This document shows, piece after piece, positions 1 to 64,000 of a DNA stretch of 64,000 nucleotides (position 1 is the stretch's first letter; each line of letters starts with the position of its first letter). The translations under genes were made by a program, and so were the position numbers. The DNA is from Candidatus Sumerlaeaceae bacterium (lineage in GTDB: Bacteria > Sumerlaeota > Sumerlaeia > Sumerlaeales > Sumerlaeaceae). Where the stretch lies: NCBI GenBank assembly GCA_026418615.1, contig JAOAAY010000004.1, positions 32,874 through 96,873 of the forward strand, in the 5' to 3' direction. The notes below the pieces were generated by a model, which saw only the letters and a list, made by a program, of their open reading frames with translations, did not search any database and was not told the DNA's origin.

Positions 1-120
1 TCTTTGTGTTGGCCGAGAAATACTTTGTCGCCGGCATCCAACTGGAGGGGCTCAAGGAGTAGCCCGCGCAGCCGCGGCAAAATACCGCCGTACGGCCCCT
101 TGTAGCCTGAGTCGTTCAAG

Positions 121-1875
121 ATGAAAAGCCTTTGGAAGTTGGCGCCGTACATGGCGCGCTATCGGTGGGCGCTGGTCGGCGGCCTTGTGGCGGTCCTCAT
201 CAGCAATTACTTCCAAGTGATCGTGGCGCGCGAGGTGGGGCGTGCCACCGACGCCATGCAGGCGGGGCAGGTCGCCCGCAGCGACTTTGGCTGGTACGCC
301 GGCGCCATTATGCTGTTCACGCTCGTCATGGGTCTGTTCCGCTTTCTGATGCGCTACTGGATCATCGGCGCTTCGCGCCATATCGAGTTCGAGTTTCGCA
401 ACGACTTCTTCGCCAAACTCCAGTCGCTCACCCCGTCGTTTTACGATCGCCACCGGACAGGGGACCTGATGGCACGGGCCACCAATGACTTTGACGCGGT
501 CCGCATGGTGCTGGGGCCGGCGGTCTTGCAGATGGCCAACTCTCTCGCCATTCTGCTGCTTGCCCTGTGGCGCATGTGGACCATTGACGCCCGCCTGATG
601 TTGGCCACCTTGGTGCCGGTGGCCGCCGTGCCCGTGCTGGTCAATGTCCTCGGCAACATGATTCACAGCCGCTTTCGGCGCGTTCAGGATCACTTCTCCA
701 CTATCACCTCGATGGTGCAGGAGAACCTCGCGGGGGTGCGCGTTGTGAGGGCTTTCGTGCAGGAGGACGCGCAACAGGCGCGCTTCGCGGATCTTAACCG
801 CGAGTACATCCGCCTCAACCTCCGGCTCGCTCTCACTCAGGCCGCCCTTTTTCCGGCACTGCGGCTGCTGTTGGGCGTCGCAGTGGTCGTCTTGCTCTGG
901 CAGGGCAGCCTCGAGGTCGTGCGCCAAAAAATCACGCTGGGACAACTCGTCGAATTTTCGCTCATTCAATTGATGATTTACTGGCCGCTCATCGCGCTGG
1001 GCTGGACTGTCAGCCTGTGTCAGCGCGGCGCGGCCTCCATGGAGCGCATCACAGAAATCCTGGACACGGTGCCTGAAGTGTTGGCGGAGCCGGCGAGCCG
1101 GGCGACGGGCCGCGTCACTCGGGGGGCCATCGAAATCCGCAACCTGTCATTCCGCTATGCGCCCGGTCTGCCGTTGGCGCTGGAAAACATAACCGTCACC
1201 GTGCCCGCCGGTAGCAGTCTGGGCGTGGTGGGGCCCACGGGCTCCGGTAAGAGCACCCTTGCGATGTTGCTGGCGCATCTCTATCGCGTCGAACGCGGGT
1301 GCATTTTCATTGACGGCCACGACATCAACGATATCCCGCCGGGCCACTTGCGCGCGTGTGTCAGCCTTGTCCTGCAAGAGACTTTCCTGTTTAGCGACAC
1401 CATCGGCCGCAATATAGGCTTTGGCGCCGAGGCAGCCTCGGAGCAAGCCATCCGCGAGGCAGCCAAACGCGCGCACATCTCTGCGGAAATCGAGGCGTTG
1501 CCCTCGGGCTACGACACGATGCTCGGCGAACGCGGCATCAACCTGTCTGGAGGCCAGAAGCAGCGGGTGGCCATTGCGAGAGCGATCATCCGCAACCCCC
1601 GCATCCTCATCCTCGACGACGCACTCTCGGCGGTGGACACGGAAACCGAGGCCGCCATCATTGACTCGCTGCGCGAGATGGTGATGTCCCGCACAGCCGT
1701 TGTCATCGCGCATCGGATCTCCGCTGTGATGCACTGCGACCAGATTATCGTCATCGAAAATGGCCGTATTACCGAGCGCGGGACCCATGACGATTTGCTG
1801 GCGGCTGGCGGATTGTATGCATCGCTCTATGAGAAGCAACTGTTGGCCGAGGCTGTCGAGGCGGAGGCAGACTGA
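121..1875 (+). CDS. ABC transporter, fused permease/ATP-binding exporter (MsbA/lipid A-multidrug exporter family)
   Basis: 584 aa. An N-terminal six-helix TMD is followed by an NBD with Walker A GPTGSGKST, ABC signature LSGGQKQRVAIARA and Walker B ILILDDALSAVD. Confidence 0.9.
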   Translation: MKSLWKLAPYMARYRWALVGGLVAVLISNYFQVIVAREVGRATDAMQAGQVARSDFGWYAGAIMLFTLVMGLFRFLMRYWIIGASRHIEFEFRNDFFAKLQSLTPSFYDRHRTGDLMARATNDFDAVRMVLGPAVLQMANSLAILLLALWRMWTIDARLMLATLVPVAAVPVLVNVLGNMIHSRFRRVQDHFSTITSMVQENLAGVRVVRAFVQEDAQQARFADLNREYIRLNLRLALTQAALFPALRLLLGVAVVVLLWQGSLEVVRQKITLGQLVEFSLIQLMIYWPLIALGWTVSLCQRGAASMERITEILDTVPEVLAEPASRATGRVTRGAIEIRNLSFRYAPGLPLALENITVTVPAGSSLGVVGPTGSGKSTLAMLLAHLYRVERGCIFIDGHDINDIPPGHLRACVSLVLQETFLFSDTIGRNIGFGAEAASEQAIREAAKRAHISAEIEALPSGYDTMLGERGINLSGGQKQRVAIARAIIRNPRILILDDALSAVDTETEAAIIDSLREMVMSRTAVVIAHRISAVMHCDQIIVIENGRITERGTHDDLLAAGGLYASLYEKQLLAEAVEAEAD

Positions 1876-1879
1876 CACC

Positions 1880-3205
1880 ATGAGCCTGTTTCGTCGCGCG
1901 ACCGCCAGACGCGCAGGTGCCACGAATGCGGCCGCGCTGGTCGCCGTGGCCGTCGCGCTGGCGCTGAGTTACATCCTGCTGCACACATTCCAAATTGGGC
2001 CGCAGACCTCACGCGACGCTTTGTGGGCCTTGCTCGTGGCCGCTGCCGTTTTGTTATGGCTTTTTCTGGCACATCGCAAGCGGGCGGCCGCCGCCCGAGG
2101 CATCCACAGCGCCCCAGCCGTCGTCGAGTCGGCCCCCGAACCCGACGAGGTGATCCGGCTGGTGCTCGAAGTGGAGGACTCCTGCTGGCGCGGCTCCGCC
2201 GCTGTTTTCACCGGACGGCTTCGCGGTCCGTCGCAGTCGGTTTATCAATGTCTGAGCGACCACTATGATCGCGTGGGCTTGATGCCGATGCTTCAGCCGG
2301 CCTCTCAAGGTCGGGTCTCGGTGATTGTCGCACCCAAGTTGCGCGAGCCCGTCCCGAGTCGCCGCGGGATCCTTGTCAACATCGGCCTCTTTCTTCTCAC
2401 ACTGCTGACGACGACTTACGCAGGCGCACGCCTTGAGGGTGTGGACTTGTTGAAAAACCCCGAGCGCTTTGCCGCGGGGCTGCCCTACTCGCTGGGATTG
2501 CTGGGCATCCTTGGTTTCCACGAGATGGGACACTACATTGCGGCGCGTCTGCACGGCATGAGCGTGACTCCGCCCTACTTCATCCCGGTACCTTTTGCCT
2601 TGGGCACCTTCGGCGCTTTTATCCAGATGCGATCGCCTTCGGAGCAGCGACGCTCACTTTTCGATGTGGCTGTTGCTGGACCGCTCGCCGGGCTAGTTGT
2701 GGCGATCCCGGCGCTCGTCATGGGCTATCAGCAATCGCGCATCGTCCCGTGGCTGCCGCAATTTCTCATAGATGCGCTGGCCGACACCCTGCCGATCCAA
2801 TCATACCTGATGCACTTGGTCGGCGTCCTCACCCTTGGACCGAAGATCAAAGACGCGGCGCTCATAGACCTCAGTCCTCTGGCGTTCGCCGGTTACTTGG
2901 GCCTTCTTGTGACGGCGCTCAACCTGCTTCCGATCGGGCAACTTGACGGCGGCCACATTGCCCGCGCCATGTTCGGCCAACGCACGGGCACTTGGATCAG
3001 CCACGCTGCGCTTGCCGCGCTTTTTGGTGCGGCGCTAACCGTGGCGCCAGCCCTGATGCCGTGGGCGGTCATTGTGACAGTGTTGGGCACGGCACGGCCG
3101 ATTCCCCCCATGGATGATGTCACGCCCATCGGGCCGGGTCGCAAACTGTTGGGTTGGCTGGCCTTTGTGATTCTGGCGCTGATCCTCTGGCCCGCGCCAG
3201 CGTGA
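1880..3205 (+). CDS. site-2 protease family (peptidase M50) membrane metalloprotease
   Basis: HEMGHYIAARLHG (HExxH) lies in a polytopic membrane protein, and a later LDGG-like motif (GQLDGGHIA) is present. The ATG at 1880 abuts the stop of the upstream ABC gene, and the longer 1760 start overlaps that gene. Confidence 0.8.
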   Translation: MSLFRRATARRAGATNAAALVAVAVALALSYILLHTFQIGPQTSRDALWALLVAAAVLLWLFLAHRKRAAAARGIHSAPAVVESAPEPDEVIRLVLEVEDSCWRGSAAVFTGRLRGPSQSVYQCLSDHYDRVGLMPMLQPASQGRVSVIVAPKLREPVPSRRGILVNIGLFLLTLLTTTYAGARLEGVDLLKNPERFAAGLPYSLGLLGILGFHEMGHYIAARLHGMSVTPPYFIPVPFALGTFGAFIQMRSPSEQRRSLFDVAVAGPLAGLVVAIPALVMGYQQSRIVPWLPQFLIDALADTLPIQSYLMHLVGVLTLGPKIKDAALIDLSPLAFAGYLGLLVTALNLLPIGQLDGGHIARAMFGQRTGTWISHAALAALFGAALTVAPALMPWAVIVTVLGTARPIPPMDDVTPIGPGRKLLGWLAFVILALILWPAPA

Positions 3206-3964
3206 TCACATGGACATGCCGCCGTCCACCACCAGGACGGTCCCCGTGACATAATTGGCCAGGGGCGAGGCAAGGTAGAGCGCCGCACCCGCGATGTCCG
3301 AGGGCTCGCCGAAGCGCCCCATGGGAATTTCCTGCAACACGGCTTCGCGGACCTTCTCGCCGAGGACATTGGTCATGTCGCTCGTGATAAAGCCGGGAGC
3401 AATGGCATTGACGCGCACACCCCGCCCGGCCAGTTCGCGCGCCAGCGATTTGGTGAAGCCAATGATCCCCGCCTTGCTGGCCGCGTAATTGGTTTGCCCG
3501 GCATTGCCCATGATGCCGGCCACGGAACTGATGTTGATGATCGAGCCCGAACGCGCGCGCATCATGTGTTTTGACGCGGCCCGGGAGCAGGCAAAGACGC
3601 TTTTGAGGTTCGTCGTGATGACGGTGTCCCACGCCTCTTCGTCCATGCGCATCAGCAGCCCGTCGCGGGTGATTCCCGCGTTGTTGACCAGAATGTCAAT
3701 CTTGCCAAATTCTTTTACGGCCGTCTCGACGATCCGTTCGCAGTCGGCCGCCGAGGCGACATCCGCCTGCACAGCCACCGCCCGGCGGCCGAGTTCCGTG
3801 GCGAGAGACAGGAGTTCATCCACGGGGGTCCGGTTGTAATTGACCACGACATCTGCGCCCGCGCGCAGATACTCCTCGGCGATGGCGCGTCCAAGGCCGC
3901 GGCTGGCACCGGTAACCACCGCGGATTTTCCTTCGAGGGATATTGTTTTCATGGCGCGCAACAC
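3206..3964 (-). CDS. fabG: 3-oxoacyl-[acyl-carrier-protein] reductase (SDR family)
   Basis: TGASRGLGRAIA Rossmann motif, NNAGI, and the catalytic YAASKAG (YxxxK). About 245 aa, with FabG-like overall composition. Its stop abuts the M50 gene stop, so the two genes converge. Confidence 0.85.
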   Translation of the reverse strand: MLRAMKTISLEGKSAVVTGASRGLGRAIAEEYLRAGADVVVNYNRTPVDELLSLATELGRRAVAVQADVASAADCERIVETAVKEFGKIDILVNNAGITRDGLLMRMDEEAWDTVITTNLKSVFACSRAASKHMMRARSGSIINISSVAGIMGNAGQTNYAASKAGIIGFTKSLARELAGRGVRVNAIAPGFITSDMTNVLGEKVREAVLQEIPMGRFGEPSDIAGAALYLASPLANYVTGTVLVVDGGMSM

Positions 3965-4023
3965 AACCCGCGGCGGATGCCATGCTCAACACAAAAGGCG
4001 CGCGGCGACTGCCTTTCGAGAAG

Positions 4024-4911
4024 TCAGAAGCCGAAGGGGCCGCGCCGCCTCGGCTCGCCTCCCGGAGCGACGGGAGCCTCCCCACCGCCCAACCGTGCGC
4101 GCAAACGGCCATTGGCAATGAACAAACCCAGTTCGTCGCCCGGTTTGTCGGGCGGCAGGGCCGCGGCTCGCCCACTGCCAAGGTTGTACACGACAAATGC
4201 CGTCTGGCCGGTCGCGTCCACACCGCCGAGCAGCAGGTCGTCCGAGGCCTCCGAGTAGTCAAGGACTCGGACGCCTGCGCGCATCCCCTCGATCACGATA
4301 GGCGGATCCTCCACCATTCCCTCGGCTTGCGGGCGGATCACACGGGCCTCGAGTTGTCCGGTCTTTGTGTTGTCGCCGACCACGAGCAGATTGCGCTTCC
4401 TCACAAACAAACGCTGGCCGTCGAGGTCGAGTTCGATCAGCGAGCGATAAGGCTTGGCCAGGGCGCTGATGGTACTGCGATTTTTGTGGGAAACGAGCAG
4501 ATACTGTCCGCCGCGCTCGATGTCAAAGCGCGTGCCCCGGATTTCCGACTCGCCGGCGAGCAGCAGGGGTTTGCCCTCGTCGAGGGTCAACTGGGCCACG
4601 GCTTCGCCCGACTCGGCGCGCCAGAGGTCAATCACTTCCGTGGATACATCATTGCACTGCTGTGTGTCGGGCATTAAAATAGCCTCTTTGCGGCCCGGTA
4701 GCGTGATATAAACCAGATTTCCGGCGGCGTTGCGCCGGGCCGTGATCTTCGACGGATCGCGCGGCATCTCGCCGCACACGCCGCCCGCGAGGCGGGCAAG
4801 GTCGGCACGGCTGAAGGTGACGACGGAGCCGCGCTGGGCCATCGCGGCAGGCGCGGCGGACATCAGAATAGCCACAAGAGCGGGAACTGCAGCAAGCGTG
4901 CGCATCAGCAT
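4024..4911 (-). CDS. hypothetical secreted protein (signal peptide MLMRTLAAVPALVAILMSAAPAAMAQ)
   Basis: Long ORF with GC3-rich codon usage consistent with the genome, and an N-terminal signal peptide. No recognisable catalytic motif. Confidence 0.5.
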   Translation of the reverse strand: MLMRTLAAVPALVAILMSAAPAAMAQRGSVVTFSRADLARLAGGVCGEMPRDPSKITARRNAAGNLVYITLPGRKEAILMPDTQQCNDVSTEVIDLWRAESGEAVAQLTLDEGKPLLLAGESEIRGTRFDIERGGQYLLVSHKNRSTISALAKPYRSLIELDLDGQRLFVRKRNLLVVGDNTKTGQLEARVIRPQAEGMVEDPPIVIEGMRAGVRVLDYSEASDDLLLGGVDATGQTAFVVYNLGSGRAAALPPDKPGDELGLFIANGRLRARLGGGEAPVAPGGEPRRRGPFGF

Positions 4912-5114
4912 GCACTCCTCGGGAATCGGAACAACGGTCTGTTAGTAAATTGTTTTTGCGGCACACGATACCAGATGCGTGCCTGCGACCCAGTCACGCG
5001 CCGGCGCGCAGTGCCTGCAAGTTCTAATACGCCGGGCGGCGCTCATTCGCTGTTGCGAACGCGACTGTGGAGGATTTGCCTGACGCGCAGAACCCCAGAC
5101 ACGGAGATAACACC

Positions 5115-5864
5115 ATGAAGGTCGTTGGCGTGATCCCGGCGCGTTACGCGTCCACGCGGCTGCCGGCCAAGCCGCTCCACCCCATTGCGGGCAAACCGCT
5201 CGTGCAATGGGTTTGGGAGGCGGCTTCGCGGGCGCAAACCCTGAACGAACTGGTTGTGGCCACCGACGACGAGCGCATCGCAGCCACCGCCCGCGGATTC
5301 GGCGCGGAAGTGGCCATGACGCCGGCCGAATGTCCCAGCGGCACAGACCGCGTGGCGGCGGCGCTCGAGGGACGCGAAGCGGATATAGCCGTGAACATCC
5401 AGGGCGACGAACCACTGATGCCCGCAGAAAACATTGACGCCTGCGTGCGCGCCCTGTTATCGCAGCCGGACGCGGCCGTCAGCACCCCCATGGTTCCGCT
5501 CAACCACGCGGCCGACCTCGAAGCCCCCCATGTTGTCAAGGTGGTCACCGATTCGCGCGGCTGGGCCTTGTACTTCTCCCGCTCGCCAATCCCCAACCGC
5601 TCGCGCCTCACGCCGGAGGAGACAGCCGCGACTCGGCCACTGGCCATGAAACACCTGGGCCTGTATGTTTACCGCCGCGACGCGCTGAAAGCGTTCGTTG
5701 CGATGAAGCCTTCCCGATATGAATTGATCGAAAAATTGGAGCAACTGCGCTTCCTGGAGGCCGGCTATCGAATCCTCATGGTACCGGTTACGGGAGACTC
5801 CATCGGCGTGGATACGCCGGAAGATGCGGAGGCCGTGGAGCGCATGCTCGCGGCGCGCGGGTAA
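5115..5864 (+). CDS. kdsB: 3-deoxy-manno-octulosonate cytidylyltransferase (CMP-KDO synthetase)
   Basis: N-terminus MKVVGVIPARYASTRLPAKPLHPIAGKPLVQWVWEAA is the canonical KdsB start. 249 aa. An RBS-like sequence lies upstream of the ATG at 5115. Confidence 0.9.
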   Translation: MKVVGVIPARYASTRLPAKPLHPIAGKPLVQWVWEAASRAQTLNELVVATDDERIAATARGFGAEVAMTPAECPSGTDRVAAALEGREADIAVNIQGDEPLMPAENIDACVRALLSQPDAAVSTPMVPLNHAADLEAPHVVKVVTDSRGWALYFSRSPIPNRSRLTPEETAATRPLAMKHLGLYVYRRDALKAFVAMKPSRYELIEKLEQLRFLEAGYRILMVPVTGDSIGVDTPEDAEAVERMLAARG

Positions 5865-6019
5865 ATCGGACTGCTTCGGTCACCGTGCTGCCTTGACGGT
5901 TTCACTTGAATAGGTCTTGCCCCTCGGGACTTGTTCTTAAGCAAAGACTGGACATGCGGCCTGCAAAACGGGCCGCGATCGGTCCCCCATCGTTGGGCAT
6001 CATTAACCGGAGTTCATCC

Positions 6020-6685
6020 ATGAATACCCGTTACTCGAAAGCGTTTACGCTGATTGAATTGCTCATTGTGGTGGCAATCATTGCCATCCTCGCAGCAATC
6101 GCTGTTCCCAACTTCCTCGAGGCCCAGACCCGATCCAAGGTGTCGCGCGTCAAGGCTGACCAACGCTCCATTGCCACCGCGGCAGAGGCTTACTGCGTGG
6201 ACAACAACAAGTATCCCCCCAACCGCGCTGTGCCACAGTACCGCATGGACGATGTTCAGTTCTTCACGACGCCCATCGCCTACATATCCTCGCTGCCAAG
6301 CGACCCGTTCATTCCGCAGCAGGCGCTCTCGGGCGGTACCCAAATCAAGGGTTTCCAGTATTTCAATTACGACCGCAGCATCAATCTGGGCCCGAGCAAC
6401 ACCCTGACTTCGTGGGGCGTGCTGGTAGCCTCCGCGCCGGGAACACTCGACATCAAAGGCGCCTGCGTGAAGAGTTACGGTCCCGATGCAGGCAAGAAAC
6501 TGGTCCCCGGCCCCGCCCTGCCCGGAGATGATGGTGGCGAGTGGGCAGTGTTTGGGCTCAATAAGAATGTGGCCGGAACCCTCGGCATCAACATGCTGTA
6601 CGATCCGACAAACGGCACGGTGAGCGCGGGCGATGTGCTGCGCTTTATGGGCGACACCAATAGCGTACCGCAGGTGCCCAACTGA
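6020..6685 (+). CDS. prepilin-type N-terminal cleavage/methylation domain protein (type II secretion/type IV pseudopilin-like)
   Basis: KAFTLIELLIVVAIIAILAAIAVPNF is a class III signal peptide / N-methyl-Phe motif. FLEAQTRSKVSRVKADQRSIATAAEAY is GspG-like. A GGAG RBS precedes the ATG at 6020. Confidence 0.8.
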   Translation: MNTRYSKAFTLIELLIVVAIIAILAAIAVPNFLEAQTRSKVSRVKADQRSIATAAEAYCVDNNKYPPNRAVPQYRMDDVQFFTTPIAYISSLPSDPFIPQQALSGGTQIKGFQYFNYDRSINLGPSNTLTSWGVLVASAPGTLDIKGACVKSYGPDAGKKLVPGPALPGDDGGEWAVFGLNKNVAGTLGINMLYDPTNGTVSAGDVLRFMGDTNSVPQVPN

Positions 6686-6850
6686 TCCGCGACGGCATCC
6701 CCCGGCTGCGGTGCGAGGCCTGTGGCTTGAATGCGGTTTCACTGGCCTGCCATGCAGATTAGGCTTGCACCGCCGTTCATTCGCCCCTTGAATCGCGCGC
6801 GTAAGTGTGAACTCGGAGTTCGCATTAATCACGGAACAAGGAGGTTCCAA

Positions 6851-7741
6851 ATGAAGCGCTTACTTGGTCTTCTTTTGGGTGCCCTGCTCACGGTGAGCAG
6901 CGCGTCAGCCGCAGATGTGATTCTCTACCTGAACTTCGATCAGGCGGCTGACGGCGTTTACAGCGATGGCACGACCTACACGATTGGGACTTCGGAAATT
7001 GCGAATCCAGCGGTGGCCGGTTTGGGAACGATGGATATCTTTTTCCGCAACTTCTCCGGTGACGGTCCTGCCATCGGGACGCTCCCTGGCGGCCTGACGG
7101 GAACTGCACAGGGCGGCAAGGCGCTGCTGCTCAACTCGGGTGCCGGTCAGTCAGAAGGTTTACAGGCGCGTGTGACCAATGGTCTTCCGCTTGCCGACGA
7201 TCTGACGCTCGAGGTTATCTGGTGGACAAACAATCCGTCGGGCGGCAGTAACACGGTCGGGATCCAAAGCCCCCTCGGCAATGAATGGCCGTTCGGTCAG
7301 CGCTGCCAGTTCTTCATCCGCACGGTTGGCGCCACCACCATGCAGTGGTTCTCTGACCGTGGCGACAGCAACAGCGAGCGCGTTACCGAGACAACGACCA
7401 TTGTCGCGAACAGGCTGTATCACGATGTGCTCGTGTTTGACTACAACACGACCACTCCGGCTCAAAGCCAAATTTTGGCCTATCGCGACGGCAGCCTTGT
7501 GGGGACCAGCATTTACGATGCCTCCACGGCGGCCTTTGCTTTCTTTAGCCAAGGATACCTCGGTCAGCGGCGAGTTGCCGTGGGCTTTGCCAATGGTCAG
7601 GATGCCAACCCGAGCGATCACCGCGGCGTGAGTGGCGGCATTGATGCTGTCGCGATCTCGCGCGGCGTCCGCACACCGGGCAACTTCTTCCTGCCGGCTG
7701 GAGCGCCAGCGGCGGTCAAGGATTGGGCGCTGTTTAACTGA
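6851..7741 (+). CDS. secreted concanavalin/LamG-like domain protein (hypothetical)
   Basis: Signal peptide MKRLLGLLLGALLTVSSASAAD and an internal beta-sandwich-like composition (LTLEVIWW...LYHDVLVFDY...AYRDGSLVG). It lies immediately downstream of the pseudopilin gene. Confidence 0.55.
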   Translation: MKRLLGLLLGALLTVSSASAADVILYLNFDQAADGVYSDGTTYTIGTSEIANPAVAGLGTMDIFFRNFSGDGPAIGTLPGGLTGTAQGGKALLLNSGAGQSEGLQARVTNGLPLADDLTLEVIWWTNNPSGGSNTVGIQSPLGNEWPFGQRCQFFIRTVGATTMQWFSDRGDSNSERVTETTTIVANRLYHDVLVFDYNTTTPAQSQILAYRDGSLVGTSIYDASTAAFAFFSQGYLGQRRVAVGFANGQDANPSDHRGVSGGIDAVAISRGVRTPGNFFLPAGAPAAVKDWALFN

Positions 7742-7769
7742 CCGCTCCGGTCAAAGTGTTTTGAGGAAT

Positions 7770-7812
7770 GGGGCGGGTCCGCCGGGTGCGGGCCCGCCCC
7801 GATTTGTTTGTT
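7770..7812. terminator. bidirectional rho-independent terminator between convergent genes
   Basis: GGGGCGGG...CCCGCCCC inverted repeat (7770-7800) is followed by GATTTGTTTGTTGT. It sits between the + strand gene ending at 7741 and the - strand ALDH ending at 7817. Confidence 0.5.
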
Positions 7813-7816
7813 GTGC

Positions 7817-9265
7817 TCAATCCGGCGGCGGCTCGAGACGCACCGAAACCATGCGCTGCTCCGTAAGGGCCTCTGCAGCCCACCGGACACCCTCGCGCCC
7901 CAGCCCGCTCGATTTGACACCGCCGTAAGGTTGGTTGTCCGCCCGCAGGGAGGGCGAATCATTGATGACCACGCCGCCGAACTCCAACTCCCTCGCTGCG
8001 TGAGCAATGCGCCCGATGTCGCGCGTGAACACTGCCGCCTGCAGCCCGTATCGCGTGTCGTTGGCCCGGCACAATGCCTCGTCAAAGGATTCGTACGGCT
8101 CGATGACCGCCACCGGCCCGAAGATTTCCTCGCGGTACACCTTCATGTCGGGCGAAACATCGCCCAGCAAAGTGGGCTCCATCATCGTGCCGCGCCTTCT
8201 CCCGCCAGTAATGAGTTTGGCTCCGGCATGGCGCGCTTCGGCAATCCATTCCTCGACCCGCTGCGCCGCCGACTCGCTGATCATGGGCCCGACGATCGTC
8301 TCCGGATCCATCGGATCGCCTACCTTCAGTTCGCCCATGGCCTCGACAAACCACACCTGAAATTCGCGGTACAGCGACTGGTGCACGATCAACCGCTGCG
8401 TCTTGATGCATACCTGGCCCGCCGCAGCGAAGGCCGACTTAACCAGCCGCGACACGGCCCATGCCAAATCGGCATCCTCGTGAACGATAGCCGGAGCGTT
8501 GCCGCCCAACTCGAGAATCACTTTTTTCCGTCCTGCCAGATCGCGCAGCCGCCACCCCGTGCGGTCGCTGCCCGTGAACGACAGCGCTTTCATGCGCGGA
8601 TCGAGGACGAGACGCTCTGCGAGAGGGACCTCGGCATGGACAACATTGACAGCCCCGGGCGGCGCTCCCGCCTGCTCGATCAACTCGCCCAGCAACACCG
8701 CCGTCAGGGGCGCGTGAGGCGCGGGCTTCACGATGACACTGTTACCGGCCGCCAGCGCCGGTCCCACCTTGTGGGCCACCAGATTCAATGGGAAGTTGAA
8801 CGGTGTGATAGCAGCCACCGGCCCGATGGGAATTTTCAGGGTCCAGCCGGCGCATCCTTCCGTGGCCCGGGTGATGTCCAGCGGCACCACTTCCCCACCG
8901 AGACGCAGGGCCTCGCACGCGCACAGACGGAAGGTGGTCACGGCTCGCTCCACCTCCGCGTGCGACAGGCGGATGGGCTTGCCCATCTCGCGGGTGATGA
9001 GTTCCGCGAATTCGTCCCGGCGGGCTTCAAGGCTGTCGGCCACCGTGCGCAGAATTCGCGACCGCTCGCCGCGCGGCAGACGCCGCATGTCCGCAAAACC
9101 GTCGGTGGCGGCCCGTATCGCGTCGTCCAACAGTTTTTCGCTCGCCGTTGCCATGGTGCCCGTCAGCGAGCCATCCCACGGGGAACGCACCTCGAGGTGC
9201 GGCTGAGCATCAAGCCAGGTGCCGCCGATCAGGAGGCGTCCTTTCAGGGGAAGTCTCAGGGTCAT
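7817..9265 (-). CDS. NAD(P)-dependent aldehyde dehydrogenase
   Basis: 482 aa with ALDH motifs: VILELGGNAP (glutamate active-site region), AGQVCIKTQRL (catalytic Cys) and FTGS. Confidence 0.9.
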   Translation of the reverse strand: MTLRLPLKGRLLIGGTWLDAQPHLEVRSPWDGSLTGTMATASEKLLDDAIRAATDGFADMRRLPRGERSRILRTVADSLEARRDEFAELITREMGKPIRLSHAEVERAVTTFRLCACEALRLGGEVVPLDITRATEGCAGWTLKIPIGPVAAITPFNFPLNLVAHKVGPALAAGNSVIVKPAPHAPLTAVLLGELIEQAGAPPGAVNVVHAEVPLAERLVLDPRMKALSFTGSDRTGWRLRDLAGRKKVILELGGNAPAIVHEDADLAWAVSRLVKSAFAAAGQVCIKTQRLIVHQSLYREFQVWFVEAMGELKVGDPMDPETIVGPMISESAAQRVEEWIAEARHAGAKLITGGRRRGTMMEPTLLGDVSPDMKVYREEIFGPVAVIEPYESFDEALCRANDTRYGLQAAVFTRDIGRIAHAARELEFGGVVINDSPSLRADNQPYGGVKSSGLGREGVRWAAEALTEQRMVSVRLEPPPD

Positions 9266-9279
9266 GGCTGCGCGGCGCG

Positions 9280-9819
9280 CTATTTCTCGACGGGTTCCAT
9301 CAGCCGCAGCGTGCCGTTGCCCGTGCGGTGCACGATCAGCCAGCGGCCGTCGCCGCTGTTGACGAACGGCAAGAATGCGTCGCCGCTTTCTGCCAGCGAT
9401 TCAACCGCTTCGGCAATGGAAAGGGTGGGCATGACCATAGGGACAGCCTTGAGCGAACGCGGCATTTTCAGCGGAGCGCGGGCGGCCTCGGCCGGAGATG
9501 CGGCGGGCGCCGGGGCGACGCGGCCGCGCTTCTTGCCGCCGCGCAACTTGGCCCATTTCTTTTTCAACTGCGCCTCGGCCTTGTCTATGAGCAGATCCAC
9601 CGCCCGGGTCAGGTTCGGATCGCGCGTGGCGACCGTCACACTGACCGGTCCATCCTTGAGCATCAACTCGGCCTTGTGCTGGTAGGCATCCTTCTCGATG
9701 ACTACATCAATGCCATGCACGCGCTCGGCATACTTCACGATGCGCGGGAGTTTCGACTCGATGTACTCGCGAACCTCTTTGGTGATTTTGACATGGCGTC
9801 CTTTGATGCGAGTGCTCAT
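9280..9819 (-). CDS. hpf: ribosome hibernation promoting factor, long form (S30EA/sigma-54 modulation protein family)
   Basis: MSTRIKGRHVKITKEVREYIESKLPRIVKYAERVHGIDVVIEKDAYQHKAELMLK is a typical HPF N-domain. A C-terminal extension domain is present. It lies directly downstream of ALDH on the same strand. Confidence 0.85.
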   Translation of the reverse strand: MSTRIKGRHVKITKEVREYIESKLPRIVKYAERVHGIDVVIEKDAYQHKAELMLKDGPVSVTVATRDPNLTRAVDLLIDKAEAQLKKKWAKLRGGKKRGRVAPAPAASPAEAARAPLKMPRSLKAVPMVMPTLSIAEAVESLAESGDAFLPFVNSGDGRWLIVHRTGNGTLRLMEPVEK

Positions 9820-10116
9820 GAGCGGCCTCCGGGAATGTGATGGGCGGGTCCGGTCGCGACCGCGCGCAACAGCGCACCCCAATGGTGTTGAGCCGTCCGG
9901 CTGTTTGCACCGGCGGCCAGGGCGTTGGATCAGCGCGTTTCGTGGTCACCTGATTCGCGGCACCCGCCTAATCGTAGAAGAGTCTGTCCCTCTTCGTCCC
10001 TCATCTGCAACCCCAAACGGGATGGCGAAACAATTGCGGCACGATTATCGGTCCCAATGGACTGTTTGTTTCTCGCGTGTCGAGGTGTCGGACAAACTGT
10101 TCAGGGGTTCATTGAG

Positions 10117-13100
10117 ATGAAACACTGTTTTCTTGTGCCGGTGTGGCTTTTCGTTTGTGCCGGTCTGACGCTCTCCGCGGCGAGAAGCGAGCCCGCCACG
10201 CACACCGCCCAGACCGCCGTGGCCCTGTGGGAGCAACTTCCCCTCGCATTTGAGCCCAATGTCGGGCAGGCGCCGCCGGATGCGCTTTTCGTGTCCCGCG
10301 GAAAAGGCTACGCCGTTTCCCTTTGCCGCGATGCCATTTTGGTCGGGCTGGAACGGCGGCCGCGCACGGACCGATCCATGCGGAGCCGGCTGACCTCCGC
10401 CGGGCCGGACATCACCACCGCCGGAGTCGCCATCCGGTTTTCCGGAGTGGCGCCCGATGTGTCCTTCCACCCCGCGGAACGGCTGCCGGGTGTTGCCCAC
10501 TATTATTATGGGCGCGACGCCGGCACCTGGCACACCCATGTGCCTCGCTACGCGCGGGTCGAAGCGCGGGGGCTATACCCCGGCATTGACCTTGCCGTGT
10601 ACGGCAACCCGCTCGAATTGGAGTTCGACCTCGTCGTGGCGCCGGGCGCCGACCCTCACGCCGCCGCGCTCGAAGTCACGGGCGGCGAGTGCCGGCTTCA
10701 GCCCGACGGCTCGCTCAGCATCGCCACCGCGGCCGGCGCTCTCATTCTCCATGCCCCCGTCGCTTATCAGATCGCCGACGGGGGTCAGCGCCGGATTCCC
10801 GCCGAATTTGTCCTCGCAGAGGCCAGCCGCGTGTCGTTCCGCGTCGGCGAATACGACAAGACTCTGCCCCTCGTCATTGACCCGGTTCTCAGTTACTCCA
10901 CTTATATCGGCGGCTCGGGGACGGACGAAGTGCACGCCATTGCCGTGGATGCCTCGGGTCGCGTCTATGTCACGGGCAGCACGACAGGGAGTTTTCCAAC
11001 CAAGACAGGCTCGTACGATGTCTCGTTCAACGGGGTGTCCGATGTTTTTATTACGAAACTGAACCCCACGGCAGGCAGCGGCAGCGCCGCGCTCGTCTTC
11101 TCAACCTACCTGGGCGGATCCGGTGAGGATGAAGGCAACGGCATCGTGGTGGATTCCAGCGGCCGCCCGGTTGTCTGCGGCGTCACGGCTTCCAACAATT
11201 TCCCGTCAACAAAGTTGTTCGGGCCGCAAGGGGGGCGCGACGCTTTTATCGTCAGACTCAACTCGACCGGCTCGGCCATCTCTTACGCGGTGATCGCCGG
11301 CGGTACAGCCAATGATTTTGCCTCGGGCATCGCACTCGATGCCTCGGGCAACGCCTACATCACCGGCCTGACCGGCTCGTCCAATTTCCCGGTCAGCGGC
11401 TCCCTCCAACCCTACCGTGGCGCCGGGGATGCCTATGTGCTGAAATACCGCCCCACTTCCAACGACCTCGGTTATTCGACCTTCGTCGGCGGCACACTGT
11501 TTGACGAGGGCATCGCCATCGCGGTGGATGCGGATGGCGGAGCCATCATAACGGGCGACACGGACTCTACCAATTTCCCGCTGCAGGAGGCGTTCCAAAC
11601 CGTTTTGGGCGGCACCACCGACGCTTTTCTGACACGCGTCCGCAGCGACGCCAGCCGCCTCTCCTACAGCACCTTCCTCGGCGGCACGGGCTTCGACATC
11701 GGGTATGCCGTGGCCGTTGATGCCGGCTTCAACCCCGTGGTGACCGGTGAGACGCGGTCGTCGAACTTCCCCCTCGAAAAGGAATACGATTCCACCTACG
11801 CAGGCGGCCCGGGTGATGCTTTTGTAACCCGGTTTGGTAACGGCGGCGACGAACTGCTGTTTTCCACCTATCTCGGGGGATCCGGCGTAGATCGCGGTCT
11901 CGGTGTGGCGTACGGGCGCGACGGGTCGGTTTTTGTGGCCGGCGAGACCAACTCCGACAACTTCCCCACCGTGAGCGCCTACAGCAACTCCCGCGCCGGC
12001 TCCTTTGATCCGTTTCTCACCCGGTTCGCATCAGGCGGCAAAACGCTGATTTATTCCACCTATGCCGGCGGCACCGGCGACGACAAACCTTTCGGCCTGG
12101 CGCTCGACTCGTTTGGCCGCGCGTGGCTGGGCGGAGCCACGACCGGAGGATTCCCGACAGCCGGGAGTCCCTACCAGTCCACCTACGGCGGCAACACGGA
12201 CGGCTTCATCTCGCTGCTGGCGCCGACCGTGCGCACCTTTCAGCAGGATGTGTTCACCTCCGCGAATATTCAGCCGCCCGGATCAGCGACCGGGTGGAGC
12301 GTGCTTGCGTCTAATCCCGGACTGGCCGACGCCGACTACAGTGCCGCACTCAAAGCCCTGCGCGGCGTGATCGCGCCGGATGCATCGCGGTTCCGCATCG
12401 CCGGCTGGATCTCGAACGCGTCGGAGTGGCTCCCCTATGCCCAGATAGGCACCAGCCGGTTCGTGCGGGCAAAGTATTATCTGTTCACAGGCGGGCAGTC
12501 GAACCCGTCCTTGCTCAACACGATTCCGAACCTGCGCGTGCGCACCTCGCTGCGCTTTGCCCAGAATTCGATGCTCGAGGTCTTCCATCACGCCAACGGC
12601 GACCCGGCCAACGCCACACTGGCGCGCGAACTTCGCCCGTCTTCCGACCCGACGCGGCCCTCGCTCTACCGCGTGGACATGGATCCTGTGGATGTACCCT
12701 ATCTGGCGGCCAATAGCGCCGTGGAGGGCGTCCTGCGAGCCATGGAAGCCTATGCACTCGACCCGCAGGACAACGGGTATATTGCCATGAGCGAGAGCAT
12801 CATCGGCTCGTACGCTGCCACAGCCCTGCCCTCCGGAGTGGATCCGGTGCAGTCTTACAACACCTCGGACGCCGGGGCCGGAAGCCTCGCGGTGGTCAAT
12901 CCGGCGACGGAACTCGACCTGTATTGCCTGATCCTCGGCACGCTGCCGGGAGAATTCGGCACGCGTGATCCCGACCCGGCGACCACCAAACCATCCTACT
13001 GGGAGAACAGCGCCGGCGTCACCCTTGACGCGACCAGCGTCGCGACCGACCGCGTCGGGATTGGCAGCCGCGAATTCAACCCGGGCGCTTCACAGACGGC

Positions 13101-13602
13101 GCGTGCCCGCGTCCGCGAAGGGCGCCAGTATCTCATCCGTTGGCATGTGACCAGCACTCAGTTGTCCAACCGAAACGCTGGTCTTCGGCTGCGCGGCCGG
13201 ACAGCGAAGTTTGCCTGGTCGCAAAAACTCGAACTGGGCGGCGCTTGGGCCACCGGCAGCGGCCTCAATGCCAACAATAGCATTGCCCAGCAGTTGCTGC
13301 CCGGTATCGGATGTCAGAATCCCAGCAAAATTGATAACGAGAACGGCGGCTGGTACAACATGTTTATGCATACGCCCATGAGCGTGGACATCCGACCGGA
13401 TGTCGCGGGTGTCTTGAGCGACCGCATGCCAAACCTTTCGGCGCAGCCGGGGCCGGGCGCAAATGCTGCCTCGCGCCGCGACCTGCTGCTCGGCGCTGAC
13501 CTCGTGGACTCGATCTCCGGCGGAACTAATGCGGGTCTTGAACGCGGCAACTTCACCGTGGATCGCATAGATGTGTACGATTACCCGCTGGTGGATGACT
13601 GA
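10117..13602 (+). CDS. large secreted beta-propeller (SBBP) repeat protein
   Basis: Signal peptide MKHCFLVPVWLFVCAGLTLSAA. More than 12 tandem copies of the SBBP unit [YSTYLGGSGxDxGxGIAVDxxGxxYVTGxTxSxNFP] (e.g. TGSSNFPVSG, TRSSNFPLEK, TNSDNFPTVS). 1161 aa. Confidence 0.75.
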   Translation: MKHCFLVPVWLFVCAGLTLSAARSEPATHTAQTAVALWEQLPLAFEPNVGQAPPDALFVSRGKGYAVSLCRDAILVGLERRPRTDRSMRSRLTSAGPDITTAGVAIRFSGVAPDVSFHPAERLPGVAHYYYGRDAGTWHTHVPRYARVEARGLYPGIDLAVYGNPLELEFDLVVAPGADPHAAALEVTGGECRLQPDGSLSIATAAGALILHAPVAYQIADGGQRRIPAEFVLAEASRVSFRVGEYDKTLPLVIDPVLSYSTYIGGSGTDEVHAIAVDASGRVYVTGSTTGSFPTKTGSYDVSFNGVSDVFITKLNPTAGSGSAALVFSTYLGGSGEDEGNGIVVDSSGRPVVCGVTASNNFPSTKLFGPQGGRDAFIVRLNSTGSAISYAVIAGGTANDFASGIALDASGNAYITGLTGSSNFPVSGSLQPYRGAGDAYVLKYRPTSNDLGYSTFVGGTLFDEGIAIAVDADGGAIITGDTDSTNFPLQEAFQTVLGGTTDAFLTRVRSDASRLSYSTFLGGTGFDIGYAVAVDAGFNPVVTGETRSSNFPLEKEYDSTYAGGPGDAFVTRFGNGGDELLFSTYLGGSGVDRGLGVAYGRDGSVFVAGETNSDNFPTVSAYSNSRAGSFDPFLTRFASGGKTLIYSTYAGGTGDDKPFGLALDSFGRAWLGGATTGGFPTAGSPYQSTYGGNTDGFISLLAPTVRTFQQDVFTSANIQPPGSATGWSVLASNPGLADADYSAALKALRGVIAPDASRFRIAGWISNASEWLPYAQIGTSRFVRAKYYLFTGGQSNPSLLNTIPNLRVRTSLRFAQNSMLEVFHHANGDPANATLARELRPSSDPTRPSLYRVDMDPVDVPYLAANSAVEGVLRAMEAYALDPQDNGYIAMSESIIGSYAATALPSGVDPVQSYNTSDAGAGSLAVVNPATELDLYCLILGTLPGEFGTRDPDPATTKPSYWENSAGVTLDATSVATDRVGIGSREFNPGASQTARARVREGRQYLIRWHVTSTQLSNRNAGLRLRGRTAKFAWSQKLELGGAWATGSGLNANNSIAQQLLPGIGCQNPSKIDNENGGWYNMFMHTPMSVDIRPDVAGVLSDRMPNLSAQPGPGANAASRRDLLLGADLVDSISGGTNAGLERGNFTVDRIDVYDYPLVDD

Positions 13603-13620
13603 GAAGGCCGCCGCCCCGTT

Positions 13621-15024
13621 TCATTCGCCGCGCAACACCTTGTTAGCAGCAAGGAGCGCTGCGCGCAGATCACCGCCAGCATTGTCATTCAAATACTTGA
13701 TTCGGCCATCCTTGTCCGCAACCACCACCGCCACATTGTTGTCGGCAAAGCCCATGTCGCCGCGGAGCGATTTGCGCTGGCCGGCGTAACTGGGGAAGAA
13801 ATACGGGGTTTGCTTGCCGAAAAATTGGCTGGTTAAAGCGTCCGCATAGTCGGACAGCAGGAAATATGGTGGCTGTTTGTCCAGATATTTCTCAAACAGA
13901 TCGCTCAGATTAACCGATCGCACGACGAAAATCACAGGCGACGGCTCCTCCAGATCGCGATTCACCGTGTCCAAAACAGCCTCGACACCCAGGGTCAGGG
14001 CGGAACCATACGGGCTTGGTGTTCCCATGAAAGGGTTGTTCTGGGGCAGCAACTCCCCAAACACCAGGACAACATGGCCGGTGGAGGCGGCAGCGGAGAG
14101 GACATCGTCGCGGCTCACGAGGCGTCGCCCGAAAAACTCGACCCGGGCGAAATCCGGCAATTCCTCGATCTTGCGCGGGGGCTCTGCCTCCAACTTATTC
14201 AGATCGCCATCCAGCACGGCCACAACGACTTCAGAGAAATCCTTGGCGATCTTTTCCGCAACAATCCTGGCCGACCCAAGCGATAGCGAATCGCGCAGCG
14301 TACCCGCTGCGGACTTTGACGCCGTGCCCGGTACGACGCCCGTTAGACTGGCCGACCACGGCTGACTCGGCGAGGCGGGTACATCCAGGATGGGAGACAC
14401 CGTGACCGTCAACCGGGTGCTGCCGAGCACTTGGGACCCCTGAGCAGACAGCCGTGAGCGCAGTTCCATGCTCCCGCCAAAACCCCGGACACTGCGGCTG
14501 TTGAAGGTTAGCACGATCGTGAACGGCAGGTCGGTGAGACCGTTCGCACCCACGGGCGTGATCTTCTCGCGCAGCGGCACGGTCACCTCGTTGCCCAGCG
14601 TCAGCCACCCCTCCACCACATTCGTCAGGTTGCCCTGCCCCTTGCCCGGTTCCGCCACGACAAGAAGGTCTATTATTTCGGGAGCACTCCGCGCGAGGCA
14701 TTTGCTCGCATCAGCAAAACGGGTGAATGCGTGATAGGTTTTTCCGTGTATCACGCCCAGATTCACATAGTGCGAATACGAGGCGGCCGCACGGCTGGCA
14801 AACCGCCGGGGAACACTCTCCGTCTCAAAAGTGCTGCGGCTGCGCGCAACAGACTCCTGATCGCTGCCAGCCAACATGGCGTCGAGCCGGAGCGTGACCC
14901 GTGGAAGATCAGGCGACAGGTTTGACTGCAGCACTTCGTATTCCGTGGCGCCGTGCGCCAAGCCAGCCCCGGCGACAACAACGCAGACAACAGCCAGTAG
15001 CATGGCACTTCTCGGTAAACTCAT
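13621..15024 (-). CDS. hypothetical secreted protein
   Basis: 467 aa ORF with signal peptide MSLPRSAMLLAVVCVVVAGAGLAHG. Convergent with the SBBP gene. No recognised motif. Confidence 0.5.
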   Translation of the reverse strand: MSLPRSAMLLAVVCVVVAGAGLAHGATEYEVLQSNLSPDLPRVTLRLDAMLAGSDQESVARSRSTFETESVPRRFASRAAASYSHYVNLGVIHGKTYHAFTRFADASKCLARSAPEIIDLLVVAEPGKGQGNLTNVVEGWLTLGNEVTVPLREKITPVGANGLTDLPFTIVLTFNSRSVRGFGGSMELRSRLSAQGSQVLGSTRLTVTVSPILDVPASPSQPWSASLTGVVPGTASKSAAGTLRDSLSLGSARIVAEKIAKDFSEVVVAVLDGDLNKLEAEPPRKIEELPDFARVEFFGRRLVSRDDVLSAAASTGHVVLVFGELLPQNNPFMGTPSPYGSALTLGVEAVLDTVNRDLEEPSPVIFVVRSVNLSDLFEKYLDKQPPYFLLSDYADALTSQFFGKQTPYFFPSYAGQRKSLRGDMGFADNNVAVVVADKDGRIKYLNDNAGGDLRAALLAANKVLRGE

Positions 15025-15115
15025 GTCAGCCCCCTTTACCTGAGCATACTTTCACGCCTCTTTGGGCTGAGCCGCTCGGAAACGGCAAGTGCTAACGAGA
15101 CAGCCGACGCTCGGC

Positions 15116-16225
15116 TTAAACGCGCTCGCGCGGACGGCGCTGGCCCTGCTGCTGGCCGGAGACTTCCCCGCGCCCCGCAGCCCGCTGGACCTCGCCCGAA
15201 TCCGTCCCCGCATCCGCCGCCCGGGCAAACACCATGCGCCCCGCGGGCGTCTGAAGGATGCTCGTCACCACAACATCCACCTCTGTGCCGATACGGCTGC
15301 GGCCCTCTTCGATGACGACCATCGTTCCGTCCTCAAGGTAACCAACGCCCTGATGCGGTTCCTTTCCTTCGCGCGCGACATAGATGTTCATCTCCTCGCC
15401 CACGAAGACCGACGGCTTGAGGACATTGGCCAGTTCGTTGATGTTGAGCACGCGAACATTGTGCAATTGGGCGACCTTCTGCAGGTTGTAATCGTTGGTC
15501 AGAATCTCGCCGCCGAGTTCCTTGGCCAGCGAGATCAACTTGTGGTCCACATCCTTCAGATCCGGATAATCCTTTTCCCAAATGGCCAGACGCGGCGCCA
15601 GTTCGCGGATCTCGTCGAGGATGTGCAGGCCGCGCCGGCCGCGCGCGCGTTTCTTGCCGTCGGCCGAGTCGGCGATGCGGTGCAGTTCGTCGAGGACAAA
15701 TTCCGGCAGCAGCAGGTTACCGGACAGGAAATTAGTGGCCAGCAGGTCCTTGATGCGGCCGTCAATGATGACGCTGGTATCCAGGATTTTCGCGGTTTCG
15801 CCCGGCGAGGCGAGAATGAAATTCAGGCGCGAGAAACTGATCCGATGGTCGTGCTTGAGCGCCAGAATAATGCCGAAATATCCGAACAGCAGATTGCACA
15901 GGATCCGCGCCTTCAACTGGCCGTCCGCAACATCATCGCTCAGGATCTTGGGCGGAATGGTCGGATAAATGAACCATGCCATGACCAGCCCGACCAGCAT
16001 CCCCAGCGAGGCTAACAGAATTTTCTTTGATGAAACGATGTTCGTCGCCACCTCGAACACCACAAACACGATGGCCACGAGCAACGCTACAGCGGCAAAC
16101 TGATTGCCCAGCGAGGGGGTGTAGCCCCGACCGAGCCAGTAACCCACGAGGGTGGTGATGAGCACGAAAAACAACCGCGCCACCGCCACGGGATTTCGAA
16201 TGAAGTTCATCACTTGAGCGGCCAC
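15116..16225 (-). CDS. PIN/TRAM domain membrane protein (YacL-like)
   Basis: N-terminal TM helices, a PIN-like core (ILDTSVIIDGRI...), and a C-terminal TRAM-like beta-barrel (GEEMNIYVAREGKEPHQGVGYLEDGTMVVIEEG). An alternative start lies at 16210. Confidence 0.75.
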   Translation of the reverse strand: MAAQVMNFIRNPVAVARLFFVLITTLVGYWLGRGYTPSLGNQFAAVALLVAIVFVVFEVATNIVSSKKILLASLGMLVGLVMAWFIYPTIPPKILSDDVADGQLKARILCNLLFGYFGIILALKHDHRISFSRLNFILASPGETAKILDTSVIIDGRIKDLLATNFLSGNLLLPEFVLDELHRIADSADGKKRARGRRGLHILDEIRELAPRLAIWEKDYPDLKDVDHKLISLAKELGGEILTNDYNLQKVAQLHNVRVLNINELANVLKPSVFVGEEMNIYVAREGKEPHQGVGYLEDGTMVVIEEGRSRIGTEVDVVVTSILQTPAGRMVFARAADAGTDSGEVQRAAGRGEVSGQQQGQRRPRERV

Positions 16226-16271
16226 CCTATTGTCTGCTTGAAACGGCCCGTCAGCGTTTCAGACTTTATCA

Positions 16272-17678
16272 ATGGATTCTTTGTCCGGCAACCGCCAAAC
16301 TCAAGGCAAATCTTCCTGCTGCGGGGCTGCACCAGGCCGGGTGGCCGCCTTGCGCGCCCTGCGTCGGGTGACCGCAACCGCCGCCGCCGACAGCAGCGAG
16401 GCCCTGAACCAAGCCATCGGCGAACTGGGCCTGGACGAGCGCGACGCGCGCCTCGCCACAGCCCTGACCCTCGGCGTCTTGCGCCATCATCTCTTCCTCA
16501 TGCACCAAGTGAGCCGTTTTGTGAATCGAAAGCCGTCGCCGGAAACGGCTCTTCTCTTGCAGATGGTTGCGGCTCAGCGGTTTCTGCTCGAGCGCATCCC
16601 CCCTCATGCCGCGGTGGACGACGCGGTGCGGCTGGCAACCGGCGAAATGCGCCTTGGCCCCCACGAAATAGGCTTCGTCAACGCAGTCGCCCGCCGGATC
16701 GCGGCCTCACCCGGCCCCGACCTCACGCCCCCGCAAGATCGTAATCGTTATCTTATGATTAGACACTCGATACCGCCGCCGCTCTTCCGAATCGCTCGCG
16801 AGCGTTTCGGCGAGACCGTCCTCGAGGATGTCCTCGAGGCCATGAACCACGAGCCATCCCTGACGCTGCGCGCCAACCGCTTGCGGACCACGCGCGAGGA
16901 TCTCTCGGCCGCCCTGGCCGATCTTGGCGTGCAGACTCATCCGGGCCATTACGCGCCCGATGCGCTGATCGCGCAGGATCCGGCTGACCTCCCGAGACTG
17001 CTGCGATCCGACCCTTGGAAGGCCGGGCTGTTTTATGTGCAGGACGAGGCAAGCCAACTGGTAGCCGTCATGGCGGCTCCCCAACCCGGCGAGCGCGTGC
17101 TCGACCTGTGCGCCGCACCCGGCGGAAAATGTCTTCACGCCGCTGAGATCACAGCCGGACAATCATTCATCGTGGCAACGGATGTTTCCCCCCAGCGCCT
17201 TGAATTGCTCAAAAGTAACATTCAACGGCTGGGCACGCCGGGGCTGGAATTGCGCACTCCCGATTCCCTGCCCCGCGACAAAAGGTTCGACTTGGTGCTG
17301 GTGGACGCGCCGTGTTCGGGCATCGGAACCGTGCGTCGTCACCCGGAGATCAAACTACGGATGGGACGCACTGGGCGACGCAGCCTCAAGCAACACCAGG
17401 AGCGCCAAATCGAACTGTTATGCCGTGCAGCCGACCTGACCGCACCCGGCGGACGCATCGTCTATAGCACCTGCTCATTCGCCCGCGAGGAAAACGCCGA
17501 AGCGGTGGCGAAATTCCTCGAGGTTCGCCGGGATTTCGAAGTCGCACGGAATTGGCCCCTGCCGGCCGCCTTGATCCCCTTGCGAGACCCGGACGGATTC
17601 TTGCGGACTTGGCCCAAAGCCTTGGCATTGGACGGGTTCGAAATGTGCGTGCTCCTGCATCGCACTAACAGCGTATGA
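16272..17678 (+). CDS. rsmB: 16S rRNA (cytosine-C5)-methyltransferase, RsmB/Sun (NOP2) family
   Basis: N-terminal NusB-like domain. Motifs DLCAAPGGK (SAM binding), DAPCSGIGTVRRHPE (catalytic Cys) and YSTCSFAREENE (second catalytic Cys). Confidence 0.85.
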   Translation: MDSLSGNRQTQGKSSCCGAAPGRVAALRALRRVTATAAADSSEALNQAIGELGLDERDARLATALTLGVLRHHLFLMHQVSRFVNRKPSPETALLLQMVAAQRFLLERIPPHAAVDDAVRLATGEMRLGPHEIGFVNAVARRIAASPGPDLTPPQDRNRYLMIRHSIPPPLFRIARERFGETVLEDVLEAMNHEPSLTLRANRLRTTREDLSAALADLGVQTHPGHYAPDALIAQDPADLPRLLRSDPWKAGLFYVQDEASQLVAVMAAPQPGERVLDLCAAPGGKCLHAAEITAGQSFIVATDVSPQRLELLKSNIQRLGTPGLELRTPDSLPRDKRFDLVLVDAPCSGIGTVRRHPEIKLRMGRTGRRSLKQHQERQIELLCRAADLTAPGGRIVYSTCSFAREENAEAVAKFLEVRRDFEVARNWPLPAALIPLRDPDGFLRTWPKALALDGFEMCVLLHRTNSV

Positions 17679-17742
17679 AGCATCCCGCAAACCGAGTCGC
17701 ACCCACCCTTGACACAGCCAAGCCTCATGCCATGCAGCCATC

Positions 17743-18315
17743 ATGTCCCCCCGGTTTTTGATCGAATTCCTGCGCGACCCTTCCGGCATTGGGGCTATCG
17801 CGCCGAGTTCCTCACGCTTGGCCAAAGCGATCACAGCAGAGATCGGCATCGAGGCGGCCCGGGTGGTGGTCGAGTACGGACCGGGGACAGGTGCCTTCAC
17901 CAAGGCCATCCTGAAACGCCTTGCGCCGGGGGCAGTGTTCTTCGCTATCGAACAAAATCCGCACATGGCCGCCGCCCTGCGGCAACGGTTCCCTTCCGTG
18001 ACGGTGTTTGAGGACAGCGTGGCTAACCTCGGGCGCCTGCTGCAGGAATCGGGCATCGAGGCGGTGGATTGCATTGTCAGCGGCCTGCCATGGGCTTCGT
18101 TCAGCAGCCGTTTACAGGACGAACTGCTCGGCCAAACACTGGCGGCGCTGCGGCCCGGCGGCCGGTTCGCAACCTTTGCCTACCTTCAGGGCCTGCTGAT
18201 GCCCGCAGGCCGGCGCTTCCGCCGAAAATTGCACGCCTGTTTCTCGCGGGTCGAGCGCTCGCCCGTGGTATGGTGCAACCTGCCTCCCGCCTTCGTCTAT
18301 CGCTGCACCCGATGA
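17743..18315 (+). CDS. class I SAM-dependent methyltransferase, PmtA (phospholipid N-methyltransferase)-like
   Basis: N-terminus FLIEFLRDPSGIGAIAPSSSRLAKAI resembles the Rhodobacter-type PmtA/rRNA-adenine-dimethylase-like family, and VVEYGPGTGAFT is a SAM-binding motif I. The functional call is an inference. Confidence 0.6.
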   Translation: MSPRFLIEFLRDPSGIGAIAPSSSRLAKAITAEIGIEAARVVVEYGPGTGAFTKAILKRLAPGAVFFAIEQNPHMAAALRQRFPSVTVFEDSVANLGRLLQESGIEAVDCIVSGLPWASFSSRLQDELLGQTLAALRPGGRFATFAYLQGLLMPAGRRFRRKLHACFSRVERSPVVWCNLPPAFVYRCTR

Positions 18316-18341
18316 GAAATCAATGACCTTGACTGATTCCG

Positions 18342-19514
18342 GTGACCACGCGCCGATGTGCCATCATGCATATTGACATCCTCTACGATCCCCAAGCCGC
18401 GGCCGCAAGCGCACGCCGCATGGAGGCTATGTTTTCGTTAGGCATGGCGGACCGGCCGCCGGTCATCTGGGGTGCATGCCCGCGGATGCTGCTGGCCCGA
18501 CGGGGCTCCTCGTTTGCGCGCTTCTTTTCCGACCCCGTCACTCAGGCGACAGAAATCCTGCTCAACCATCAGTGGCTGGCCGAACATGTGCCGGGCGACA
18601 TGGTGACCGGCCTGACCGCCGGCATCCAGCCGCAATTTGAAAATGTCTCCAATTCCCAGTCGCTGGGGGCCGGCGTCCGGTGGGACGACCACCAGCCCCC
18701 GCAGGTCTTGCCGTGCATCCATACGGTGGCCGACCTCGAGGCCTACGAGCCGCCGCCCTTGGAGGGAACCCTCTGGCAGCGCATGATGGATTGGCACCGT
18801 GAAATGAAGGCATGGCTCGAGGGGGGCGGCGTGACCGTCACCATGCGCGGGGAACCGGTCAGTGTCGGCCTCGGTCTCCACATCGGCGGCGAAAGTCCGT
18901 TTTGCGTGGCCGTGGATTTGTGCGGCGCGCTGGCGTACGAGTGGCTGGTGGAGGCGCCCGAGGCCATGCACCGCCTTCTTGGGCTGATCACCGACCGCAT
19001 GATCGAGGTCGAGCGCATGATGCGCCGCCAGACGGGCGAGCCGGAGCGCGGAACATGGTTCCTGACCGACGACTCCGCGCAGATTGTCAGTCTGCGTTCC
19101 TACCGCGAATTTGTCGCGCCCTACAGCCTGCGCTTGTACGAGACCTTTACCGGCCCCGGCGACAAGCGCGTCATGCACTTATGCGGCAACCATGCGCATC
19201 TGTATCCGGCGCTGGTGGAGGACCTGCGGATTTCCGGTATCTGGGGATTCGGCGCCCCCGTCGCCCCCGAACAAGCCCGCGACGCCGTAGGGGGGCGCAT
19301 TTGGCTGGTCGGCAATCTCGATTGCAGCCTGCTTCGCGATGGCCCGCCCGACCGCATCGTGGCCGAAACGCGGCGCTTGCTCGACGCGCTGGGCCCCTGC
19401 GGCGGCCTCGGCGTCGGAGACGGGTACAATCTTATTCCGGATACGCCGCTGGAACATCTGCGGCTCGTCGTGGACACCGTCACGCAATGGGCCGCAGCGC
19501 TCAATCGCCCATGA
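18342..19514 (+). CDS. uroporphyrinogen decarboxylase (URO-D) family protein, MtaA/CmuA-like methyltransferase paralog 1
   Basis: 390 aa with URO-D/MtaA-like TIM-barrel composition (MHLCGNHAHLYPALVE..., C-terminal GGLGVGDGYNLIPDTP). Two further paralogs lie at 29336 and 41665. Confidence 0.7.
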   Translation: MTTRRCAIMHIDILYDPQAAAASARRMEAMFSLGMADRPPVIWGACPRMLLARRGSSFARFFSDPVTQATEILLNHQWLAEHVPGDMVTGLTAGIQPQFENVSNSQSLGAGVRWDDHQPPQVLPCIHTVADLEAYEPPPLEGTLWQRMMDWHREMKAWLEGGGVTVTMRGEPVSVGLGLHIGGESPFCVAVDLCGALAYEWLVEAPEAMHRLLGLITDRMIEVERMMRRQTGEPERGTWFLTDDSAQIVSLRSYREFVAPYSLRLYETFTGPGDKRVMHLCGNHAHLYPALVEDLRISGIWGFGAPVAPEQARDAVGGRIWLVGNLDCSLLRDGPPDRIVAETRRLLDALGPCGGLGVGDGYNLIPDTPLEHLRLVVDTVTQWAAALNRP

Positions 19515-20484
19515 CGGCGTCGCGCAGCGTGTCGCCGACGATGTTGAACGCCAGCATCGTCAAACAAATGGCCGCCGCAGGAAAAAACAGGAGATAGGGC
19601 GCCGCGCGCAGGTTGCTTGCTCCCTCGGCAGCCAGCGACCCCCAACTGGCATCCGGCGCAGGCACGCCCAACCCGATGTAACTCAGGAACGCCTCGGCGA
19701 AAATCGCCTCCGGGATGAACAGAGTCACCGTCACAAGGATGACGCCCGCGCAATTGGGCAGCAGATGGCAGCCGACGACTCGCACGGGGCCCGCCCCCAA
19801 CGCGCGTGCGGCCTGCACAAAATCCCGCTCCTTCAGGGCCAGCACCTCGCCTCGGACGAGGCGGGCCATGTTCAGCCAGTAGGTGAGCCCGATGGCCAAG
19901 TAGATATTAGCCACACCTTGCTCGAGCCAGACCATCAGCAGGATGACCAGCAGGATGGTCGGAATACCGTAAAGGATTTCCACAACCCGCATGAGCAGGT
20001 CGTCCACGCGGCCGCCCGCATACCCCGCCAAGGCCCCCACGCCAACCCCGACCACGAGGTTGATCAGTCCGGCCACGAGCGCGATCTGAAGCGAGATGCG
20101 CGCGCCGGCCAACACGCGCGCCAGCATGTCGCGTCCGAGAGCATCCGTACCGAAGGGATGCGTGCGCGATGGCGGCTGGTACACGGCCGAATAATTGGCC
20201 GTGTTGGGTTCATGCGGCAGCAGGGGTGCCAAGCCCCACGCAGCCGCAACCAGCAGGGCCAGAAAGATGAGGCTGGCTACGGCGGCGCGGTCGCGCACGA
20301 TCCGGCGGACTGCCGCCCGCGCGGGCGAGACGGGCGCGGCGTCGCCCGCCGGCGTCAGAAAAAGGTCAGTCCGGGCTGGCCGCGGCGCCACCGGACTCGG
20401 CCCCGGGAGCAGCCGGCTCAGGATCCGGCCCACGGTCAAGATAACGGTTGATCTCGTCCACAATCGCCGCAACCGCCTCTTCAT
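19501..20484 (-). CDS. ABC transporter permease, oligopeptide/dipeptide (OppC/DppC) family
   Basis: PFGTDALGRDMLARVLAGARISL N-terminal OppC motif and the EAA-like loop ALKERDFVQAARALGAGPVRV. No cognate ATPase or SBP is nearby. The true start is probably internal or non-ATG, because the longest ORF overlaps the upstream gene. Confidence 0.8.
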   Translation of the reverse strand: MKRRLRRLWTRSTVILTVGRILSRLLPGPSPVAPRPARTDLFLTPAGDAAPVSPARAAVRRIVRDRAAVASLIFLALLVAAAWGLAPLLPHEPNTANYSAVYQPPSRTHPFGTDALGRDMLARVLAGARISLQIALVAGLINLVVGVGVGALAGYAGGRVDDLLMRVVEILYGIPTILLVILLMVWLEQGVANIYLAIGLTYWLNMARLVRGEVLALKERDFVQAARALGAGPVRVVGCHLLPNCAGVILVTVTLFIPEAIFAEAFLSYIGLGVPAPDASWGSLAAEGASNLRAAPYLLFFPAAAICLTMLAFNIVGDTLRDAVMGD

Positions 20485-20956
20485 CCGGGGGAGTCGCCGT
20501 CACGCTGACTTCCTCGTCCGTCGCCGTGTTGCGGAAAGTGACGGTTTCGGCGCCCGTCTCGTCGTCACGGTCTGTGCGCAGCCACTTAAAGACCTGAAAC
20601 TTCATCAGCAGGTGCGAGATGACATATAAACGCTGGGCGTTTGCGGCCGCATCCTGCGCCAGCCAGTCAAAATAGGATAGAAGGATGGCGTTGCGCTCGC
20701 GTTTGTTTGCGCGCGTGTCGGGCTTGGGCGGTTCGCGGCGGGCAATCCAGAAGCCATAGTAGCCGCGCTCGCGCACCTCAGGCCAGCATTGCTCGCAAAA
20801 ATCTTCGCGCAGCGGTTCCGCGCCGGCCTCGTCGTCGTCGTCCGGGACCACGGCAAGCACCGACGGGTGCTTCCCACCGGCGGCGATGGCTGCGCCGCAT
20901 TTGGCGCAGGTGTTGCGCGGGCGCGCAATCTTCAGGTAAATCTCTCGGCTCAACAT
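20366..20956 (-). CDS. hypothetical protein with putative C4 zinc-ribbon
   Basis: CAKCG...CEQC cysteine pairs and an acidic C-terminus. Co-directional with the flanking genes. Confidence 0.45.
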   Translation of the reverse strand: MLSREIYLKIARPRNTCAKCGAAIAAGGKHPSVLAVVPDDDDEAGAEPLREDFCEQCWPEVRERGYYGFWIARREPPKPDTRANKRERNAILLSYFDWLAQDAAANAQRLYVISHLLMKFQVFKWLRTDRDDETGAETVTFRNTATDEEVSVTATPPDEEAVAAIVDEINRYLDRGPDPEPAAPGAESGGAAASPD

Positions 20957-21041
20957 GTCGCTCCGTGCAGCGGGAAACTCAGATATTTAAACAGATCTTC
21001 TGCGCATGACACGATGCGCGTCAACCCGCGACTTACCCCGG

Positions 21042-22316
21042 CTATCGCGCCTGATTGGGGCGCGACTCGCGCGTGCCGCCAAGCAGCCACCCTAACCCGG
21101 CCACAGGCGGCCGCGGTGTCTCGTTGTTCGTGACTGCGGCCGGAGCCGGCGGCGTGGCTTCGGCCTGGGTCTTGCGGTATTTCGAGAAAAACATATACCG
21201 CTCCACGACCAGAATGCCGACCCCAAGGAGCAAAACGACCAGCATGGCAGCCGCGACCGTCATCAACCGCTGTTTGATGCGGTCCGCCGATTCCCGGATG
21301 AGCGGGCCGAGCCGAATCCGCACCTGAGCGTCGAGTTCCGAAGCGACAAGCGTCGACACCTGCCGCGGCAACTGCTTGTCGAGCACCTCGGCCAGTGTGC
21401 TCTCGGTCATGTCGGCAATTAAATCCTTTGCCATGCGCGGAACCAGTTTCTGCGCCGCGGCCTCGATGATCGAAACAACCTTTTGCGAAGCATCCGGCAC
21501 GAGGTTTTCGGCCTCCTTCTGGACGCGCCGCTGGACTTCCTTCGGCAGCATCTGATCCAGGCTCGCCTGAAGGTGCTCGCGGAGCATCGGCGGCAGCACC
21601 TGCTCTGCAGCGCGGCGCACGGCCTTTTCCGTCTCCTCGCGCAAGATGACATCAATGGATTCTGTGACGCGCCGCTCCGCAAGTTTCTCGATCATCGAGC
21701 GAGCCACTTCCTGAACGGTCATCTTGACGAGTTCCTGCTCCTTCTCGGCCGTCAACTGGCTGACGCGCTGCTCAACCTCGCGCCGTGCGCGATAATCCAC
21801 CTGGGAAACGACCATTTGCAGGGCGCGCTCGGTGATGATTTGCGTGCGCTGCTCGACGGCCTCCTGCAAGGTGGCCTCTGCCAACTGCTGCATCATGCGC
21901 TCGGCGGCGGCTTTGAGGTGGAGGCGTCCCTCCTCCAGCACCCGCTTCTCCTCGAGCAGCGTCGCCACCTTGCGCGCGAGTACCTCCGGCTCAAACGGCT
22001 TGCGGATGAATCCGTTGGCCCCCAACAGGTCCACGCTTTCGCTGTCCGAGGTTTCATCATCCGGAACCAAAAGCAGGACAGGTTTGTCAAAGAATTCCGC
22101 ATCAGTCCTGAGCGCCCGCGTGAGTTCGGCGCCGCTCAACTCCTTGAGCGATCGGTCAATGACCAGCAGGGCCACTTGGGACAGTTCCGGATAGGCGAGC
22201 GCCGCGATGCCGTTGGCCGCCGCGGCTACACGGTAGCCTTTCATTTCCAGCACACTGCGGCACATGTCCTGAATGGCCGCGCTCTCGTCCACCACGAGGA
22301 TCAATTCACCTGCCAT
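21042..22316 (-). CDS. response regulator: receiver domain, long coiled-coil, and C-terminal transmembrane anchor
   Basis: The receiver domain reads LILVVDESAAIQDMCRSVLEMKGYRVAAAANGIAALA...LLVIDRSL (phospho-Asp) ...GANGFIRKPF. About 250 aa of heptad-rich coiled-coil follow. A terminal hydrophobic helix reads LMTVAAAMLVVLLLGVGILVV. Confidence 0.75.
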   Translation of the reverse strand: MAGELILVVDESAAIQDMCRSVLEMKGYRVAAAANGIAALAYPELSQVALLVIDRSLKELSGAELTRALRTDAEFFDKPVLLLVPDDETSDSESVDLLGANGFIRKPFEPEVLARKVATLLEEKRVLEEGRLHLKAAAERMMQQLAEATLQEAVEQRTQIITERALQMVVSQVDYRARREVEQRVSQLTAEKEQELVKMTVQEVARSMIEKLAERRVTESIDVILREETEKAVRRAAEQVLPPMLREHLQASLDQMLPKEVQRRVQKEAENLVPDASQKVVSIIEAAAQKLVPRMAKDLIADMTESTLAEVLDKQLPRQVSTLVASELDAQVRIRLGPLIRESADRIKQRLMTVAAAMLVVLLLGVGILVVERYMFFSKYRKTQAEATPPAPAAVTNNETPRPPVAGLGWLLGGTRESRPNQAR

Positions 22317-22337
22317 CCGGGCGCCTCCTTGGGGTCA

Positions 22338-23702
22338 TCAGCCGAACACCTTCGCCGTCAGGTCGTCGAAAGTAAAATCGGCCAAAAGCATGATGGTCGC
22401 CCGCCGGCGCCATTCATCAAAAGCCTGTGAGAACAGGTCATGGGCTGCCTTGGGCCCCAGCCGCTGAGCGGCAAGCACATAAAGCATTTTCAAGCATCGG
22501 GTGACGGCCTCAAGCGTCTCGGCATAGGAACCCTTGAAAGCCCCCTCCACGCCGGCCCGCTCCACGAAACGGTCGAAACGGCCCGAATCCAGCCGGTTGC
22601 CCGACGCCGTAACCAGATCCGCCCGCGGACAAACCGTCACGGCCGTGCGCCAACATTGCTCCGCGAGATGATCGTCTGCTTGCCCCGTATAAAAGTTGGG
22701 ATCCGACACCAGACGGCGAATGAGATTGTTGGTCAGATCGGTCAAACACGCCACGGAGTTCGGGTAATGTAGGGCTGGCTCCGGCTCCGGCGGAGGCGCT
22801 GCCGCAGGAACTCCACCGTCCGGTTGCGGCACATCCCGCCGACGCGAAAACAGCGCCAGCAGACGCGCGGAGGTGGTGCCGGGTTGGGAGGCTTTCGGCC
22901 TCGGAGTATTCGGGCCGGATTCGCCTTTCATCCCCTGCATCATGACTGGCGGGCCGGCAACCGGCGGCTCCACGGGTGCCGTCTCTTTCTCCAACCGGAT
23001 CAGCCCCGCCGCTAGAAAAGAGTTGAGGATGCGGCAAGTCTCGAACCGGCCGACCCCGCTGCGCTGACAGATGGACTCGACCGTGCTGAAGCCGTTGATC
23101 AGCGACAAGACGCGCCACTCGTCGGGCGTCAGGTTGTCAATGTCGAGATCGGCCCGACCGCCGACCCGAACCACCGACGGCACCGCCGCTTCGCTCGGGA
23201 TATTTTTCACGATGCGGGCCCACTCGTCCTCCCGCCTCGCGCCCTCCATGACCAGACGGTCCACATCCAGTTCCACCACCGCCGGGCCGACTTCCTGCTC
23301 GCTGGAATGCTCAAACTTGAAGGTGCCTTCTCTCAGCGCAAAAAGGTCGTACACCTCTTCTTCAACCTGCAGGCGTATGGCCTGCGACAACTGCTCCCGG
23401 GTGAGAAGCCCCTGATCCACCAGCAAGTCGCCCAGAGGCGGCTGGCGCAAGGAGCGCTCCTGCTTCAGGATGGCCTCCTCCACATCACGCCGCGACACAA
23501 GACCGCGCGTCACCAGCATGTAACCCAGTTTTCGGGGACGCTCCACACTCGACGAGTTGACAACCCGTCCGGCACGGATCCCGATCCGCACAACCTTCTC
23601 GCCGTGCGTGACCGTAAGCGACCCGGTTAGGCGGTTCATGCCAACGAATTGCAGTACTTCAGGCAGGCTGACTGCAGAGTCGAGGCGTCCCTCAAGTTCC
23701 AT
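22338..23702 (-). CDS. DUF4388 (PatA-N-like) domain protein with tandem MshEN/T2SSE_N-type c-di-GMP-binding motifs
   Basis: N-terminus GRLDSAVSLPEVLQFVGMNRLTGSLTV matches DUF4388. The two 24-residue motifs KLGYMLVTRGLVSRRDVEEAILKQ and PLGDLLVDQGLLTREQLSQAIRLQ fit the MshEN consensus RLGxxLVxxGLIxxxxLxxALxxQ. Confidence 0.7.
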   Translation of the reverse strand: MELEGRLDSAVSLPEVLQFVGMNRLTGSLTVTHGEKVVRIGIRAGRVVNSSSVERPRKLGYMLVTRGLVSRRDVEEAILKQERSLRQPPLGDLLVDQGLLTREQLSQAIRLQVEEEVYDLFALREGTFKFEHSSEQEVGPAVVELDVDRLVMEGARREDEWARIVKNIPSEAAVPSVVRVGGRADLDIDNLTPDEWRVLSLINGFSTVESICQRSGVGRFETCRILNSFLAAGLIRLEKETAPVEPPVAGPPVMMQGMKGESGPNTPRPKASQPGTTSARLLALFSRRRDVPQPDGGVPAAAPPPEPEPALHYPNSVACLTDLTNNLIRRLVSDPNFYTGQADDHLAEQCWRTAVTVCPRADLVTASGNRLDSGRFDRFVERAGVEGAFKGSYAETLEAVTRCLKMLYVLAAQRLGPKAAHDLFSQAFDEWRRRATIMLLADFTFDDLTAKVFG

Positions 23703-23763
23703 GGGATAGTGACGCTAACCGAACCGCCAAACGGCTCGCAATTCGTTTTTGGCGGCCCGCCGC

Positions 23764-24669
23764 CTACTGCGATCCGACGGCCGCCCGACGCCGGACGGGA
23801 ACGGCCACGACCATTTCGTCGTCATCACCAGGCCCCCCCGCACGCGACGCCACTCCGGGGGACGCAGAAACCTTGGCCGGCTGGCCGTCCTTAGCCCGGA
23901 CTGGCCGCGCAGAGCCGCGACGCGGCAGGGGTTGAGCGGTTTCGGGAACGGCTGCCGTTTCCGCCGCCGCGTCGCCCTCGCTGTCCCCGCCCTCGGCGCT
24001 GACAGCCGTGCCCACAGGCGCGCGATCAACTCCGGCTCGCTGCATCAGCGCCAGGATCGCGTCGGATTTCGCAAAAACCGCATGATCCCACGGGTCTTTC
24101 TGGCTGAGAATGCCCTGCACGCGTCCTTCCTGATCAAGCACCGGCCCGCCCGAGTACCCCTGTCGTACCTTGGCGGAACTCATGGCAAATCCCGGCATGA
24201 CTTGCTCGCGCATCACACTGCCGTGGGAAATCCGGTACCGGTCCGGAAAATGCCCGACAATCGTGACCTCATCGCCTGCCCGCAGCCGGAACGGGACGAC
24301 CGGCAGCGGCTCGACATTGGCCGGTTTGGACACCTTGAGCAGCAACAGATCGTTGCGCGCATCGCGTGCCACCACGCGCGCCGGCATCCGGTGGCCGGTC
24401 CGGGTGTCAACAAAATAGTCGGTCGTCGGAGATTCCCCCAGCGGCGTCGGTATCCGGCTCATATGGTGGCAGGTCAAAACCAAACCCGGAGCCACAAAAA
24501 AACCTGTCGCCGTGGCACTGGCCATGCCAAAGCCGGCCTTGCGAACCTGCGCTGTCACCAGCACGCACGCCTCGCGCGTCGTGTCATCAAGGGATGGGCT
24601 CGCGCAACCGGATGGCAGCCCTACTACGATCAGCGCTGCAACTAGCAGCAACCGGAACGGGTTCATCAT
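23764..24669 (-). CDS. trypsin-like serine protease (S1 family, HtrA/DegP-like catalytic domain without PDZ)
   Basis: Signal peptide. Catalytic triad context: LVLTCHHM (His), NDLLLLKV (Asp), GYSGGPVLDQEGRVQGI (Ser). Confidence 0.8.
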   Translation of the reverse strand: MMNPFRLLLVAALIVVGLPSGCASPSLDDTTREACVLVTAQVRKAGFGMASATATGFFVAPGLVLTCHHMSRIPTPLGESPTTDYFVDTRTGHRMPARVVARDARNDLLLLKVSKPANVEPLPVVPFRLRAGDEVTIVGHFPDRYRISHGSVMREQVMPGFAMSSAKVRQGYSGGPVLDQEGRVQGILSQKDPWDHAVFAKSDAILALMQRAGVDRAPVGTAVSAEGGDSEGDAAAETAAVPETAQPLPRRGSARPVRAKDGQPAKVSASPGVASRAGGPGDDDEMVVAVPVRRRAAVGSQ

Positions 24670-24882
24670 CTACACTTTCAGCAGCAGCGTCGAGCGTTAC
24701 GGATAACCCTGCCGGCAGGGGAAACGCAAGGGTGATAACGCAGCCAGCACGGCAAAACTCCGAAACACCTTTCCGGCCGCACGGGAGGAAAAACGAACAA
24801 ACTGTTCGTGGCGAAAACGACTGGAGGATCCCGTCGTCCCCCCTGCCGGGGACTGCCCAACAGTAATGCGCTTGGCCGGGAT

Positions 24883-25377
24883 CTACAGCGCGGGCGGAGG
24901 CGGGGCCGCCGACGGTTTCTTGATGTTCACAAGATCAACATCAAAAATCAGCGTAGCGTTGGGCGGGATGTTGGGTCGCCGTCCGATACTGCCATAGCCG
25001 TGCTGGGGCGGCACGATCAAACGCCGTTTGCCGCCGACGCGCATCCCGCGCACCCCCTCGCTCAGCCCGCCGATTACATCGGCCGAGCCGACGCGGAAAG
25101 TGATGGGCTGCGGAAGGATGCGTTCGCGCGAGCGCTCGAAAACCTTGCCGTCCGCAAGGCTGCCCACATAGTGCAGTTGCACCATGCTGTCGGTGGTCGC
25201 CTCCTCGCCCGTGCCAATGACCTCGTCTACATATTCGATCCCGCTCGGCAGGGTGACGGTCGTGCCGGTCGTGGCGGCGCCAGTATCGGCACCGCGGGCC
25301 TCGGCGCCCAAAACGGCACACCAAAATATGCACACGGCTCCCATGCGCCAAAACATGCCATTATGTGTCATCATCAT
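24883..25377 (-). CDS. FKBP-type peptidyl-prolyl cis-trans isomerase (secreted)
   Basis: FKBP-domain motifs GSADVIGGLSEGVRGMRVGGKRRLIVPPQHGYG and ATLIFDVDLVNI. N-terminal signal peptide. Confidence 0.85.
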   Translation of the reverse strand: MMMTHNGMFWRMGAVCIFWCAVLGAEARGADTGAATTGTTVTLPSGIEYVDEVIGTGEEATTDSMVQLHYVGSLADGKVFERSRERILPQPITFRVGSADVIGGLSEGVRGMRVGGKRRLIVPPQHGYGSIGRRPNIPPNATLIFDVDLVNIKKPSAAPPPPAL

Positions 25378-25431
25378 TGCTCTCCACCTTACCTCTCACG
25401 CGCGCACACCATCCACTCGACCTTAGCGGCG

Positions 25432-26316
25432 TCAACCGTAACGGGCCGAGATCGCTCCCTTCGCCCTCCGCGCCAGCAGCAAGGCGCTAAACACAGCAAA
25501 CTGAACCACAACGATGGCCGCGCCCGTCGGCCAGTCCGTAGCCCATGAGATGCCCAGCCCCGCGATCGTGGTTGTCACGCCGGCCACCACCGACAGGATG
25601 ACCATCCAGCGAAACCGGCGGGCCACCAACTGGGCCGTGGCTCCGGGCAGGATCAAAAACGCACTGACAAGAATGATCCCGACCATGCGCACTGAGACGA
25701 TAATCATCAGCGAGAGCGTTACGAGCAGGAAGTAATGCAGAAATCGCACCGGAATGCCCGAGACGGCCGCCATGTCCTCGTCGAACGCATAATAGAGCAG
25801 TTCCTTCTGCAGCAGCAGCAGCGGCAGGGCAACGGCCGCCCCGAGCACCGAAATGACAACCAGTTCCCGCCCAGTCAGCGCCACGATGCTGCCAAAGAGA
25901 TAACTGTACAAATCGCGGTTGTAGCCGGGTGTCAGTTTGAAAAAGATTACGCCGGCCGCCATCGAAACGACAAAGAAAATGCCGATCACACTGTCGCCCG
26001 CGAGATTCGAATGGTGCGTTGTGGCGGCGATCAGAAAGGCCACCACGAGACAAAAAATCAGCGCCGTAGCATAAATTTTGGCGTCGGCAGCCGCCGTGCC
26101 GGCGAACAGCCATGCGCCAAGCGCGATACCTCCAAACGCGCTGTGCGAGATGCCCTGACCGATGAAGGCCATCCGCTTGAGGACCACATAAACCGACAGC
26201 AGCGAGCATACCGCCGCGATGATCAGACCGCCGGCAATGGCGCGCCGCCAAAAATCATAGACCATTATGTCGTGCAGCAGTTGCGTCATCCCGTCTCTTG
26301 CCGTCGCCGACGACAC
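25432..26316 (-). CDS. ABC-3 family metal (Mn/Zn/Fe) ABC transporter permease
   Basis: 294 aa, eight TM helices, ZnuB/MntB-like sequence (HDIMVYDFWRRAIAGGLIIAAVCSLLSVYVVLKRMAFIGQGISHSAFGGIALG). No ATPase or SBP is adjacent. Confidence 0.8.
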   Translation of the reverse strand: MSSATARDGMTQLLHDIMVYDFWRRAIAGGLIIAAVCSLLSVYVVLKRMAFIGQGISHSAFGGIALGAWLFAGTAAADAKIYATALIFCLVVAFLIAATTHHSNLAGDSVIGIFFVVSMAAGVIFFKLTPGYNRDLYSYLFGSIVALTGRELVVISVLGAAVALPLLLLQKELLYYAFDEDMAAVSGIPVRFLHYFLLVTLSLMIIVSVRMVGIILVSAFLILPGATAQLVARRFRWMVILSVVAGVTTTIAGLGISWATDWPTGAAIVVVQFAVFSALLLARRAKGAISARYG

Positions 26317-26372
26317 GAGCCGTCCCGCATCGTGTCAACGCAACTAGGAAATCCGCAGAACCCGTGCGGGCC

Positions 26373-27473
26373 TCACGGGGCGTTGGCAAGTTGCTGCGCC
26401 GGCTCAACCATGGGGAGAAACGCGTCCACCACATCCGGATCAAACAGAACCCCCCGGTTTTCACGCAGGTATTCGGCAGCCTTGGCGGGCGAAATCGCGC
26501 TGCGGTACGGCCGGTCCGAGGTGAGAGCGTCCCAGACATCCACCACCGCAAAGATGCGCGCCGCCAGCGGGATTTCCTCGCCCTTAAGCCCCGCCGGGTA
26601 GCCTGACCCGTCCCAGCGCTCGTGATGGGCGCGCGGAATGGCCAGCGCCGGCTCAAGGAACTCGACCCCCGCCAGCATTTCGCATGCGCGCAGCGTGTGC
26701 TGACGCATGATTTCCCGCTCCTCGTCACAAAGAGGTCCCGGCTTGGACAGGATCGAGTCGGGAACGGCCATCTTGCCAATATCGTGCAGCAGCGCGCCCC
26801 GGCGGATATGGACGATTTCTCCCTCCGCAAGACCAAGCGCGCGTGCCAGCGCCACCGTCTGTTCCGCCACCCGCCGCGTATGCCCGTGTGTTACCGGATC
26901 GCGGATTTCGAGCGCAATGGCCCACCCTTCGATGGTTTGCTCGTAAGCATCGCTTAGTTCGCGGTAAAGTCGCGCGTTCAGAATCGAAGTCCCGACATGG
27001 TTGGCGACAATCTGCAAATACTCGAGATCCGTCTGCTTAAAGGTGCGGCCGGAGTTCACTGCATAGACGCCGAGCACTCCCACCGCCTGATTGCGCACGA
27101 GCATGGGCGCGCCAGCGTAAGCCTCGAATCGAAACTGAGACGAGCCTTGCGAGCAATCCCACGAGGTCGTGATCGCGTGGGTGCTGGCATTATTGATGCA
27201 TAGAGGTTGCTGCTGGGTTAGCAAGTACTGGGCAATACCCGAGTGCGGCGACATGCTCGGCATCAGCCGCGACGGCTCCACTCCGGAGCAGGCCAGCAGA
27301 TGCAGTTGACCATCGCGCAATTCGCGCAGGATGGCGGCATCCGCCGCAAACGCATCGCGCAGGTGCTCGGCCGCTTCCTGCATCTGAACATGAAAAGGAG
27401 CCGTGCCGACAACAAGTGCCGACACGCGCGAAATGAGCGCGATGCGGCTGGTGAGATCGGATTGCTGCTTCAT
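26373..27473 (-). CDS. GAF domain-containing HD-GYP phosphodiesterase (c-di-GMP hydrolysis)
   Basis: N-terminal GAF-like region. HD-GYP signature HDIGKMAVP ... HHERWDGSGYP. Confidence 0.85.
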   Translation of the reverse strand: MKQQSDLTSRIALISRVSALVVGTAPFHVQMQEAAEHLRDAFAADAAILRELRDGQLHLLACSGVEPSRLMPSMSPHSGIAQYLLTQQQPLCINNASTHAITTSWDCSQGSSQFRFEAYAGAPMLVRNQAVGVLGVYAVNSGRTFKQTDLEYLQIVANHVGTSILNARLYRELSDAYEQTIEGWAIALEIRDPVTHGHTRRVAEQTVALARALGLAEGEIVHIRRGALLHDIGKMAVPDSILSKPGPLCDEEREIMRQHTLRACEMLAGVEFLEPALAIPRAHHERWDGSGYPAGLKGEEIPLAARIFAVVDVWDALTSDRPYRSAISPAKAAEYLRENRGVLFDPDVVDAFLPMVEPAQQLANAP

Positions 27474-27703
27474 GCTCTCAACACCCTATCGTCCTGCGTC
27501 GGCGTGCCGTCCTGCGTCGTTGCCCTGAGCCAAGCCTGCCCCAAAAACGAGACCATGCTTGTACCCGTCCCGAGCGAAAAAAACAACTTTAAACCTTAGG
27601 GTTACCGCACGGAGAAAAGCCGGCTGGGACTTCACAGTGTGACGCACGCACAAGCCTGAATTCGCTTGGCAGTCCCTTTCCGCCGCGCCACGAAACGGAG
27701 CCG

Positions 27704-29236
27704 ATGCTTGCCCGCGTGTTCAGTCAGGCCGTGTTCGGTGTGGACGCTTTCCTCGTGGAAGTGGAGGTGGATGTCTCCGGCGGGAAAGATCAGTTCAACA
27801 CCGTGGGGCTGCCCGACGCAGCCGTGAAAGAAAGCAAGGACCGCGTCAAAGCGGCTGTCCAGAATTCCGGCTTTGCCTATCCGCGCGAGCACATCACCGT
27901 CAATCTTGCCCCCGCAGACATGCGCAAGGAGGGGCCGGCGCTGGATCTGCCCATCGCGCTCGGCCTGCTTGCCGCCATGCAAAAGGTGGATCCGGCGCCG
28001 TTGCGCGAGCACGCATTCGTGGGCGAACTCTCCCTCGACGGCGCCGTCAAGCCCGTCGCCGGCATCCTGCCACTCGCACTGGGCGCGCGGGCCTCAGGCT
28101 TCCGGGCCATAGCGGTTCCGCCGGACAACGCCGCCGAGGCCGCCGTCGTGGACGGCATCGAGGTCATCCCGATCGCCTCCTTGCGTCAGGCGGTGAACTA
28201 CCTCAACGGCCGCGAGCACCTCACGCCCCATCGCGTGGACTTGGCCGAGGTCTTCACCCGCCGCCAGCACGACGCGCCCGATTTTGCCGATGTCAAAGGT
28301 CAGGAGGGCGCCAAACGCGCCCTCGAAATCGCCGCCGCCGGTGGCCACAATGTTGTCATGATCGGACCGCCCGGAAGCGGCAAAACCATGCTGGCCAAGC
28401 GCTTGCCTTCCATCTTGCCCGACATGACTCTGGAGGAGAGCATCGAGACCACCAAAATCCATTCCGTGGCCGGCCAGATCGCAGCACGCGAAAGCCTCGT
28501 CGCCGTGCGACCTTTCCGCTCGCCCCACCACACGATTTCCAACATCGCCATGATCGGCGGCGGCGCCGTTCCGCGTCCGGGCGAGGTCAGCCTTGCCCAC
28601 AACGGCGTCCTGTTTCTCGACGAAATGCCGGAGTTCGGACGCACCGTCCTCGAAGTCCTGCGCCAGCCGCTCGAGGACGGCACGGTCAATATCTCCCGTG
28701 CCTCCATGAGCCTGTCGTTCCCCGCGCGTTTCATCCTCGTCGGCTCGATGAATCCGTGCCCGTGCGGCTATGCCACGGATCCCACCCGCGCCTGCCAGTG
28801 CCTGCCCGTGCAGGTCCAGAAATATCGCAACCGCCTGAGCGGCCCGCTCATGGACCGCATCGACCTGCATATTGATGTCCCCGCCGTCAGCGTTCGCGAA
28901 CTGGCGCGACGCGACGGCCACGGCGAGCCGAGCGCCCAGATCCGACAGCGCGTCAACGCTGCCCGCGACCGCCAGCGCGCCCGCTACGCCAGCCTCCCCG
29001 GCGTGTACTGCAACGCGCACCTCTCCACAAAACAGATCAAACGCTTCTGCCCCCTCGACGAGGCGTCCGCCTCGATGCTGGAAAAAGCCCTGACAGCCCT
29101 GGGGTTCTCCGCCCGCGCCTACGACCGCATCATCAAGGTCGCCCGTACGATCGCCGATCTGGCCGGCGCCGAGAAAATCGCCGCTGAACACATCGCGGAG
29201 GCCATCAACTACCGGTCGCTGGATCGCGGAATCTGA
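27704..29236 (+). CDS. comM: Mg-chelatase-like AAA+ ATPase YifB/ComM family
   Basis: N-terminal Lon-protease-like domain (VFGVDAFLVEVEVDVS), Walker A GPPGSGKTM, Walker B VLFLDEMPEF. 510 aa. Confidence 0.9.
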   Translation: MLARVFSQAVFGVDAFLVEVEVDVSGGKDQFNTVGLPDAAVKESKDRVKAAVQNSGFAYPREHITVNLAPADMRKEGPALDLPIALGLLAAMQKVDPAPLREHAFVGELSLDGAVKPVAGILPLALGARASGFRAIAVPPDNAAEAAVVDGIEVIPIASLRQAVNYLNGREHLTPHRVDLAEVFTRRQHDAPDFADVKGQEGAKRALEIAAAGGHNVVMIGPPGSGKTMLAKRLPSILPDMTLEESIETTKIHSVAGQIAARESLVAVRPFRSPHHTISNIAMIGGGAVPRPGEVSLAHNGVLFLDEMPEFGRTVLEVLRQPLEDGTVNISRASMSLSFPARFILVGSMNPCPCGYATDPTRACQCLPVQVQKYRNRLSGPLMDRIDLHIDVPAVSVRELARRDGHGEPSAQIRQRVNAARDRQRARYASLPGVYCNAHLSTKQIKRFCPLDEASASMLEKALTALGFSARAYDRIIKVARTIADLAGAEKIAAEHIAEAINYRSLDRGI

Positions 29237-29335
29237 GCGCCCAGGTCACCCGCTGGCGGGGGACGCTTTCGCCCGGCTTTGACGGACCGCCGACGCACTT
29301 GTCCCGTGCGGCGTCTTGAAAGCGTCCGCGTGCGC

Positions 29336-30394
29336 TCAAACCCTGATGGGGTAGTCCCCCAGCCGCTGGCAGGCTTCGAGCATGGTTATGTAATTTTCGT
29401 ACTTCGCGTAGTCGGGCACACTGTTGCTCGAGCCGAGCGCGTAGCCGCCGCCGGGAGCAGCGCGGCGCAGCCGGTCGCGGACGAGCGCCTCCACCTGCTC
29501 CGGAGTCCCGCGCGCCAGCGTGTCCACCTCAATGCTGCCCAGCACGGCCAGCCGCCCGCACGCGCGCTCTTTCACCTCAGCCACATCCATGGATTTCGGC
29601 TCGATGGGATGCAGCGAGGTCACCCCGCACGCAATCAGGTCCTCCAGCACCTCCCAAAGCACCCCGTCGCTGTGGTAGAGGAACGGGATGCCGCGCGCCC
29701 GGCACAGCGCACCAATCTTCGCCACCCATGGGAACAAATGCTGGCGGTAAACTTTCGGGCTGACCATCAGCCCCCCCGTATAGGCAAGGTCGTCCGAATA
29801 CCAAAGCGCCTGCACCCTCGGAAACTCCGCCATGTGCTCAAACAAATGATAGATGAGCGCCCCAACGCACTGAAACAGCGCCTCGACCAGTTCCGGCTGC
29901 TCGAAAAGCGCCATGGCAAAGTTCTCGAATCCCATGACCTCCCAGACAAAAGTAAATATGTCGCCATATTGCCCGATGACAGCCATCTCATCCGGCAGAA
30001 TGCGCTCGGCCTCCTCGAAGCGCGCGTAACTCACCGTGTCAGGGTCCGGCCAGGGGAACTGCTCGAAATCCTCCATCGAGCGGATTGCCCCCTCGCCCTC
30101 CGCGGCCCAGTTGCGGTCCATGGCTGTCTTGGTCGCACCCATGTGGGGAACCACGCGCTTCCAACCCGGGCTCAACGAGATGCCGGGCTGCAACTTGATG
30201 TAGTCGTAACCCGCCCGCCGCGCAAATTCGATCTCGTCCGCCACCGAAATGCACGGACGACCGATCGCCTCTGATTTCCAGATCGGGTGAACTCCCAACT
30301 CGATGAGCGGCACACAATCCGGCTCGCCCTCGCACAACAGCGCACGCCGCAACCGCTGCCAGTCGGGCTTGCGTGTCAAATGATCCAATGTCAT
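29336..30394 (-). CDS. uroporphyrinogen decarboxylase (URO-D) family protein, MtaA-like paralog 2
   Basis: 352 aa, URO-D family fold composition (…ALWYSDDLAYTGGLMVSPKVYRQHLFP…FLYHSDGVLWEVLEDLIACGVTSLHPIEP…). Similar in length and architecture to the ORF at 41665. Confidence 0.7.
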   Translation of the reverse strand: MTLDHLTRKPDWQRLRRALLCEGEPDCVPLIELGVHPIWKSEAIGRPCISVADEIEFARRAGYDYIKLQPGISLSPGWKRVVPHMGATKTAMDRNWAAEGEGAIRSMEDFEQFPWPDPDTVSYARFEEAERILPDEMAVIGQYGDIFTFVWEVMGFENFAMALFEQPELVEALFQCVGALIYHLFEHMAEFPRVQALWYSDDLAYTGGLMVSPKVYRQHLFPWVAKIGALCRARGIPFLYHSDGVLWEVLEDLIACGVTSLHPIEPKSMDVAEVKERACGRLAVLGSIEVDTLARGTPEQVEALVRDRLRRAAPGGGYALGSSNSVPDYAKYENYITMLEACQRLGDYPIRV

Positions 30395-30721
30395 CCGAAC
30401 ATGACCCTCCCCTGCAAGAAAAACTCACGACCCCCATGCCTTTGTCCCGAAACACCGTACAGGCAAGCACTTGATGACAAAAATCTGGCTGGCAATCACC
30501 AACCGGGCCGGGCACCGTTTCCGGCCGACGGCCATTCATCACGAGGCCTTTTCTTGTTCGTAAAAAACGCAGTCGCCACGCAGCCGCGAACGAAAAAACG
30601 CAAGTCCGGGCGCTCACACTCGTCTAAATTGTCAGCACGACACGATTGTTGCTGCCCTGCCGTCGCTTTGATAACAGATGATCTCATGGCTGGGCGAATC
30701 TTAAGACGGAGAGCGTAGGCA

Positions 30722-33700
30722 ATGAGGCAATTCGTACGGATTTCTGCGTGGGCGGCTGCAGTGGCTGTTGGGATGTTGGCGGGGTTGTCAGCGGGCGCGA
30801 GGCCCGCTCAAGGGCCGGATGCGGCGCCCAAAACCGTTCGCGTGGAGGTGCTCGACGCTTCCGGCAAACCGGCCAGAGGGGCCGAGGTCGCTCTGGTGAC
30901 GCTCAGGTTCGGGCGGTTTGACGGCTGGCGAGAGGCCCCGGACGGCAAGGCCGAATTGGCAATCCCATCCGACCAGAACAGATTTGGGCTTGAGGAGTCC
31001 GCACAAGAGGAGATCGCAGCGCGGGCACCCGGCCACGCGCCTGCCACGGTCAAGTGGAATCCCGAAAGCGGTTCGTCAGCCACGGTGCGGCTCAAACGCG
31101 GCAAGCGCGTCAATTTAGAAATCAAAACCGCTGATGGCCGGCCGTTGCCGGAAGGAGTTCTACCCGTCGTTTTTGCGCCAAAGACTCGCATGCAAGTGTT
31201 GAGGCCCTTAGTATCCGCCTTCGGCACCACTTCGGGACCACTGTTCCATTATTATCGTGTCGAACAACGCGCACCGGGCCGTTTCAGTGTCATGGTCTCA
31301 CCGGAAGACGGGCCGTTGACTGTTTATGTGGACTGTCCCGGTCTGCTGCGCGGATTTGTGAGCGAGGCATTTGAGCCCAAAGCGTGGGACAAGCCGCTCA
31401 TCGTTCAACTGCCCGCGGCCGGGACGGTCGTCGCCACCTTCGAGCCCAAGCCCGCCATCCGCACCGACCTGACGACTTTCATCGTCAGCCTGCGGGGGAA
31501 GGATCCGATGCCGGCCTTTTACGATCTCGCCGCCGTGGTGTCGGGCGCCGGGCAGCCGCGACGCGCGGTGTTCCCGGATCTTGCCCCCGGACAATACGAT
31601 ATTCTGGCCGAGACCGGAACTGGATGGGTGAAGCGGGCATGGGCTGGTCCGGAAACAGTTGCCGTCCAGGGCGGCTCCTCGGCCACGGTTGCTCTCAAGC
31701 AACGGCCAGCCTTACCGGCGTTGCGGGTGACCGACGCGGCGACCACCGGCCGCCCCGTGAGGGCATCCGCATTTGTGATTCGCAAACAGCGTGACTTATT
31801 CCTGCTGACGGGCACGGGCTGGGTCCCTGTTGGGCCTGACGGCCGCATCCGCTTTGACATGAACCAATTTGCCCCCCGCGACCCATGCGAGGACGCGAGT
31901 CCGTGGGAGTATCCGGTACTGGTCAAGGCACCCGGATTTGCTCCGAAAACCTTGACGCTTCGTACCTCGACTGTCGCCACGACGGAGGTCATTGTCCCTC
32001 TTGAACGCGGCAATCCGATCGAAATTGTTCTCGAACCGCCCGAAGGGATGTCCATTCCGGAAGACCTCATCCCCGCCGTGTGGTTTCCACCTTTTGGTCC
32101 GATCCTCGGCTTGATACCCTATACGACGAGCCTGCAGGAGGTTTGGGCACAATCGCCGGTGCTCGATACGGAAAGGATCGCGCCGGGACGCTACAGGGTC
32201 CGCATCACCACGGGCACAGAACAGTTGGTGGTCGGCGTTCACCACTCAAGGTTCCTGCGTGGATTTGTGTCGGATGTTTTCTCTCTTCAGGATCTCTCGG
32301 GCAGCCCGCTTGTGCTCCGGCTGCCCAAACCCGGCGGCCTTGAGGTCACCGCAGATGTGCGCGAATACTTAAAAACACCGGGACCCAAACCGGATTCCAT
32401 TGAACTGACCATGATGCCCGCTGAGGCGGGTGACCGCATGCCCATCAACGCCTTGGGCTGGCAACGCAGACTTGGCCTACAAGACGGAATAGCCTCTTAC
32501 CAGGCGGCAGATCTGGCCCCCGGGCGCTATGAGGTTTTCATCACGGCGGCTTTTGACGCGGGTGACGACCAGCGCAAAACATTGAGCGGCAATTCCGAGT
32601 TGAAAGTTGAGTCCGGCACGACAGCCACCGCAACGATCGCCCTGTCCGACACCACCAGCCGTCGCGGTCCCCGGCAATTTGCTTTGCCTGAGGTTCGCGT
32701 CCTCAGCGCGACCGGCAAACCCGTGACCAATGCCCGGGTCTTTGCTCGCCGGGTTGGCGACGAGATGAATGTCACGCGGGGTGAGGCGGCCGGCGACGGC
32801 CGTTACCAATGCAAGCCATTGGTTGCATGGTCCATGACAACGGGGGAACCGTTGACCTCGGCCACGGCGGAATTGCTCGTCACCGCACCGGGTCACACCG
32901 CAACGACCATGACGCTTGAGGTGCCGACCCGCCAAAATCTGATCACGGTGCGACTGAAAAAAGGTCGCGAGGTGGAGTTGCGCCTCAACCCTGCCGAGGG
33001 AACTTCCATCCCGGAGACCCTTGAGCCGATCATCTGCGACGAGACGATGCTAGGCGCTGCATGGATCGGGCTTTCACCCGACTCGGCAGACAAAGGGTTT
33101 TCTCTGGCCAGTGTCACGCGGACCGGCACTGGACGCTACACTTTCCAAGTCGCCAAGGAGACAAGCGGACTCTATGTGCTGATCCACGAGCCCGGCTTCC
33201 TGCGAGGATTTCAAGCAGGCCCCTTCGGGGCGGACCAAGTGGCCAAAGGGCGCATTGAAGTGGACTTGCCGAAACCGGTGACGCTGACCGCACGGTTCCG
33301 TCCTGCGAAGCCCGACACCCCTGCCACTTATACAGCGTGCTGGGCCGCGATTGACCGCCTCGTGATGCTGCCCGGGGAGAGATTCATGTACATGAAGATC
33401 GCCCAAACCGAAGCGGCCGGCACGACGCTCGAAGCACAGTTCTCCGATCTCGCGCCCCTCGACTTGAGGGGCCGGTATAGCGTCGAGGCTGGTACAGGGC
33501 GTTTATCCGAGCGGTTTGGGCCGCCTGGACAATCCTACAGCGACCGCGCCGAGGCGGACTTCCAGGACGGCACCAGTGCCACAGTTGAAATCCTTTACGA
33601 GCCCTTCGACCGCGACATGCTCAAAGGACCGTACACGGCTGTTGTGACGGTGCTCGGGCGAGACGACAAACCTTTGGATGGAAAGCCGTTCCGCGTCACT

Positions 33701-34423
33701 TATTACGACCGCAAATTCGGCCCCCACACCGTCGCTCAGGGAACCATTCCGTCATCGGGTGTCGTGGAATTGCGCGGACTGGCCGGCGGCGTGGACAAAC
33801 CGACCTCTTTGAGCGAATTTCGCGGGAAATTTCCACCAACTTATACTTTTACCATCGGCGACGAGGATATTGGCTCCATCCAATTCGTCAAATTCGACCG
33901 CCAGAGCGGGCTGGTATTGCCGGCACATACCGATCAGGTGGCCGAATTCACTTTCCGGATGCCGCCGGTCGTCGGCGATATGGCACCGGATATCGAATTG
34001 ACCGAAGTTTTCGGCGACGGGACGCTGCGTCTCTCCGATCTGAGGGGACAGGTCGTTTTCCTCGATTTCTGGGCCACATGGTGCGGCCCGTGTCAGGATC
34101 CCATGAAGGCGCTCAACGAACTGGCTGCCAAACACAAGGATGACTGGGCAGGGAAGGTCGCGCTGATCGGGGCCAGCATTGACGACAACAAGGCTACGGT
34201 GCAGAAACATGTGAAAAAGAAAGGCTGGGAGAGCGTGCGCCAAATGTGGTGCGCCGTGCCGGATGGCTCAGGCGGCTGGGAAGCCCCGCAAGTGCGCACC
34301 TACGGCGTTCGCGGCGTGCCCACCGCCCTCCTCATTGATCAGCAGGGCCGCATCGTCTGGCGGGGGCATCCGGCCGGATTCAACAAAGAGGGCGAAATCA
34401 CACGGCTGCTGCAAAGCAAGTAA
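30722..34423 (+). CDS. giant secreted protein: three carboxypeptidase-regulatory-like/beta-sandwich repeat modules fused to a C-terminal TlpA/ResA-like thioredoxin domain
   Basis: Signal peptide MRQFVRISAWAAAVAVGMLAGLSAGA. Repeated modules containing VRVEVLDASGKPARGAEVAL-type starts and PGLLRGFVSEAF / SRFLRGFVSDVF / PGFLRGFQAGPF. C-terminal LRGQVVFLDFWATWCGPCQ thioredoxin-fold active site. Confidence 0.8.
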   Translation: MRQFVRISAWAAAVAVGMLAGLSAGARPAQGPDAAPKTVRVEVLDASGKPARGAEVALVTLRFGRFDGWREAPDGKAELAIPSDQNRFGLEESAQEEIAARAPGHAPATVKWNPESGSSATVRLKRGKRVNLEIKTADGRPLPEGVLPVVFAPKTRMQVLRPLVSAFGTTSGPLFHYYRVEQRAPGRFSVMVSPEDGPLTVYVDCPGLLRGFVSEAFEPKAWDKPLIVQLPAAGTVVATFEPKPAIRTDLTTFIVSLRGKDPMPAFYDLAAVVSGAGQPRRAVFPDLAPGQYDILAETGTGWVKRAWAGPETVAVQGGSSATVALKQRPALPALRVTDAATTGRPVRASAFVIRKQRDLFLLTGTGWVPVGPDGRIRFDMNQFAPRDPCEDASPWEYPVLVKAPGFAPKTLTLRTSTVATTEVIVPLERGNPIEIVLEPPEGMSIPEDLIPAVWFPPFGPILGLIPYTTSLQEVWAQSPVLDTERIAPGRYRVRITTGTEQLVVGVHHSRFLRGFVSDVFSLQDLSGSPLVLRLPKPGGLEVTADVREYLKTPGPKPDSIELTMMPAEAGDRMPINALGWQRRLGLQDGIASYQAADLAPGRYEVFITAAFDAGDDQRKTLSGNSELKVESGTTATATIALSDTTSRRGPRQFALPEVRVLSATGKPVTNARVFARRVGDEMNVTRGEAAGDGRYQCKPLVAWSMTTGEPLTSATAELLVTAPGHTATTMTLEVPTRQNLITVRLKKGREVELRLNPAEGTSIPETLEPIICDETMLGAAWIGLSPDSADKGFSLASVTRTGTGRYTFQVAKETSGLYVLIHEPGFLRGFQAGPFGADQVAKGRIEVDLPKPVTLTARFRPAKPDTPATYTACWAAIDRLVMLPGERFMYMKIAQTEAAGTTLEAQFSDLAPLDLRGRYSVEAGTGRLSERFGPPGQSYSDRAEADFQDGTSATVEILYEPFDRDMLKGPYTAVVTVLGRDDKPLDGKPFRVTYYDRKFGPHTVAQGTIPSSGVVELRGLAGGVDKPTSLSEFRGKFPPTYTFTIGDEDIGSIQFVKFDRQSGLVLPAHTDQVAEFTFRMPPVVGDMAPDIELTEVFGDGTLRLSDLRGQVVFLDFWATWCGPCQDPMKALNELAAKHKDDWAGKVALIGASIDDNKATVQKHVKKKGWESVRQMWCAVPDGSGGWEAPQVRTYGVRGVPTALLIDQQGRIVWRGHPAGFNKEGEITRLLQSK

Positions 34424-34449
34424 ACATCTTGATCAAGGGGGTAGAGACC

Positions 34450-36384
34450 ATGCGAAAGTCTCACAGAAACCTGCTGCTGGCCGCGCTGGCGACACTCGCG
34501 ATCCTGACGATCGCACCAGTCGCCGACGCCAATGAGCCTTCGGGTGACCCATCGGCTCAGGTTCACCCGTTGCTCGCCCACATGCCAGAACGGTTCAGAC
34601 GGACGGCGGAAGTCGTCCCAATGTACGCTCCGCCGCTGATGGTTGTTGCCGCTGATGACGGGTTGCCGGTCACCAGCGCCTCGCTGGCGCTCATGTCCGA
34701 CTCCGGTCCGTTCGAAAACACTTCGGCGACACATGAAGGCAGGGGGCGCTACCGGTTCGCTCCGCTGGAACAGATCCGGTCCAAATCGAGGACGATGACC
34801 ACACAGTCCCTCTCCTTGTTAGTCACGGCACCAGGGTTCGTGCCGGAGACGACCTCGATCGTGCTCAATGAAAGGGCGCCCCTGCCGGGCGAGATGACTG
34901 TCCGCCTCGGCCGGGGGCGTCCCGTCACGCTGGAGATCACCCGCGAGGACGGGCAGCCGCTGCCCCAAACCTTGGAACCCATCATAGCCGACCGGGACAC
35001 GCTGGAGGCCATTTGGTGCACGCTCGGATGGCAGACCGGCCCCTTGCGTTTTGGTTTGTATCCCGTGCGGCGCATGGCCCCGAACCGCTGGGAGTTTGGC
35101 GCCAAACCCGGGCAGCATGAGGTTTTTGTGATCGTGGACGAACCGGGGCTGTTGCGGCACTTCGTGGCCGGGCCGTTGAATGTGGAGGACGGCACAACGG
35201 CCTCCCTCATAGTGCGCCTGCCGAAGGCTTGTGCAATCACCGCACGGTTTCGCCCCGCGGAGGGTGTCGCCCGGCCAGCCTACCGCCGATGCACACTGGC
35301 GGTGACGCGCTCTGTCGATGTGCCGGGCGGCAAACCATCAAACTACGGAACCACCGTGGCCTCGTTCACTGGCGAAGGACCCACGGTAGAGCATGTGTTT
35401 GACGATCTGGCCCCGCCCACGGACGACTCTGGCTACTGGGTGCAAGCCATGACAGATCCGCACCCCGCTGAAGGGCTCGACGGGAAATACGCTTTCTCCG
35501 GCGGCGATTCCCCGGATTTTGGCAACGGGACCTCAGCCACCGTGGAAATCCTGTACAAGCCACTCAGCATTCGTCAGGTGCAGGGCGGGCTGACGGCCGT
35601 CGTCCGGGTGACGAATGCAAAAGGCGAGCCGGCAGCCGGCAAACCGTTTGAACTCCTGTGGCACCCCCGCAACTATCCCGAGGTTACGCTGACCTCGGGC
35701 ACCATCCCGACATCCGGGGTTGTGGAATTTCCGGGTTTGGGGGGCGCACCGGAAAAAGTCATGACAATAGCCGAAGCCCAAAAATCCGGATGGGAGCCAG
35801 CCCATCTGGAGTTTGTCCTCGACGGGGAAAGCGCGGGAATGATACGGTTTTTCCAGGTGGATGAGAAGGCGGGCGTTGTCCGGCCGGCGGTTGATGACAA
35901 CCGGCGCGTGTTCGAGTTTCGAGTTCCGCTGCGACCGGGCGACGAGACGCCAGATATCGAGTTGACTGACCTCGCAGACGGCCGGGTGTTCCGGCTCTCC
36001 GATTTGCGCGACCAGGTGATCTATCTCGATTTCTGGGCGACCTGGTGCGGGCCCTGCCAGCGACCTATGCATGAACTGGACGATCTCGCCCGACGCCGCG
36101 CGGCCGAATGGACGGGCAAGGTGTCGCTCATCGGGGTGAGCATAGACGAGACGACAGAGGTCGTCGTGCGGCATCTGGAGAAAAACGGTTGGACTGCGGC
36201 ACGGCAGGCTTGGTGCCATCCGGTTTCCGGCTCGACAGGCCGTGCGTCGGCGCAGGTCAAAGCCTTTCAAGTGACGGGATACCCGACGGCGTTTCTTATC
36301 GGCGCAGACGGAAAACTGATTTGGACGGGGTATCCCGGCCCCGAAATTGAAAGCATCATTGAGAAGGCCCTCGGCAGCCGCTGA
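34450..36384 (+). CDS. secreted paralog of upstream gene: one repeat module plus TlpA-like thioredoxin domain
   Basis: Signal peptide MRKSHRNLLLAALATLAILTIAPVADA. EPGLLRHFVAGPL and GTSATVEILYKP repeat the upstream protein, and LRDQVIYLDFWATWCGPCQ is the active site. The gene sits 26 nt downstream of the preceding gene, and an RBS AAGGGGG precedes the ATG. Confidence 0.8.
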   Translation: MRKSHRNLLLAALATLAILTIAPVADANEPSGDPSAQVHPLLAHMPERFRRTAEVVPMYAPPLMVVAADDGLPVTSASLALMSDSGPFENTSATHEGRGRYRFAPLEQIRSKSRTMTTQSLSLLVTAPGFVPETTSIVLNERAPLPGEMTVRLGRGRPVTLEITREDGQPLPQTLEPIIADRDTLEAIWCTLGWQTGPLRFGLYPVRRMAPNRWEFGAKPGQHEVFVIVDEPGLLRHFVAGPLNVEDGTTASLIVRLPKACAITARFRPAEGVARPAYRRCTLAVTRSVDVPGGKPSNYGTTVASFTGEGPTVEHVFDDLAPPTDDSGYWVQAMTDPHPAEGLDGKYAFSGGDSPDFGNGTSATVEILYKPLSIRQVQGGLTAVVRVTNAKGEPAAGKPFELLWHPRNYPEVTLTSGTIPTSGVVEFPGLGGAPEKVMTIAEAQKSGWEPAHLEFVLDGESAGMIRFFQVDEKAGVVRPAVDDNRRVFEFRVPLRPGDETPDIELTDLADGRVFRLSDLRDQVIYLDFWATWCGPCQRPMHELDDLARRRAAEWTGKVSLIGVSIDETTEVVVRHLEKNGWTAARQAWCHPVSGSTGRASAQVKAFQVTGYPTAFLIGADGKLIWTGYPGPEIESIIEKALGSR

Positions 36385-36518
36385 TGGTCATCCTTAACTT
36401 TTGAACGGCACGGAGGGAATGCCCGCCGCCGGGCTATTGTTCTGTTGTGATAAAGTCCGCGACGGCTGCCCTCCGGCTGCCGTTCGGTTGACAATTGTAT
36501 TGCAGGATAACTCAACGG

Positions 36519-37526
36519 ATGACCGAGGTCCCACCGGCGCACCCCAACAGGCGCCTCTCCAGATTCGCCGCGTTCGTCGCGGGTTACACCTTCGTCCTCA
36601 TCACTGCGGGGGCGCTTGTCACCGGCAACAATGCGTCGCTGTCCGACCACACCTGGCCTACCTTTGCCGGTAATGTGTTGCCGGCCAAAGAGACCTTTGT
36701 CCGCGGCCTGATTTACGAGGACACGCATCGCATCCTCGCGGGCGTGTTTGGCTTGCTGGTCATCGCGCTGGCTCTCTGGGTTCAGTTCACCGATCGCCGC
36801 CTGTGGCTGAAGTTGCTGGCGTGGGGGGTGGTTGTGGCGACCGGCCTACAGGGGCTTGTGGGAGGAGTCATTATCCTGTACCTGCGGCCGGTGCTGGTCT
36901 CGATGCTGCACGGTGTGCTGGGGCAAAGTATTTTCATCGGTGCGGCGGTCATTGCGGCGGCCACCTCGCCGCTCTGGGAGCGCGAGCACGGCAGTGCAGG
37001 CGTGCGGCCGGGCGTCGTGGCCTTTCGTGTGCAGTGTGTGCTGGCGACGGCGCTTGTCTTTGGCCAGTTGATTCTCGGTGCGGCGACGCGTTTCGCCTAC
37101 GGCTTTTTTACTTATCTCGTCGTGCTCCATGTCTGCATGGCCTTTCTCATCATTGCAGCAGCCATCTGGCTGGGCATGACGGTATCGCACCATTTCCGGG
37201 ATGTCGCGCCGTTGCGGCGCTCATTTGTCCGTCTCGGCTGGCTGATCGGCACCCAAGTCTTGCTGGGTATCGTGGCCATCTTTGCGAACCGGTCCCGCTT
37301 CGAGTTGGAATTGAAAGGCCCGATTCCCGAGGCCCAGTTCGGCCTTGAACTCGAAGCACCTCATCAGTTCCTGGTGCTGCTCTCCACGGCGCATGTTGCT
37401 GTGGGGGCACTCATCCTGATTACCATGGCCTTGATCACAATTCTGTCTTTCCATCTGCTGAGTGCGGAGCCCGCCGAGGAACGCAGCATGAACCGGGCAG
37501 GCTTGGCCGAGGGTGAGGCGGCGTGA
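36519..37526 (+). CDS. ctaA: heme A synthase (COX15/CtaA family)
   Basis: Polytopic membrane protein with conserved His-containing helices (HRILAGVFG, HGVLGQSIF, HVCMAFLII, HVAVGALIL). Its stop overlaps the ctaB start (GTGA). Confidence 0.8.
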   Translation: MTEVPPAHPNRRLSRFAAFVAGYTFVLITAGALVTGNNASLSDHTWPTFAGNVLPAKETFVRGLIYEDTHRILAGVFGLLVIALALWVQFTDRRLWLKLLAWGVVVATGLQGLVGGVIILYLRPVLVSMLHGVLGQSIFIGAAVIAAATSPLWEREHGSAGVRPGVVAFRVQCVLATALVFGQLILGAATRFAYGFFTYLVVLHVCMAFLIIAAAIWLGMTVSHHFRDVAPLRRSFVRLGWLIGTQVLLGIVAIFANRSRFELELKGPIPEAQFGLELEAPHQFLVLLSTAHVAVGALILITMALITILSFHLLSAEPAEERSMNRAGLAEGEAA

Positions 37527-38428
37527 GGTTGCGAACCGCCACGGCTGTCATGGACGGCCCGTCGCAGGGTATTGCGGCGCGCCTGTCGGACTACCTTGAA
37601 CTCACCAAACCCGGCATCGTGACGATGACGGTGGTCACCACCGCGGGGGGCTACTACATGGCGCATTCCGGAGCACTGGATCTGTGGCGGTTTGCGCATG
37701 CGCTGATGGCCTCGATGCTGCTGGCGGCGGGCGCTTGCGCGCTCAACCAATATATGGAACGCGATGTGGACGCCCTGATGGAGCGCACGCGACGCCGCCC
37801 CCTCGCGGCCGGCCGCATCGGAGCCGCCGGCGCCTTTGCGTTTGGTCTGATGTTGGCATTGTCCGGGCTGGCTTACCTGACCTTTGGGGTGAACCTCGCT
37901 GCGGGCGCTGCCGGGGCGCTGGCCTTGGGCAGTTATATCCTTGTCTACACCCCGTTCAAACGGGTCAGCAGTCTGTGCACGCTGGTCGGCGCCATTCCGG
38001 GGGCGATGCCCCCTGTCATCGGCTGGGCGGCGGCCACTGGCGGTATCGGCTTCGGCGCCGGCGTATTGTTTGCCATCATGTTCCTTTGGCAAATCCCCCA
38101 TTCGCTGGCCATCATGTCCATGTACCGGGAGGACTATGCCCGGGCCGGTCTGCCGCTGCTGCCAGTGGTTGACACAACGGGCGAGGCCACCGTGCGCCAG
38201 TCGCTCGTGAACGCGGTCGCGCTGCTCGTGGCCTGCGTCATGCCATCGGTCGCGGGAATGACCGGTTTGACTTACGCCGCAGGCGCAGCGTTGCTGGGCG
38301 GTTGGTTTCTCTATCTGAATGTGCGCTGGTTTCTTGATCCGGCGCGCCCGCGTGCGCGGCGCGTGTTTTTCGGCTCGCTCATCTACCTGATGGCACTTTT
38401 CGCCCTGCTGGTCGCCGGCAAGGTCTGA
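37523..38428 (+). CDS. ctaB: protoheme IX farnesyltransferase (heme O synthase), UbiA family
   Basis: ALNQYMERDVDALMERTRRRPLAAGRI (Asp-rich prenyltransferase motif) and a nine-TM UbiA topology. The GTG start overlaps the ctaA stop. Confidence 0.85.
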   Translation: MRLRTATAVMDGPSQGIAARLSDYLELTKPGIVTMTVVTTAGGYYMAHSGALDLWRFAHALMASMLLAAGACALNQYMERDVDALMERTRRRPLAAGRIGAAGAFAFGLMLALSGLAYLTFGVNLAAGAAGALALGSYILVYTPFKRVSSLCTLVGAIPGAMPPVIGWAAATGGIGFGAGVLFAIMFLWQIPHSLAIMSMYREDYARAGLPLLPVVDTTGEATVRQSLVNAVALLVACVMPSVAGMTGLTYAAGAALLGGWFLYLNVRWFLDPARPRARRVFFGSLIYLMALFALLVAGKV

Positions 38429-38440
38429 CCGGCGCGCCCG

Positions 38441-39079
38441 TCAAAGGCGCCGCAAAACGCCCACCACTTTTCCAGCCACTGCAAAACTGCCGTCTGATTT
38501 CGGCACGCGGATCGGCTCAAACGCGGGATTCTCCGGCTGAAGTCGCCACTCACTGCCCTCATCGTAAATGCGTTTCACTGTGGCCTCATCCCCAAGGATC
38601 GCCACGCCGATCTCGCCCTGCTCGACCCGCGTTTGCTGGCGTACAATGACGAGGTCCCCATCCATGATACCGGCTTCAATCATGCTGTCGCCGCGGACGC
38701 GAAGCGCAAATGTTCTCTCCCCAGCCGGAAAAAACCCGTCGAGCGTCACCATGCCGTCAAAGTTTTGCTGCGCGAGGATCGGCTGCCCCGCGGCCACACG
38801 ACCGAGCAGCGGGATACCCTTCCCCGCCGCCGGAGGAACCGGCGTGCGACGGCGGCGACGCAGCGCGGCAGACCGGAGCGCGAAGGTGCGTGCCTGACGC
38901 GTCGGACGCTCAAGCAAACCTGTCCGCTCCAGTTTGTTCAGATAATAAGCCACGGTATTCGTTGACCGGAAACCCATTTCCGTCGCGATCTCCCGCACGG
39001 ACGGATAAACCCCTGTCTCAGCGTGGCGACGCTGGATATATTCGAGGATCGCCAATTCCTTGTCATTGTCGCGTGTCAT
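38441..39079 (-). CDS. lexA: LexA repressor (SOS regulator, S24 peptidase)
   Basis: N-terminal wHTH LAILEYIQRRHAETGVYPSVREIATEMGFRSTNTVAYYLNKLERTGLLER. C-terminal VRGDSMIEAGIMDGDLVIV (Ser nucleophile) with a downstream Lys. Confidence 0.9.
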   Translation of the reverse strand: MTRDNDKELAILEYIQRRHAETGVYPSVREIATEMGFRSTNTVAYYLNKLERTGLLERPTRQARTFALRSAALRRRRRTPVPPAAGKGIPLLGRVAAGQPILAQQNFDGMVTLDGFFPAGERTFALRVRGDSMIEAGIMDGDLVIVRQQTRVEQGEIGVAILGDEATVKRIYDEGSEWRLQPENPAFEPIRVPKSDGSFAVAGKVVGVLRRL

Positions 39080-39130
39080 CGGTGGTATCGCCTCCGTGGC
39101 GAGGTTTTATCATTTACCGTCTCCGTTTTT

Positions 39131-39168
39131 AGAACTCGCGTTCTATACGATCAAGAACAAATTTTCTA
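39131..39168. promoter_or_regulatory. putative LexA operators (GAAC-N4-GTTC type) in lexA promoter
   Basis: AGAACTCGCGTTCTA (39131-39145) is a perfect GAAC-N4-GTTC palindrome. A second imperfect site, AGAACAAATTTTCTA (39154-39168), follows. The first site lies 52 bp upstream of the lexA start. Confidence 0.55.
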
Positions 39169-39259
39169 TATTTGACCGTAGCCGTCGTCCGGTGAAATGC
39201 AACGCCGCTTGACGATTCCCGGGCACGCGGCTGTAGTCCTCGGTGGCTGCGCGCCAAAA

Positions 39260-39336
<77 letters not shown>

Positions 39337-39492
39337 CCCCCGCTCGCGCTCCGAAATCCGTCTCGCCGAGGCGCCAAGCCGGGCAACCATGAGTCCGACT
39401 CGGCACAACATCAGTTGGACGGGTCCGATTCCCTATCGTGATGCCGGGATCGCCCCGCTCAAACGCTCATAGAGCCCCGATGGCGCCCCCCA

Positions 39493-40293
39493 TCAGGCTT
39501 TTGGCGGTGAAGACGGCTGGTTGCCCTTGTTGAGCAACGATTCGATGTTGAAGGTCTTCATGAACTCGATCGGAAACGGGAACACGATCGTCGAACTCTT
39601 TTCCGCCGAGATCTCGACGAGCGTTTGCAGGTAGCGCATCTGCATGGCCATCGGATGCGCGGACATCATGTCGGCCGCCAGAACCAGTTTTTCGGCAGCC
39701 TGATACTCGCCCTCGGCACTGATGACCTTGGCGCGGCGCTCGCGCTCGGCCTCGGCTTGGCGCGCCATGGCCCGCTGCATCTCCTGCGGCAAATCCACCT
39801 TTTTGATTTCCACGGCCGTCACCTTCACGCCCCACGCGTCAGTCTGCCGATCCAGGATACTTTGCAGTTCCAGGTTCAGTTTCTCACGCTCGCTTAACAA
39901 GTCGTCGAGTTCCTGCTGGCCCAGCACGCTGCGCAAGGTCGTCTGAGCCATCTGGCTCGTCGCAAAAAGAAAATCCTCGACGGCCACCACGGACTTGGCC
40001 GGATCGAGCACCTGAAAGTAGACCACGGCATTCACATGCACCGACACATTGTCGCGGGTAATGATGTCCTGCGGCGGTACATCCAAGGTGATGATCCGCA
40101 GACTTACCCGCACCATCCGGTCAATCGGCCAGAAGATGAGCACAAGACCGGGTCCCTTGGGCTTGCTCAGCAGGCGCCCCAACCGGAACACCACAGCCCG
40201 CTCATACTCGTTCAGGATCTTGATGCATTGAAAAAGGTAAAACAACACGAAAAGGACAACGGTGATTACGGGCGACCCTGTCGGAAATGGCAT
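39493..40293 (-). CDS. SPFH/band-7 (stomatin/prohibitin-like) membrane protein
   Basis: An N-terminal TM helix is followed by the SPFH core ([67 protein letters not shown]...) and a C-terminal coiled-coil [17 protein letters not shown]. Confidence 0.8.
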
Positions 40294-40812
40294 GGCGAAT
40301 GCCTCCTCTGTTCCGGGATGACAGATTTGTGGTTCAAACATTACCAACGCGCCCAAGAGGTCAAGCACATGCGGCCAGCGTATGCTTCACAGAATCCCGA
40401 AGCCATTGGTCCGCAAACAATCCCTCGGCGACCCCAATGATCGGGCTGTACGCCCGTTTGCCATCGGACCCTCCCCATGGTCCCTGAGAGTCTTGCCCCC
40501 TGCCAGCCGGGGACAAAAAACATTTCCAGTGGCCCGATACGCTGCCGGGCTGGGTTAATCCGGCCGTCCATCCACATCCCGTAAGTCCCCCCTCCGGTGC
40601 AAACCGCCTTCACAGACACAAGGCTGTCCAAAGATATTAAGGCGCACCTATTCCAGCGCGCCAAGAACACCACTCACCAAATCTGTCTTGCATCCGGGTC
40701 GTGTCGCCTGCGGCTTGGCCGCACAGGATATCAAACGGGCAGGGTCCGCGGGCGTGATTGCGCCCCCGGTTTCTGTGTGGCTTGGTGCCTGAAATTGATG
40801 GGGAGTTGATCC

Positions 40813-41649
40813 ATGTATTCGTTATATCGGGTTCTGTCTTTGCGAGCCGTGGCTTCGATCTTATGCATGTCCTTTTCTTGTGCCGGGATCCAGGCCGCCA
40901 TCAATACCTACGATTTTCAGACCACGACGGGAGTTTACACGGCCGGCGTGACAATCCTGAACCCGCCGGCACCGCCCGACGGTACGGGACGGATTCGCAT
41001 CGGCTCGCAGGCGGGCAGTTTCACTTTTGCCAATCCGGGAAACCCGGCGGTGGGCACCGATTCGGAACTTGTCGGCGTTGCGGCCTCGGGGGCTTCTGTC
41101 AACAAGTTCAGTGTTTATGGCTATACGGCGGACAAAACCTTTCACACCCGTTTCACGATGCTGCTGACGGGCGGATCCAGCGGCTATTGGCAGTTCTTCC
41201 AAGGCGCCGGATCCATGTATTCCGACAACAACTCGTGGACAGGGGCGCAGATCTTCACGGGTATCGAATGGGCCTTGGGCGCCGGTGGCACCGTTTCAAC
41301 GCGCCGGCGCGTTGCCGCCTCGTGGACATCTCCAGACACGACGACCTTCGCGCAGAACACCGTGTATAACATCGAAATTTACGGCAACAACTCGACAGCC
41401 GCCGCCACCTACAGCCGCGGCGGTAACACCTACACCGTGGCTGCCAACCAGTGGGACATGTGGGTCAACGGCACGCGGTACGCCGGTTTGGCCAAAGGAT
41501 CGCTGGCAAATGACACCAATGTGGACTCGTTCGTCTTCATGGGCGGCAGTTCCACGGGCAATGTGGCCACAATCATTCTTGATGACTTCCTGTACGGCGG
41601 CGATTTGGCGACCGTGCCCGTGTCCGTGTCGCAGTTTTCCGTGGAGTAG
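40813..41649 (+). CDS. hypothetical secreted protein (possible beta-sandwich/lectin-like)
   Basis: Signal peptide MYSLYRVLSLRAVASILCMSFSCAGIQA. Thr/Gly/Asn-rich beta-strand composition. No catalytic motif. Confidence 0.5.
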   Translation: MYSLYRVLSLRAVASILCMSFSCAGIQAAINTYDFQTTTGVYTAGVTILNPPAPPDGTGRIRIGSQAGSFTFANPGNPAVGTDSELVGVAASGASVNKFSVYGYTADKTFHTRFTMLLTGGSSGYWQFFQGAGSMYSDNNSWTGAQIFTGIEWALGAGGTVSTRRRVAASWTSPDTTTFAQNTVYNIEIYGNNSTAAATYSRGGNTYTVAANQWDMWVNGTRYAGLAKGSLANDTNVDSFVFMGGSSTGNVATIILDDFLYGGDLATVPVSVSQFSVE

Positions 41650-41664
41650 TCCGCAGGCATCCGA

Positions 41665-42723
41665 TCAGTAGGCGCCGTACTGCCGGGCAAGGCTGAGGGC
41701 GCGCCGGTACTGGTCATAACTGACATTGGGCGGCACGCTGTGGTCGCTGTGAAAGATGTAGCCACCATGGCGCTTGGCGGCTTCCAATTTGGGAATAATC
41801 TCGCGCTCGAGAGCGGCCGGGTCCGGGTCGGCCATGGCGCGCGTGTCAATGTTGCCCATGAACGACAGACAGTCGCCATACTGGTTGACGAGTTGGCACA
41901 CATCCATGCCGGCCTTGACCTCGAGTGGCTGGAGGCAATCCACGCCAGCCTCGATCAGGTGGGGTATGAGCAGGTGGATATCCCCGTCGGTATGATAGAT
42001 GACCGGCGCGCCGCGCGCGTGGTGAAAAGAGCACAGCGCGCGGTCAGACTCCAGGATGGTCTCGCGGTAGAGTTTCGGCGAGAACAGCGGGCCGTTGCGG
42101 TAGGCCATGTCGTTGAAAAACCATGCCGCGTCAGGCTCGAAGCCCGCGGCAATCACCATTTCCGTCATCCTGAGGGTCAACTCGGCGACCGTCTCGACCA
42201 TCTCGCGGAACCAGCGCGGGTTCTCGATCATGATGACGAGCAGTTCCTCGGTCTTGATAAGGTTTTGCAGGTAATCAAAACCGATGACGGCGTTGAGAGT
42301 GACGCATTTGCCCTCGGAGCGGGCACGCTGGTAGCGGCTGCGCAGCGTGACCCAATCGCAGCGCGTGTAGTCGGGCTGGAGGCGCTCCTTCACACGCAGC
42401 CAGTCATCATAAGTTTTGACGCCCCAGTCAATGATTTCGGGTGTGCTGGCCAAAGAGCGCAAGTTGCGCCGGACGCCGCCGAAAGGCGTGGTCTCGACTA
42501 CATATTGGTCGTCGGCGTGAAGGGTTTTGATTTCGAACATCGGGGAGTTGTCAAACCAGATGCTGACGATCTCCCAACCGAAATGGTCTTCGGGGGAAAT
42601 CCCGGCCGGGTATCCCTCGCGTTCCCAACGGCGCATCGTCTCGACCCACACAGAATCGTGGATGGGGACGCGATCGGCCTTGTCGCGCCTGAGTGCCCTC
42701 AATACGCGTTCGCGGCTATCCAC
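41665..42723 (-). CDS. uroporphyrinogen decarboxylase (URO-D) family protein, MtaA-like paralog 3
   Basis: 352 aa, URO-D family composition (…VIYHTDGDIHLLIPHLIEAGVDCLQPLE…GYIFHSDHSVPPNVSYDQY…). Co-linear similarity with the ORF at 29336. Confidence 0.7.
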   Translation of the reverse strand: MDSRERVLRALRRDKADRVPIHDSVWVETMRRWEREGYPAGISPEDHFGWEIVSIWFDNSPMFEIKTLHADDQYVVETTPFGGVRRNLRSLASTPEIIDWGVKTYDDWLRVKERLQPDYTRCDWVTLRSRYQRARSEGKCVTLNAVIGFDYLQNLIKTEELLVIMIENPRWFREMVETVAELTLRMTEMVIAAGFEPDAAWFFNDMAYRNGPLFSPKLYRETILESDRALCSFHHARGAPVIYHTDGDIHLLIPHLIEAGVDCLQPLEVKAGMDVCQLVNQYGDCLSFMGNIDTRAMADPDPAALEREIIPKLEAAKRHGGYIFHSDHSVPPNVSYDQYRRALSLARQYGAY

Positions 42724-42735
42724 GGCAGTCAGGCA

Positions 42736-43755
42736 TCAGGCGCTGCGCTGCGCGAGTGTTCGTTCGATTTCCTGCAACCGCTCCCACGAAAGCAGTTCGC
42801 CATACTCGATGGCGTCCTTGAACCGGTTGAGGTCGAGGTGCATCAGGGCCCATTCCTTGTTGGTGTCATGAGCGACGATGGCACCGATCTCGTCAGTGGT
42901 CCAATAGACGGCCTCCCACACATGGCCGCCGATTCGGATGCGCAGCACGCGGCCGCGCTCGAGCGTATCCCGCGGTTCGAGCCGGCGGTGGTAGTGCGCG
43001 GGCGCAGGCTCGCGCTGAGCCTCCGGCTGTTCGGGAGCAGCGGCTGGTGCGGGCGGTGGAGTGTAGGCGGGCCTTGGTCGCGGGGGAGTGCGCTGCTCGA
43101 GCGCGCGCACCTTGGCGATATGCTCGTAACCGTCGAGGTGAAAGATGACCACATCGCGATCCCAGCGTCCCTGCGCGATCATGTCGGCAAATGCCTCGCG
43201 CGAGAGTTGGCCGATGCGCATCTTGTCGTACTGCTCGAGGAAGATGCCGCGCGGGGCTACCGTGCCGTCGGGCTCGAGGAAGTAAAACAAGGCATAATCC
43301 TTGCCGCTGACGGCATCCTTGTAAATGGCGAGGCTACCATCGTCGAAACACATGATGGTACCCATCTGCAAATCGTCGCCGGCGGGAGAAGCCGCGGGTC
43401 GGCGCGGGGGCGGCGCCGAGGCAGGAGCCGGTGGCGGTTGGGGGGGCTTAGCCCGGCGGGACGCCTGTGCCCGGGGCGAATCGTCCCAGTCGGTCTCGTC
43501 CAATTCGCTGACGGGCTTAGCCTCGACCTCCTCATCGTACTGCGAGGGCTGGCGTTGCGATTGCTTCAATTTGTCATAAAACGCTTTGTAACGGGGGTCG
43601 TCCTGATACGACCGCCGGTCACCCCGCGGATTATCCTCTGGCTTGCCTGGTTTGCGTTTCACTTCAGGGAGTCCTACCTCACCCGTAGCCTGCTCTCTCG
43701 CAACAGCGTACTTCCAGTCCTCCGCCCTGTCTGACGAACTGAGAGGACGGGACAC
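42736..43755 (-). CDS. hypothetical Pro-rich protein
   Basis: 339 aa with an acidic/basic low-complexity N-terminus, Pro-rich linkers (PPQPPPAPASAPPPRRP; PPRPRPAYTPPPAPAAAP), and two ~90-aa globular segments. The first ~300 nt have locally lower GC. Confidence 0.45.
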   Translation of the reverse strand: MSRPLSSSDRAEDWKYAVAREQATGEVGLPEVKRKPGKPEDNPRGDRRSYQDDPRYKAFYDKLKQSQRQPSQYDEEVEAKPVSELDETDWDDSPRAQASRRAKPPQPPPAPASAPPPRRPAASPAGDDLQMGTIMCFDDGSLAIYKDAVSGKDYALFYFLEPDGTVAPRGIFLEQYDKMRIGQLSREAFADMIAQGRWDRDVVIFHLDGYEHIAKVRALEQRTPPRPRPAYTPPPAPAAAPEQPEAQREPAPAHYHRRLEPRDTLERGRVLRIRIGGHVWEAVYWTTDEIGAIVAHDTNKEWALMHLDLNRFKDAIEYGELLSWERLQEIERTLAQRSA

Positions 43756-43804
43756 TGCATGACCTTGTCACCAAAAATTTCTATATCACGCAAGCGCCAG
43801 TGTC

Positions 43805-44743
43805 TCACAAGTTTGTCGCGGCTGAACTTGGAGCCTTCGCACCGGCTCCCGCCGGCCGGGCAGCCGTGCCGGCGCGCGAAGCCCGGGGAAGGCTCAGCAG
43901 TTCAGACACGGTCACAAACTCGAATCCGCGGGCACGCAAAGCATCAATGGCGCGCTCCGTGGCCGGCACCGTCGTTGGCAGGCGGTCGTGCATCAAAATG
44001 ATCGAGCCGTCCTCCGTCCCGGACACGATGGTCTGAACAATCTGGTCCACCGTCCGCTTTCGCCAATCGTTGGTGTCCACATCCCACAGTATGACCTTGT
44101 AGCCGAGGCGCTCGCAGACCTCCACAACGCGCTGGTTGTTCGCGCCATAGGGCGGGCGCATCGTGCGGGCGCGCCTGCCCGTCGCGCTGGTGATGAGAGC
44201 CTCGGTCCGGGTCAATTCGCGCTCAACGCTCGCGTCATCGAGTTTAGTCAATTGTTTATGCGAATAAGTATGGTTTCCGACCTCGAAGAGCGGATCTTGA
44301 AGCAAAGCGGCCGTGCGCATCTGGCCTGCGAGGCTCTCGCCGAGCAGGTAGAAAGTGGCCTTGACCTGCTTGCGTTTGAGCAAAGCGACGAGTTCAGGCG
44401 TGACGGTGGGATTTGGGCCGTCGTCATAGGTCAGGGCGATGAGTTTGCGGCCCGTAGGCCACGCAGTGATGGGCTTGGGACCTTGGGTTTCGGCCGCAGC
44501 AGTCGCGCGTTCCAAGCCGGGCACAATCTCGCTATAGCCCGCGGGTTCTTTCGGAGGTTTCGGTTTCGTTGCTGCCTTGGATTTGGCGGCTCGCACGGGT
44601 TGCACGGCGGTAGTGCGCGCCACACGATTATCCGAGCGTTGGGTTTGTGCGACCACCGCGGAGGGCAGCAACGCCAACAGCACCGCAGCCATCGTCGCCA
44701 AAAGGGTGCGGGCGCAACGGGTTCTAAAGCAAAAGGTTAGCAT
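43805..44743 (-). CDS. polysaccharide deacetylase (NodB homology, CE4 family), secreted
   Basis: LIALTYDDGPNPTVTPELVALLKRKQVKATFYLLG (TFDDG motif 1) and HTYSHKQL (motif 2, His). The start is probably the internal Met MLTFCF, because the longest ORF overlaps the U32 gene. Confidence 0.75.
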   Translation of the reverse strand: MLTFCFRTRCARTLLATMAAVLLALLPSAVVAQTQRSDNRVARTTAVQPVRAAKSKAATKPKPPKEPAGYSEIVPGLERATAAAETQGPKPITAWPTGRKLIALTYDDGPNPTVTPELVALLKRKQVKATFYLLGESLAGQMRTAALLQDPLFEVGNHTYSHKQLTKLDDASVERELTRTEALITSATGRRARTMRPPYGANNQRVVEVCERLGYKVILWDVDTNDWRKRTVDQIVQTIVSGTEDGSIILMHDRLPTTVPATERAIDALRARGFEFVTVSELLSLPRASRAGTAARPAGAGAKAPSSAATNL

Positions 44744-44838
44744 TGGCCTCCTATTACGCAAGCGGGGCCGGCGCATTCCACCGGGTAAGCGCGAGTGCAC
44801 ACGGCACGGATCAGCGGCATTGGCCGGACACCGACCCA

Positions 44839-47412
44839 TCATTCGTGGTCAAGGCTGCCGCGCGTCACGCCGAGTTTGCTCGCCACACGCAACTCGCGCC
44901 ACAACGCGTGCCCGTCGCGTTCGCCTCTCACCGCGGCCGAGTAAGACTCCACTACGCGCCGGACCGCCTGCCCATCCTCGTCGAGAAACTCAATCCGGAA
45001 CCGCCGCACCCCGGCGGTCAGCAGGCAGCCCAAGTATTCGCTGGCACTTTGAGCCACTGCGTTGAACACCGTGTTGCGGCATCCGGCATCGGCCTTGACG
45101 GGGTGAGCGAAACCCATACGGTCGCGCAGCGCCAGATGATGTGTGTCACACGGCCGCCCGCAATTGGTGTGATCCGTTCCCGTGCTGAGAAAGCGGCAAA
45201 ACACGCAATGCTCCATGTGGAACATGGGCATGTGCTGGTGGATCACGACCTCGAACCAGGCGGCCGGCGCATGAGCCAGAAGGTCGAGCAACTGGTCAAT
45301 GTTGAGGTCGTAACTGGGCGTAAGCAGGCCCATCCCGTGGCGGCGCAGGAGGCCCGCCGTCAAATCGTTGGCAACATTGAGCGCATAATCGCCGATGATT
45401 TCGAGATCGGGAGCGGCCTCCCGCAGCACATGCATGGCGGCAAGGCTCCGCACAAGCACGGCATCGGGACGGGCGTCGAGCAGTTTTACGGCCAGCGGAG
45501 CCTCGCCGGGTTTCATGATTCGCAGCGTGGCGGGTGCAAAACGCGGGCCGCCCGCGGCAATGAGCGCACGCGCCTCGCGATGCTGCCGGGGATTCTCAAA
45601 ATCCGTGTAAATAGTATCCACCTTCGGGTGCGCAGCGACAGCCGCAACCTGCTCCAAGGTGCGGCACAGGACGGACAGCCGGGCCGGAGGCGCCGATTCA
45701 CCGGTAGAACAGTCGGTCGCGCACAGTTCACGCCGAAGATCAGCCAAGGCTTCAGGATGCAGACGCCGGCCCCGGCCGCGCCGCCGGCGCGCCTCGAGCA
45801 GCGCCTCTGCCGCCCGGCGGCGCAGGTCATTGAGACGACTGAACGGCACCATCACATCGCCATCCAGCCGCACTTCGAGGGACTCCAACCGCAGAGGCGT
45901 GTTGCCGAGGCGCCCCAGATGATCCTCCAGCACCTCGCGCGTCAGCGGGCGCAGCGACGCCGAATCTGCGGGCGCCGTATCCGTCACGCTCACGGTCAGG
46001 CCGTCGTCATCCCTCAGAGTCAGCCTCAAGGGAGCGCCGGGTCGCCCTTCCACCACGGCGCTTACAGGTCTCCGGTGATGGATACGGCCCGGGGCGAACG
46101 ACGCTGCCAACTCCGCCTCGAGGCGCGGATCGCTTGTTTTCCAGACCCGGTCACCGGCTTTCACACGCCCGGTGCGCACCTGACCGCTGCGGAAGGTGAG
46201 CGTCGCCTCCACGGGCGGCTGCCCCGGCTTCACATCTAACTCCTTAACATTACCAAGCGCGCAATAAATACCATAGACACGGCCGCCCTCCTCGTCGAGG
46301 TCGGGGCGCCCCGCGTCAAAAACCACTCCGTCGCCGGCCCGAAGCGGTCCCTCCAGCGCCACCGTGATGCCTGCTGGCCCCGACCTCACCACACGCCCCA
46401 GATAGGTGCCGCGCTTCTTCGGATAGCGACCCTCCACCACGGCCTGATGATTGATCGCATGCAGATAGCCGCCCGTAAAGCCCCGGCTGAAGGTCATCTC
46501 CAGTTTGCGCCGGTCCCCCTCGGTGAGCGTCGGAGCCTTGAGGATTCCGTTGGAGCCGGAAAACACCTGGTCGAGGGCTGCCCGGTAACTTTGCACGGTG
46601 GCGGCCACATATTCCGGCGACTTCAGGCGGCCCTCGATTTTCATGCTGGCGATGCCGCTTTCGACAAGCCGGTGCAGGTCCTCGTAGGCGGCCAGATCGC
46701 GAGGCGACAAAAGATATTTGATATCGCCAGTCTCGCGCGGCTGGCCGTCCACGACGAGATCGTAGGGAAGGCGGCAAGCCTGCGCACAGACCCCGCGGTT
46801 GGCACTGCGCCCCCCGAGTGCCTCGCTCGTGAGGCACTGGCCGCTGTAGGCCACACACAGTGCGCCATGGACAAAGACTTCGATGTCGTGCTTGGGCAGC
46901 GCAGTTCGCAGCCGGGCGAGTTCCTTCACGCTCAGTTCGCGCGCCGCTATGACACGCTCGAAACGCAGGCCCAGAGCCTCCGCGCCAAGGATCGCCTCCG
47001 CGCAAGTGAGCGTCATTTGCGTGGAAGCGTGAACCGGCAGATCCGGCACGAGGCGCGACGCCAGAAGCGCAAAGCCAAGGTCCTGCACCAGCACCGCATC
47101 CACTCCAGCCTCGCTGCAGGCGCTCAGCAGGGCCGCGGCTTCGTCGAGTTCCGACGGGAAGATAAGCGTGTTCAGCGTCACATAACCGCGCACACCGCGC
47201 TCATGCAGCCACGCCATCAGGCGCGGCAGATCGGTCGCCGCAAAATTGTCTGCGCGCAGGCGGGCATTGAAGTCGGACAGGCCGAAGTAAACTGCGTCCG
47301 CGCCATTTTCGACAGCGGCGCGCATCATCTCCTCGTTACCCGCCGGCGCCAGCAACTCCGGCCGGCGCAACGCGGGTGGGGCGACAGCGGTCACGGCGCA
47401 CGCCCTCAGCAA
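44839..47412 (-). CDS. peptidase U32 family protein (collagenase-like; long form with DUF3656-type C-terminal region)
   Basis: N-terminus ELLAPAGNEEMMRAAVENGADAVYFGLSDFNARLRADNF is the U32 signature region. A second U32-like half is present (AMHVLREAAPDLEIIGDYALNVAN). 857 aa. It overlaps the upstream oxidoreductase by 7 nt. Confidence 0.8.
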   Translation of the reverse strand: MLRACAVTAVAPPALRRPELLAPAGNEEMMRAAVENGADAVYFGLSDFNARLRADNFAATDLPRLMAWLHERGVRGYVTLNTLIFPSELDEAAALLSACSEAGVDAVLVQDLGFALLASRLVPDLPVHASTQMTLTCAEAILGAEALGLRFERVIAARELSVKELARLRTALPKHDIEVFVHGALCVAYSGQCLTSEALGGRSANRGVCAQACRLPYDLVVDGQPRETGDIKYLLSPRDLAAYEDLHRLVESGIASMKIEGRLKSPEYVAATVQSYRAALDQVFSGSNGILKAPTLTEGDRRKLEMTFSRGFTGGYLHAINHQAVVEGRYPKKRGTYLGRVVRSGPAGITVALEGPLRAGDGVVFDAGRPDLDEEGGRVYGIYCALGNVKELDVKPGQPPVEATLTFRSGQVRTGRVKAGDRVWKTSDPRLEAELAASFAPGRIHHRRPVSAVVEGRPGAPLRLTLRDDDGLTVSVTDTAPADSASLRPLTREVLEDHLGRLGNTPLRLESLEVRLDGDVMVPFSRLNDLRRRAAEALLEARRRRGRGRRLHPEALADLRRELCATDCSTGESAPPARLSVLCRTLEQVAAVAAHPKVDTIYTDFENPRQHREARALIAAGGPRFAPATLRIMKPGEAPLAVKLLDARPDAVLVRSLAAMHVLREAAPDLEIIGDYALNVANDLTAGLLRRHGMGLLTPSYDLNIDQLLDLLAHAPAAWFEVVIHQHMPMFHMEHCVFCRFLSTGTDHTNCGRPCDTHHLALRDRMGFAHPVKADAGCRNTVFNAVAQSASEYLGCLLTAGVRRFRIEFLDEDGQAVRRVVESYSAAVRGERDGHALWRELRVASKLGVTRGSLDHE

Positions 47413-48395
47413 GCGGCCCGCTTCGCCAAAATCGAGGCGAGGATCAGCGCCCCGTGGTGGCGCGAATTCTCGATGAAGACGCTGCCGCTGATGTTGCCGC
47501 AGGTGATCACACCCGCCACATACAGACCCGGCACATTCGTCTCAAGGGTTTGCGTGTCGTGTTGCGGCGTATTGGTGTCCGGGTCCACCTCGATCCCCAT
47601 GCGCCGCAGCTGAGTGGCGTCCGGTTCATAACCTGTCATCGCCAACACAAAATCATTCGGCAGCCTCATCAAGTCGCCCGCGGCCGTCCGGATGGTCAGG
47701 TCGCGCGGCCTGATTTCCTCCACCCTTGCCCCGAAAAAGGCGCAGATCGCGCCTTCGCGGATCCGGTTTTCCAGATCAGGCGCGATCCAATATTTCAGGC
47801 CCTCCATGGCCGCCCCCCGGTGGATGAGCGTCACTTCGGCGCCTGCCCGCTGCAAAAGCAGGGCTGCTTCGGCGGCGGAACTGCGGCCCCCCACCACGGC
47901 CACACGGCGGAATGCGTAGGGGTGCACCTCCGTAAAATAATGCGACACCTTGGGAAGGTCCTCGCCCGGTACGCCCAACGGTCGCGGGTGGTCATAGGCT
48001 CCGGTCGCCACCACAACAAATTCGCTTTCAAACGAAAATGCGTCGCCGGCCTCATCCTCGCCGCCTACGCGAAAACCTCCGGACGGCTGGCGCTCCACAG
48101 CCTCCACCCGGTGGCCTTGGCGCACATCGAGGCGCTTGTCGCGCACAAACCGCCTCAAGTACGCGAGATACTCCTCGCGGGTCGGTTTGTCGTCGCGCAC
48201 GATGAGCGGGAAGCCTTCGAGTTCCAGGTTCGGCGCCGACGAGAAGAATTTCAGGTAGTAGGGCCAGCGGCGGATGGCGTCGGCGATAGAGCCCTGCTCA
48301 AGAACGACGACCGAAAGCCCCGCGTCCCGCAAATGCGCGGCAGCCGCCAAACCCGCAGGGCCGGCACCAACGACAATGACATCAAAAATTGACAT
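47406..48395 (-). CDS. FAD-dependent pyridine nucleotide-disulfide oxidoreductase (thioredoxin-reductase-like/YpdA-like)
   Basis: DVIVVGAGPAGLAAAAHL (FAD GxGxxG), a second Rossmann motif VAVVGGRSSAAEAALLL, and C-terminal GLYVAGVITCGNISG. 329 aa. Confidence 0.75.
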   Translation of the reverse strand: MSIFDVIVVGAGPAGLAAAAHLRDAGLSVVVLEQGSIADAIRRWPYYLKFFSSAPNLELEGFPLIVRDDKPTREEYLAYLRRFVRDKRLDVRQGHRVEAVERQPSGGFRVGGEDEAGDAFSFESEFVVVATGAYDHPRPLGVPGEDLPKVSHYFTEVHPYAFRRVAVVGGRSSAAEAALLLQRAGAEVTLIHRGAAMEGLKYWIAPDLENRIREGAICAFFGARVEEIRPRDLTIRTAAGDLMRLPNDFVLAMTGYEPDATQLRRMGIEVDPDTNTPQHDTQTLETNVPGLYVAGVITCGNISGSVFIENSRHHGALILASILAKRAAC

Positions 48396-48453
48396 TGCTA
48401 GTCGCTACCACCGCCGCGCCCGCTTGCTTCGGCAGCCGGCGGGGCCAACAGGC

Positions 48454-51144
48454 TTAGGTCGCCTGGCGAGTCTTGCGCCGTTTGGGCGCTTTTTTCGGAC
48501 CGGCAGCCGCCTTCGCCGCGATCAATTCCGCCGCCTGCTCGGCAGTCAGAGTTTCCGAATTTGTCGTTTTGGGCAGCGTAGCGTTGACCTTGCCGTCGGT
48601 GACATAGGGGCCGTAGCGTCCCTCCATCAGTTTGATCCCGCCGGGAAACTCCTTGATAGATTTCTGCGCCGCGGCCCGCCGTCCGCGCGGTGCCTTGGGC
48701 GCTGCGAGGAGTTCCAGAGCCCGCTCGAGCGTCACCGTGTAAGGACTCTCGCCCGCCGGTAGCGAACGGAACTCTTGGCCGTGCTGGACATACGGACCCC
48801 ACCGGCCTTTGTTGGCCAGGACCGGTTCGCCCGACTCAGGATGGCGACCCAGTTCCCGCGGCAGGCTCAGCAATTGCAAAGCCTGCTCGAGGGTGATGGT
48901 CTCCGCCGTCATGCCCGGCTCGAGACTGGCGCGGCGCGGCTTAGGCGCCTTGCGGTCACCTTTGGCCGGGTTGTCGCCCACTTGCACATACGCCCCGTAT
49001 CGGCCTGACAAGACATAAACTGGAAGCCCGGTCGCGGGATCCTCGCCGAGGCGCCGAGGCCCCTCGGCCTTCTGCCGGATCAGTTCGAGCGCAGACTCGA
49101 GGTTGAAGTCCGCGGGGGCCACCTCCGGCGGAATGTCCGCGAGGGTTCCGTTGCCATTGTCGCCGACCACCACATACGGGCCGTACTTGCCCACTCGGAT
49201 CCGAACAGGCTGGGAAGTTACCGAGTCCACCCCCAGCACGATCTCCGGCCGCTCGATTTCCTGCTGCTTCGTCTCGACAAGCGTTTCGAGGCCCGGCTCG
49301 TCCGGCGTGCCGCGATAAAATTCCCGGATGTGCTCCACCCACGACAGATCGCCGTTGGCGATGTTGTCGAGTTCCTCCTCCATGCGCGCCGTGAAGCGCA
49401 GGTCCACATAATGCGGAAAATGCTCGCGCAGCAATTGCGTCACCGTCATGGCCGTGAAGGTCGGCACGAGTTGGCGCGACTTGTTGAGGAAGACATAGCC
49501 GCGGTCCTGAATCGTGCTGATGATTGAAGCGTAGGTGGAGGGGCGGCCGATGCCCTCCTCCTCGAGTTTTTTCACCAGCGAGGCTTCCGTATAACGCGGC
49601 GGCGGGGTGGTTTCGTGCCGCTTCGCCGCAACTCCGACCAGCCACGCTTCATTGGTCGCGCGCGCCTGAGACTCGTCGCTGTAAACTTTTTCGCCCACCT
49701 TGAGGTCGGGAAGAATGACCTCTTTGTCGCCGAGGTCGGCGGCCGGATCGTCGCTGCCCTCCACATAGGCCCGGAGGAAACCCGGAAAAAGGATTTTTTT
49801 TCCAGACGCGGTAAACACGGCCGCGCCTGTCGCACCGCCCGTCTCGGCGGTCAACTCCACGGTCGTCCGCAGCAGCCGCGCGTCGGGCATCTGGCTGGCC
49901 ACGGTGCGCTTCCAAATGAGATCGTACAGCGCCAGGTCCTCGCGGCTCAGAAACGGAGCGACATCGCTGGGCCGGCGGCTGATTTCCGTGGGCCGGATGG
50001 CCTCGTGCGCCTCCTGCGCGTTGGCGGTCTTGGTGCGGTATTGGCGCGGGCTGCAGGCATACTCGGGGCCGTAAATATCCGCGATGACCCGCTGCGCCTC
50101 GCCCAAGGCTTTGTTGGAAAGCGTCACGGAGTCCGTGCGCATGTAGGTGATGAGCCCCACCCGCTCGCCGTCGCCGAGGTCTACGCCCTCGTATAATTTC
50201 TGCGCAATCTGCATGGTGCGCTTTGCGCCAAAGCCAAGTTTGCGGTTGGCCTCCTGCTGGAGTGTGGAGGTCGTGAACGGCGGATTGGGCCGCTGGGTGG
50301 TCGGCGTTTCCTCCACGCGCGTCACGGTCCACGGCAGCGCGCCGCGCACCGCCCCGCAAAGGTCGCCCGCCGCTTCCGCCTCGAGCAAGTAGGTCCGGCT
50401 GCCCTCGCTCAGGCGCCCCGTCGAGGGGTCAAAGTCTTTGCCGGTCGCCAGCCGCTGCCCCCCGAGCGACACCAGTGTCGCCTTGAATGACCCGCCCGCC
50501 GTGGCCACTTCCGCCTCGAGGTCCCAGTACTCCGCGCTGCGGAAGCGCGCCCGCTCCTCCTCGCGCTCGGCAATCAGCCGCACGGCGACACTCTGCACGC
50601 GGCCGGCACTCAGACCCGGCTGCACCTTGCGCCAAAGCAGCGGGGAAAGTTTGTAACCAAACAACCGGTCCAGCACGCGCCGGCCCTCCTGAGCGCGCAC
50701 GAGATTCTCGTCAATCTCGCGCGGCGACCGAAGCGCTTCTTCAATGGCCTCGCGCGTAATCTCGTGAAACACAATCCGCCGCACGGGCACCTTCGGCTTG
50801 AGCACCTCGCACAAATGCCAACTGATTGATTCGCCCTCGCGATCCTCGTCGGTCGCCAGCAGCAGTTCCTTCGCCTCCTTGAGCGCCGATTTCAGGTGCG
50901 CGATGTGCCGTTTCTTGTCAGGAGGAATAACATAAACCGGTTGAAACTGGTCGTCAATGTTCACCGCAAAGTCGGCCCACGGCTGCGATTTGTACTCCGC
51001 CGGCAGTTCCTTGCGGCTCGACGGGAGGTCGCGCACATGGCCGTACGAGGCCTCGACCCGGTAATCCTTCCCGAGAAACCGGCTGATGGTCTTGGCTTTG
51101 GCAGGCGACTCGACAATGACGAGAGAAGTCAAAACGCTGGGCAC
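48454..51144 (-). CDS. topA: DNA topoisomerase I
   Basis: Toprim N-terminus LVIVESPAKAKTISRFLGKDYRVEASYGHVRDLP, an active-site Tyr region, and four C-terminal GRYGPYV-type repeats with no Cys. The tail is Lys-rich (KAPKRRKTRQAT). Confidence 0.92.
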   Translation of the reverse strand: MPSVLTSLVIVESPAKAKTISRFLGKDYRVEASYGHVRDLPSSRKELPAEYKSQPWADFAVNIDDQFQPVYVIPPDKKRHIAHLKSALKEAKELLLATDEDREGESISWHLCEVLKPKVPVRRIVFHEITREAIEEALRSPREIDENLVRAQEGRRVLDRLFGYKLSPLLWRKVQPGLSAGRVQSVAVRLIAEREEERARFRSAEYWDLEAEVATAGGSFKATLVSLGGQRLATGKDFDPSTGRLSEGSRTYLLEAEAAGDLCGAVRGALPWTVTRVEETPTTQRPNPPFTTSTLQQEANRKLGFGAKRTMQIAQKLYEGVDLGDGERVGLITYMRTDSVTLSNKALGEAQRVIADIYGPEYACSPRQYRTKTANAQEAHEAIRPTEISRRPSDVAPFLSREDLALYDLIWKRTVASQMPDARLLRTTVELTAETGGATGAAVFTASGKKILFPGFLRAYVEGSDDPAADLGDKEVILPDLKVGEKVYSDESQARATNEAWLVGVAAKRHETTPPPRYTEASLVKKLEEEGIGRPSTYASIISTIQDRGYVFLNKSRQLVPTFTAMTVTQLLREHFPHYVDLRFTARMEEELDNIANGDLSWVEHIREFYRGTPDEPGLETLVETKQQEIERPEIVLGVDSVTSQPVRIRVGKYGPYVVVGDNGNGTLADIPPEVAPADFNLESALELIRQKAEGPRRLGEDPATGLPVYVLSGRYGAYVQVGDNPAKGDRKAPKPRRASLEPGMTAETITLEQALQLLSLPRELGRHPESGEPVLANKGRWGPYVQHGQEFRSLPAGESPYTVTLERALELLAAPKAPRGRRAAAQKSIKEFPGGIKLMEGRYGPYVTDGKVNATLPKTTNSETLTAEQAAELIAAKAAAGPKKAPKRRKTRQAT

Positions 51145-51332
51145 CTTGTGTATGGAGAGTTAGGCAAAACTTCGCGGAGAAGCCGCCGCACTACTACAGC
51201 GCGCCATGCGATAGCCTTCGGTGACAGGCGCGTGAGGCCCCCGAGACAGACTGCAAACAGGTCCGCACGGTGACCATCAACCGCCGTTTATCACACCCCT
51301 TGAATTCTCCGCGGAGCGGCCATTAGAAGAAC

Positions 51333-52568
51333 ATGGCAACTCTCGTATGCCCATGGTGCGGTCAGACGAAAGTTTCCGGCAAGCCTGTTCCAGTGGGGTG
51401 TAAGCGGATGAAGCGGGCCATTTTTCTTCTTGTCGTGCTTGCCGTCGTGGCGGTGATCCTCGCCGGCGGTTCGGCCTTCATGATGCAATACCGCAAAATT
51501 GAAGACATGAAGCGCCTCGCCGCGCAGGCTGAAGAAAAACTCCAACTGAAAGCCTACGACGACGCCATCCAGTTGTTGCGCCGGGTGGACGCCGAGGGCG
51601 GCATCCCCCGAGCCACCTACCTGCTCGGAAAAACCTACTACACCTTGGGCCGCGTGGACGAGGCCATGGCCTGTTTCAAACGCATCGAGACGCGCCACCC
51701 CAACAGCGGGTACCTGCCCGACACGCTCGTGTACATGGGCCGCCACGCCTTTGAAGTGCGCGCCCGACCGTCCGAGGCTCAGGAGATTTTCCTGCGCATT
51801 CTGAAAGAATTCCCCGAGACCGAGGCGGCCGACTTCGCCCTCTACCACCTCGCCCGCATCAGTTACGAGGCCGGCGACCTCGAGCAGGCGCGACGCAACC
51901 TGACGGAACTCATGAAGCGCCCCGAGTCCGCCGCACGCGACGACGCCGAGTTCATTCTCGGCGAAATCAACATGCGCGAATTGCGCTCCCCCGAGCAAAC
52001 CGCCAACGCCGAAATGTACACCATCAAGCGCGGCGACTCGATCTGGAAACTCGAGCGCCAATTCAAGGTCCCCGGCGATCTCATCGTGGGCATCAACCGC
52101 CTGAATCCGAACGCCCTCACCGTCGGCCAGCAGATCAAAATCCCCCGCCTCGATATCTCCCTCGTGGTGGACAAGAGCCGCCGCACGCTCACCGTGCGCA
52201 ACCAGAACGCCTTTCTGAAGAAGTACCGCATCGGCGTCAACCGCGACGAAAACATGGTCCGCACCGGCGACTTGCGCGTGGCCGCCAAGTTTCCCAAAGG
52301 CATTGATTACTTTGACCCGGACACGAACACCAACTACAAGGCCGGCGACCCCAACCATCCGCTGGGCCTGCAGTACATCCAGTTGCGCCGCGACCTCGGC
52401 ATCCACGGAACCAACGACCCGGCCGTCATCGGAACCTACATGAGCCGGGGAACTATCGCGCTGGAGAATCAGGACATCGAGGAGTTGTACGGACTTGTTT
52501 CGGTAGGCACACCGGTCACCATCCGGGGAAAAGTCGTTTTGGAGGCTTCCGCTGGCATCAAACCGTAA
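51333..52568 (+). CDS. LysM domain-containing L,D-transpeptidase (YkuD) family protein, secreted; active-site Cys replaced by Thr
   Basis: Lys[44 protein letters not shown]. YkuD domain with [22 protein letters not shown], whereas the canonical sequence is S-x-G-C-[IV]-R. TPR-like helical N-region. A probable start lies at Met 51408 ([16 protein letters not shown]). Confidence 0.75.
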
Positions 52569-52605
52569 ACGCAACGCGACATCCGTCGCCGTATCCGAGC
52601 CGCCC

Positions 52606-53472
52606 CTGCTCAAACTGGGGCTGCCCAAGGGCAGCCTGCAGGACTCGACCATCGAATTGTTCCGACGCGCAGGGTTCAAATTCACCGTCGGAACCCGATC
52701 CTACAGCGTCGCCTGCGACGACCCCGAGATCAACGCCACCCTGATCCGCGCTCAGGAAATGTCGCGCTATGTCGAGGACGGCGTCTTCGACCTCGGCCTC
52801 ACAGGTCTCGATTGGATCGTCGAGAACCGCTCGAAGGTCGCCGAAGTGGCCGACCTCATCTACGCCAAACAGAGTATGCAACCCGTCCGCTGGGTGCTGG
52901 CCGTGCCCGAGTCCAGCCCCTTTCGCAGCGTCAAAGACCTGCGCGGCAAACGCATCGCCACCGAGGTCGTCAATATCACCACCGACTACCTCAAGCGCCA
53001 CCGCGTCAACGCCCATGTGGAGTTCTCTTGGGGCGCCACCGAGGCCAAGGCCCCCGACCTCGTGGACGCCATCGTCGAGGTCACCGAGACCGGCAGCAGT
53101 CTGCGCGCTAACAAGTACCGCATCCTCGACACCGTGCTTGAGAGTTGGACGAAACTCATCGCCAACCCCCGTTCGCTGCGCGACCCGTGGAAGCGCAAGA
53201 AAATCGAAAATATCGCCATGCTCCTCAAAGCCGCCATCGAGGCCGGCGGAAAAGTGGGCCTGAAAATGAACATCGCCCGGGACAAACTGCCCGGCCTGCT
53301 GCGCATGCTCCCAGCCCTCACCTCGCCCACCGTCTCGAGCCTCTCCGACGAGCGCTTCGTCGCCATCGAAACCGTCATTGACGAAACCCTCGTCAAACAA
53401 CTCATCCCCGACTTCAAACGCGCCGGCGCTACAGGCATCATCGAGTACCCGCTGAACAAAATCATCTACTGA
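52606..53472 (+). CDS. hisG: ATP phosphoribosyltransferase, long form
   Basis: The conserved N-terminus [24 protein letters not shown] is encoded before the first ATG/GTG/TTG. The in-frame CTG at 52606 gives (M)[10 protein letters not shown]. The catalytic domain and C-terminal regulatory domain are present, 288 aa from the CTG. Confidence 0.8.
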
Positions 53473-53538
53473 GCGGGATGACATACTCGAACTCCCGCCG
53501 CTCGAAGCGCAGATCGTCCAGCGGCCCGGTGCCGCCCG

Positions 53539-53964
53539 TCATGGCGCTTCGAGGCTTGCCTTGAGTTCCTGAACGATTGGCATGACCGCGTCCGGGGCAA
53601 GGGACTTGAAAGGCGCCTGTCCGGCGAACACTTCGGGAACTCCCGGCAATACCATGGCGCGTTCAACCAAGTGTCGCGTCGAGCCGGAGGATTCATCGTC
53701 ACCTCTGGCCATCGACAGCACAACAAGGCGGGCTGGACGAGCGACAGGGTCTCGTCCTGGCTCGCTATCAACCCACTCATATCGGGCCTCGCGGGGCACT
53801 ATGAAACCGTCCGCGGCCAGCGTACCGCTGGTAGTAATCGACAAGCGGACATTACCGGAAAGGCTGGTAAACTCCCCGCTGGACAAGATACGATTACTCT
53901 GAATTGTTAGGCTGAGGCTGCCCTTCAATGCCTTTGAGTACACACCGGCCTCGTCGGAATCCAC
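53539..53964 (-). CDS. hypothetical protein
   Basis: 141 aa ORF in a lower-GC islet, co-directional with the two upstream secreted-protein genes. No motif recognised. Confidence 0.3.
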   Translation of the reverse strand: MDSDEAGVYSKALKGSLSLTIQSNRILSSGEFTSLSGNVRLSITTSGTLAADGFIVPREARYEWVDSEPGRDPVARPARLVVLSMARGDDESSGSTRHLVERAMVLPGVPEVFAGQAPFKSLAPDAVMPIVQELKASLEAP

Positions 53965-54018
53965 GAACAGCGTGCCTCTATGATCACGCGAAACCCGTGT
54001 GTGCGATGTAAGGGATGC

Positions 54019-54594
54019 CTAGGCAAGGAAGCCGCCTAGAATCATATCACGGAAGCCGCTGAATTCCATGTGCGAGTCGCCGGGCGGATCGTTTGCAACA
54101 AACAGGGACTCTGTGTAGCCGCAAGGCTCTTCGGAGGCTGAAACGCAGTGCTTTCGTAGCAGCGTGACAGAACGACCGATACCTGCTACCCGCGAAGCGA
54201 ACCTTGCGACCGGTCTCGGATGATACGCATTGCCCTCCGGCACATTGCCGGGAAAGTAAGACGCGACGGCCGCCCGTCGCGACGGAGTGGTGTCGTAGTC
54301 ATAGGCCGCCGCGAGCCAATAGTCGTCGCCCTTCCATGTTAGGCGGACCCGCCGTGTTTGCATGCCTGTGACAGGGGGAGGGGTATCTACAGTCTCTAAG
54401 TCACGAAGCACGAACAGGGATTCGCACGCAGACGACCCGTCTGGGTGAATCCGATCCTCAATAGCCTGCATCACCTCGTTGAGTTCGCTGGGTGCGGCGG
54501 AAACCGGCATAACACCCGTGTACAGGAGAAACCACGACACGGCAGTCACAACATGTAAACGGGAGCGCATGTCATCTACTTTTCGCTTAAACAT
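54019..54594 (-). CDS. hypothetical secreted protein
   Basis: ORF with an internal Met start MFKRKVDDMRSRLHVVTAVSWFLLYTGVMPVSAAPSE (signal peptide). Downstream of the Cys-rich repeat protein gene. Confidence 0.4.
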   Translation of the reverse strand: MFKRKVDDMRSRLHVVTAVSWFLLYTGVMPVSAAPSELNEVMQAIEDRIHPDGSSACESLFVLRDLETVDTPPPVTGMQTRRVRLTWKGDDYWLAAAYDYDTTPSRRAAVASYFPGNVPEGNAYHPRPVARFASRVAGIGRSVTLLRKHCVSASEEPCGYTESLFVANDPPGDSHMEFSGFRDMILGGFLA

Positions 54595-54650
54595 GGAATT
54601 AGGCCTCCAAACTTGAAGTAGGGTCCACCAACCAGGTTGACGGACGGGCA

Positions 54651-55442
54651 TTAATGAATAAGACAGGTTCCATAGATCATCTGTGCAGTACACGGACCGG
54701 GCGATCCACCCGAACAGCCACTATAGTATGTATCAATCATGCTGTACGAGACCGTTGTCCCGCCGTTACCACTGCAGGCGCTATTGCGATAGACATATTG
54801 CACCGCCAGTTCCGCGTTTTCGTGTGCGGCCAATGTGCTTGCATACAGATCAACGGTGCCGTCCGGGTTGGTGGCACACGACGCCGAAAAGTACGAGGTG
54901 ACAGAACACTTGATTGTGTCGCATGGCGAGCCTTCGTTGATGTTTCCGCCAAGTTCCCCGTGATAGCACTCATGCACAGTGACCGATACGGAATGGCCGC
55001 TACTATAGCACCGGTAACACGACATGTCCGCGGGGTCCAATAGGCAACACTCGTTCTTTGGAATGATCGTATCAATGCAGCACTTGTGAGTCTGCAGTGA
55101 GAACAACAGACCTGCACAGCAGTCTTGTGTTGCCAAATTGTATACGGTGCCACCGCAGCATCCCTGTGTGGCTTTGTTGAAAACCACTCCAAGGCAGCAT
55201 CCTTGTGTGCTTGGATCGAATGGGACTCCGTTGCAGCAACTGCCAATGCAAGGGGTCGGAGTAACGGGAGGATCAGCGCCGATTCCCATCCGGGGTGCGG
55301 GTATGGCTTCCGCCGCGCAGGAGCGCCCGCCGCCATGCTGCTTTGAACTCACGGGAAACGACAGGGCCAACAGCAGTGCGAGAGTCAGTGCCAGAAGCAC
55401 GAGGTTCTGTGCGGATGAAGATGCGTGTTTCATTGCGTGCAC
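54651..55442 (-). CDS. secreted cysteine-rich protein with tandem 13-aa CC-x-G-x-x-F-x-x-x-T-Q-G repeats
   Basis: Signal peptide MKHASSSAQNLVLLALTLALLLALSFPVSS. Repeats CCNGVPFDPSTQG / CCLGVVFNKATQG / CCGGTVYNLATQD / CCAGLLFSLQTHK / CCIDTIIPKNE are also visible as DNA-level repeats near 55030-55250. 27 Cys in total. Confidence 0.55.
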   Translation of the reverse strand: MHAMKHASSSAQNLVLLALTLALLLALSFPVSSKQHGGGRSCAAEAIPAPRMGIGADPPVTPTPCIGSCCNGVPFDPSTQGCCLGVVFNKATQGCCGGTVYNLATQDCCAGLLFSLQTHKCCIDTIIPKNECCLLDPADMSCYRCYSSGHSVSVTVHECYHGELGGNINEGSPCDTIKCSVTSYFSASCATNPDGTVDLYASTLAAHENAELAVQYVYRNSACSGNGGTTVSYSMIDTYYSGCSGGSPGPCTAQMIYGTCLIH

Positions 55443-55915
55443 TCCTCCCGCGGTGACCGATTGACTGGCGGTGCCGGTGGCACATAGCGGTGCAGGCTTG
55501 GGTGGTCACGAAAGATCTCACGCATCTCCGCATGCAGCGCAGATGTGAAATCCCTGCCAAGATCGAAATGGTAGGCCACGCTGTTCTTCCATCCGTAGGC
55601 CTTCCACAGGGCATCCCGGTCCGGGTCGCCCTGGATGGGCCTGCCGACCTTGCGCGCGACGAAGACGGCCGCCTTAGGGCCGTGCGAAGGACACAATCAC
55701 GGGGGGGAGACAAACCATTTAAGATCTCCCATGCGGTGCTGCTTCTGCAGGGCGCAAATACCACACAACCGGAAACAAACCCGTCCACAACCGGCCGGTG
55801 CTGTCACGACATAACGACAATCGCAAATCACTCTGCGCTAACAGGCCGTCGGCACGCTGGAATGGCTGGTCGCTTGGGCAGATCCAGTGCCTACCAGATG
55901 TAACATATGGATCGC

Positions 55916-56686
55916 TTATTGAGGTTTGAGGCCAATAAACAGGTAATAGGGCACGCGGGCAAGAGGGAGGTAGGGCACAGCGGCGCGGTTTTCAAGGAGG
56001 CTCACCGGCTCAAAGCGTCGCAGCAGATAAGGCAGGTGGTCGGGCGACGGGAACACATTGTCGCCGCCAAACCACGCAGGCCAGAAGTGGCGCGTGAGCC
56101 AGCCGTGACGGGCCATGCCGGGAGCGGCTGGATGCTTGCGCGAGACATAAAAGTCTACCACGCCGATGTGTCCGCCCGGTCGCAGCACGCGCCACGCATG
56201 ATCAACCGCGGCGAACCAGTCCGGAATCATCGTGAGCGAGTAACTAAAGGTGACGACATCCGCCGCCCCTTCGGCAGGAACAAACTCGGTGGCGTCGGCC
56301 TCCACGGCTTCCACATGGGTCCAGCCGCGCTGCGCGATGCGTCGGCGCGCAATGGCTAGCAGCGACGGGGCGAGATCCACGATGTAGAATTTCCTCAGTG
56401 CGCCGATGCGCTCGCCGAGTCGCTCCGCATTGGCCCCCGTGCCGCCGCCGAGATCCAGCCACACCCCACCCGCGGGCACCGGTAGAGCCGCCCACAGTTC
56501 GTCACGCCCGCGCAACAGGCGCTCGCGAAATGTGTCGTAACCCTCGGCCTGTCCGCGGTAAAAGTTGTCCAGTCTTTCCGCGTGGGTTGCCCCCCGGATG
56601 GGATGCAAGGCGAGGTGATAAAGAATGCGGAGGTCTGAAATTAGTCCCACGGGTCGGAACCTCCCTCCGCCCCGGCATGGAGCCAA
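55916..56686 (-). CDS. class I SAM-dependent methyltransferase (BtaB-like candidate)
   Basis: Motif I VWLDLGGGTGANAERL and motif post-II PGGHIGVVDFYVS. It lies 242 bp downstream of the DUF3419-like gene on the same strand. Confidence 0.65.
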   Translation of the reverse strand: MAPCRGGGRFRPVGLISDLRILYHLALHPIRGATHAERLDNFYRGQAEGYDTFRERLLRGRDELWAALPVPAGGVWLDLGGGTGANAERLGERIGALRKFYIVDLAPSLLAIARRRIAQRGWTHVEAVEADATEFVPAEGAADVVTFSYSLTMIPDWFAAVDHAWRVLRPGGHIGVVDFYVSRKHPAAPGMARHGWLTRHFWPAWFGGDNVFPSPDHLPYLLRRFEPVSLLENRAAVPYLPLARVPYYLFIGLKPQ

Positions 56687-56928
56687 GGGCCAAGGCCCGA
56701 CCGGACGCTCAAAGGCGGCGACACCGCGAAACGGTCAGCAACACATGGACACATGACAGCCCGTTTCCCGCCCGCCGGTATGCGCTGATCATGGGCTGTC
56801 ATCCGGTTTTCCTTGCCCCAGCCATCCGACACGGTCTTGGTGCCTTCTTGTCTTCGCCTGAGGATGTGACCCGGCCTCGTTAGGAGCCTGTCCGGGCCTC
56901 TGCTGAGGGACCGTGCCATCGGAACGGA

Positions 56929-58125
56929 TCACGCCGTCGCGAGGTCGGCGATATAGAAACTGCCGTAGGTGTGGACCCGGTCGCGGGCGTGGAGGTTGGC
57001 AGCAAGGTCGTGATGATAGGTGAGCAGTTCGCCAACCTGAGCCTCGCCGCGCGCCGTGCGAACGCGCAGCGGATCCACAAAGTCCACGCGCAAGGCCCCG
57101 CTGCGCCAGATGACGCGCGCGCCCGGAGCAGCGCGCCGGACGATGGCCTGCCATTCGCCCTGCAACAGATGTCGGCCGCGCGTGCTAAGCCAGTCCATGT
57201 GGTCCAGCAGCACGAACCGCGAGACCTGGATCTCGTTCTGCTCGAGGAAGCCCTGCACGGTATTGGTGTGGACGCTTATGCGCCCGCCGAGGCCGGCCTT
57301 CAGTCGGGCAAAGCCCTCGGCCGTCAGGTACTCCGGGCAGCAGTCGCGCGTGTAGTGACCGGTCAGGTACACGCGCCAGAAATAATTATCTTGGAACGGC
57401 AGCCGCGCAAAGACGGCCTCGACGCATTCCTCGATGAAATGCACGATGCCGCCGTAGTGGCGTTCAACCTGCTGGATCTGGGGACGGGGGACACCGACGA
57501 GCGAAAGCGTGGTGCCGCGGCCCATAAGCCAGCGCATGAAGCGCGTCCAGAACGCATCGCGCAGGACGGTGTCGTAAATCTCGCGCTGCTCGTCCACGGT
57601 TTGGGCGGCCATGAGTGCGTCAATGCCCGGCCGGATGCGCGCCACTCGGTCTATGTAAAAGTTCATCAGCCGCGCGAACAGCCCCGTCGTACCGTGGAAA
57701 TAAAAACCCTTTCCGCGGCTGTCGACCCCAAAGTACCGGATCTTGCGGTCCCAATACTCGCGCGCTGCGGGGGGCAGGTCGGCGCGAATCCGCGACCGGT
57801 ACAGGGCGCGCCCCTCGTCGAGGCGCCCTTCGCCGAACATCCGGAAAAACTCGTCGTAGTCGAGTGTTCGGATGGCCGCCAGTTTCAGTTCGAGCAGCGC
57901 GTTCTGGCGCGGGTTCATGTCCACGGCAAACACATGGCTCGGGCCGCACAACGCGTAGTCGAGGGCGTTGCAGCCAGCCGAGGTGATGACAAGCACCGTG
58001 TCCTCGGGGCCGAGATCCAGCGCCACGCGGTCGAGCCGCGGATCTTCCCAGCAAGTGTTGTAAACCAAATTATTACCGTGGACAAGCCGGAATCCCTGTC
58101 CGCCGAGCCAGTCTAAAAACGACAT
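56929..58125 (-). CDS. DUF3419-like protein (candidate BtaA, S-adenosylmethionine:diacylglycerol 3-amino-3-carboxypropyltransferase)
   Basis: 399 aa from the Met at 58125 (a GGAG RBS lies upstream). N-terminal region [40 protein letters not shown] and C-terminal LLDHMDWL resemble the BtaA/DUF3419 family as I recall it. The assignment is an inference. Confidence 0.5.
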
Positions 58126-58415
58126 GCACTGCTCCGGGTGCGTGAACTGTGATGCTGGTACAGCCGGCGCCCCCCACCCATGAAGTGACGCGCTGGCGCC
58201 CATGTGGCACATCGCCCCCACCGGACGCAACGGGGAAGAACGGTTGACCCGCCCGCGCCGCGGCGGCAAGGGTGGCCGCGTGGTGACGCCAATTTCCCCA
58301 TGCGGACACAAAGACGCCAGACGCCACGGCGGAGCCGGAGTTCCATGCGCCGGCCCCCTTGTCCCGGCGTCTCTTGGCCTCGGCGGAAAGCAGCCCTGTC
58401 ACGGAGGCAGCGCCT

Positions 58416-59393
58416 ATGCTGCTTGAGCACCGCGTGGCCGTGGTCATCCCGTGCTACCGGGTGGAGCGCCATGTGGCGGCCGTCATTGCAGGGCTGCCGG
58501 ACTGGGTGGACACCGTCGTGGCAGTGGACGACGCCAGCCCCGACGGGACAGGGGCCGTTTTGGACGGCCTCGCGGGGCAACGCGTGAGCGTCATCCACCG
58601 CGCCCGCAATGGCGGCGTCGGCGCCGCCATGGCGGACGGCTTTCGCCGTGCGCTGGAACTGGGGGCGGATATCATCGTCAAAGTTGACGGTGACGGCCAG
58701 ATGGATACCTCGCGTCTGGCCGACCTCGTGGAGCCCATCGCCACCGACGCGGCGGACTATGCCAAGGCCAATCGCTTCCTCCACACACGCGAACTGGGCC
58801 AAATGCCACCCGCGCGGCTGATTGGCAACATCGCTCTCACCTTCCTCACCAAACTGGCCAGCGGCTACTGGCATGTGTTTGACCCGCAAAACGGCTATCT
58901 CGCCATTCATGCCCAATACCTGCGGTTGCTCGATCTCGACCGGCTGGCTACTCGCCGTTACTTCTTCGAGAACGAGATGCTCATCCAACTCAATGTTGAG
59001 CAGGCGCGCGTGCTGGATGTCCCGATGCCAGCCCAGTACGGATCCGAAGAGTCGAGCCTGCGCATCGGGCGTGTGCTCACCTATTTTCCGCCGAATTTGG
59101 TCCGCGGGTTTTTCTGGCGTTTATGGCAACGCCATGTCATGCGCGATTTTTCCGTGGTCGTCCCCCTCTATCTGATCGGCAGTATCCTGTTTGTTTTCGG
59201 CTTCGTGTTCGGGCTGTATGTGTGGGTGCGGGCGCTGCGGGAGGGGGTTCCGGCCACTACGGGCACGGTGATGCTGTCCGTTCTGCCGTTCGTCGTCGGC
59301 GTGCAAATGCTGCTGCAGGGCTTGTTGTTCGAAGTGCTCCAATCGCCGCGGGCCAGTCAGCCACCGCGCCGCAGCCCCAAGGCACGCCGCTAA
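58416..59393 (+). CDS. glycosyltransferase family 2, polyprenyl-phosphate sugar transferase type (ArnC/GtrB/DPM1-like)
   Basis: VAVVIPCYRVERHV...VVAVDDASPDGT (DxD region), DGDGQMD, and two C-terminal TM helices as in ArnC/GtrB. GGAGG RBS. Confidence 0.8.
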   Translation: MLLEHRVAVVIPCYRVERHVAAVIAGLPDWVDTVVAVDDASPDGTGAVLDGLAGQRVSVIHRARNGGVGAAMADGFRRALELGADIIVKVDGDGQMDTSRLADLVEPIATDAADYAKANRFLHTRELGQMPPARLIGNIALTFLTKLASGYWHVFDPQNGYLAIHAQYLRLLDLDRLATRRYFFENEMLIQLNVEQARVLDVPMPAQYGSEESSLRIGRVLTYFPPNLVRGFFWRLWQRHVMRDFSVVVPLYLIGSILFVFGFVFGLYVWVRALREGVPATTGTVMLSVLPFVVGVQMLLQGLLFEVLQSPRASQPPRRSPKARR

Positions 59394-59401
59394 CGAGGCG
59401 G

Positions 59402-59818
59402 CTATTTTCGCAGGACGAGGTACACTCCCACAGAAATCAGCACGACACCCACCCATTGCGCCAGCGTGACATTTTCCTTCAGCGCCACCCGCGCAATGAT
59501 CAGCCACGGCACATAAGTGATGGCCAGCATCGGCATGGCTTGGGACAGGTCGAGCCGCGACAGCACGGCGATCCAAAGCAAAAAACCGATTCCCACCAGC
59601 AGGCCGCCCGCAATGACCCGCAGGTTGGTATACGCATGCAGCATCCAATCAAAACCCGAATGGTTGGCCACTTGCACCTGGTTCAGACCTGCTTTAATCA
59701 GTGTTTGGCCAGTGAAACCCAGTGCGGCTGTGCAGCAAAAAATGAAAAGGGTCAGTATCATCCGGTGCTTCCAAAAGGGGATGTGCTGAATCTCGCTCGT
59801 CACGGCGTCACCCTGCAA
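59402..59818 (-). CDS. small four-TM DMT/SMR-like membrane protein (ArnE/ArnF-like flippase subunit candidate)
   Basis: About 120-138 aa, four predicted TM helices, sequence FTGQTLIKAGLNQ...VIAGGLLVGIGFLLWIAVLSRLDLSQAMPMLAITYV reminiscent of EamA-half/ArnE. Convergent with the ArnC-like GT2 gene. Confidence 0.5.
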   Translation of the reverse strand: MQGDAVTSEIQHIPFWKHRMILTLFIFCCTAALGFTGQTLIKAGLNQVQVANHSGFDWMLHAYTNLRVIAGGLLVGIGFLLWIAVLSRLDLSQAMPMLAITYVPWLIIARVALKENVTLAQWVGVVLISVGVYLVLRK

Positions 59819-60732
59819 AGCACCATCAGGGTGGGGCTGCGGCGAATGAGGCTCTCAAAAAGGGGAATCGGCGCGAGGGCAATCACCAACAAGAGGTACA
59901 GCGCACGGGCTGCAAGGCCCAAGGCTCCGGTCCAGCGGCGCATGTAAAAGGGTTGCATGCGCGGAAACAGCGAGTTCACGAGGATGGCCGGCCCGTGTTT
60001 GAGCGCCACATGATGAATGCGCAGCGGCTCGAACCCGCACCGGCGCAGCAGCCGGCACAGCGACGATGGCGTATAGTAAACAAGGTGACGCGGCGGAATA
60101 TACACGAACCATCGCGGACCAAACATCCGGCGCTGCAGACAGTGGATGCTCGGCAGCATCAAACACAACAGGCCGCCGGGTTTGAGCAGCCGCCGGATGC
60201 GCTCTAGCGCGTCCGCAGGGCGCGGCAGGTGCTCGATTACATGTGACATCAGGACGAGGTCGAACGCGCGGTCCGGAAAATCGTGCGAATAAACATCGCC
60301 GATCCGGGCGTCCACACCGGGAACCCGCCTGCGGGTGGCCTCAACCCCCGCCTCCGACGACTCAAGGCCGGAACACTCGCACCCCCACTTGTGCAAAAAC
60401 CACAGCGCATCGCCGCCACCGCAGCCGATATCGAGCACGCGGGTTCCGGGGCGGATCCAGCGTTTCAGGCGGACGAGTTCCGACCAGTTAAGAAAATCCT
60501 TGTACGCGGCCTCGAAGCGCGCCGCGAGAGATACGCTGCCACCCCCTCCAGAACCCCAGTAAACTTCGAAAAACGGGTCAACATCGTCCGGCCCGGGCAT
60601 CGGATCCACAAACTGCCCTCCGCACGAGTCGCAGCCCATGATGGTGAAGGTGCCCGAGACCAGCCCCACCGGGTCGGTCATGGTGAAAACAGGGCGCGAG
60701 ACAGTCTCGGTGCAAATGGGGCACGCAATCAC
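59800..60732 (-). CDS. class I SAM-dependent methyltransferase with N-terminal zinc-ribbon
   Basis: CPICTETV...CDSCGGQF Cys4, then VLDIGCGGGDALWFL (motif I) and DLVLMSHVIEHL. Confidence 0.7.
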   Translation of the reverse strand: MIACPICTETVSRPVFTMTDPVGLVSGTFTIMGCDSCGGQFVDPMPGPDDVDPFFEVYWGSGGGGSVSLAARFEAAYKDFLNWSELVRLKRWIRPGTRVLDIGCGGGDALWFLHKWGCECSGLESSEAGVEATRRRVPGVDARIGDVYSHDFPDRAFDLVLMSHVIEHLPRPADALERIRRLLKPGGLLCLMLPSIHCLQRRMFGPRWFVYIPPRHLVYYTPSSLCRLLRRCGFEPLRIHHVALKHGPAILVNSLFPRMQPFYMRRWTGALGLAARALYLLLVIALAPIPLFESLIRRSPTLMVLCRVTP

Positions 60733-60899
60733 AACCGGGGCAACCGTTCATAACAATCCATGATGGCGCGACCGTACGGACGCGCCCGCAGACCGTGCAA
60801 GGGGCAATTCTCATGCCCGAAAGCCACGGACCACGGCCGGCGCCGAGATTGCCCTTGCCACAGCGCAGAGCCCGACCCATTTGGTCGCCCGCCATCACC

Positions 60900-61778
60900 A
60901 TGGAGACAACAACCGCAGAGTCCTCCGCTCCCCGCCAAGCCCCGCTGGTATCCGTCATCATGCCATGCTACCGCGAGGCGGTCCCCATTCTCAAGCGCAC
61001 GGTGGACTCCATCCTGGCCCAGACGCTGCGGGATATCGAATTGATAGCGGTCTTGGATGATCCGCAGAATAAGGAAGCGCTGTCCCTGCTGCAGGATTTT
61101 GCGGCCGCGGACAACCGGGTGCGCGTCCTCGTCAACGAAAAAAATATGGGCGTGTGGCCGAGTTACAACCGCGGCATTCGGGCCGCCCGGGGGCGGCTTC
61201 TGGCCATTCAGGATGCCGACGATGTGTCCGATCCGCGACGGCTCGAGGTGGCGGCAGCCTACTTGGCGGCTCATCCGGAAGTGGATGTCGTCGGCATGGG
61301 CCTGATCTATGTGGACGCGGATACGGGCGCGACGCTCATGACCCGGCGCTATCCGCCCGACGCAGGCTCGGTCATCAAGCGCTACTGTCCGGTGGCTCAT
61401 GCCACGACTCTTCGGCGGCGGGAATTGCACGAGCGGCTGGGCTATTATGACGAATCACAAGAACTGCGCTGCGCCGCAGACTACGATTTATGGATGCGGT
61501 TCTACGCGGGCGGCGCCGTGATCCGAAATATCCCCGATGCACTGTACACTTATTATCAATCCACAAGCAACATCAAGACGCTCAACACCAAGCGCATTCT
61601 CAGGCAGACCATCCGGATCAAACTCCGCCACGCGCGAACGCTGCGGTTTGGCGCGGGCGATTACCTTTATCTGGCCTGCGAGGCGGCTTTGTTGTTGCTG
61701 CCGGAGCCAGCCATCCGCCGGCTGTTCTATGCCGTGATGCGCCGCCGTCAGCCGCGAGAGGCCGGCAACGCCTCGTAG
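60900..61778 (+). CDS. glycosyltransferase family 2
   Basis: VSVIMPCYREAVPILKRTVDSILAQT, DIELIAVLDDPQN, LAIQDADDVSDP (DxD) are GT-A fold hallmarks. Confidence 0.8.
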   Translation: METTTAESSAPRQAPLVSVIMPCYREAVPILKRTVDSILAQTLRDIELIAVLDDPQNKEALSLLQDFAAADNRVRVLVNEKNMGVWPSYNRGIRAARGRLLAIQDADDVSDPRRLEVAAAYLAAHPEVDVVGMGLIYVDADTGATLMTRRYPPDAGSVIKRYCPVAHATTLRRRELHERLGYYDESQELRCAADYDLWMRFYAGGAVIRNIPDALYTYYQSTSNIKTLNTKRILRQTIRIKLRHARTLRFGAGDYLYLACEAALLLLPEPAIRRLFYAVMRRRQPREAGNAS

Positions 61779-62638
61779 GTGGCTGCGTCTGCGGCGAGTT
61801 CTGCCAGCATTTCGTCCCACGAAGGCACCAGAATACCCGTTTCGCGCTCGAAGCGTGCGCCGCTGAGACTGCGATCGCACGCGAACTCGTCATCGCGCTC
61901 AATCTCGATGCCCAACCCGAGACGCTCGTTGAGATCCGTGAGCAGGTCCAGTTTCGTGATGGGCGAGGAGGCCACCTGCCAAACGCCGGAGAGCGTGGGA
62001 TGCTCGATCAGAACGCGTTCGATGAGTCGGACCATGGCGGCCGTCGTCAGGCCCGTATAAACGGCCCGCGCGAAGCCTTTCACCTTTCGCCCGCGCTGGC
62101 TGATGAACCACTCCACGAGTCCGCTGGTGCCCGACAACTGGCGCCCGATGATCGAGGAGCGGATCGTCAATGCCCCGCCCAAGTCCGTCTCCCCCACCAG
62201 TTTGGTACGGCCGTAAAGGTCTACCGGATCGGGAATGTCGTCCTCAGTGTACATACCGCGCCGGCCGCTGAACACGCAGTCCGTGCTCAGATGCACCAGT
62301 TTGGCCCCGGCGGCTGCGCAAGCGGTGGCAAGCCGATGCGGCAGCAACGCGTTGCACTCGATGCTGACAAGCGGATCCTTCGCCTCTTTGAGTTGCTTCA
62401 CGACGCCGATACAATTGATCACGGCGTGCGGGCGGACGGTGGCAAGAGCGGTCAGGACAGTATCAAACCGGAATGCGTCCACGCCGGAGATCCAGCGGTC
62501 GGCAGGCAGAAAACGGGCGAGGGGCGTTGCAGAGTGGTAAGCCTGCCGGGCCGTGCCATACACTTCGTGTCGCGGGGCCAAGACGCGGCACGCCATGTGT
62601 CCCATCATGCCGCCGGCGCCCAAGACCAGAATGCGCAT
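61748..62638 (-). CDS. NAD(P)-dependent sugar-nucleotide reductase, RmlD (dTDP-4-dehydrorhamnose reductase) substrate-binding family
   Basis: MRILVLGAGGMMGHMACRVL Rossmann start; 296 aa; YGRTKLVGE (YxxxK). Forms a pair with the adjacent CapD-like dehydratase. Confidence 0.7.
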   Translation of the reverse strand: MRILVLGAGGMMGHMACRVLAPRHEVYGTARQAYHSATPLARFLPADRWISGVDAFRFDTVLTALATVRPHAVINCIGVVKQLKEAKDPLVSIECNALLPHRLATACAAAGAKLVHLSTDCVFSGRRGMYTEDDIPDPVDLYGRTKLVGETDLGGALTIRSSIIGRQLSGTSGLVEWFISQRGRKVKGFARAVYTGLTTAAMVRLIERVLIEHPTLSGVWQVASSPITKLDLLTDLNERLGLGIEIERDDEFACDRSLSGARFERETGILVPSWDEMLAELAADAATYEALPASRG

Positions 62639-62666
62639 CAGTTCGCGGCTCCCATAGTCAAAGTCG

Positions 62667-63761
62667 TCACCGCAACAGTTCCTCGCCGTCCGCTTCGCCG
62701 CCGGCCGCTTCGAGGTCCTCGACCATCAGCCGGTTGCGCTTCAGAAGAGCCAAGGTGCCTTCATAATCCATCAGGAAACGGTCGGAACTGTATTCGCCGT
62801 CCAACGCAGGCGGCTCGTCGGTTTGTTGAGGAATTTCCGGCAGCATGGGACGGATGACCAAGTAATCGCCGCGCGCGACGGTGCGGCGCGCCTCTTCCTC
62901 GGAAATCATCGCCTCATGGACTTTCTCGCCCGGCCGGATACCCGTGATCTCGATCTTGATCGGCCGATTTCCGATCAAGGCTCGAGCCACATCCGTGACT
63001 TTGGCTGCCGGGATGCGCGGGATGAAAATCTCGCCCGGGCGACCGAACTCAGCGGCGGCAAAAATCGTGTCCACCGCGCCCTCAAGGCTCAACAGAAAGC
63101 GCGTCATGTCCTCCGTCGTTATCGTGACAGGCCCGCCAGACCGTATCTGCGTGTGAAAAAGCGGGATGACCGACCCGCGCGATGCCAACACATTGCCGTA
63201 CCGGGCACAGACCCACCGCGTCCCGGGACACGACAAGTTGGCGGCCACGAAAACCCGCTCCTGCAGGGCTTTGGTCATGCCCATGACATTGACCGGCTTG
63301 CAGGCCTTATCCGTCGAAATACCAATAACGGCCTCCACGGGCAGGCGCAACTCTCGCACCGCTCGCACGATGTTCTCGGCGCCCTCGATGTTGGTCCGAA
63401 CGGCTTCGTACGGGAAGTACTCGCACGACGGCACCTGCTTGAGGGCGGCCGCATTGAAAATGATGTCGGCCCGCGCGCAGACGGCCGCAAGCGAGCCGTA
63501 GTCGCGCACATCGCCGATGACGAACTCCAGCGCGCGCTCGAAGTTGTGGAAGATGACCTCTTCCGTGGCGGCCTTGCGCTGCAAATAGGCCAGCCGCATG
63601 AAATGCTGTTTGGCCTCGTCGCGGCTAAAGATGATGACTTTGCGGGGCGTCCCCATTTCGCCGCTGAGGATTCTGCGCGTGAGCACCTTGCCCAGCGATC
63701 CCGTCCCCCCCGTAATGAGGATGGACTTTCCCTCAAAATATTTGCCGCTCTTCTGCGTCAC
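62667..63761 (-). CDS. UDP-N-acetylglucosamine 4,6-dehydratase (CapD/PseB/FnlA family, extended SDR)
   Basis: KSILITGGTGSLGKVLTRRIL, followed by the polysaccharide-biosynthesis-protein CapD-like core (…FIPRIPAAKVTDVARALI…GIRPGEKVHEAMISEEE…). Confidence 0.8.
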   Translation of the reverse strand: MTQKSGKYFEGKSILITGGTGSLGKVLTRRILSGEMGTPRKVIIFSRDEAKQHFMRLAYLQRKAATEEVIFHNFERALEFVIGDVRDYGSLAAVCARADIIFNAAALKQVPSCEYFPYEAVRTNIEGAENIVRAVRELRLPVEAVIGISTDKACKPVNVMGMTKALQERVFVAANLSCPGTRWVCARYGNVLASRGSVIPLFHTQIRSGGPVTITTEDMTRFLLSLEGAVDTIFAAAEFGRPGEIFIPRIPAAKVTDVARALIGNRPIKIEITGIRPGEKVHEAMISEEEARRTVARGDYLVIRPMLPEIPQQTDEPPALDGEYSSDRFLMDYEGTLALLKRNRLMVEDLEAAGGEADGEELLR

Positions 63762-64000
63762 CGGACCACCGTTCCCGCCATGCCAAGTCGTGATGCAGCC
63801 TCATGAACGGAATGCACGAGTGCGTTTCAAGACAAATGCCCGCCGATGGTCACCGTCGAGGCCCCCCGTGGTTCCCATGCACTCATACAACCCTGCGGAT
63901 TCCAGTTGCCGATGGGCCGTAGCGCCGTGTGAATACGCCGTTGTGGAGTCATGCCTTACGGGGAAAACACAAGTCCCGTGACCGAGGCCGCGAGCACCAA

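Follow-up and report, generated by a model that had tools for sequence, protein, structure and literature searches.

Three divergent UroD-superfamily proteins of a Sumerlaeaceae genome and their probable link to corrinoid-dependent methyl transfer

What anaerobic and microaerobic microbes can demethylate, be it methoxylated aromatics, methyl halides, methyl sulfides or methyl selenides, is set by UroD-superfamily corrinoid methyltransferases. To our knowledge, most clades of these enzymes have no assigned substrate, and we are aware of no characterised methyl-transfer metabolism in Sumerlaeota. In HemE, the N-terminal substrate-binding region carries a conserved Arg-rich motif and a catalytic Asp, as seen in human and bacterial structures. 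Literature searches combining Sumerlaeota with uroporphyrinogen decarboxylase, or corrinoid protein with homocysteine S-methyltransferase and URO-D, returned nothing, and those pairing Sumerlaeota with corrinoid, or Marinimicrobia with MtaA, returned incidental mentions only.

The superfamily is known to be large, to occur in multiple copies and to include numerous methyltransferase clades (PMC10418091, PMC13222342), at odds with a first-pass annotation of this DNA in which one hemE copy was taken as the norm for the family. The zinc sphere of MtaA (4AY7) is His-Cys-Cys, in the motifs 'HICG' and 'PGCG'; this triad is shared by UroD-superfamily S-methyltransferases, whereas in the O-methyltransferases one or both Cys are replaced by Asp or Glu, or by non-ligands (PMC10418091). 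Residue patterns are nonetheless weak predictors of substrate, because UroD-family MT-I enzymes of the CdmB type need no metal (PMC13222342).

Three UroD-superfamily genes in one window

The window, by which we mean the whole 64-kb stretch of DNA that was analysed, comes from an uncultured Sumerlaeaceae bacterium and encodes, within 24 kb, three UroD-superfamily proteins, here termed U1, U2 and U3 (Table 1), all labelled "hypothetical protein" by PGAP/NCBI. Each of the open reading frames (ORFs) proposed in the first-pass annotation was found, with one correction: U1 starts at ATG 18366 rather than GTG 18342, as in all homologues and in NCBI entry MCX7717125.1. Their proposed URO-D family membership held, with PF01208 scores of 92.1 (E-value 4.5e-26), 65.0 (7.9e-18) and 73.2 bits (2.5e-20) for U1, U2 and U3, respectively, against a Pfam gathering threshold of 23.9 bits, and all three have the URO-D-type (beta/alpha)8 barrel fold. 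Alignment with hhalign related U2 to U3 at 99.9% (E 4e-35) and U1 to U3 at 97.5%; family-built profiles run against all stop-to-stop ORFs of the window matched these three and nothing else. We regard the frames as real because of the GC3 of U1 and U2 (0.80 each) and the numbers of homologues returned by searches (13 for U1, 1821 for U2 and 2627 for U3). The long ORF opposite U3 is a high-GC shadow ORF. Pseudogenes were ruled out, as the ORFs are full-length, keep their family-invariant residues and yield confident predicted models.

Table 1. Positions, counted from the first letter of the window, of the genes and putative ligand-site residues discussed in the text
Feature	Position	Strand	Description
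rsmB	16272-17678		precedes small SAM-dependent methyltransferase gene
Small SAM-dependent methyltransferase	17743..18315	+	50 nt upstream of U1, same strand; Pfam
U1	18366..19514	+	382-aa UroD-superfamily protein, rare subfamily; Pfam, family alignment, MCX7717125.1
U1 His271	19176-19178	+	MtaA-like 'MHLCGN' motif
U1 Cys273	19182-19184	+	MtaA-like 'MHLCGN' motif
U1 Tyr354	19425-19427	+	MtaA third-Cys position
U2	29336..30394	-	352-aa UroD-superfamily protein
U2 Asn324	29423-29425	-	MtaA zinc-ligand position
U2 Glu265	29600-29602	-	invariant
U2 Asp243	29666-29668	-	MtaA zinc-ligand position
U2 His241	29672-29674	-	MtaA zinc-ligand position
ctaA, ctaB	36495-38428		haem A and haem O synthases, between U2 and U3
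U3	41665..42723	-	352-aa UroD-superfamily protein
U3 His328	41740-41742	-	MtaA zinc-ligand position
U3 Asp246	41986-41988	-	MtaA zinc-ligand position
U3 His244	41992-41994	-	MtaA zinc-ligand position
Shadow ORF	41740-43734	opposite to U3	664 aa

Pairwise identity among U1, U2 and U3 is 20–29%, and U2 and U3 have orthologues of 50–67% identity in many other phyla, which rules out both a recent duplication and the lineage-specific expansion suggested earlier. Each is intact and represents a separate old subfamily of the URO-D/MtaA/MetE-like TIM-barrel superfamily; the three subfamilies are distant from one another, and those of U2 and U3 are shared across phyla. The U1 family is rare, comprising 62 50%-identity clusters at E<=1e-30 among 1.84 billion representatives.

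Comparison with HemE, MtaA and MT-I enzymes

None of the three genes is an orthologous hemE, and none is degenerate. The hemE model TIGR01464 (cut-off 302.95 bits) gave 29.4 bits for U1, 21.6 bits for U3 and no match for U2, missing the cut-off by about 270 bits. Alignments to HemE start no earlier than residue 97 in U1 and span residues ~102–346 in the U2 family and ~215–347 in the U3 family, with the N-terminal catalytic region outside them, and no HemE-like N-terminal substrate-binding region could be aligned in U1, U2 or U3 in sequence or profile alignments. HemE orthology was rejected on these scores and the missing N-terminal alignment; U1–U3 additionally differ from HemE in carrying metal-ligand-type motifs and in having no adjacent haem-biosynthesis genes.

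The proteins also lie outside every curated subfamily, with NCBIfam scores of 22–66 bits, far under every cut-off. The best scores from the MtaA/CmuA models (TIGR01463 and NF004889, and the equivalogs NF040654 for MtaA and NF041608 for MtbA; cut-offs 235–600 bits) were 66.1, 36.9 and 36.6 bits for U1, U2 and U3, respectively, and the best NCBIfam match of U1 was the MtaA-type PRK06252 (66 bits, cut-off 244). The MtaA/CmuA type assigned in the first-pass annotation is thus right in the loose sense of the superfamily, but the His-Cys-Cys zinc triad is lost in all three: aligned to 4ay7, U1 presents His-Cys-Tyr with an Asp nearby, U2 His-Asp-Asn and U3 His-Asp-His. In U1, the H-x-C-G motif, retained in 54 of 60 family members, keeps one Cys, and Y354 is flanked by the invariant D352 and N355, position 352 being a conserved Asp or Glu across the family. 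The Asp and Asn of U2 align onto both MtaA Cys. The HsCG of the U3 profile lines up with the HICG of MtaA; Glu268 and the His325-Ser-Asp327-His328 stretch are invariant, and the second ligand is Cys (77) or Asp (43) in the family, an alternation expected of a metal ligand. Both U2 and U3 fit the Cys replacement of O-methyl-type enzymes. Identity to the soluble methylcobamide:CoM methyltransferases MtaA, MtbA and MtsA (TIGR01463; 4AY7) is 11–17%, and U1–U3 further differ from these in their bacterial host, in having no CoM context and in having no adjoining corrinoid protein in the window.

The role of U1–U3 is likely that of the UroD-superfamily MT-I enzymes, namely the O-demethylases OdmB, VdmB, MtvB and MtoB, and the chloromethane dehalogenase CdmB (PDB 9RUI; PMC13222342), which pass a methyl group from a substrate to a Co(I)-corrinoid protein. 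Shared with the O-methyl enzymes among them is the swap of Cys ligands for carboxylates or non-ligands (PMC10418091). Profile matches to CdmB are weak (2.9e-9 for the U1 family and 3.6e-5 for the U2 family), and no characterised MT-I enzyme is a close sequence relative. As in three-component MT-I systems, some orthologue operons contain a corrinoid protein and a second methyltransferase; the acceptor enzyme is, however, a homocysteine S-methyltransferase or MtaA-like protein rather than a pterin-binding methyl-THF methyltransferase, and the hosts are Sumerlaeota, FCB-group and Armatimonadota lineages rather than acetogens. The type 1 mlp clusters of MtaA-like proteins (Kountz & Balskus, PMC10418091) similarly comprise several divergent UroD-superfamily paralogues per genome, which are separate old lineages rather than recent duplicates and whose corrinoid dependence is likewise inferred, but U1–U3 have none of the features that define those clusters (PMC10418091).

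Gene context in the window and in other lineages

The genes are stand-alone, as had been described in the first-pass annotation: profile searches, and Pfam on the larger ORFs, detected no B12-binding protein, activase, homocysteine methyltransferase or MtaB anywhere in the 64 kb, and a search of the window for a cobalamin riboswitch found none. The accompanying statement that no haem-pathway neighbour is present is accurate for adjacent genes, but not more broadly, given ctaA and ctaB. Promoter and terminator consensus scans were not above shuffles, and transcription units were therefore assigned from spacing. From its gene context, U1 may be co-transcribed with the small SAM-dependent methyltransferase gene; the order PIN-TRAM, RsmB, small methyltransferase, U1 is conserved in a relative (86% identical, locus L004) and was not found in three more distant U1 contexts. 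U2 appears monocistronic, with convergent comM/yifB on one side and a divergent thioredoxin-fold gene on the other, while U3 is the final member of a series of genes on one strand (topA ... U32 peptidase, deacetylase, unknown, U3), 12 nt separating it from the gene before it.

Of 80 species loci with a U2 orthologue, 18 encode a methyltransferase-type corrinoid protein on the same strand no more than 200 bp away (20 when the distance is extended to 1.5 kb), frequently with an overlap of a few bases between the two genes, and 15 have a stand-alone homocysteine S-methyltransferase (PF02574) near U2. Three Calditrichota loci show the order homocysteine methyltransferase, corrinoid protein, U2; Marinimicrobia loci show corrinoid protein, U2 and an MtaA-like gene whose product has HICGN and scores 153 bits to mtaA_cmuA. 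Loci L072 and L076 have a corrinoid protein and an MtaA-like gene beside the U2 orthologue, and L060 contains a URO-D gene, a corrinoid protein, MtaB, U2 and three further URO-D genes. A corrinoid protein also adjoins the U2 orthologue at one Sumerlaeota locus (L035), and is missing from the adjacent position at 20 of the 21 Sumerlaeota U2 loci. Other conserved neighbours of U2, for example a block of CN-hydrolase and C5-epimerase (KSB1 and Cytophagia-labelled MAGs) and a GmhB-Ddl-CysS block (Marinimicrobia), we attribute to lineage synteny rather than to a functional link. The 'nucleoside 2-deoxyribosyltransferase' annotation on some U2 orthologues is probably wrong.

Corrinoid proteins occur at 4 of 80 U3 loci and extra URO-D paralogues at about 10 of 80. 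Locus L100 has a corrinoid protein and 7 URO-D ORFs within 11 kb, and L149 a sugar-type ABC transporter, a U3-like gene, a corrinoid protein and U3. In the closest U3 orthologues outside Sumerlaeaceae (L101–L103, probably one species sampled three times), a U1-like HLCG paralogue lies directly upstream. One U1 orthologue (P0007, locus L001) adjoins MtaB (PF12176) and an MtaC-like gene, which is one of four independent U1 contexts. U2 and U3 genes lacking an adjacent corrinoid protein sit in housekeeping contexts.

Probable corrinoid-dependent methyl transfer and its alternatives

U1–U3 are most likely uncharacterised members of a known enzyme class. They are neither HemE nor canonical MtaA-type, and we consider it fairly probable that they belong to a corrinoid-protein-dependent methyltransferase branch, a link drawn from the gene context of orthologues, which points to the corrinoid-dependent transfer with unknown substrates put forward in the first-pass annotation. 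For the present host, we infer the corrinoid dependence, the direction of transfer and the type of substrate as follows. U2 and U3 would be MT-I-type enzymes whose methyl donor is oxygen-linked or of some other non-thiol kind and whose methyl acceptor is the Co(I) of a corrinoid protein separate from them, and U1, with its His-Cys and carboxylate, would be either an MT-II-like enzyme (methyl-corrinoid:acceptor) or a further MT-I. The window lacks the corrinoid protein, the activase that reduces it and the methyltransferase serving the final acceptor, all of which would be encoded elsewhere; the acceptor enzyme of other lineages is an MtaA-like paralogue or a stand-alone homocysteine S-methyltransferase.

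A less probable reading, though one that deserves some weight, is that U2, U3 and perhaps U1 are corrinoid-independent, stand-alone metal-dependent barrels acting on a small molecule by MetE-like alkyl transfer or HemE-like decarboxylation, the occasional corrinoid neighbours reflecting only some clades of each family. Most orthologues are indeed solitary in unrelated housekeeping neighbourhoods, with neither a corrinoid nor a homocysteine methyltransferase neighbour at 48 of 80 U2 and about 76 of 80 U3 loci, and U3 recurs beside GFO/IDH/MocA oxidoreductases, ROK kinases and sugar-isomerase barrels. The fold is as near to HemE as to MtaA, with cobalamin-independent MetE-type barrels the next structural neighbours. 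Against this, corrinoid proteins are rare genes and yet abut U2 orthologues on the same strand as often as described above, U2 sits inside islands of corrinoid protein, MtaB and MtaA-like genes, and the HemE equivalog model is missed by a wide margin. For U1 specifically, a highly divergent but functional HemE supplying haem seems very improbable. The best solved-structure matches of U1 and its family profile are HemE (E 5e-9 and 3e-13; in single-sequence searches U2 matched nothing and U3 gave weak HemE matches, profiles being needed for matches of either), its N-terminal 'DRPPV.W...RRG' stretch presumably resembles the HemE N-terminal motif, and the organism needs haem, as ctaA and ctaB indicate; but U1 scores higher with MtaA-type models than with TIGR01464, its HemE match leaves the N-terminal catalytic region unaligned, its family has the MtaA-like H-x-C-G motif and an orthologue next to MtaB-MtaC, and a haem enzyme should be common rather than confined to so few clusters.

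We also find it unlikely that the three genes form a co-localised functional unit, with U1 in the MT-II role, U2 and U3 in the MT-I role and one distant corrinoid protein shared between them. Three genes within 24.4 kb exceed chance only mildly, with 0.02–0.17 such triples expected per genome, assuming 10–20 superfamily paralogues and a ~3.5-Mb genome. In about 213 kb flanking other Sumerlaeota loci, a single additional URO-D ORF was present. URO-D paralogues are clustered in other genomes (L060, L100 and L149), and the adjacent U1-like and U3 genes of the nearest outside lineage would fit such a unit, but that lineage probably counts as a single species. Moreover, the intervals between the genes measure about 10 and 11 kb and contain 10 and 9 unrelated housekeeping genes, the genes are on different strands, and those directly flanking U2 are not kept in other Sumerlaeota. 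U1, U2 and U3 are not an operon, and their proximity is probably loose or fortuitous.

Within the favoured corrinoid-dependent reading, a more specific proposal, which we advance as speculative, is that the U2 family could be the methyl-donor-activating part of an undescribed split three-component system forming methionine. This system would consist of a stand-alone homocysteine S-methyltransferase, a corrinoid protein of small size and a UroD barrel of the U2 type with its His-Asp-Asn site, and would occur in Calditrichota, Marinimicrobia and related FCB-group and candidate phyla; the barrel would replace the pterin-binding module of MetH and draw on a non-folate, probably O-methylated, methyl donor. 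In Sumerlaeaceae, the unlinked U1, U2 and U3 might then serve a network of this kind as orphan modules for its input and output.

Sumerlaeota are thus found to carry three such UroD-superfamily clades, two of which (U2 and U3) are widespread across uncultured phyla and have a non-thiol-type ligand set. These results also caution against hemE or mtaA labels for genes of this kind. The most interesting lead is the recurrent operon of U2, corrinoid protein and homocysteine methyltransferase, a pairing that may lead to a new methyl-group salvage route into methionine.

The three URO-D genes and their chromosomal setting

All three open reading frames picked out by the first-pass annotation are present in the window and encode proteins with the UroD-superfamily barrel fold, here called U1, U2 and U3, which match Pfam URO-D (PF01208) with 92, 65 and 73 bits, respectively (threshold 23.9); the true start of U1, previously placed at 18342, is the ATG at 18366. 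The proteins are identical to MCX7717125.1, MCX7717135.1 and MCX7717143.1 (tags N2111_01815, N2111_01865 and N2111_01910), all named 'hypothetical protein' by NCBI, from a 191,877-bp contig of a Candidatus Sumerlaeaceae (Sumerlaeota/BRC1) metagenome-assembled genome. Profiles of the three families retrieve exactly these three ORFs in the window.

Features of the window with their positions
Feature	Position	Strand	Length	Description
Pilin-like protein	5906-6685	+		type-IV-pilin-like, N-methylation motif
DUF7948 protein	9925-13602	+	1225 aa	with SBBP beta-propeller repeats
U1	18366-19514	+	382 aa	URO-D
U2	29336-30394	-	352 aa	URO-D
Two tandem large proteins	30722-36384	+	1233 and 651 aa	directly upstream of ctaA/ctaB; each with a C-terminal AhpC/TSA-thioredoxin-fold domain, N-terminal parts without Pfam match
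ctaA, ctaB	36495-38428	+	343 and 301 aa	COX15-CtaA and UbiA-type protohaem farnesyltransferase; 4-nt overlap
U3	41665-42723	-	352 aa	URO-D
Opposite-strand ORF	41740-43734	+	664 aa	opposite U3 and its upstream gene; GC3 0.66 versus about 0.7-0.8 in typical window genes
Proline-rich protein	42736-43755	-	339 aa	no Pfam match; ends 12 nt upstream of U3
Low-GC patch	53539-55900			G+C 0.57 versus about 0.63; unannotatable ORFs
Cys-rich protein	54651-55442	-		within the low-GC patch; secreted-looking, galaxin-like repeats
DUF3419 and UbiE-type genes	55916-58311	-	460 aa (DUF3419)	DUF3419 protein (404 bits), then UbiE-type SAM methyltransferase
Small ORF	56641-56919			unannotated, in the 242-nt gap between the DUF3419 and UbiE-type genes

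Pfam searches on every sizeable ORF showed that the window (G+C 62%) is an ordinary chromosomal region. U1 is preceded by genes for an ABC exporter, an M50 protease, FabG, a PIN-TRAM protein, RsmB and a small SAM methyltransferase; between U1 and U2 lie an OppC-type permease, response regulators, FKBP, an ABC-3 permease, a GAF-HD protein and ComM/YifB, and between U2 and U3 the two large thioredoxin-fold proteins, CtaA, CtaB, LexA, tRNA-Met and an SPFH protein. The proline-rich protein, a polysaccharide deacetylase, a U32 peptidase and a TrxR-like protein follow U3, and after them come TopA, HisG and a polysaccharide-synthesis block.

The SAM methyltransferase gene ends 50 nt before U1 on the same strand, and U1 shares the last 14 nt of its 3' end with a convergent permease gene. 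U2 stands alone, at 99 nt from convergent comM and 327 nt from a divergent gene, and U3 ends a same-strand run, probably co-transcribed with the gene for the proline-rich protein, no homologue of which was found beside U3 orthologues in 80 metagenome loci. The 664-aa frame opposite these two genes is a high-GC shadow ORF, one that a naive gene caller would prefer; the U3 frame is backed by homology.

As noted in the first-pass annotation, no corrinoid protein adjoins the three genes, and indeed neither a corrinoid protein, MtaB nor a homocysteine S-methyltransferase (HcyMT) is encoded anywhere in the 64-kb window, nor does it contain a cobalamin riboswitch. The annotation's statement that haem-pathway neighbours are missing holds for genes directly adjoining the paralogues, but not for the window, where ctaA and ctaB are present. 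These are its only haem-related genes, with no haem-biosynthesis gene, hemE included, and because both are present the organism makes haem O and haem A.

Elsewhere in the window, the two large thioredoxin-fold proteins may serve oxidase assembly as thiol-disulfide oxidoreductases, and the low-GC patch may have been acquired horizontally. The DUF3419 and UbiE-type pair presumably resembles BtaA/BtaB of betaine-lipid (DGTS) synthesis. The pilin-like and DUF7948 genes are typical cell-surface genes for such genomes, unrelated to U1-U3.

Subfamily relationships and active-site residues

The three proteins are mutually distant, with identities of 24% (U1-U2, over 141 aa), 20% (U1-U3) and 29% (U2-U3), which excludes recent duplication; their homology is clear at profile level only (hhalign 99.9% for U2-U3, 97.5% for U1-U3). 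U1 has eight close relatives (54-98% identity), the next standing at 27%, and the family is rare, since only 62 clusters reached E<=1e-30 when 1.84 billion cluster representatives were searched exhaustively with the profile. U2 gave 1821 word-index matches, and a scan of 185,579 species genomes yielded 375 relatives, the best 80 of which (46-63% identity) come from Sumerlaeota (21), Marinimicrobia (14), Calditrichota, KSB1, Ignavibacteriota, Bacteroidota, WOR-3, Zixibacteria and others. For U3, 2627 matches at 50-67% identity occur in Armatimonadota, Chloroflexota, Latescibacterota, Handelsmanbacteria and Omnitrophota. U1, U2 and U3 are three separate old subfamilies. The earlier idea of a lineage-specific expansion finds no support, given their mutual distance and the spread of U2 and U3 relatives over other phyla.

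Several U2 orthologues (P0056, P0086, P0099 and P0114; loci L011-L013 and L036) carry the NCBI label 'nucleoside 2-deoxyribosyltransferase'. All are full-length URO-D barrels (PF01208), the WOR-3 one being followed by a corrinoid protein, and the label looks like a propagated annotation error.

The three proteins are neither HemE nor MtaA, MtbA or CmuA. The HemE equivalog model scores 29 bits for U1, has no match in U2 and gives 22 bits for U3, versus a cut-off of 303; MtaA, MtbA and CmuA models gave best scores of 66 (U1), 37 (U2) and 37 (U3) bits versus cut-offs of 235-600, and none of the three proved to belong to a type 1 mlp cluster.

To place the MtaA ligands, we aligned a fragment of MtaA (4AY7) with every family alignment in turn and checked the codon coordinates; MtaA 'VLHICGNV' is the counterpart of 'vilHsCGdv' in the U3 profile. 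The His/Cys/Cys positions of MtaA correspond to H271/C273/Y354 in U1, the third flanked by D352 and N355; to H241/D243/N324 in U2, a placement that the U2 profile gives as well, with N324 on the Cys of 'APGCGIAP' and E265 further conserved; and to H244/D246/H328 in U3, with E268 further conserved. Among 120 sequences per family, H241, D243, E265 and N324 of U2 are invariant, as are H244, E268 and H325-S-D327-H328 of U3, while position 246 of U3 holds Cys in 77 sequences and Asp in the other 43, an alternation that would be expected of a metal ligand. The wider U1 family (n=60) retains H271 in 59, C273 in 54 (Asp in 5), D236 in all 60, Asp/Glu352 in 55 and N355 in 50, and varies at position 354. 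S-methyltransferases of the superfamily have His-Cys-Cys, and O-methyltransferases have Asp/Glu or non-coordinating residues in place of one Cys or both (Kountz & Balskus, PMC10418091). By this rule U2, U3 and, in part, U1 look like non-thiol enzymes, probably acting on O-methyl groups, with the caveat that CdmB, a UroD-family enzyme of the MT-I type (substrate to Co(I)-corrinoid), works without zinc (PMC13222342).

Gene context of orthologues

The main functional evidence is the gene context of orthologues. At 80 species loci of U2, corrinoid proteins were detected with an HMM built from those of the loci, an HMM that both Pfam (PF02310+PF02607) and NCBIfam ('methyltransferase cognate corrinoid protein') confirmed. 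A same-strand corrinoid-protein gene accompanies U2 at 20 of the 80 loci, within 200 bp in 18, including Sumerlaeota (L035) and WOR-3. Clustering of all flank ORFs additionally revealed a stand-alone HcyMT (~300 aa; PF02574, 214 bits) at 15 loci, in 13 of which it adjoins U2 or is separated from it by the corrinoid-protein gene only. One or other partner occurs at 32/80 loci, with a corrinoid protein at 5/5 Calditrichota loci and either partner at 13/14 Marinimicrobia and only 1/21 Sumerlaeota loci.

Recurrent orders are HcyMT-corrinoid protein-U2 in Calditrichota (L074, L084, L086) and U2-HcyMT in Marinimicrobia. The order corrinoid protein-U2-MtaA-like is found too, at L072 and L076, where the MtaA-like gene carries HICGN and matches mtaA_cmuA with 153 bits. 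The thiol-methylating enzyme (HcyMT or MtaA-like) varies while U2 and the corrinoid protein are constant, which argues that U2 performs the other half-reaction, from donor to Co(I). A seven-gene island in a KSB1-like MAG (L060:2050-10777, JACKDE010000001.1) comprises a URO-D gene, a corrinoid protein, MtaB (543 bits), the U2 orthologue and another three URO-D genes, whose motifs are HSDG or HSCG, suggesting that methanol and other methyl donors may feed a single corrinoid protein in a lineage of neither methanogens nor acetogens.

Of the 80 metagenome loci of U3, 48 have usable sequence on either flank; a corrinoid protein was found at 4 of the 80 and extra URO-D paralogues within 6 kb at about 10. 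One contig (L100:1-11310, JABAHQ010001584.1) packs UroD-type methyltransferase-like genes unusually densely: behind the 3' end of a corrinoid-protein gene come seven URO-D genes, among them a U3 orthologue of 65% identity, and an APH-family kinase gene, the whole set lying on the same strand in 11 kb. Another (L149) carries sugar-type ABC transporter genes, a U3-like gene, a corrinoid protein, U3 and another URO-D gene. The closest outside orthologues (L101-L103, probably one species; 63-65% identity, HTDG type as in the window) are immediately preceded by a U1-like paralogue of 415 aa with 'IHLCG'. Remaining U3 orthologues are solitary in housekeeping contexts, and some recurrent neighbours are sugar-related (GFO/IDH/MocA, ROK, sugar-isomerase barrels).

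The U1 family offers four independent contexts. Downstream of a 54%-identical orthologue (L001) lie genes for MtaB (PF12176) and an MtaC-like corrinoid protein; an 86%-identical orthologue (L004) keeps the RsmB/methyltransferase/U1 order of the window, and the other two (L002, L003) are unrelated.

Proposed mechanism and alternatives

We propose, with somewhat better than even confidence, that U2 and U3 are MT-I-type enzymes served by an external corrinoid protein and a separate acceptor enzyme. The barrel would hold a methylated, probably oxygen-linked substrate at a site formed by His/Asp(/His or Asn)/Glu, which may or may not hold a divalent metal. Docked on the barrel mouth, a separate Co(I)-corrinoid protein would take the methyl group, and an acceptor methyltransferase would then unload the methyl-corrinoid. 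In other lineages this acceptor would be HcyMT, yielding methionine, or an MtaA-like enzyme; in the Sumerlaeaceae genome it may be U1 or an unlinked enzyme. Superfamily, fold, ligand substitutions and the partner genes beside orthologues are established by the analysis; we infer the direction of transfer and the substrate class, and likewise that the Sumerlaeaceae proteins depend on a corrinoid protein encoded elsewhere.

Corrinoid-independent chemistry, to be weighed with the solitary U3 orthologues on one side and the corrinoid-protein genes beside U2 orthologues on the other, appears rather unlikely. That U1 is a divergent HemE is highly improbable: HemE structures do align with it, from residue 97 onward only, and its score with the HemE equivalog model is far below the cut-off. 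A purposeful co-localised unit of U1, U2 and U3, which would be compatible with the proposed MT-I mechanism, seems improbable. The genes lie 9.8 and 11.3 kb apart, and 0.02-0.17 such triples are expected per genome, assuming 3.5 Mb and 10-20 paralogues, so that their closeness is only mildly unusual; ~213 kb of other Sumerlaeota flanking DNA holds one extra URO-D ORF, and U2 neighbours are not conserved in other Sumerlaeota.

In the literature collection searched, we found no paper on the U1, U2 or U3 subfamilies, on UroD paralogues in Sumerlaeota, or on an operon of URO-D, corrinoid-protein and HcyMT genes. It is conceivable, though doubtful, that the latter is a split, MetH-like three-component methionine-forming system in which the UroD barrel replaces the pterin module. 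Overall, the first-pass observation stands, as does its interpretation in part (not HemE, with corrinoid-type contexts in orthologues), without the lineage-specific expansion. The UroD superfamily is large and includes many corrinoid methyltransferase clades of unknown substrate (PMC13222342, PMC10418091), and U1-U3 are new, uncurated members of this kind.

Follow-up and report, generated by a model that had tools for sequence, protein, structure and literature searches.

In cyanobacteria, PATAN domains are found at the membrane and bind PilB1 and PilC, and they are sufficient to switch phototaxis; MglA/MglB genes are often neighbours of PATAN genes (preprint 10.1101/2021.06.11.447907). Such domains can carry a two-repeat alpha-helical insertion, the alpha-clip, which the same preprint traces to a description from 2006. 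Co-occurrence of PATAN proteins with SgmX has also been described in the literature.

The second system close to this locus is the MshEN motif, whose 24-residue consensus reads RLGxx(L/V/I)(L/V/I)xxG(L/V/I)(L/V/I)xxxxLxxxLxxQ. In MshE, two glutamines hydrogen-bond the ribose and phosphate of the ligand (PMC5013675). In PilF, GSPII-B begins motif I with K and motif II with L and binds c-di-GMP with a Kd of 6 nM; GSPII-C, whose motif II begins with P, binds it at about 460 nM (PMC11731258). Among non-ATPase architectures with MshEN_N, Wang et al. 2016 described Bd2402 (REC-MshEN_N-UNK), NfrB, EpsG and CheX fusions; a PATAN-embedded motif is absent from the MshEN architectures that they list. They counted 3 MshEN proteins in Synechocystis, a number too low for the PatA-type regulators of this organism to have been included.

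A two-gene unit in Sumerlaeota

The window, the whole 64-kb stretch of DNA that was analysed, carries on its minus strand the four ORFs that an earlier note on this sequence had described, encoding a protease, a PATAN protein (gene 1), a receiver protein (gene 2) and a zinc-ribbon protein. The gaps between successive ORFs are 61 bp (protease to gene 1), 21 bp (gene 1 to gene 2) and 85 bp (gene 2 to zinc-ribbon). The features are as follows.

26373..27473, minus strand: GAF-HD-GYP phosphodiesterase gene (HD_5 and GAF), nearby only
23764..24669, minus strand: protease gene (ORF), trypsin-like, with a lipoprotein-like signal and without PDZ; outside the conserved unit
22338..23702, minus strand: gene 1 (ORF), 454-aa cytoplasmic PATAN protein (DUF4388)
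23364..23540, minus strand: alpha-clip, an MshEN_N-type four-helix insert, residues 55-113; predicted c-di-GMP site (NF053729)
23460..23531, minus strand: motif I, KLGYMLVTRGLVSRRDVEEAILKQ, residues 58-81 (pattern match)
23367..23438, minus strand: motif II, PLGDLLVDQGLLTREQLSQAIRLQ, residues 89-112 (pattern match), preceded by a 7-residue spacer
22983..23135, minus strand: strongly conserved domain resembling a winged helix, residues 190-240
22797..22982, minus strand: Pro/Ala-rich disordered linker, residues 241-302 (low pLDDT, low identity)
22341..22796, minus strand: lineage-restricted C-terminal domain, residues 303-454 (helical bundle and small sheet)
21042..22316, minus strand: gene 2 (ORF), 424-aa receiver protein with a helical region and a transmembrane anchor
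21966..22301, minus strand: receiver (REC) domain, residues 6-117 (Response_reg, 62 bits)
21282..21959, minus strand: conserved helical region, residues 120-345 (conservation; helices broken by prolines)
21198..21266, minus strand: single transmembrane helix, residues 351-373 (Kyte-Doolittle)
21045-21197, minus strand: variable C-terminal tail, following the transmembrane helix
20366..20956, minus strand: gene for a 196-aa CxxC...CxxC (zinc-ribbon) protein (ORF); outside the conserved unit
19501-20484: OppC-type permease gene, conserved partner of the CxxC...CxxC gene

Anti-phage models in PADLOC yielded only generic protease and REC matches, and no defence-system model matched the window beyond these generic domains.

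The earlier note had proposed gene-neighbourhood conservation as a check, and the two central genes prove to be strictly paired: in all 21 informative Sumerlaeota loci, i.e., those with DNA downstream of the PATAN gene, the receiver gene follows next on the same strand, 5-125 bp away, and two further loci (L067, L068) also contain the pair. Wherever the sources carry names, neither family extends beyond Sumerlaeota, with at least 56 full-length homologues of the gene 1 protein and about 96 near-full-length homologues of the receiver protein. The pair is a two-gene operon kept across this uncultivated phylum. We consider a functional partnership of the PATAN and receiver proteins quite likely, and judging from synteny they may also interact physically.

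The PATAN protein and its alpha-clip

The gene 1 protein matches Pfam DUF4388/PatA_N (PF14332) with 102.1 bits against a gathering cut-off of 25 over residues 10-162, in agreement with the earlier assignment of a DUF4388/PatA-N-like segment. Its layout proceeds from a PATAN core with the alpha-clip insert through the winged helix and the disordered linker to the C-domain, and the AlphaFold model has a mean pLDDT of 79. Over residues 241-300 of the linker pLDDT falls below 50, and the mean pairwise identity of the linker is 17%, compared with 48% for the insert and 55% for the folded core, so that insert and core are conserved to a like degree. Residues 303-454, described earlier as a C-terminal domain of ~150 aa without recognisable match, indeed have no match in Pfam or NCBIfam, and this domain is confined to the gene 1 architecture. 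Neither T2SSE_N (MshEN_C/T2SSE_N1) nor the T2SSE ATPase domain was found in the protein with these two libraries, the lack of an ATPase domain being as the earlier note had it. The REC domain is encoded by the next gene rather than within the PATAN polypeptide; PATAN-REC fusions occur elsewhere (P0058-P0064 among the homologues).

The two 24-residue MshEN matches reported earlier are both present. In fact, with a relaxed MshEN pattern after Wang et al. 2016, they are the sole matches in the six-frame translation of the window (127,996 residues), whereas shuffled sequence yields 0.14 matches on average; motif I fits a strict version of the pattern too. The motifs also score in both curated and structure-anchored profiles, the search that had been put forward as a check. 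NCBIfam NF053729 (“c-di-GMP_motif, MshE-related”) matches residues 58-111 of the 454-aa protein with 40.1 bits against a cut-off of 38 (E 2.3e-10) and matches all 18 family members tested, and the NfrB and EpsG models give weak matches to residues 53-117. For the window protein, the margin over the NF053729 cut-off is only 2 bits. The family profile, in turn, matches c-di-GMP-binding domains of solved structure, PilF GSPII-C, PilF GSPII-B (8pdk) and MshE (5htl), over residues 54-111, as well as PilB, and its alignment with GSPII-C is ungapped, the 7-residue spacer included.

Contrary to the earlier description, the motifs do not follow the DUF4388 segment but are inserted within the PATAN fold. 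The Pfam match runs across them, and in the AlphaFold model the helices of the insert (residues 56-65, 71-83, 90-96 and 102-121) lie between strands at 46-50 and 126-132. Zixibacteria-type orthologues lack residues ~51-112, and with them the alpha-clip, and align on both flanks of the gap. Nor is the combination of DUF4388 with two MshEN motifs unusual: it corresponds to the known alpha-clip insertion of PATAN domains, and 7 of 10 unrelated DUF4388 proteins match NF053729, 3 of these with scores over the cut-off. The specific feature of this case is the fixed architecture of gene 1 together with its receiver/transmembrane partner, rather than the presence of MshEN motifs in PATAN.

Comparison of the 56 family members reveals strong conservation at the ligand-contact positions. 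In motif I, position 1 is R/K, the next key position is L/I, and the glycine and terminal glutamine are kept, each in 55/56 members; in motif II, G91 and Q112 are invariant (56/56). The Gln pair matching the ligand contacts of MshE is thereby kept in both motifs. Position 1 of motif II is L, P or M, with R in 4/56 only and hence missing in 52/56, and the spacer between the motifs is 7 residues long in 54/56 members, as opposed to the five-residue spacer (53-residue unit) of MshEN_N. At the six key positions (consensus R, L, G, L, L, Q), the window protein has K, L, G, V, I, Q in motif I and P, L, G, L, I, Q in motif II. The departures at position 1 have precedents, since K, L and P all occur there in the proven binders PilF GSPII-B and GSPII-C. 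The literature searched holds no binding experiment on any PATAN alpha-clip; we think it likely that the alpha-clip of the gene 1 protein binds c-di-GMP.

The receiver protein and its possible polarity context

Homologues of the receiver protein form a sharply bounded family: the E value drops from 1e-64 to 1e-15, and from there on the REC domain alone matches. Within REC, D10 is found in 89/96 homologues, D54 in 90/96 and K106 in 96/96, and the position of the conserved Thr/Ser is Val/Ile in 92/96 and Thr or Ser in none. No kinase gene adjoins the receiver gene. The REC domain and the single C-terminal transmembrane helix of the earlier note both stand, but its coiled coil of ~250 aa does not: a crude heptad test supports a coiled coil for residues ~116-150 only, and prolines at 242, 243, 258, 274, 293, 317 and 338 break the helical region. 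The best-conserved stretch is residues 161-220 (column conservation 0.75-0.86). One hydrophobic segment (~351-373) was found, with a Kyte-Doolittle mean of up to 2.87 over 19 residues; all 96 homologues have a hydrophobic segment at residues 340-360, followed by a tail of 3-101 aa. DUF2497, the C-terminal domain linked to PopZ (PMC5182065), reaches 25.1 bits, short of its gathering score of 27, with E<=0.01 in 6/24 family members, and DUF445 gives a sub-threshold match in the helical region.

The idea of a localisation or polarity function, also raised earlier, gains independent support from other Sumerlaeota lineages, in which genes for an MglA-like GTPase and Roadblock/MglB proteins lie directly upstream. 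At least eight Sumerlaeota loci have the seven-gene order TPR - Roadblock - Roadblock - Arf/Ras-like GTPase - Roadblock - PATAN - REC, with the pair at the end, after the GTPase gene and three Roadblock/MglB genes; Ras-like GTPase and Roadblock genes adjoin it in L006, L007, L009, L012, L013, L015, L016, L067 and L068. The alpha-clip-less orthologue directly follows MglB-MglA in loci of Zixibacteria and Coatesbacteria and in loci labelled unclassified bacterium. The 64-kb window has no MglA/MglB genes, nor is one within reach in the Sumerlaeaceae loci (the window, L001-L005 and L008). No pilus genes were seen among the annotated genes of the window; type IV pilus genes are reported for all Sumerlaeota genomes analysed (PMC8092238). 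An output to polarity or the type IV pilus may be put forward tentatively, as one possibility.

Proposed mechanism and comparison with known systems

We propose that one c-di-GMP molecule would bind the alpha-clip, as in MshE/PilF. Since the insert is embedded in the PATAN fold, ligand binding could change the partners available to the PATAN, winged-helix and C-domain surfaces. The membrane-anchored receiver protein would be an obligate partner that tethers the complex to the inner membrane and brings in a phosphorylation signal from a kinase. As output, the pair would govern an MglA/MglB-type polarity GTPase module, the type IV pilus motor or both; it would set where a motility machine sits or how active it is, rather than act on transcription. 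We note that several observations speak against this mechanism: the missing Thr/Ser of REC, the lack of an adjacent kinase gene, the loss of Arg from motif II in most members, the 7-residue spacer, the narrow margin over the NF053729 cut-off, the absence of a PATAN-embedded motif from the list of Wang et al. 2016, and the lack of MglA/MglB genes within reach in Sumerlaeaceae and of pilus genes among the annotated genes of the window.

The alpha-clip may instead be a protein-protein interaction module in which c-di-GMP binding was lost or never there, for example a mimic of a PilB-type N-terminus competing for a shared partner, as has been proposed for cyanobacterial alpha-clips (preprint 10.1101/2021.06.11.447907); a role of the pair in polarity or motility would then persist, without second-messenger input. 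Orthologues without the alpha-clip exist and presumably function. Motif II of most members lacks the Arg and the spacer is unlike that of MshE, yet each departure from the consensus occurs in a proven binder and the NF053729 cut-off is passed. Similarly, the conservation of Leu and Gly could be purely structural, whereas the near-invariant terminal Gln pair corresponds to ligand contacts, not core residues, in MshE. We regard a non-binding alpha-clip as rather unlikely. A transcriptional role, in which gene 1 would encode a c-di-GMP-responsive DNA-binding factor acting via the winged helix, with the receiver protein as membrane-bound anti-factor or co-regulator, appears improbable.

The earlier note had also joined the protease, PATAN, receiver and zinc-ribbon genes, with the nearby HD-GYP gene, into a four- or five-gene cassette. 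The shared strand, the gaps given above and an order kept in a relative with an 84% identical PATAN protein would fit such a unit, but in 23 Sumerlaeota loci at species level no homologue of any of the three extra genes lies beside the pair. The synteny data therefore contradict the larger cassette, which we consider very improbable, and reduce the conserved unit to two genes. The PDZ-less protease described earlier has Trypsin_2 (81 bits) as its only Pfam match, and its neighbourhood is kept only in the relative just mentioned. The GAF/HD-GYP protein at its earlier reported position (HD_5, 141 bits, and GAF; HHERWDGSGYP in translation) shows that c-di-GMP turnover exists in the organism; its gene is also present in L062 and L063. 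Linkage of protease and HD-GYP to the pair is at the genus level only. The zinc-ribbon family, with 11 homologue clusters, travels with an OppC-type permease instead: in L064 and L065 the CxxC...CxxC homologue lies between a divergent TPR gene before it and an OppC permease gene after it, and neither a PATAN nor a receiver gene is there. The zinc-ribbon gene belongs with the downstream permease gene, apart from the pair.

In sum, we give about even chances to the whole reading of the pair as a c-di-GMP sensor and receiver feeding a polarity/pilus switch. If read rightly, this uncharacterised gene pair would probably bring c-di-GMP and phosphorylation inputs into a polarity/type IV pilus module.

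Similar to the PatA-type PATAN-REC regulators of cyanobacteria (PixG, PixE, PilG, LsiR; PatA of Anabaena), the pair combines a PATAN/DUF4388 domain carrying a two-repeat insertion with a CheY-like receiver companion. In the cyanobacterial proteins the PATAN part serves as the output, moving to the membrane and binding to the motor of the pilus. Here, by contrast, the receiver is separate, membrane-anchored and extended by a conserved helical region of ~220 aa, the PATAN protein is extended by a winged helix, a linker and a C-domain of its own, and no chemotaxis-type kinase or MCP genes lie near the pair.

FrzS and AglZ of Myxococcus, polar scaffolds in MglA-controlled motility, combine an N-terminal receiver-like domain with a long helical region. 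The Sumerlaeota protein shares this order, with no sequence homology detected beyond REC, but it has retained the phospho-acceptor Asp, is anchored by a transmembrane helix and lacks continuous heptads. As in MglA/MglB systems with PATAN (Myxococcus and others), GTPase and Roadblock genes directly precede the PATAN gene in several Sumerlaeota and Zixibacteria-type genomes, although not in the lineage to which the window belongs. The GTPase of Sumerlaeota carries a long extension and measures about 400 aa, and none of the PATAN proteins studied has the gene 1 architecture.

With the MshEN/GSPII modules of MshE (V. cholerae) and PilF (T. thermophilus), the alpha-clip shares the tandem 24-residue motifs, the four-helix bundle and the key Leu, Gly and Gln, and with PilF GSPII-C also an equally long spacer and a motif II that starts with Pro. 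It differs in lying within another domain rather than at an ATPase N-terminus, without MshEN_C/T2SSE_N1 or ATPase, and its binding is predicted. Bd2402, NfrB, EpsG and the CheX fusions provide the precedent for the 53-residue module as a portable c-di-GMP sensor on signalling domains.

An MshEN-type module within a PATAN domain

The 454-aa PATAN protein (DUF4388/PatA_N) and the 424-aa receiver protein are encoded by neighboring genes in a window that homologue names and genome records place in the Sumerlaeaceae (phylum Sumerlaeota/BRC1). The open reading frames and Pfam matches in this region are as follows.

23764-24669, minus strand: protease ORF, 301 aa; Trypsin_2 only
22338-23702, minus strand: PATAN protein ORF, 454 aa; DUF4388/PatA_N, 102 bits, residues 10-162
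21042-22316, minus strand: receiver protein ORF, 424 aa; Response_reg, residues 6-117
20366-20956, minus strand: zinc-ribbon protein ORF, 196 aa; no Pfam match above threshold
19501-20484: OppC-type permease ORF, its annotated start overlapped by 119 bp of the zinc-ribbon ORF
26373-27473: GAF plus HD_5/HD (HD-GYP) protein; HHERWDGSGYP signature present in the translation

Residues 58-111 of the PATAN protein match the NCBIfam model NF053729, 'cyclic di-GMP-binding domain-containing protein, MshE-related' (53 positions), at 40.1 bits (E 2.3e-10) against a curated cut-off of 38 bits, and MshEN-containing NfrB models match the same segment more weakly. The relaxed 24-residue MshEN pattern, taken from Wang et al. 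2016, occurs exactly twice in the six frames of the 64-kb window, both times inside this protein and separated by seven residues; shuffled translations gave a mean of 0.14 matches. The two MshEN motifs are real and not chance occurrences. When an 18-member family profile was compared with all PDB sequences, matches were confined to the insert segment. They were T. thermophilus PilF, at a whole-sequence E of 2e-17 and with its best match to residues 301-358 in GSPII-C; PilB of G. metallireducens; GSPII-B as an isolated c-di-GMP-binding domain (8pdk and related entries); and the N-domain of V. cholerae MshE (5htl, E 4.5e-5).

The earlier note's expectation that both motifs would score as MshEN in profile searches is thus borne out by NF053729 and by the PilF, PilB and MshE matches. 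It had, however, placed them after the DUF4388 segment, whereas they are inserted in the PATAN domain itself: the Pfam DUF4388 match runs across them, and the AlphaFold model (mean pLDDT 79) reveals strands at residues 2-50, four helices at 56-121 and, after another strand at 126-132, more PATAN elements. According to a preprint (10.1101/2021.06.11.447907, which cites Makarova et al. 2006), the alpha-clip of PATAN domains consists of two repeats of antiparallel helices, and type II secretion and type IV pilus ATPases also carry such repeats at their N-termini. The insertion in the 454-aa protein is this alpha-clip.

We note that the NF053729 match is shared with other proteins: the model matches 18/18 tested family members and seven of ten DUF4388 proteins from other lineages (28-65 bits, three above the cut-off). 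PATAN domains are widespread, occurring in more than 8,000 proteins (10.1101/2021.06.11.447907). Residues 241-302 form a Pro/Ala-rich linker, disordered in the model, and the 150-aa C-domain is modelled at pLDDT 94. A profile of this C-domain, searched against 1.84 billion representatives, found it only within the PATAN-winged-helix-C-domain architecture and revealed no remote homology outside it.

In the MshE complex, the Arg of each motif stacks on guanine and is followed by Leu-Gly, two Leu, and a terminal Gln that hydrogen bonds to ribose and phosphate, with the central motif residues forming the helix-bundle core (PMC5013675). The window protein reads K-L-G...V...I...Q in motif I and P-L-G...L...I...Q in motif II. 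Among full-length family members, motif I retains [R/K], L/I, G and Q in 55/56 each, and motif II retains G and Q in 56/56; motif II opens with L, P or M, and with Arg in only 4/56. The inter-motif spacer is seven residues in 54/56 members, compared with five in MshE. PilF GSPII-B carries K167 and L196 at its first positions and binds c-di-GMP with a Kd of 6 nM, and GSPII-C, with P335 at motif II, does so at about 460 nM (PMC11731258); the family profile aligns to GSPII-C ungapped through the spacer. Each of these departures from MshE thus has a precedent in an experimentally proven c-di-GMP binder.

Two other, less probable readings of this protein have to be weighed. The insert could be retained without binding a ligand, a reading to be set beside the scarcity of Arg in motif II. 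Because the departures recur in proven binders and conservation of the insert is close to that of the folded core (mean pairwise identity 48% versus 55%), we instead consider it likely that the insert of the 454-aa protein binds c-di-GMP. No report of such binding by any PATAN alpha-clip was found in the literature searched, many subscription papers lying outside its coverage, and a PATAN-embedded motif is absent from the MshEN architectures listed by Wang et al. 2016. Alternatively, with still lower probability, the PATAN protein could be a winged-helix transcription factor. Residues 190-239 give a sub-threshold Pfam match to MarR_2. Rfam detected no c-di-GMP riboswitch or other structured RNA in the window apart from one tRNA, and a promoter/terminator scan was uninformative, returning zero promoter-like sites.

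A two-gene unit with a membrane-anchored receiver

Sampling one genome per species yielded 61 loci, at 23 of which the match reaches the C-terminal domain (22 labelled Sumerlaeota/BRC1, one only 'bacterium'). At all 21 of these 23 loci that extend downstream, the next same-strand gene, 5-125 bp away, encodes a receiver homologue with 40-60% identity over residues 1-350, and the same pairing recurs at two more loci found via the receiver protein. The synteny predicted for these two genes therefore stands. The rival view, in which a larger cassette is the functional unit, follows the earlier note, which had also drawn in the protease, zinc-ribbon and HD-GYP genes; these proved unlinked to the pair across the phylum. 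In fact, tblastn and ORF clustering at the 23 Sumerlaeota loci found no third gene conserved beside the pair, and a four- or five-gene cassette was rejected since only the pair is kept. Conservation of the protease, FKBP, ABC-3 and HD-GYP genes is limited to a relative with an 84% identical PATAN protein.

The zinc-ribbon protein was likewise rejected as a partner, since its homologues precede OppC-type permeases without the pair. Its family is small, with 11 clusters, elsewhere with a divergent TPR gene before, an OppC-type permease after, and no PATAN or receiver gene nearby. Judged by these neighbors, the zinc-ribbon gene belongs to a transporter unit. Contigs L064 and L065, although unrelated, also have the zinc-ribbon-to-permease order, and this points to an uncharacterised accessory protein for the OppC-type transporter.

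A divergent gene for a 1196-aa Hsp70-TPR-Ser/Thr kinase fusion lies directly upstream of the pair in Sumerlaeaceae relatives (L001 4295-7885; also L002, L003 and L008) and is absent from the window. The window encodes a 1225-aa DUF7948/SBBP beta-propeller-repeat protein (9925-13602), homologues of which lie a few kb downstream of the pair in L001-L003 as residual family-level synteny. It also encodes adjacent large proteins of 1233 and 651 aa (30722-34423 and 34429-36384), both with a C-terminal AhpC/TSA-thioredoxin-like domain and long N-terminal parts with almost no family match, and two ORFs of about 465 aa without a Pfam match at E<=1e-4 (13621-15024 and 51291-52685). A defence-system reading found no support from PADLOC.

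The receiver protein has about 96 near-full-length homologues, from Sumerlaeota wherever the source is named; scores then drop sharply from E 1e-64 to 1e-15, at which level the REC domain alone matches. In all 96, a single strongly hydrophobic segment lies at residues 340-360, and a variable tail of 3-101 aa comes after it. The REC domain of the window protein is predicted to be cytoplasmic because basic residues precede the TM helix. The family retains the acidic pocket, phospho-acceptor Asp and Lys (D10 in 89/96, D54 in 90/96, K106 in 96/96), and the Thr/Ser switch position (residue 84) is Val/Ile in 92/96 and Thr or Ser in 0/96. From these residues, phosphorylation of the receiver is plausible, though its switching may depart from the usual mode.

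Conservation across the receiver protein peaks at residues 161-220, within its helical region (column conservation 0.75-0.86), which points to a specific binding surface and away from a generic coiled coil. The proposed coiled coil of about 250 aa behind the REC domain was not borne out: a crude heptad scan supports only about residues 116-150, and from residue 242 on prolines break the helices every 16-24 residues. DUF2497, which forms the conserved C-terminal domain in the pole organiser PopZ (PMC5182065), and DUF445 match the helical region below threshold in a minority of members; we rejected these identities and keep them as a weak lead.

MglA/MglB context in other lineages

In a large subset of Sumerlaeota, the pair closes a same-strand cluster in the order TPR, Roadblock-like, Roadblock, Arf/Ras-like GTPase (about 400 aa), Roadblock, PATAN, receiver. 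This arrangement is found in L006, L007, L009, L013, L015, L016, L067 and L068, and partly in L012 and L019. Complete seven-gene examples from distant Sumerlaeota, each on one strand, have a Roadblock-like protein of 300-350 aa, a first Roadblock protein of about 115 aa and a GTPase whose C-terminal extension is long:

L006 3919-10576
L067 4491-11152
L068 3917-11221

The cluster looks like a more complete version of the unit, with only its last two genes kept in the window. No GTPase genes lie near the pair in the window's own lineage (window, L001-L005 and L008).

In Zixibacteria, Coatesbacteria and several unclassified-bacterium loci (L046 6663-8936; also L037, L041, L050-L052 and L054), a 355-aa protein directly follows an MglB-like (Roadblock) and an MglA-like (197-aa Arf/Ras-like) gene. 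L038 (Gemmatimonadota) encodes a similar 392-aa protein, with no adjacent GTPase seen. These proteins share the PATAN-winged-helix layout and, except for the Gemmatimonadota protein, a weak C-domain match. Profile residues 1-50 and 113-237 align to them back to back; they are therefore without the alpha-clip. Given the clusters in other Sumerlaeota and these insert-less orthologues after MglB-MglA, the family is, on gene order and alignment, an MglA/MglB-associated PATAN protein in which the c-di-GMP-type module is a discrete insertion in the Sumerlaeota branch. PATAN genes often adjoin MglA/MglB genes (10.1101/2021.06.11.447907). SgmX, a pilus regulator, co-occurs with Myxococcus PATAN proteins, and type IV pilus genes were reported in all Sumerlaeota genomes analysed (PMC8092238). 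Separately, proteins of 1000-1150 aa with roughly three tandem PATAN-winged-helix units are encoded at L035 (6651-9869), L036, L040, L045, L047 and L055, labelled Planctomycetota except for L035, labelled only 'bacterium'.

A possible c-di-GMP input to polarity control

In the mechanism that we regard as most likely, c-di-GMP would bind the insert and alter how the surfaces of the PATAN domain, winged helix and C-domain interact. The membrane-anchored receiver would be an obligate partner, tethering the complex and adding a phosphorylation input, and the output would target an MglA-type GTPase switch, the pilus motor or both. A bolder version, which we rate as improbable, holds that PATAN-winged-helix-C-domain proteins directly regulate or scaffold MglA-type small GTPases and structurally resemble NPRL2/NPRL3, which are longin/winged-helix GTPase regulators; the MshEN_N insertion into the PATAN fold would then have placed the Sumerlaeota polarity GTPase switch under direct c-di-GMP gating, with the membrane-anchored receiver integrating phosphorylation as a second signal at the membrane. 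If true, this would assign PATAN domains a biochemical function and connect c-di-GMP to cell polarity by a new route.

In c-di-GMP signalling it is the receptors that remain scarce. Should this family's alpha-clip bind the nucleotide, many PATAN proteins would become candidate receptors and a direct c-di-GMP route would lead into MglA/MglB-type polarity control. A natural comparison comes from orthologues that share the MglB-MglA gene context but differ in whether they carry the insert.

In sum, PATAN domains with an alpha-clip, MshEN-type c-di-GMP binding, and the association of PATAN with MglA/MglB are already known kinds. What is new is the fixed, phylum-wide architecture with a private C-domain, the receiver partner, which is split, membrane-anchored and from an undescribed family, and the availability of forms with and without the insert within one gene context.

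Follow-up and report, generated by a model that had tools for sequence, protein, structure and literature searches.

The window analysed here, a 64-kb stretch of DNA (64,000 nucleotides) from Candidatus Sumerlaeaceae bacterium, contains two adjacent genes, A and B, and our results suggest that both probably encode thiol-disulfide reductases that belong to the TlpA/ResA/Etrx class, are exported to the periplasm or envelope and are carried on fast-evolving spacer or binding scaffolds. Sequence comparisons indicated that the scaffold and the thioredoxin domain are one inherited unit, which defines a family in Planctomycetota and Sumerlaeaceae. Because most of the matches to the scaffold profile are approximately 600 aa long, like B, this protein is a typical member of the family, while A is a rare three-module expansion. 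The family is fairly widespread and uncharacterised.

ORF calling confirmed that two genes lie on the + strand upstream of ctaA-ctaB, as given in a preliminary description of this DNA. Gene A (30722..34423, +) encodes the 1233 aa reported previously, and gene B (34450..36384, +), which follows after a gap of 26 nt on the same strand, encodes 644 aa rather than 645 aa, because the start at ATG 34450 and the resulting length agree with NCBI P0012. The domains of A were assigned using Pfam and a scaffold HMM. In A, a putative signal peptide is followed by two truncated copies of the scaffold, a full copy and, at the C terminus, a TlpA-like thioredoxin domain. B likewise runs from a putative signal peptide to a TlpA-like thioredoxin domain but has a single, full copy of the scaffold in between. 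The protein in NCBI P0001 is identical to the A protein and is labelled 'TlpA family protein disulfide reductase [Candidatus Sumerlaeaceae bacterium]'. Both N-termini are hydrophobic with a positively charged start and form the most hydrophobic stretch of each protein. In A, this segment (MRQFVRISAWAAAVAVGMLAGLSAGA; 30722..30799, +; top Kyte-Doolittle hydrophobicity) was predicted to be a Sec signal peptide or signal anchor, with a cleavage site inferred from hydrophobicity. Kyte-Doolittle hydrophobicity revealed no further transmembrane-like segments in A or B, and no LPXTG motif, lipobox or C-terminal secretion domain was visible in either sequence after the thioredoxin domain. Such N-termini would be consistent with the export proposed earlier.

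The repeated modules noted previously were recovered by BLASTP and by the scaffold HMM, which matched A three times (104, 98 and 646 bits), but they are not of an equal size of ~300 aa. Module 1 (30815..31723, +; HMM positions 3-313; BLASTP to B, E 7e-21) and module 2 (31724..32650, +; HMM positions 4-308; BLASTP to B, E 3e-13) are truncated scaffolds of ~300 aa (HMM ~4-313), scoring 104 and 98 bits in hmmsearch, while module 3 (32669..33967, +; HMM positions 2-434; 646 bits) is a full scaffold of ~430 aa with 4 to 5 beta-sandwich domains. According to the scaffold HMM, the full scaffold of A covers residues 650-1082 and the thioredoxin domain covers residues 1083-1233. The scaffold of B (residues 56-494; 34615..35931, +) is an all-beta array of transthyretin/CarboxypepD_reg/CnaB-like sandwiches. 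The PG[FL]LR[GH]F motif ascribed to the modules is present at A206, A824 and B232, but module 2 of A reads SRFLRGF. In agreement with the view that B is paralogous to the C-terminal part of A, B aligned with A 653-1233 at 38% identity (E 1e-115); it also aligned with A 32-365 (E 7e-21) and A 332-667 (E 3e-13). In the NJ tree, A and B appear as old paralogs within one lineage. The AlphaFold2 model of B had a pLDDT of 79 and a pTM of 0.65, and a second AlphaFold2 model had a pLDDT of 83.5.

Each protein ends, as had been described, in a TlpA/ResA-type thioredoxin domain with a WCGPC motif. The thioredoxin-fold domain of A (33968..34420, +) was classified as TlpA/ResA/Etrx-like with Pfam and NCBIfam and has its CGPC at 34082-34093; that of B (residues 495-644; 35932..36381, +; Pfam) has its CGPC at 36046-36057. 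The Pfam scores of A and B exceeded the cutoffs of 26-27 bits for AhpC-TSA (54 and 51 bits), Redoxin (45 and 46 bits) and Thioredoxin_8 (47 and 45 bits). There is one CxxC per protein, in the WCGPC at A 1120-1124 and B 532-536 that closes an FWATWCGPC stretch (A 1116-1124 and B 528-536), and putative cis-Pro loops, GVPT in A and GYPT in B, occur at the expected position. A peroxiredoxin reading of the AhpC-TSA match was ruled out, because the motif is the thioredoxin-type WCGPC and not the PxxxTxxC of peroxiredoxins. For the domain of B, a phmmer search against PDB returned Etrx2 (2yp6, 2.8e-14) as the best match, followed by ResA, DsbE and TlpA, and Foldseek gave target-normalised TM scores of 0.8-0.86 to DsbE, ResA and Etrx2 and of ~0.64 to TlpA; the best solved relatives of the domain by these two methods are all extracytoplasmic reductases. 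None of three equivalog or subfamily cutoffs was reached by A or B: the scores were 47.3 and 36.8 bits for TlpA (NCBIfam NF047696, cutoff 230 bits), 66.1 and 55.8 bits for ResA (NF002854, cutoff 170 bits) and 36.5 and 25.4 bits for DsbE-CcmG (TIGR00385, cutoff 123 bits).

The scaffold, a ~430-aa array of 4 to 5 prealbumin-like beta-sandwich domains, matched no Pfam family. The match to CarboxypepD_reg (PF13620) in A residues 658-702 was below the gathering cutoff of 32.3 bits, and B had no match to this family. Fold comparison with Foldseek revealed a likeness to pilin, adhesin and stalk domains. We defined the family by a profile of the scaffold alone, leaving out the thioredoxin part. This profile matched 464 protein clusters at 50% identity, 162 of them at E<=1e-30, and nearly all of the matches carry the same kind of thioredoxin domain directly after the scaffold. 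The order of scaffold and then thioredoxin domain was found in 141 of 160 proteins (including 11 matches of the full-length query), the remainder being mostly fragments. Among the top 150 matches, 95 have a length of 540-700 aa, and 88 of these 95 have a hydrophobic N-terminus. The CxxC is kept in 126 of 130 complete thioredoxin domains and lost in a few members (P0006/P0016, P0098, P0101 and P0126). The few members with an organism name belong to Planctomycetota (Pirellulales and Caulifigura), and a scan of contigs with the pattern [DE]FWATW[CS][GA] gave mostly generic TlpA genes, with the scaffold present only in L008, a Planctomycetota MAG that carries the scaffold-thioredoxin unit.

The earlier view that the architecture is unusual is therefore not supported: with clustering at 50% identity, the fusion family comprises 464 clusters or more, and its members already bear the generic labels 'TlpA family protein disulfide reductase' or 'thiol-disulfide isomerase/thioredoxin'. 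The scaffold itself matches no well-characterised family, and no description of the scaffold-TlpA architecture was found in the literature searched. The 'TlpA family' labels on proteins of 600-1300 aa conceal a conserved composite unit, and the scaffold domain family defined here has no Pfam model. The unit is also fused to BlaR1 M56, ECF sigma-70, PDZ and BPL_N-like domains. In sigma-70-fused proteins, and in BlaR1 M56 proteins whose genes neighbour that of a BlaI-type repressor, it makes up the extracytoplasmic part. These fusions point to a general envelope redox module, and the reuse of the unit in BlaR1-like and ECF-sigma-fused proteins hints at thiol-based envelope sensing in Planctomycetota.

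Known systems resemble A and B in part. TlpA of Bradyrhizobium (PDB 1jfu, 4txo and 4txv) is a membrane-anchored thioredoxin-like reductant of ScoI and CoxB. It has in common with A and B an extracytoplasmic thioredoxin fold with a reducing-type CxxC, it resembles their domain in sequence (phmmer 8e-9) as well as in fold, and A and B parallel it in that they lie close to genes for cytochrome oxidase cofactors. However, TlpA has ~220 aa, one transmembrane anchor, no beta-sandwich scaffold and a CVPC active site in place of CGPC, and its partners Sco and CoxB are not encoded in the 64-kb window around A and B. ResA, CcmG (DsbE) and pneumococcal Etrx1/Etrx2 are extracytoplasmic reductases for apocytochrome c or MsrAB that depend on CcdA/DsbD-type electron input. 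ResA, DsbE and Etrx provided the best matches of the thioredoxin domain (2yp6, 4nmu, 3gl3 and 1st9), but these proteins are single-domain, of 140-190 aa, and anchored by a lipid or a transmembrane helix, whereas A and B are multidomain proteins, and the window contains neither cytochrome c maturation (ccs) nor msrAB genes. The principle of joining a thioredoxin-like domain to a beta-rich non-catalytic partner is shared with Bacteroidetes TlpA-like lipoproteins that have an additional domain at the N-terminus, with NHLRC2 (a Trx-like domain and an NHL propeller) and with DsbD (Ig-like nDsbD and cDsbD), and the partner domain in such proteins positions the TlpA-like domain or selects its substrate. 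One of the Bacteroidetes lipoproteins, represented by its C-terminal domain only (PDB 3fw2), was among the Foldseek matches, and NHLRC2 has been discussed beside TlpA-like folds (PMC6107167). The scaffold described here is distinct from these partners: it is a ~430-aa array of prealbumin-like sandwiches, it occurs three times in A, and it is reused in BlaR1 and ECF-sigma proteins, where it belongs to the sensor part. Surface proteins and pilins have CarboxypepD_reg, transthyretin-like and CnaB stalks, but the array in A and B is capped by a redox enzyme and not by an adhesin tip.

If A and B are envelope reductases of this class, both proteins would first be exported through Sec, and their CGPC would be kept reduced by a CcdA/DsbD-type membrane thiol-electron transporter, for which the window contains no gene (ccdA or dsbD). 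The thioredoxin domain would then pass electrons on to oxidised cysteines of envelope proteins, and the scaffold, non-catalytic and fast-evolving, may function as a spacer or in binding and positioning. Such a role would be ordinary redox maintenance of the envelope in a phylum without cultivated members, and the value of the finding would lie mostly in annotation.

The preliminary description had linked A and B to heme-copper oxidase biogenesis, and the genes downstream are indeed a heme A synthase and heme O synthase pair. The ctaA-like gene (36519..37526, +; 335 aa) matched COX15-CtaA in Pfam (52 bits, cutoff 29.9); its most likely start, ATG 36519, lies 134 nt, and not 130 nt, past the stop of B, and from the equivalent ATG its product is 89% identical to the ortholog in L001, a close relative. 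It did not reach the alphaproteobacterial NCBIfam equivalog (16 vs 550 bits), as is expected for a distant type. The window CtaA has cysteines only in predicted transmembrane segments and no extracytoplasmic or loop cysteine pairs; with the classes of CtaA assigned according to PMC8239418, the idea that A or B reduces a CtaA loop disulfide was therefore dropped. In the window and in L001, A-B-ctaA-ctaB forms an uninterrupted same-strand block flanked by opposite-strand genes, so that co-expression with heme A synthesis is possible in this lineage, and L093, the single 2-kb contig that a metagenome scan with CtaA returned, repeats the L001 arrangement from the 3' part of B through ctaA-ctaB.

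We consider it rather unlikely that A and B are co-transcribed with ctaA-ctaB and act as scaffold-borne equivalents of TlpA or ResA, reducing the CuA-ligand cysteines of CoxB/Sco or the CxxCH of cytochrome c. This explanation draws on the block with its short gaps and its conservation in relatives, on the TlpA/ResA/DsbE structural neighbourhood of the thioredoxin domain and on the known reduction of CuA and Sco by TlpA, whose structures 4txo and 4txv were among the Foldseek matches. It also agrees with the presence in Sumerlaeota of aa3-type oxidases, enzymes that require thiol reduction for CuA and in some cases for heme c (PMC8092238). However, ctaA-ctaB follows family genes only in the close relatives L001 and L093, and the conserved gene order carries no specific signal because the whole 16-kb region is collinear, unrelated genes included. 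The pair is missing from nine other family contexts examined; among them, P0014, the sister of A, and also P0003, a parallel three-module protein, lack both ctaAB and an adjoining B-type gene. None of 80 generic TlpA loci contained ctaA or ctaB either. The equivalog scores for TlpA and ResA far below their cutoffs, the lack of loop cysteine pairs in CtaA and the lack of cox, sco and ccs genes in the window argue in the same direction, as does a terminator-like GC hairpin with a T-rich tail (36421..36444, +) in the gap between B and ctaA. This hairpin is a consensus match only; one site was seen vs 0.1 expected in shuffles, and the same scan did not call a + strand site in L001. The proposed tie between a scaffold-borne TlpA and the biogenesis of heme-copper oxidases comes only from the order of genes in a small number of close relatives, and a dedicated role of A and B in this process is possible but unsupported. 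As envelope reductases of a widespread family, A and B would owe their location upstream of ctaA-ctaB to inherited Sumerlaeaceae synteny, which would not be a family feature, and aa3 oxidase maturation would be at most one of several possible substrates. A wider proposal, to which we assign a low probability, is that the scaffold and TlpA-like domain form a portable, hitherto undescribed extracytoplasmic redox module in Planctomycetota and Sumerlaeota, which would act on its own as a reductase in the periplasm and, in BlaR1-type and ECF-sigma signal transducers, as the input that senses thiols, and that the tandem pair A and B of Sumerlaeaceae was recruited into a ctaA-ctaB operon to supply reducing power for aa3 oxidase maturation.

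It also seems improbable that the unit is mainly an extracytoplasmic sensor or binder of thiol/redox signals or ligands, with A and B being soluble binders, adhesin-like surface proteins or decoys and not bulk reductases. Its position as the extracytoplasmic part of BlaR1 M56 and sigma-70 fusions, the loss of the CxxC in a few members, the fast evolution of the scaffold, as in surface-exposed proteins, and the likeness to pilin, adhesin and stalk domains would fit such a role, but most complete domains retain the CxxC, both A and B keep the CGPC and the cis-Pro loop, and no sorting or anchoring signals are visible after the thioredoxin domain. Compared with L001, the scaffold modules show 42-61% identity and the thioredoxin domain of A shows 86%, the neighbouring ChlI, URO-D, ABC-3, ctaA, ctaB and lexA show 86-93%, and three other flanking genes show 67-77%; the conservation of this domain at the level of housekeeping neighbours argues for a selected catalytic function. 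An artefact of annotation or assembly (long ORFs that are not genes, or a chimeric contig in the MAG) might be suspected because the source is a metagenome-assembled genome and high-GC DNA yields many long spurious ORFs, but we give this a negligible probability. It is effectively refuted by orthologs with the same architecture and order in independent assemblies, namely L001 (JGI) and P0013, P0003 and P0014 (other samples); in addition, the domain matches are strong, the AlphaFold2 models are confident and the GC content is uniform over the locus.

The ctaB heme O synthase gene (37550..38428, +) was identified with TIGR01473 (270.5 bits, cutoff 210.3), and its start is probably ATG 37550. Translational coupling of ctaA and ctaB by overlap, as proposed earlier, is doubtful, because an overlap with the ctaA stop depends on the alternative start GTG 37523, and in L001 the ortholog begins 23 nt beyond the stop codon of ctaA, at a site that corresponds to 37547-37550.

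Gene A, an ORF of 1233 aa at 30722-34423 on the forward strand, and gene B, which follows on the same strand at 34429/34450-36384, lie in a window with a GC content of ~62% along its whole length. The NCBI protein 'MAG: TlpA family protein disulfide reductase [Candidatus Sumerlaeaceae bacterium]' is identical to A, and a second NCBI protein of 644 aa (P0012), also named TlpA family protein disulfide reductase, is identical to B. Because of the latter identity, ATG 34450 was taken as the start of B, which is thus 644 aa long instead of the 645 aa of the preliminary description. At the C-termini of both proteins, AhpC-TSA, Redoxin and Thioredoxin_8 exceeded the Pfam thresholds. The best NCBIfam match was ResA (66 bits for A and 56 bits for B; cutoff 170), and TlpA matched at 47 and 37 bits, respectively (cutoff 230); judged by these scores, the thioredoxin domains are superfamily members that are orthologous to neither ResA nor TlpA. 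Each protein possesses a single CxxC, within FWATWCGPC, and the cis-Pro position lies in a GVPT loop in A and a GYPT loop in B. The N-terminus is the most hydrophobic segment of both proteins, and a hydrophobicity scan of the full proteins found no further TM-like stretch, suggesting that A and B are likely exported.

The architecture first described for A and B is borne out overall, with small corrections only. BLASTP matches between B and A and three matches of the scaffold profile in A revealed that the repeats are real. B aligned with residues 653-1233 of A at 38% identity (E 1e-115) and more weakly with residues 32-365 (E 7e-21) and 332-667 (E 3e-13). Modules 1 and 2 of A matched profile positions ~4-313 only, while module 3 matched positions 2-434; therefore, A carries a full module and the thioredoxin domain behind two truncated modules, and B consists of a full module and the thioredoxin domain. 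The module size of ~300 aa proposed earlier holds for the two truncated modules of A but not for the full-length third, and the recurring P-G-[FL]-L-R-[GH]-F motif is present once per module, except that module 2 of A reads SRFLRGF. The scaffold-thioredoxin unit (the ~430-aa beta-sandwich scaffold followed by the thioredoxin domain) was used for an NJ tree, in which B and its orthologs formed a clade that is sister to the clade of A and its orthologs. The orthologs in L001, a locus from a close relative, share 55% identity with A and 57% with B, compared with 38% between the paralogs, which points to an old duplication.

A profile of the scaffold only (A1), with the thioredoxin domain removed, was searched against 1.84 billion cluster representatives, resulting in 464 matches at E<=1e-3 and 162 at E<=1e-30. 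Among the best 150 of the 464, a thioredoxin domain covering the active-site region lay directly behind the scaffold in 130, with CxxC kept in 126 of these, and the matches lacking this domain were mostly fragments stopping inside the scaffold. Ninety-five of the best 150 were 540-700 aa long, 88 of which possessed a hydrophobic N-terminus. The scaffold-thioredoxin composite is a real, conserved and modular family with no more than generic annotation in the databases. B represents the usual form of the family, and proteins with three modules are rare (P0001, which is A itself, P0002, P0003, P0014 and P0015). Family members carry the JGI label 'thiol-disulfide isomerase/thioredoxin', the few named ones are 'TlpA family' proteins of Pirellulales and Caulifigura, and one further locus (L008) is from a Planctomycetota MAG. 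The preliminary description had regarded the architecture as unrecognised; the 464 matches instead indicate a fairly widespread family under generic TlpA or thioredoxin labels, whose named members are from planctomycetes.

The same unit was also found within other proteins (L004-L007 (P0006), P0016, P0017, P0019, P0091, P0042 and P0015). A BlaR1 peptidase M56 domain precedes it in some of them, with a BlaI-type repressor gene upstream, and an ECF sigma-70 domain stands ahead of it in one protein; in one protein each, it is followed by a C-terminal PDZ domain or a BPL_N-like domain. The unit is the extracytoplasmic part of these BlaR1 M56, ECF sigma-70, PDZ and BPL_N-like proteins. The CxxC is gone in a few copies, including P0006 and P0016 (FWATWSAGRPEP). 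The searches also returned a large TlpA protein of a different kind, P0005 (Opitutaceae MAG, 1010 aa), which has no beta-sandwich scaffold and carries at least four tandem TlpA-like thioredoxin domains on a single chain; WCGPC is present in three of these domains.

In the AlphaFold2 model of B (pLDDT 79, pTM 0.65), a thioredoxin fold comes after an all-beta array, and the model of the B scaffold alone (pLDDT 83.5, pTM 0.75) is likewise an all-beta array. Foldseek matched the thioredoxin domain to DsbE, ResA and Etrx2 at TM 0.8-0.86 (target-normalised) and to TlpA at ~0.64, and phmmer against the PDB placed pneumococcal Etrx2 at the top (2.8e-14), followed by ResA, DsbE and TlpA. The carboxypeptidase-regulatory character attributed earlier to the modules is retained at the fold level (AlphaFold2/Foldseek), but the Pfam sequence match of the scaffold was below threshold. 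In the syntenic comparison of A and B (window 30722-36384 vs. L001 8169-13841), the scaffold modules were the fastest-evolving sequence in the block, with 42-61% identity, and the thioredoxin domain showed 86% identity in A and 66% in B. The corresponding values were 86-93% for ChlI, URO-D, ABC-3, ctaA, ctaB and lexA and 67-77% for the trypsin-like, FKBP and GAF-HD genes. By this measure, the constraint on the catalytic domain of A equals that on the most conserved genes nearby and the scaffolds drift fast, a pattern more in keeping with a spacer, or with a binding part exposed to partners that change, than with a second enzyme. A and B are best explained as exported thiol-disulfide reductases of the TlpA/ResA/Etrx class, mounted on prealbumin-like beta-sandwich scaffolds, with a presumed electron donor and presumed substrates.

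Downstream of B, the heme A synthase/heme O synthase pair already described was confirmed by a COX15-CtaA protein (52 bits) followed by a heme O synthase (TIGR01473, 270 bits). The start of ctaA is most likely ATG 36519, 134 nt past B. The translational coupling of ctaA and ctaB claimed previously, which depends on a 4-nt overlap from GTG 37523, is doubtful because the ctaB ortholog in L001 starts at the equivalent of 37547-37550, 23 nt past the ctaA stop. A, B, ctaA and ctaB form a same-strand block flanked by a divergent URO-D-like gene and the convergent lexA. A GC hairpin that resembles a terminator, T-rich tail included, lies in the B-ctaA gap (36421-36444), and the gap is more stably folded than its shuffles (z -2.6). 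Conserved blocks in the gap, namely GGGAATGCCC..., ATTGTnCTGTT and, directly 5' of the ATG, GCAGGATA, are common to the window (36430-36460 and 36500-36518), L001 (13870-13905) and the short contig L093 (40-75), also from a close relative. These blocks might serve as a promoter, an operator or a terminator, and a separate ctaA promoter is plausible.

The preliminary description had tentatively tied A and B to heme-copper oxidase biogenesis, and that they are dedicated to this process in Sumerlaeaceae is possible, with the local gene order as its sole support. The order A-B-ctaA-ctaB is preserved in L001, and its B-ctaA-ctaB end in L093. However, all 11 genes compared between L001 and the window are collinear, and conserved order at this distance carries nothing specific on function; moreover, the hairpin lies between B and ctaA. 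More distant family members are located away from ctaAB, including P0003, despite its same three-module build, P0014, the sister of A, whose next gene is on the opposite strand, and P0004, P0006, P0020, P0024, P0044 and P0048. When CtaA and CtaB were searched by tblastn against 94 loci (1.3 Mb, 80 generic TlpA loci included), only L001 and L093 matched.

The whole 64-kb window contains no cox, sco, ccdA/dsbD or cytochrome c maturation genes. In addition, its CtaA possesses no extracytoplasmic cysteine pairs and is thus no thiol-redox client; it is similar to the types without cysteines that have been reported from Planctomycetes and Verrucomicrobia (PMC8239418). Nevertheless, because Sumerlaeota encode aa3-type oxidases (PMC8092238), a CuA or heme c client of A and B elsewhere in the genome is possible.

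Three URO-D-like paralogs lie in the window within 25 kb of one another, at 18342-19514 (+), 29336-30394 (-) and 41665-42723 (-), one of which is divergent from A, an arrangement shared with L001. Given their modest scores (65-92 bits), these genes may encode URO-D relatives of the methyltransferase type and not HemE. The 664-aa ORF at 41740-43734 (+), which partly overlaps the opposite-strand URO-D-like gene at 41665-42723 and has a GC3 of 0.66, below that of real genes, is probably a spurious high-GC ORF. Another large protein, of 1225 aa (9925-13602, +), contains DUF7948 and SBBP beta-propeller repeats; it is unrelated to A and B and probably exported. In addition, a DUF4388-domain protein and a response-regulator receiver protein form an adjacent pair at 21042-23702 (-). 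The lexA gene (LexA_DNA_bind and Peptidase_S24; 38441-39079, -) is convergent with ctaB, with the stop codons 12 nt apart, and directly past it lies a tRNA-Met gene (39260-39336, +).
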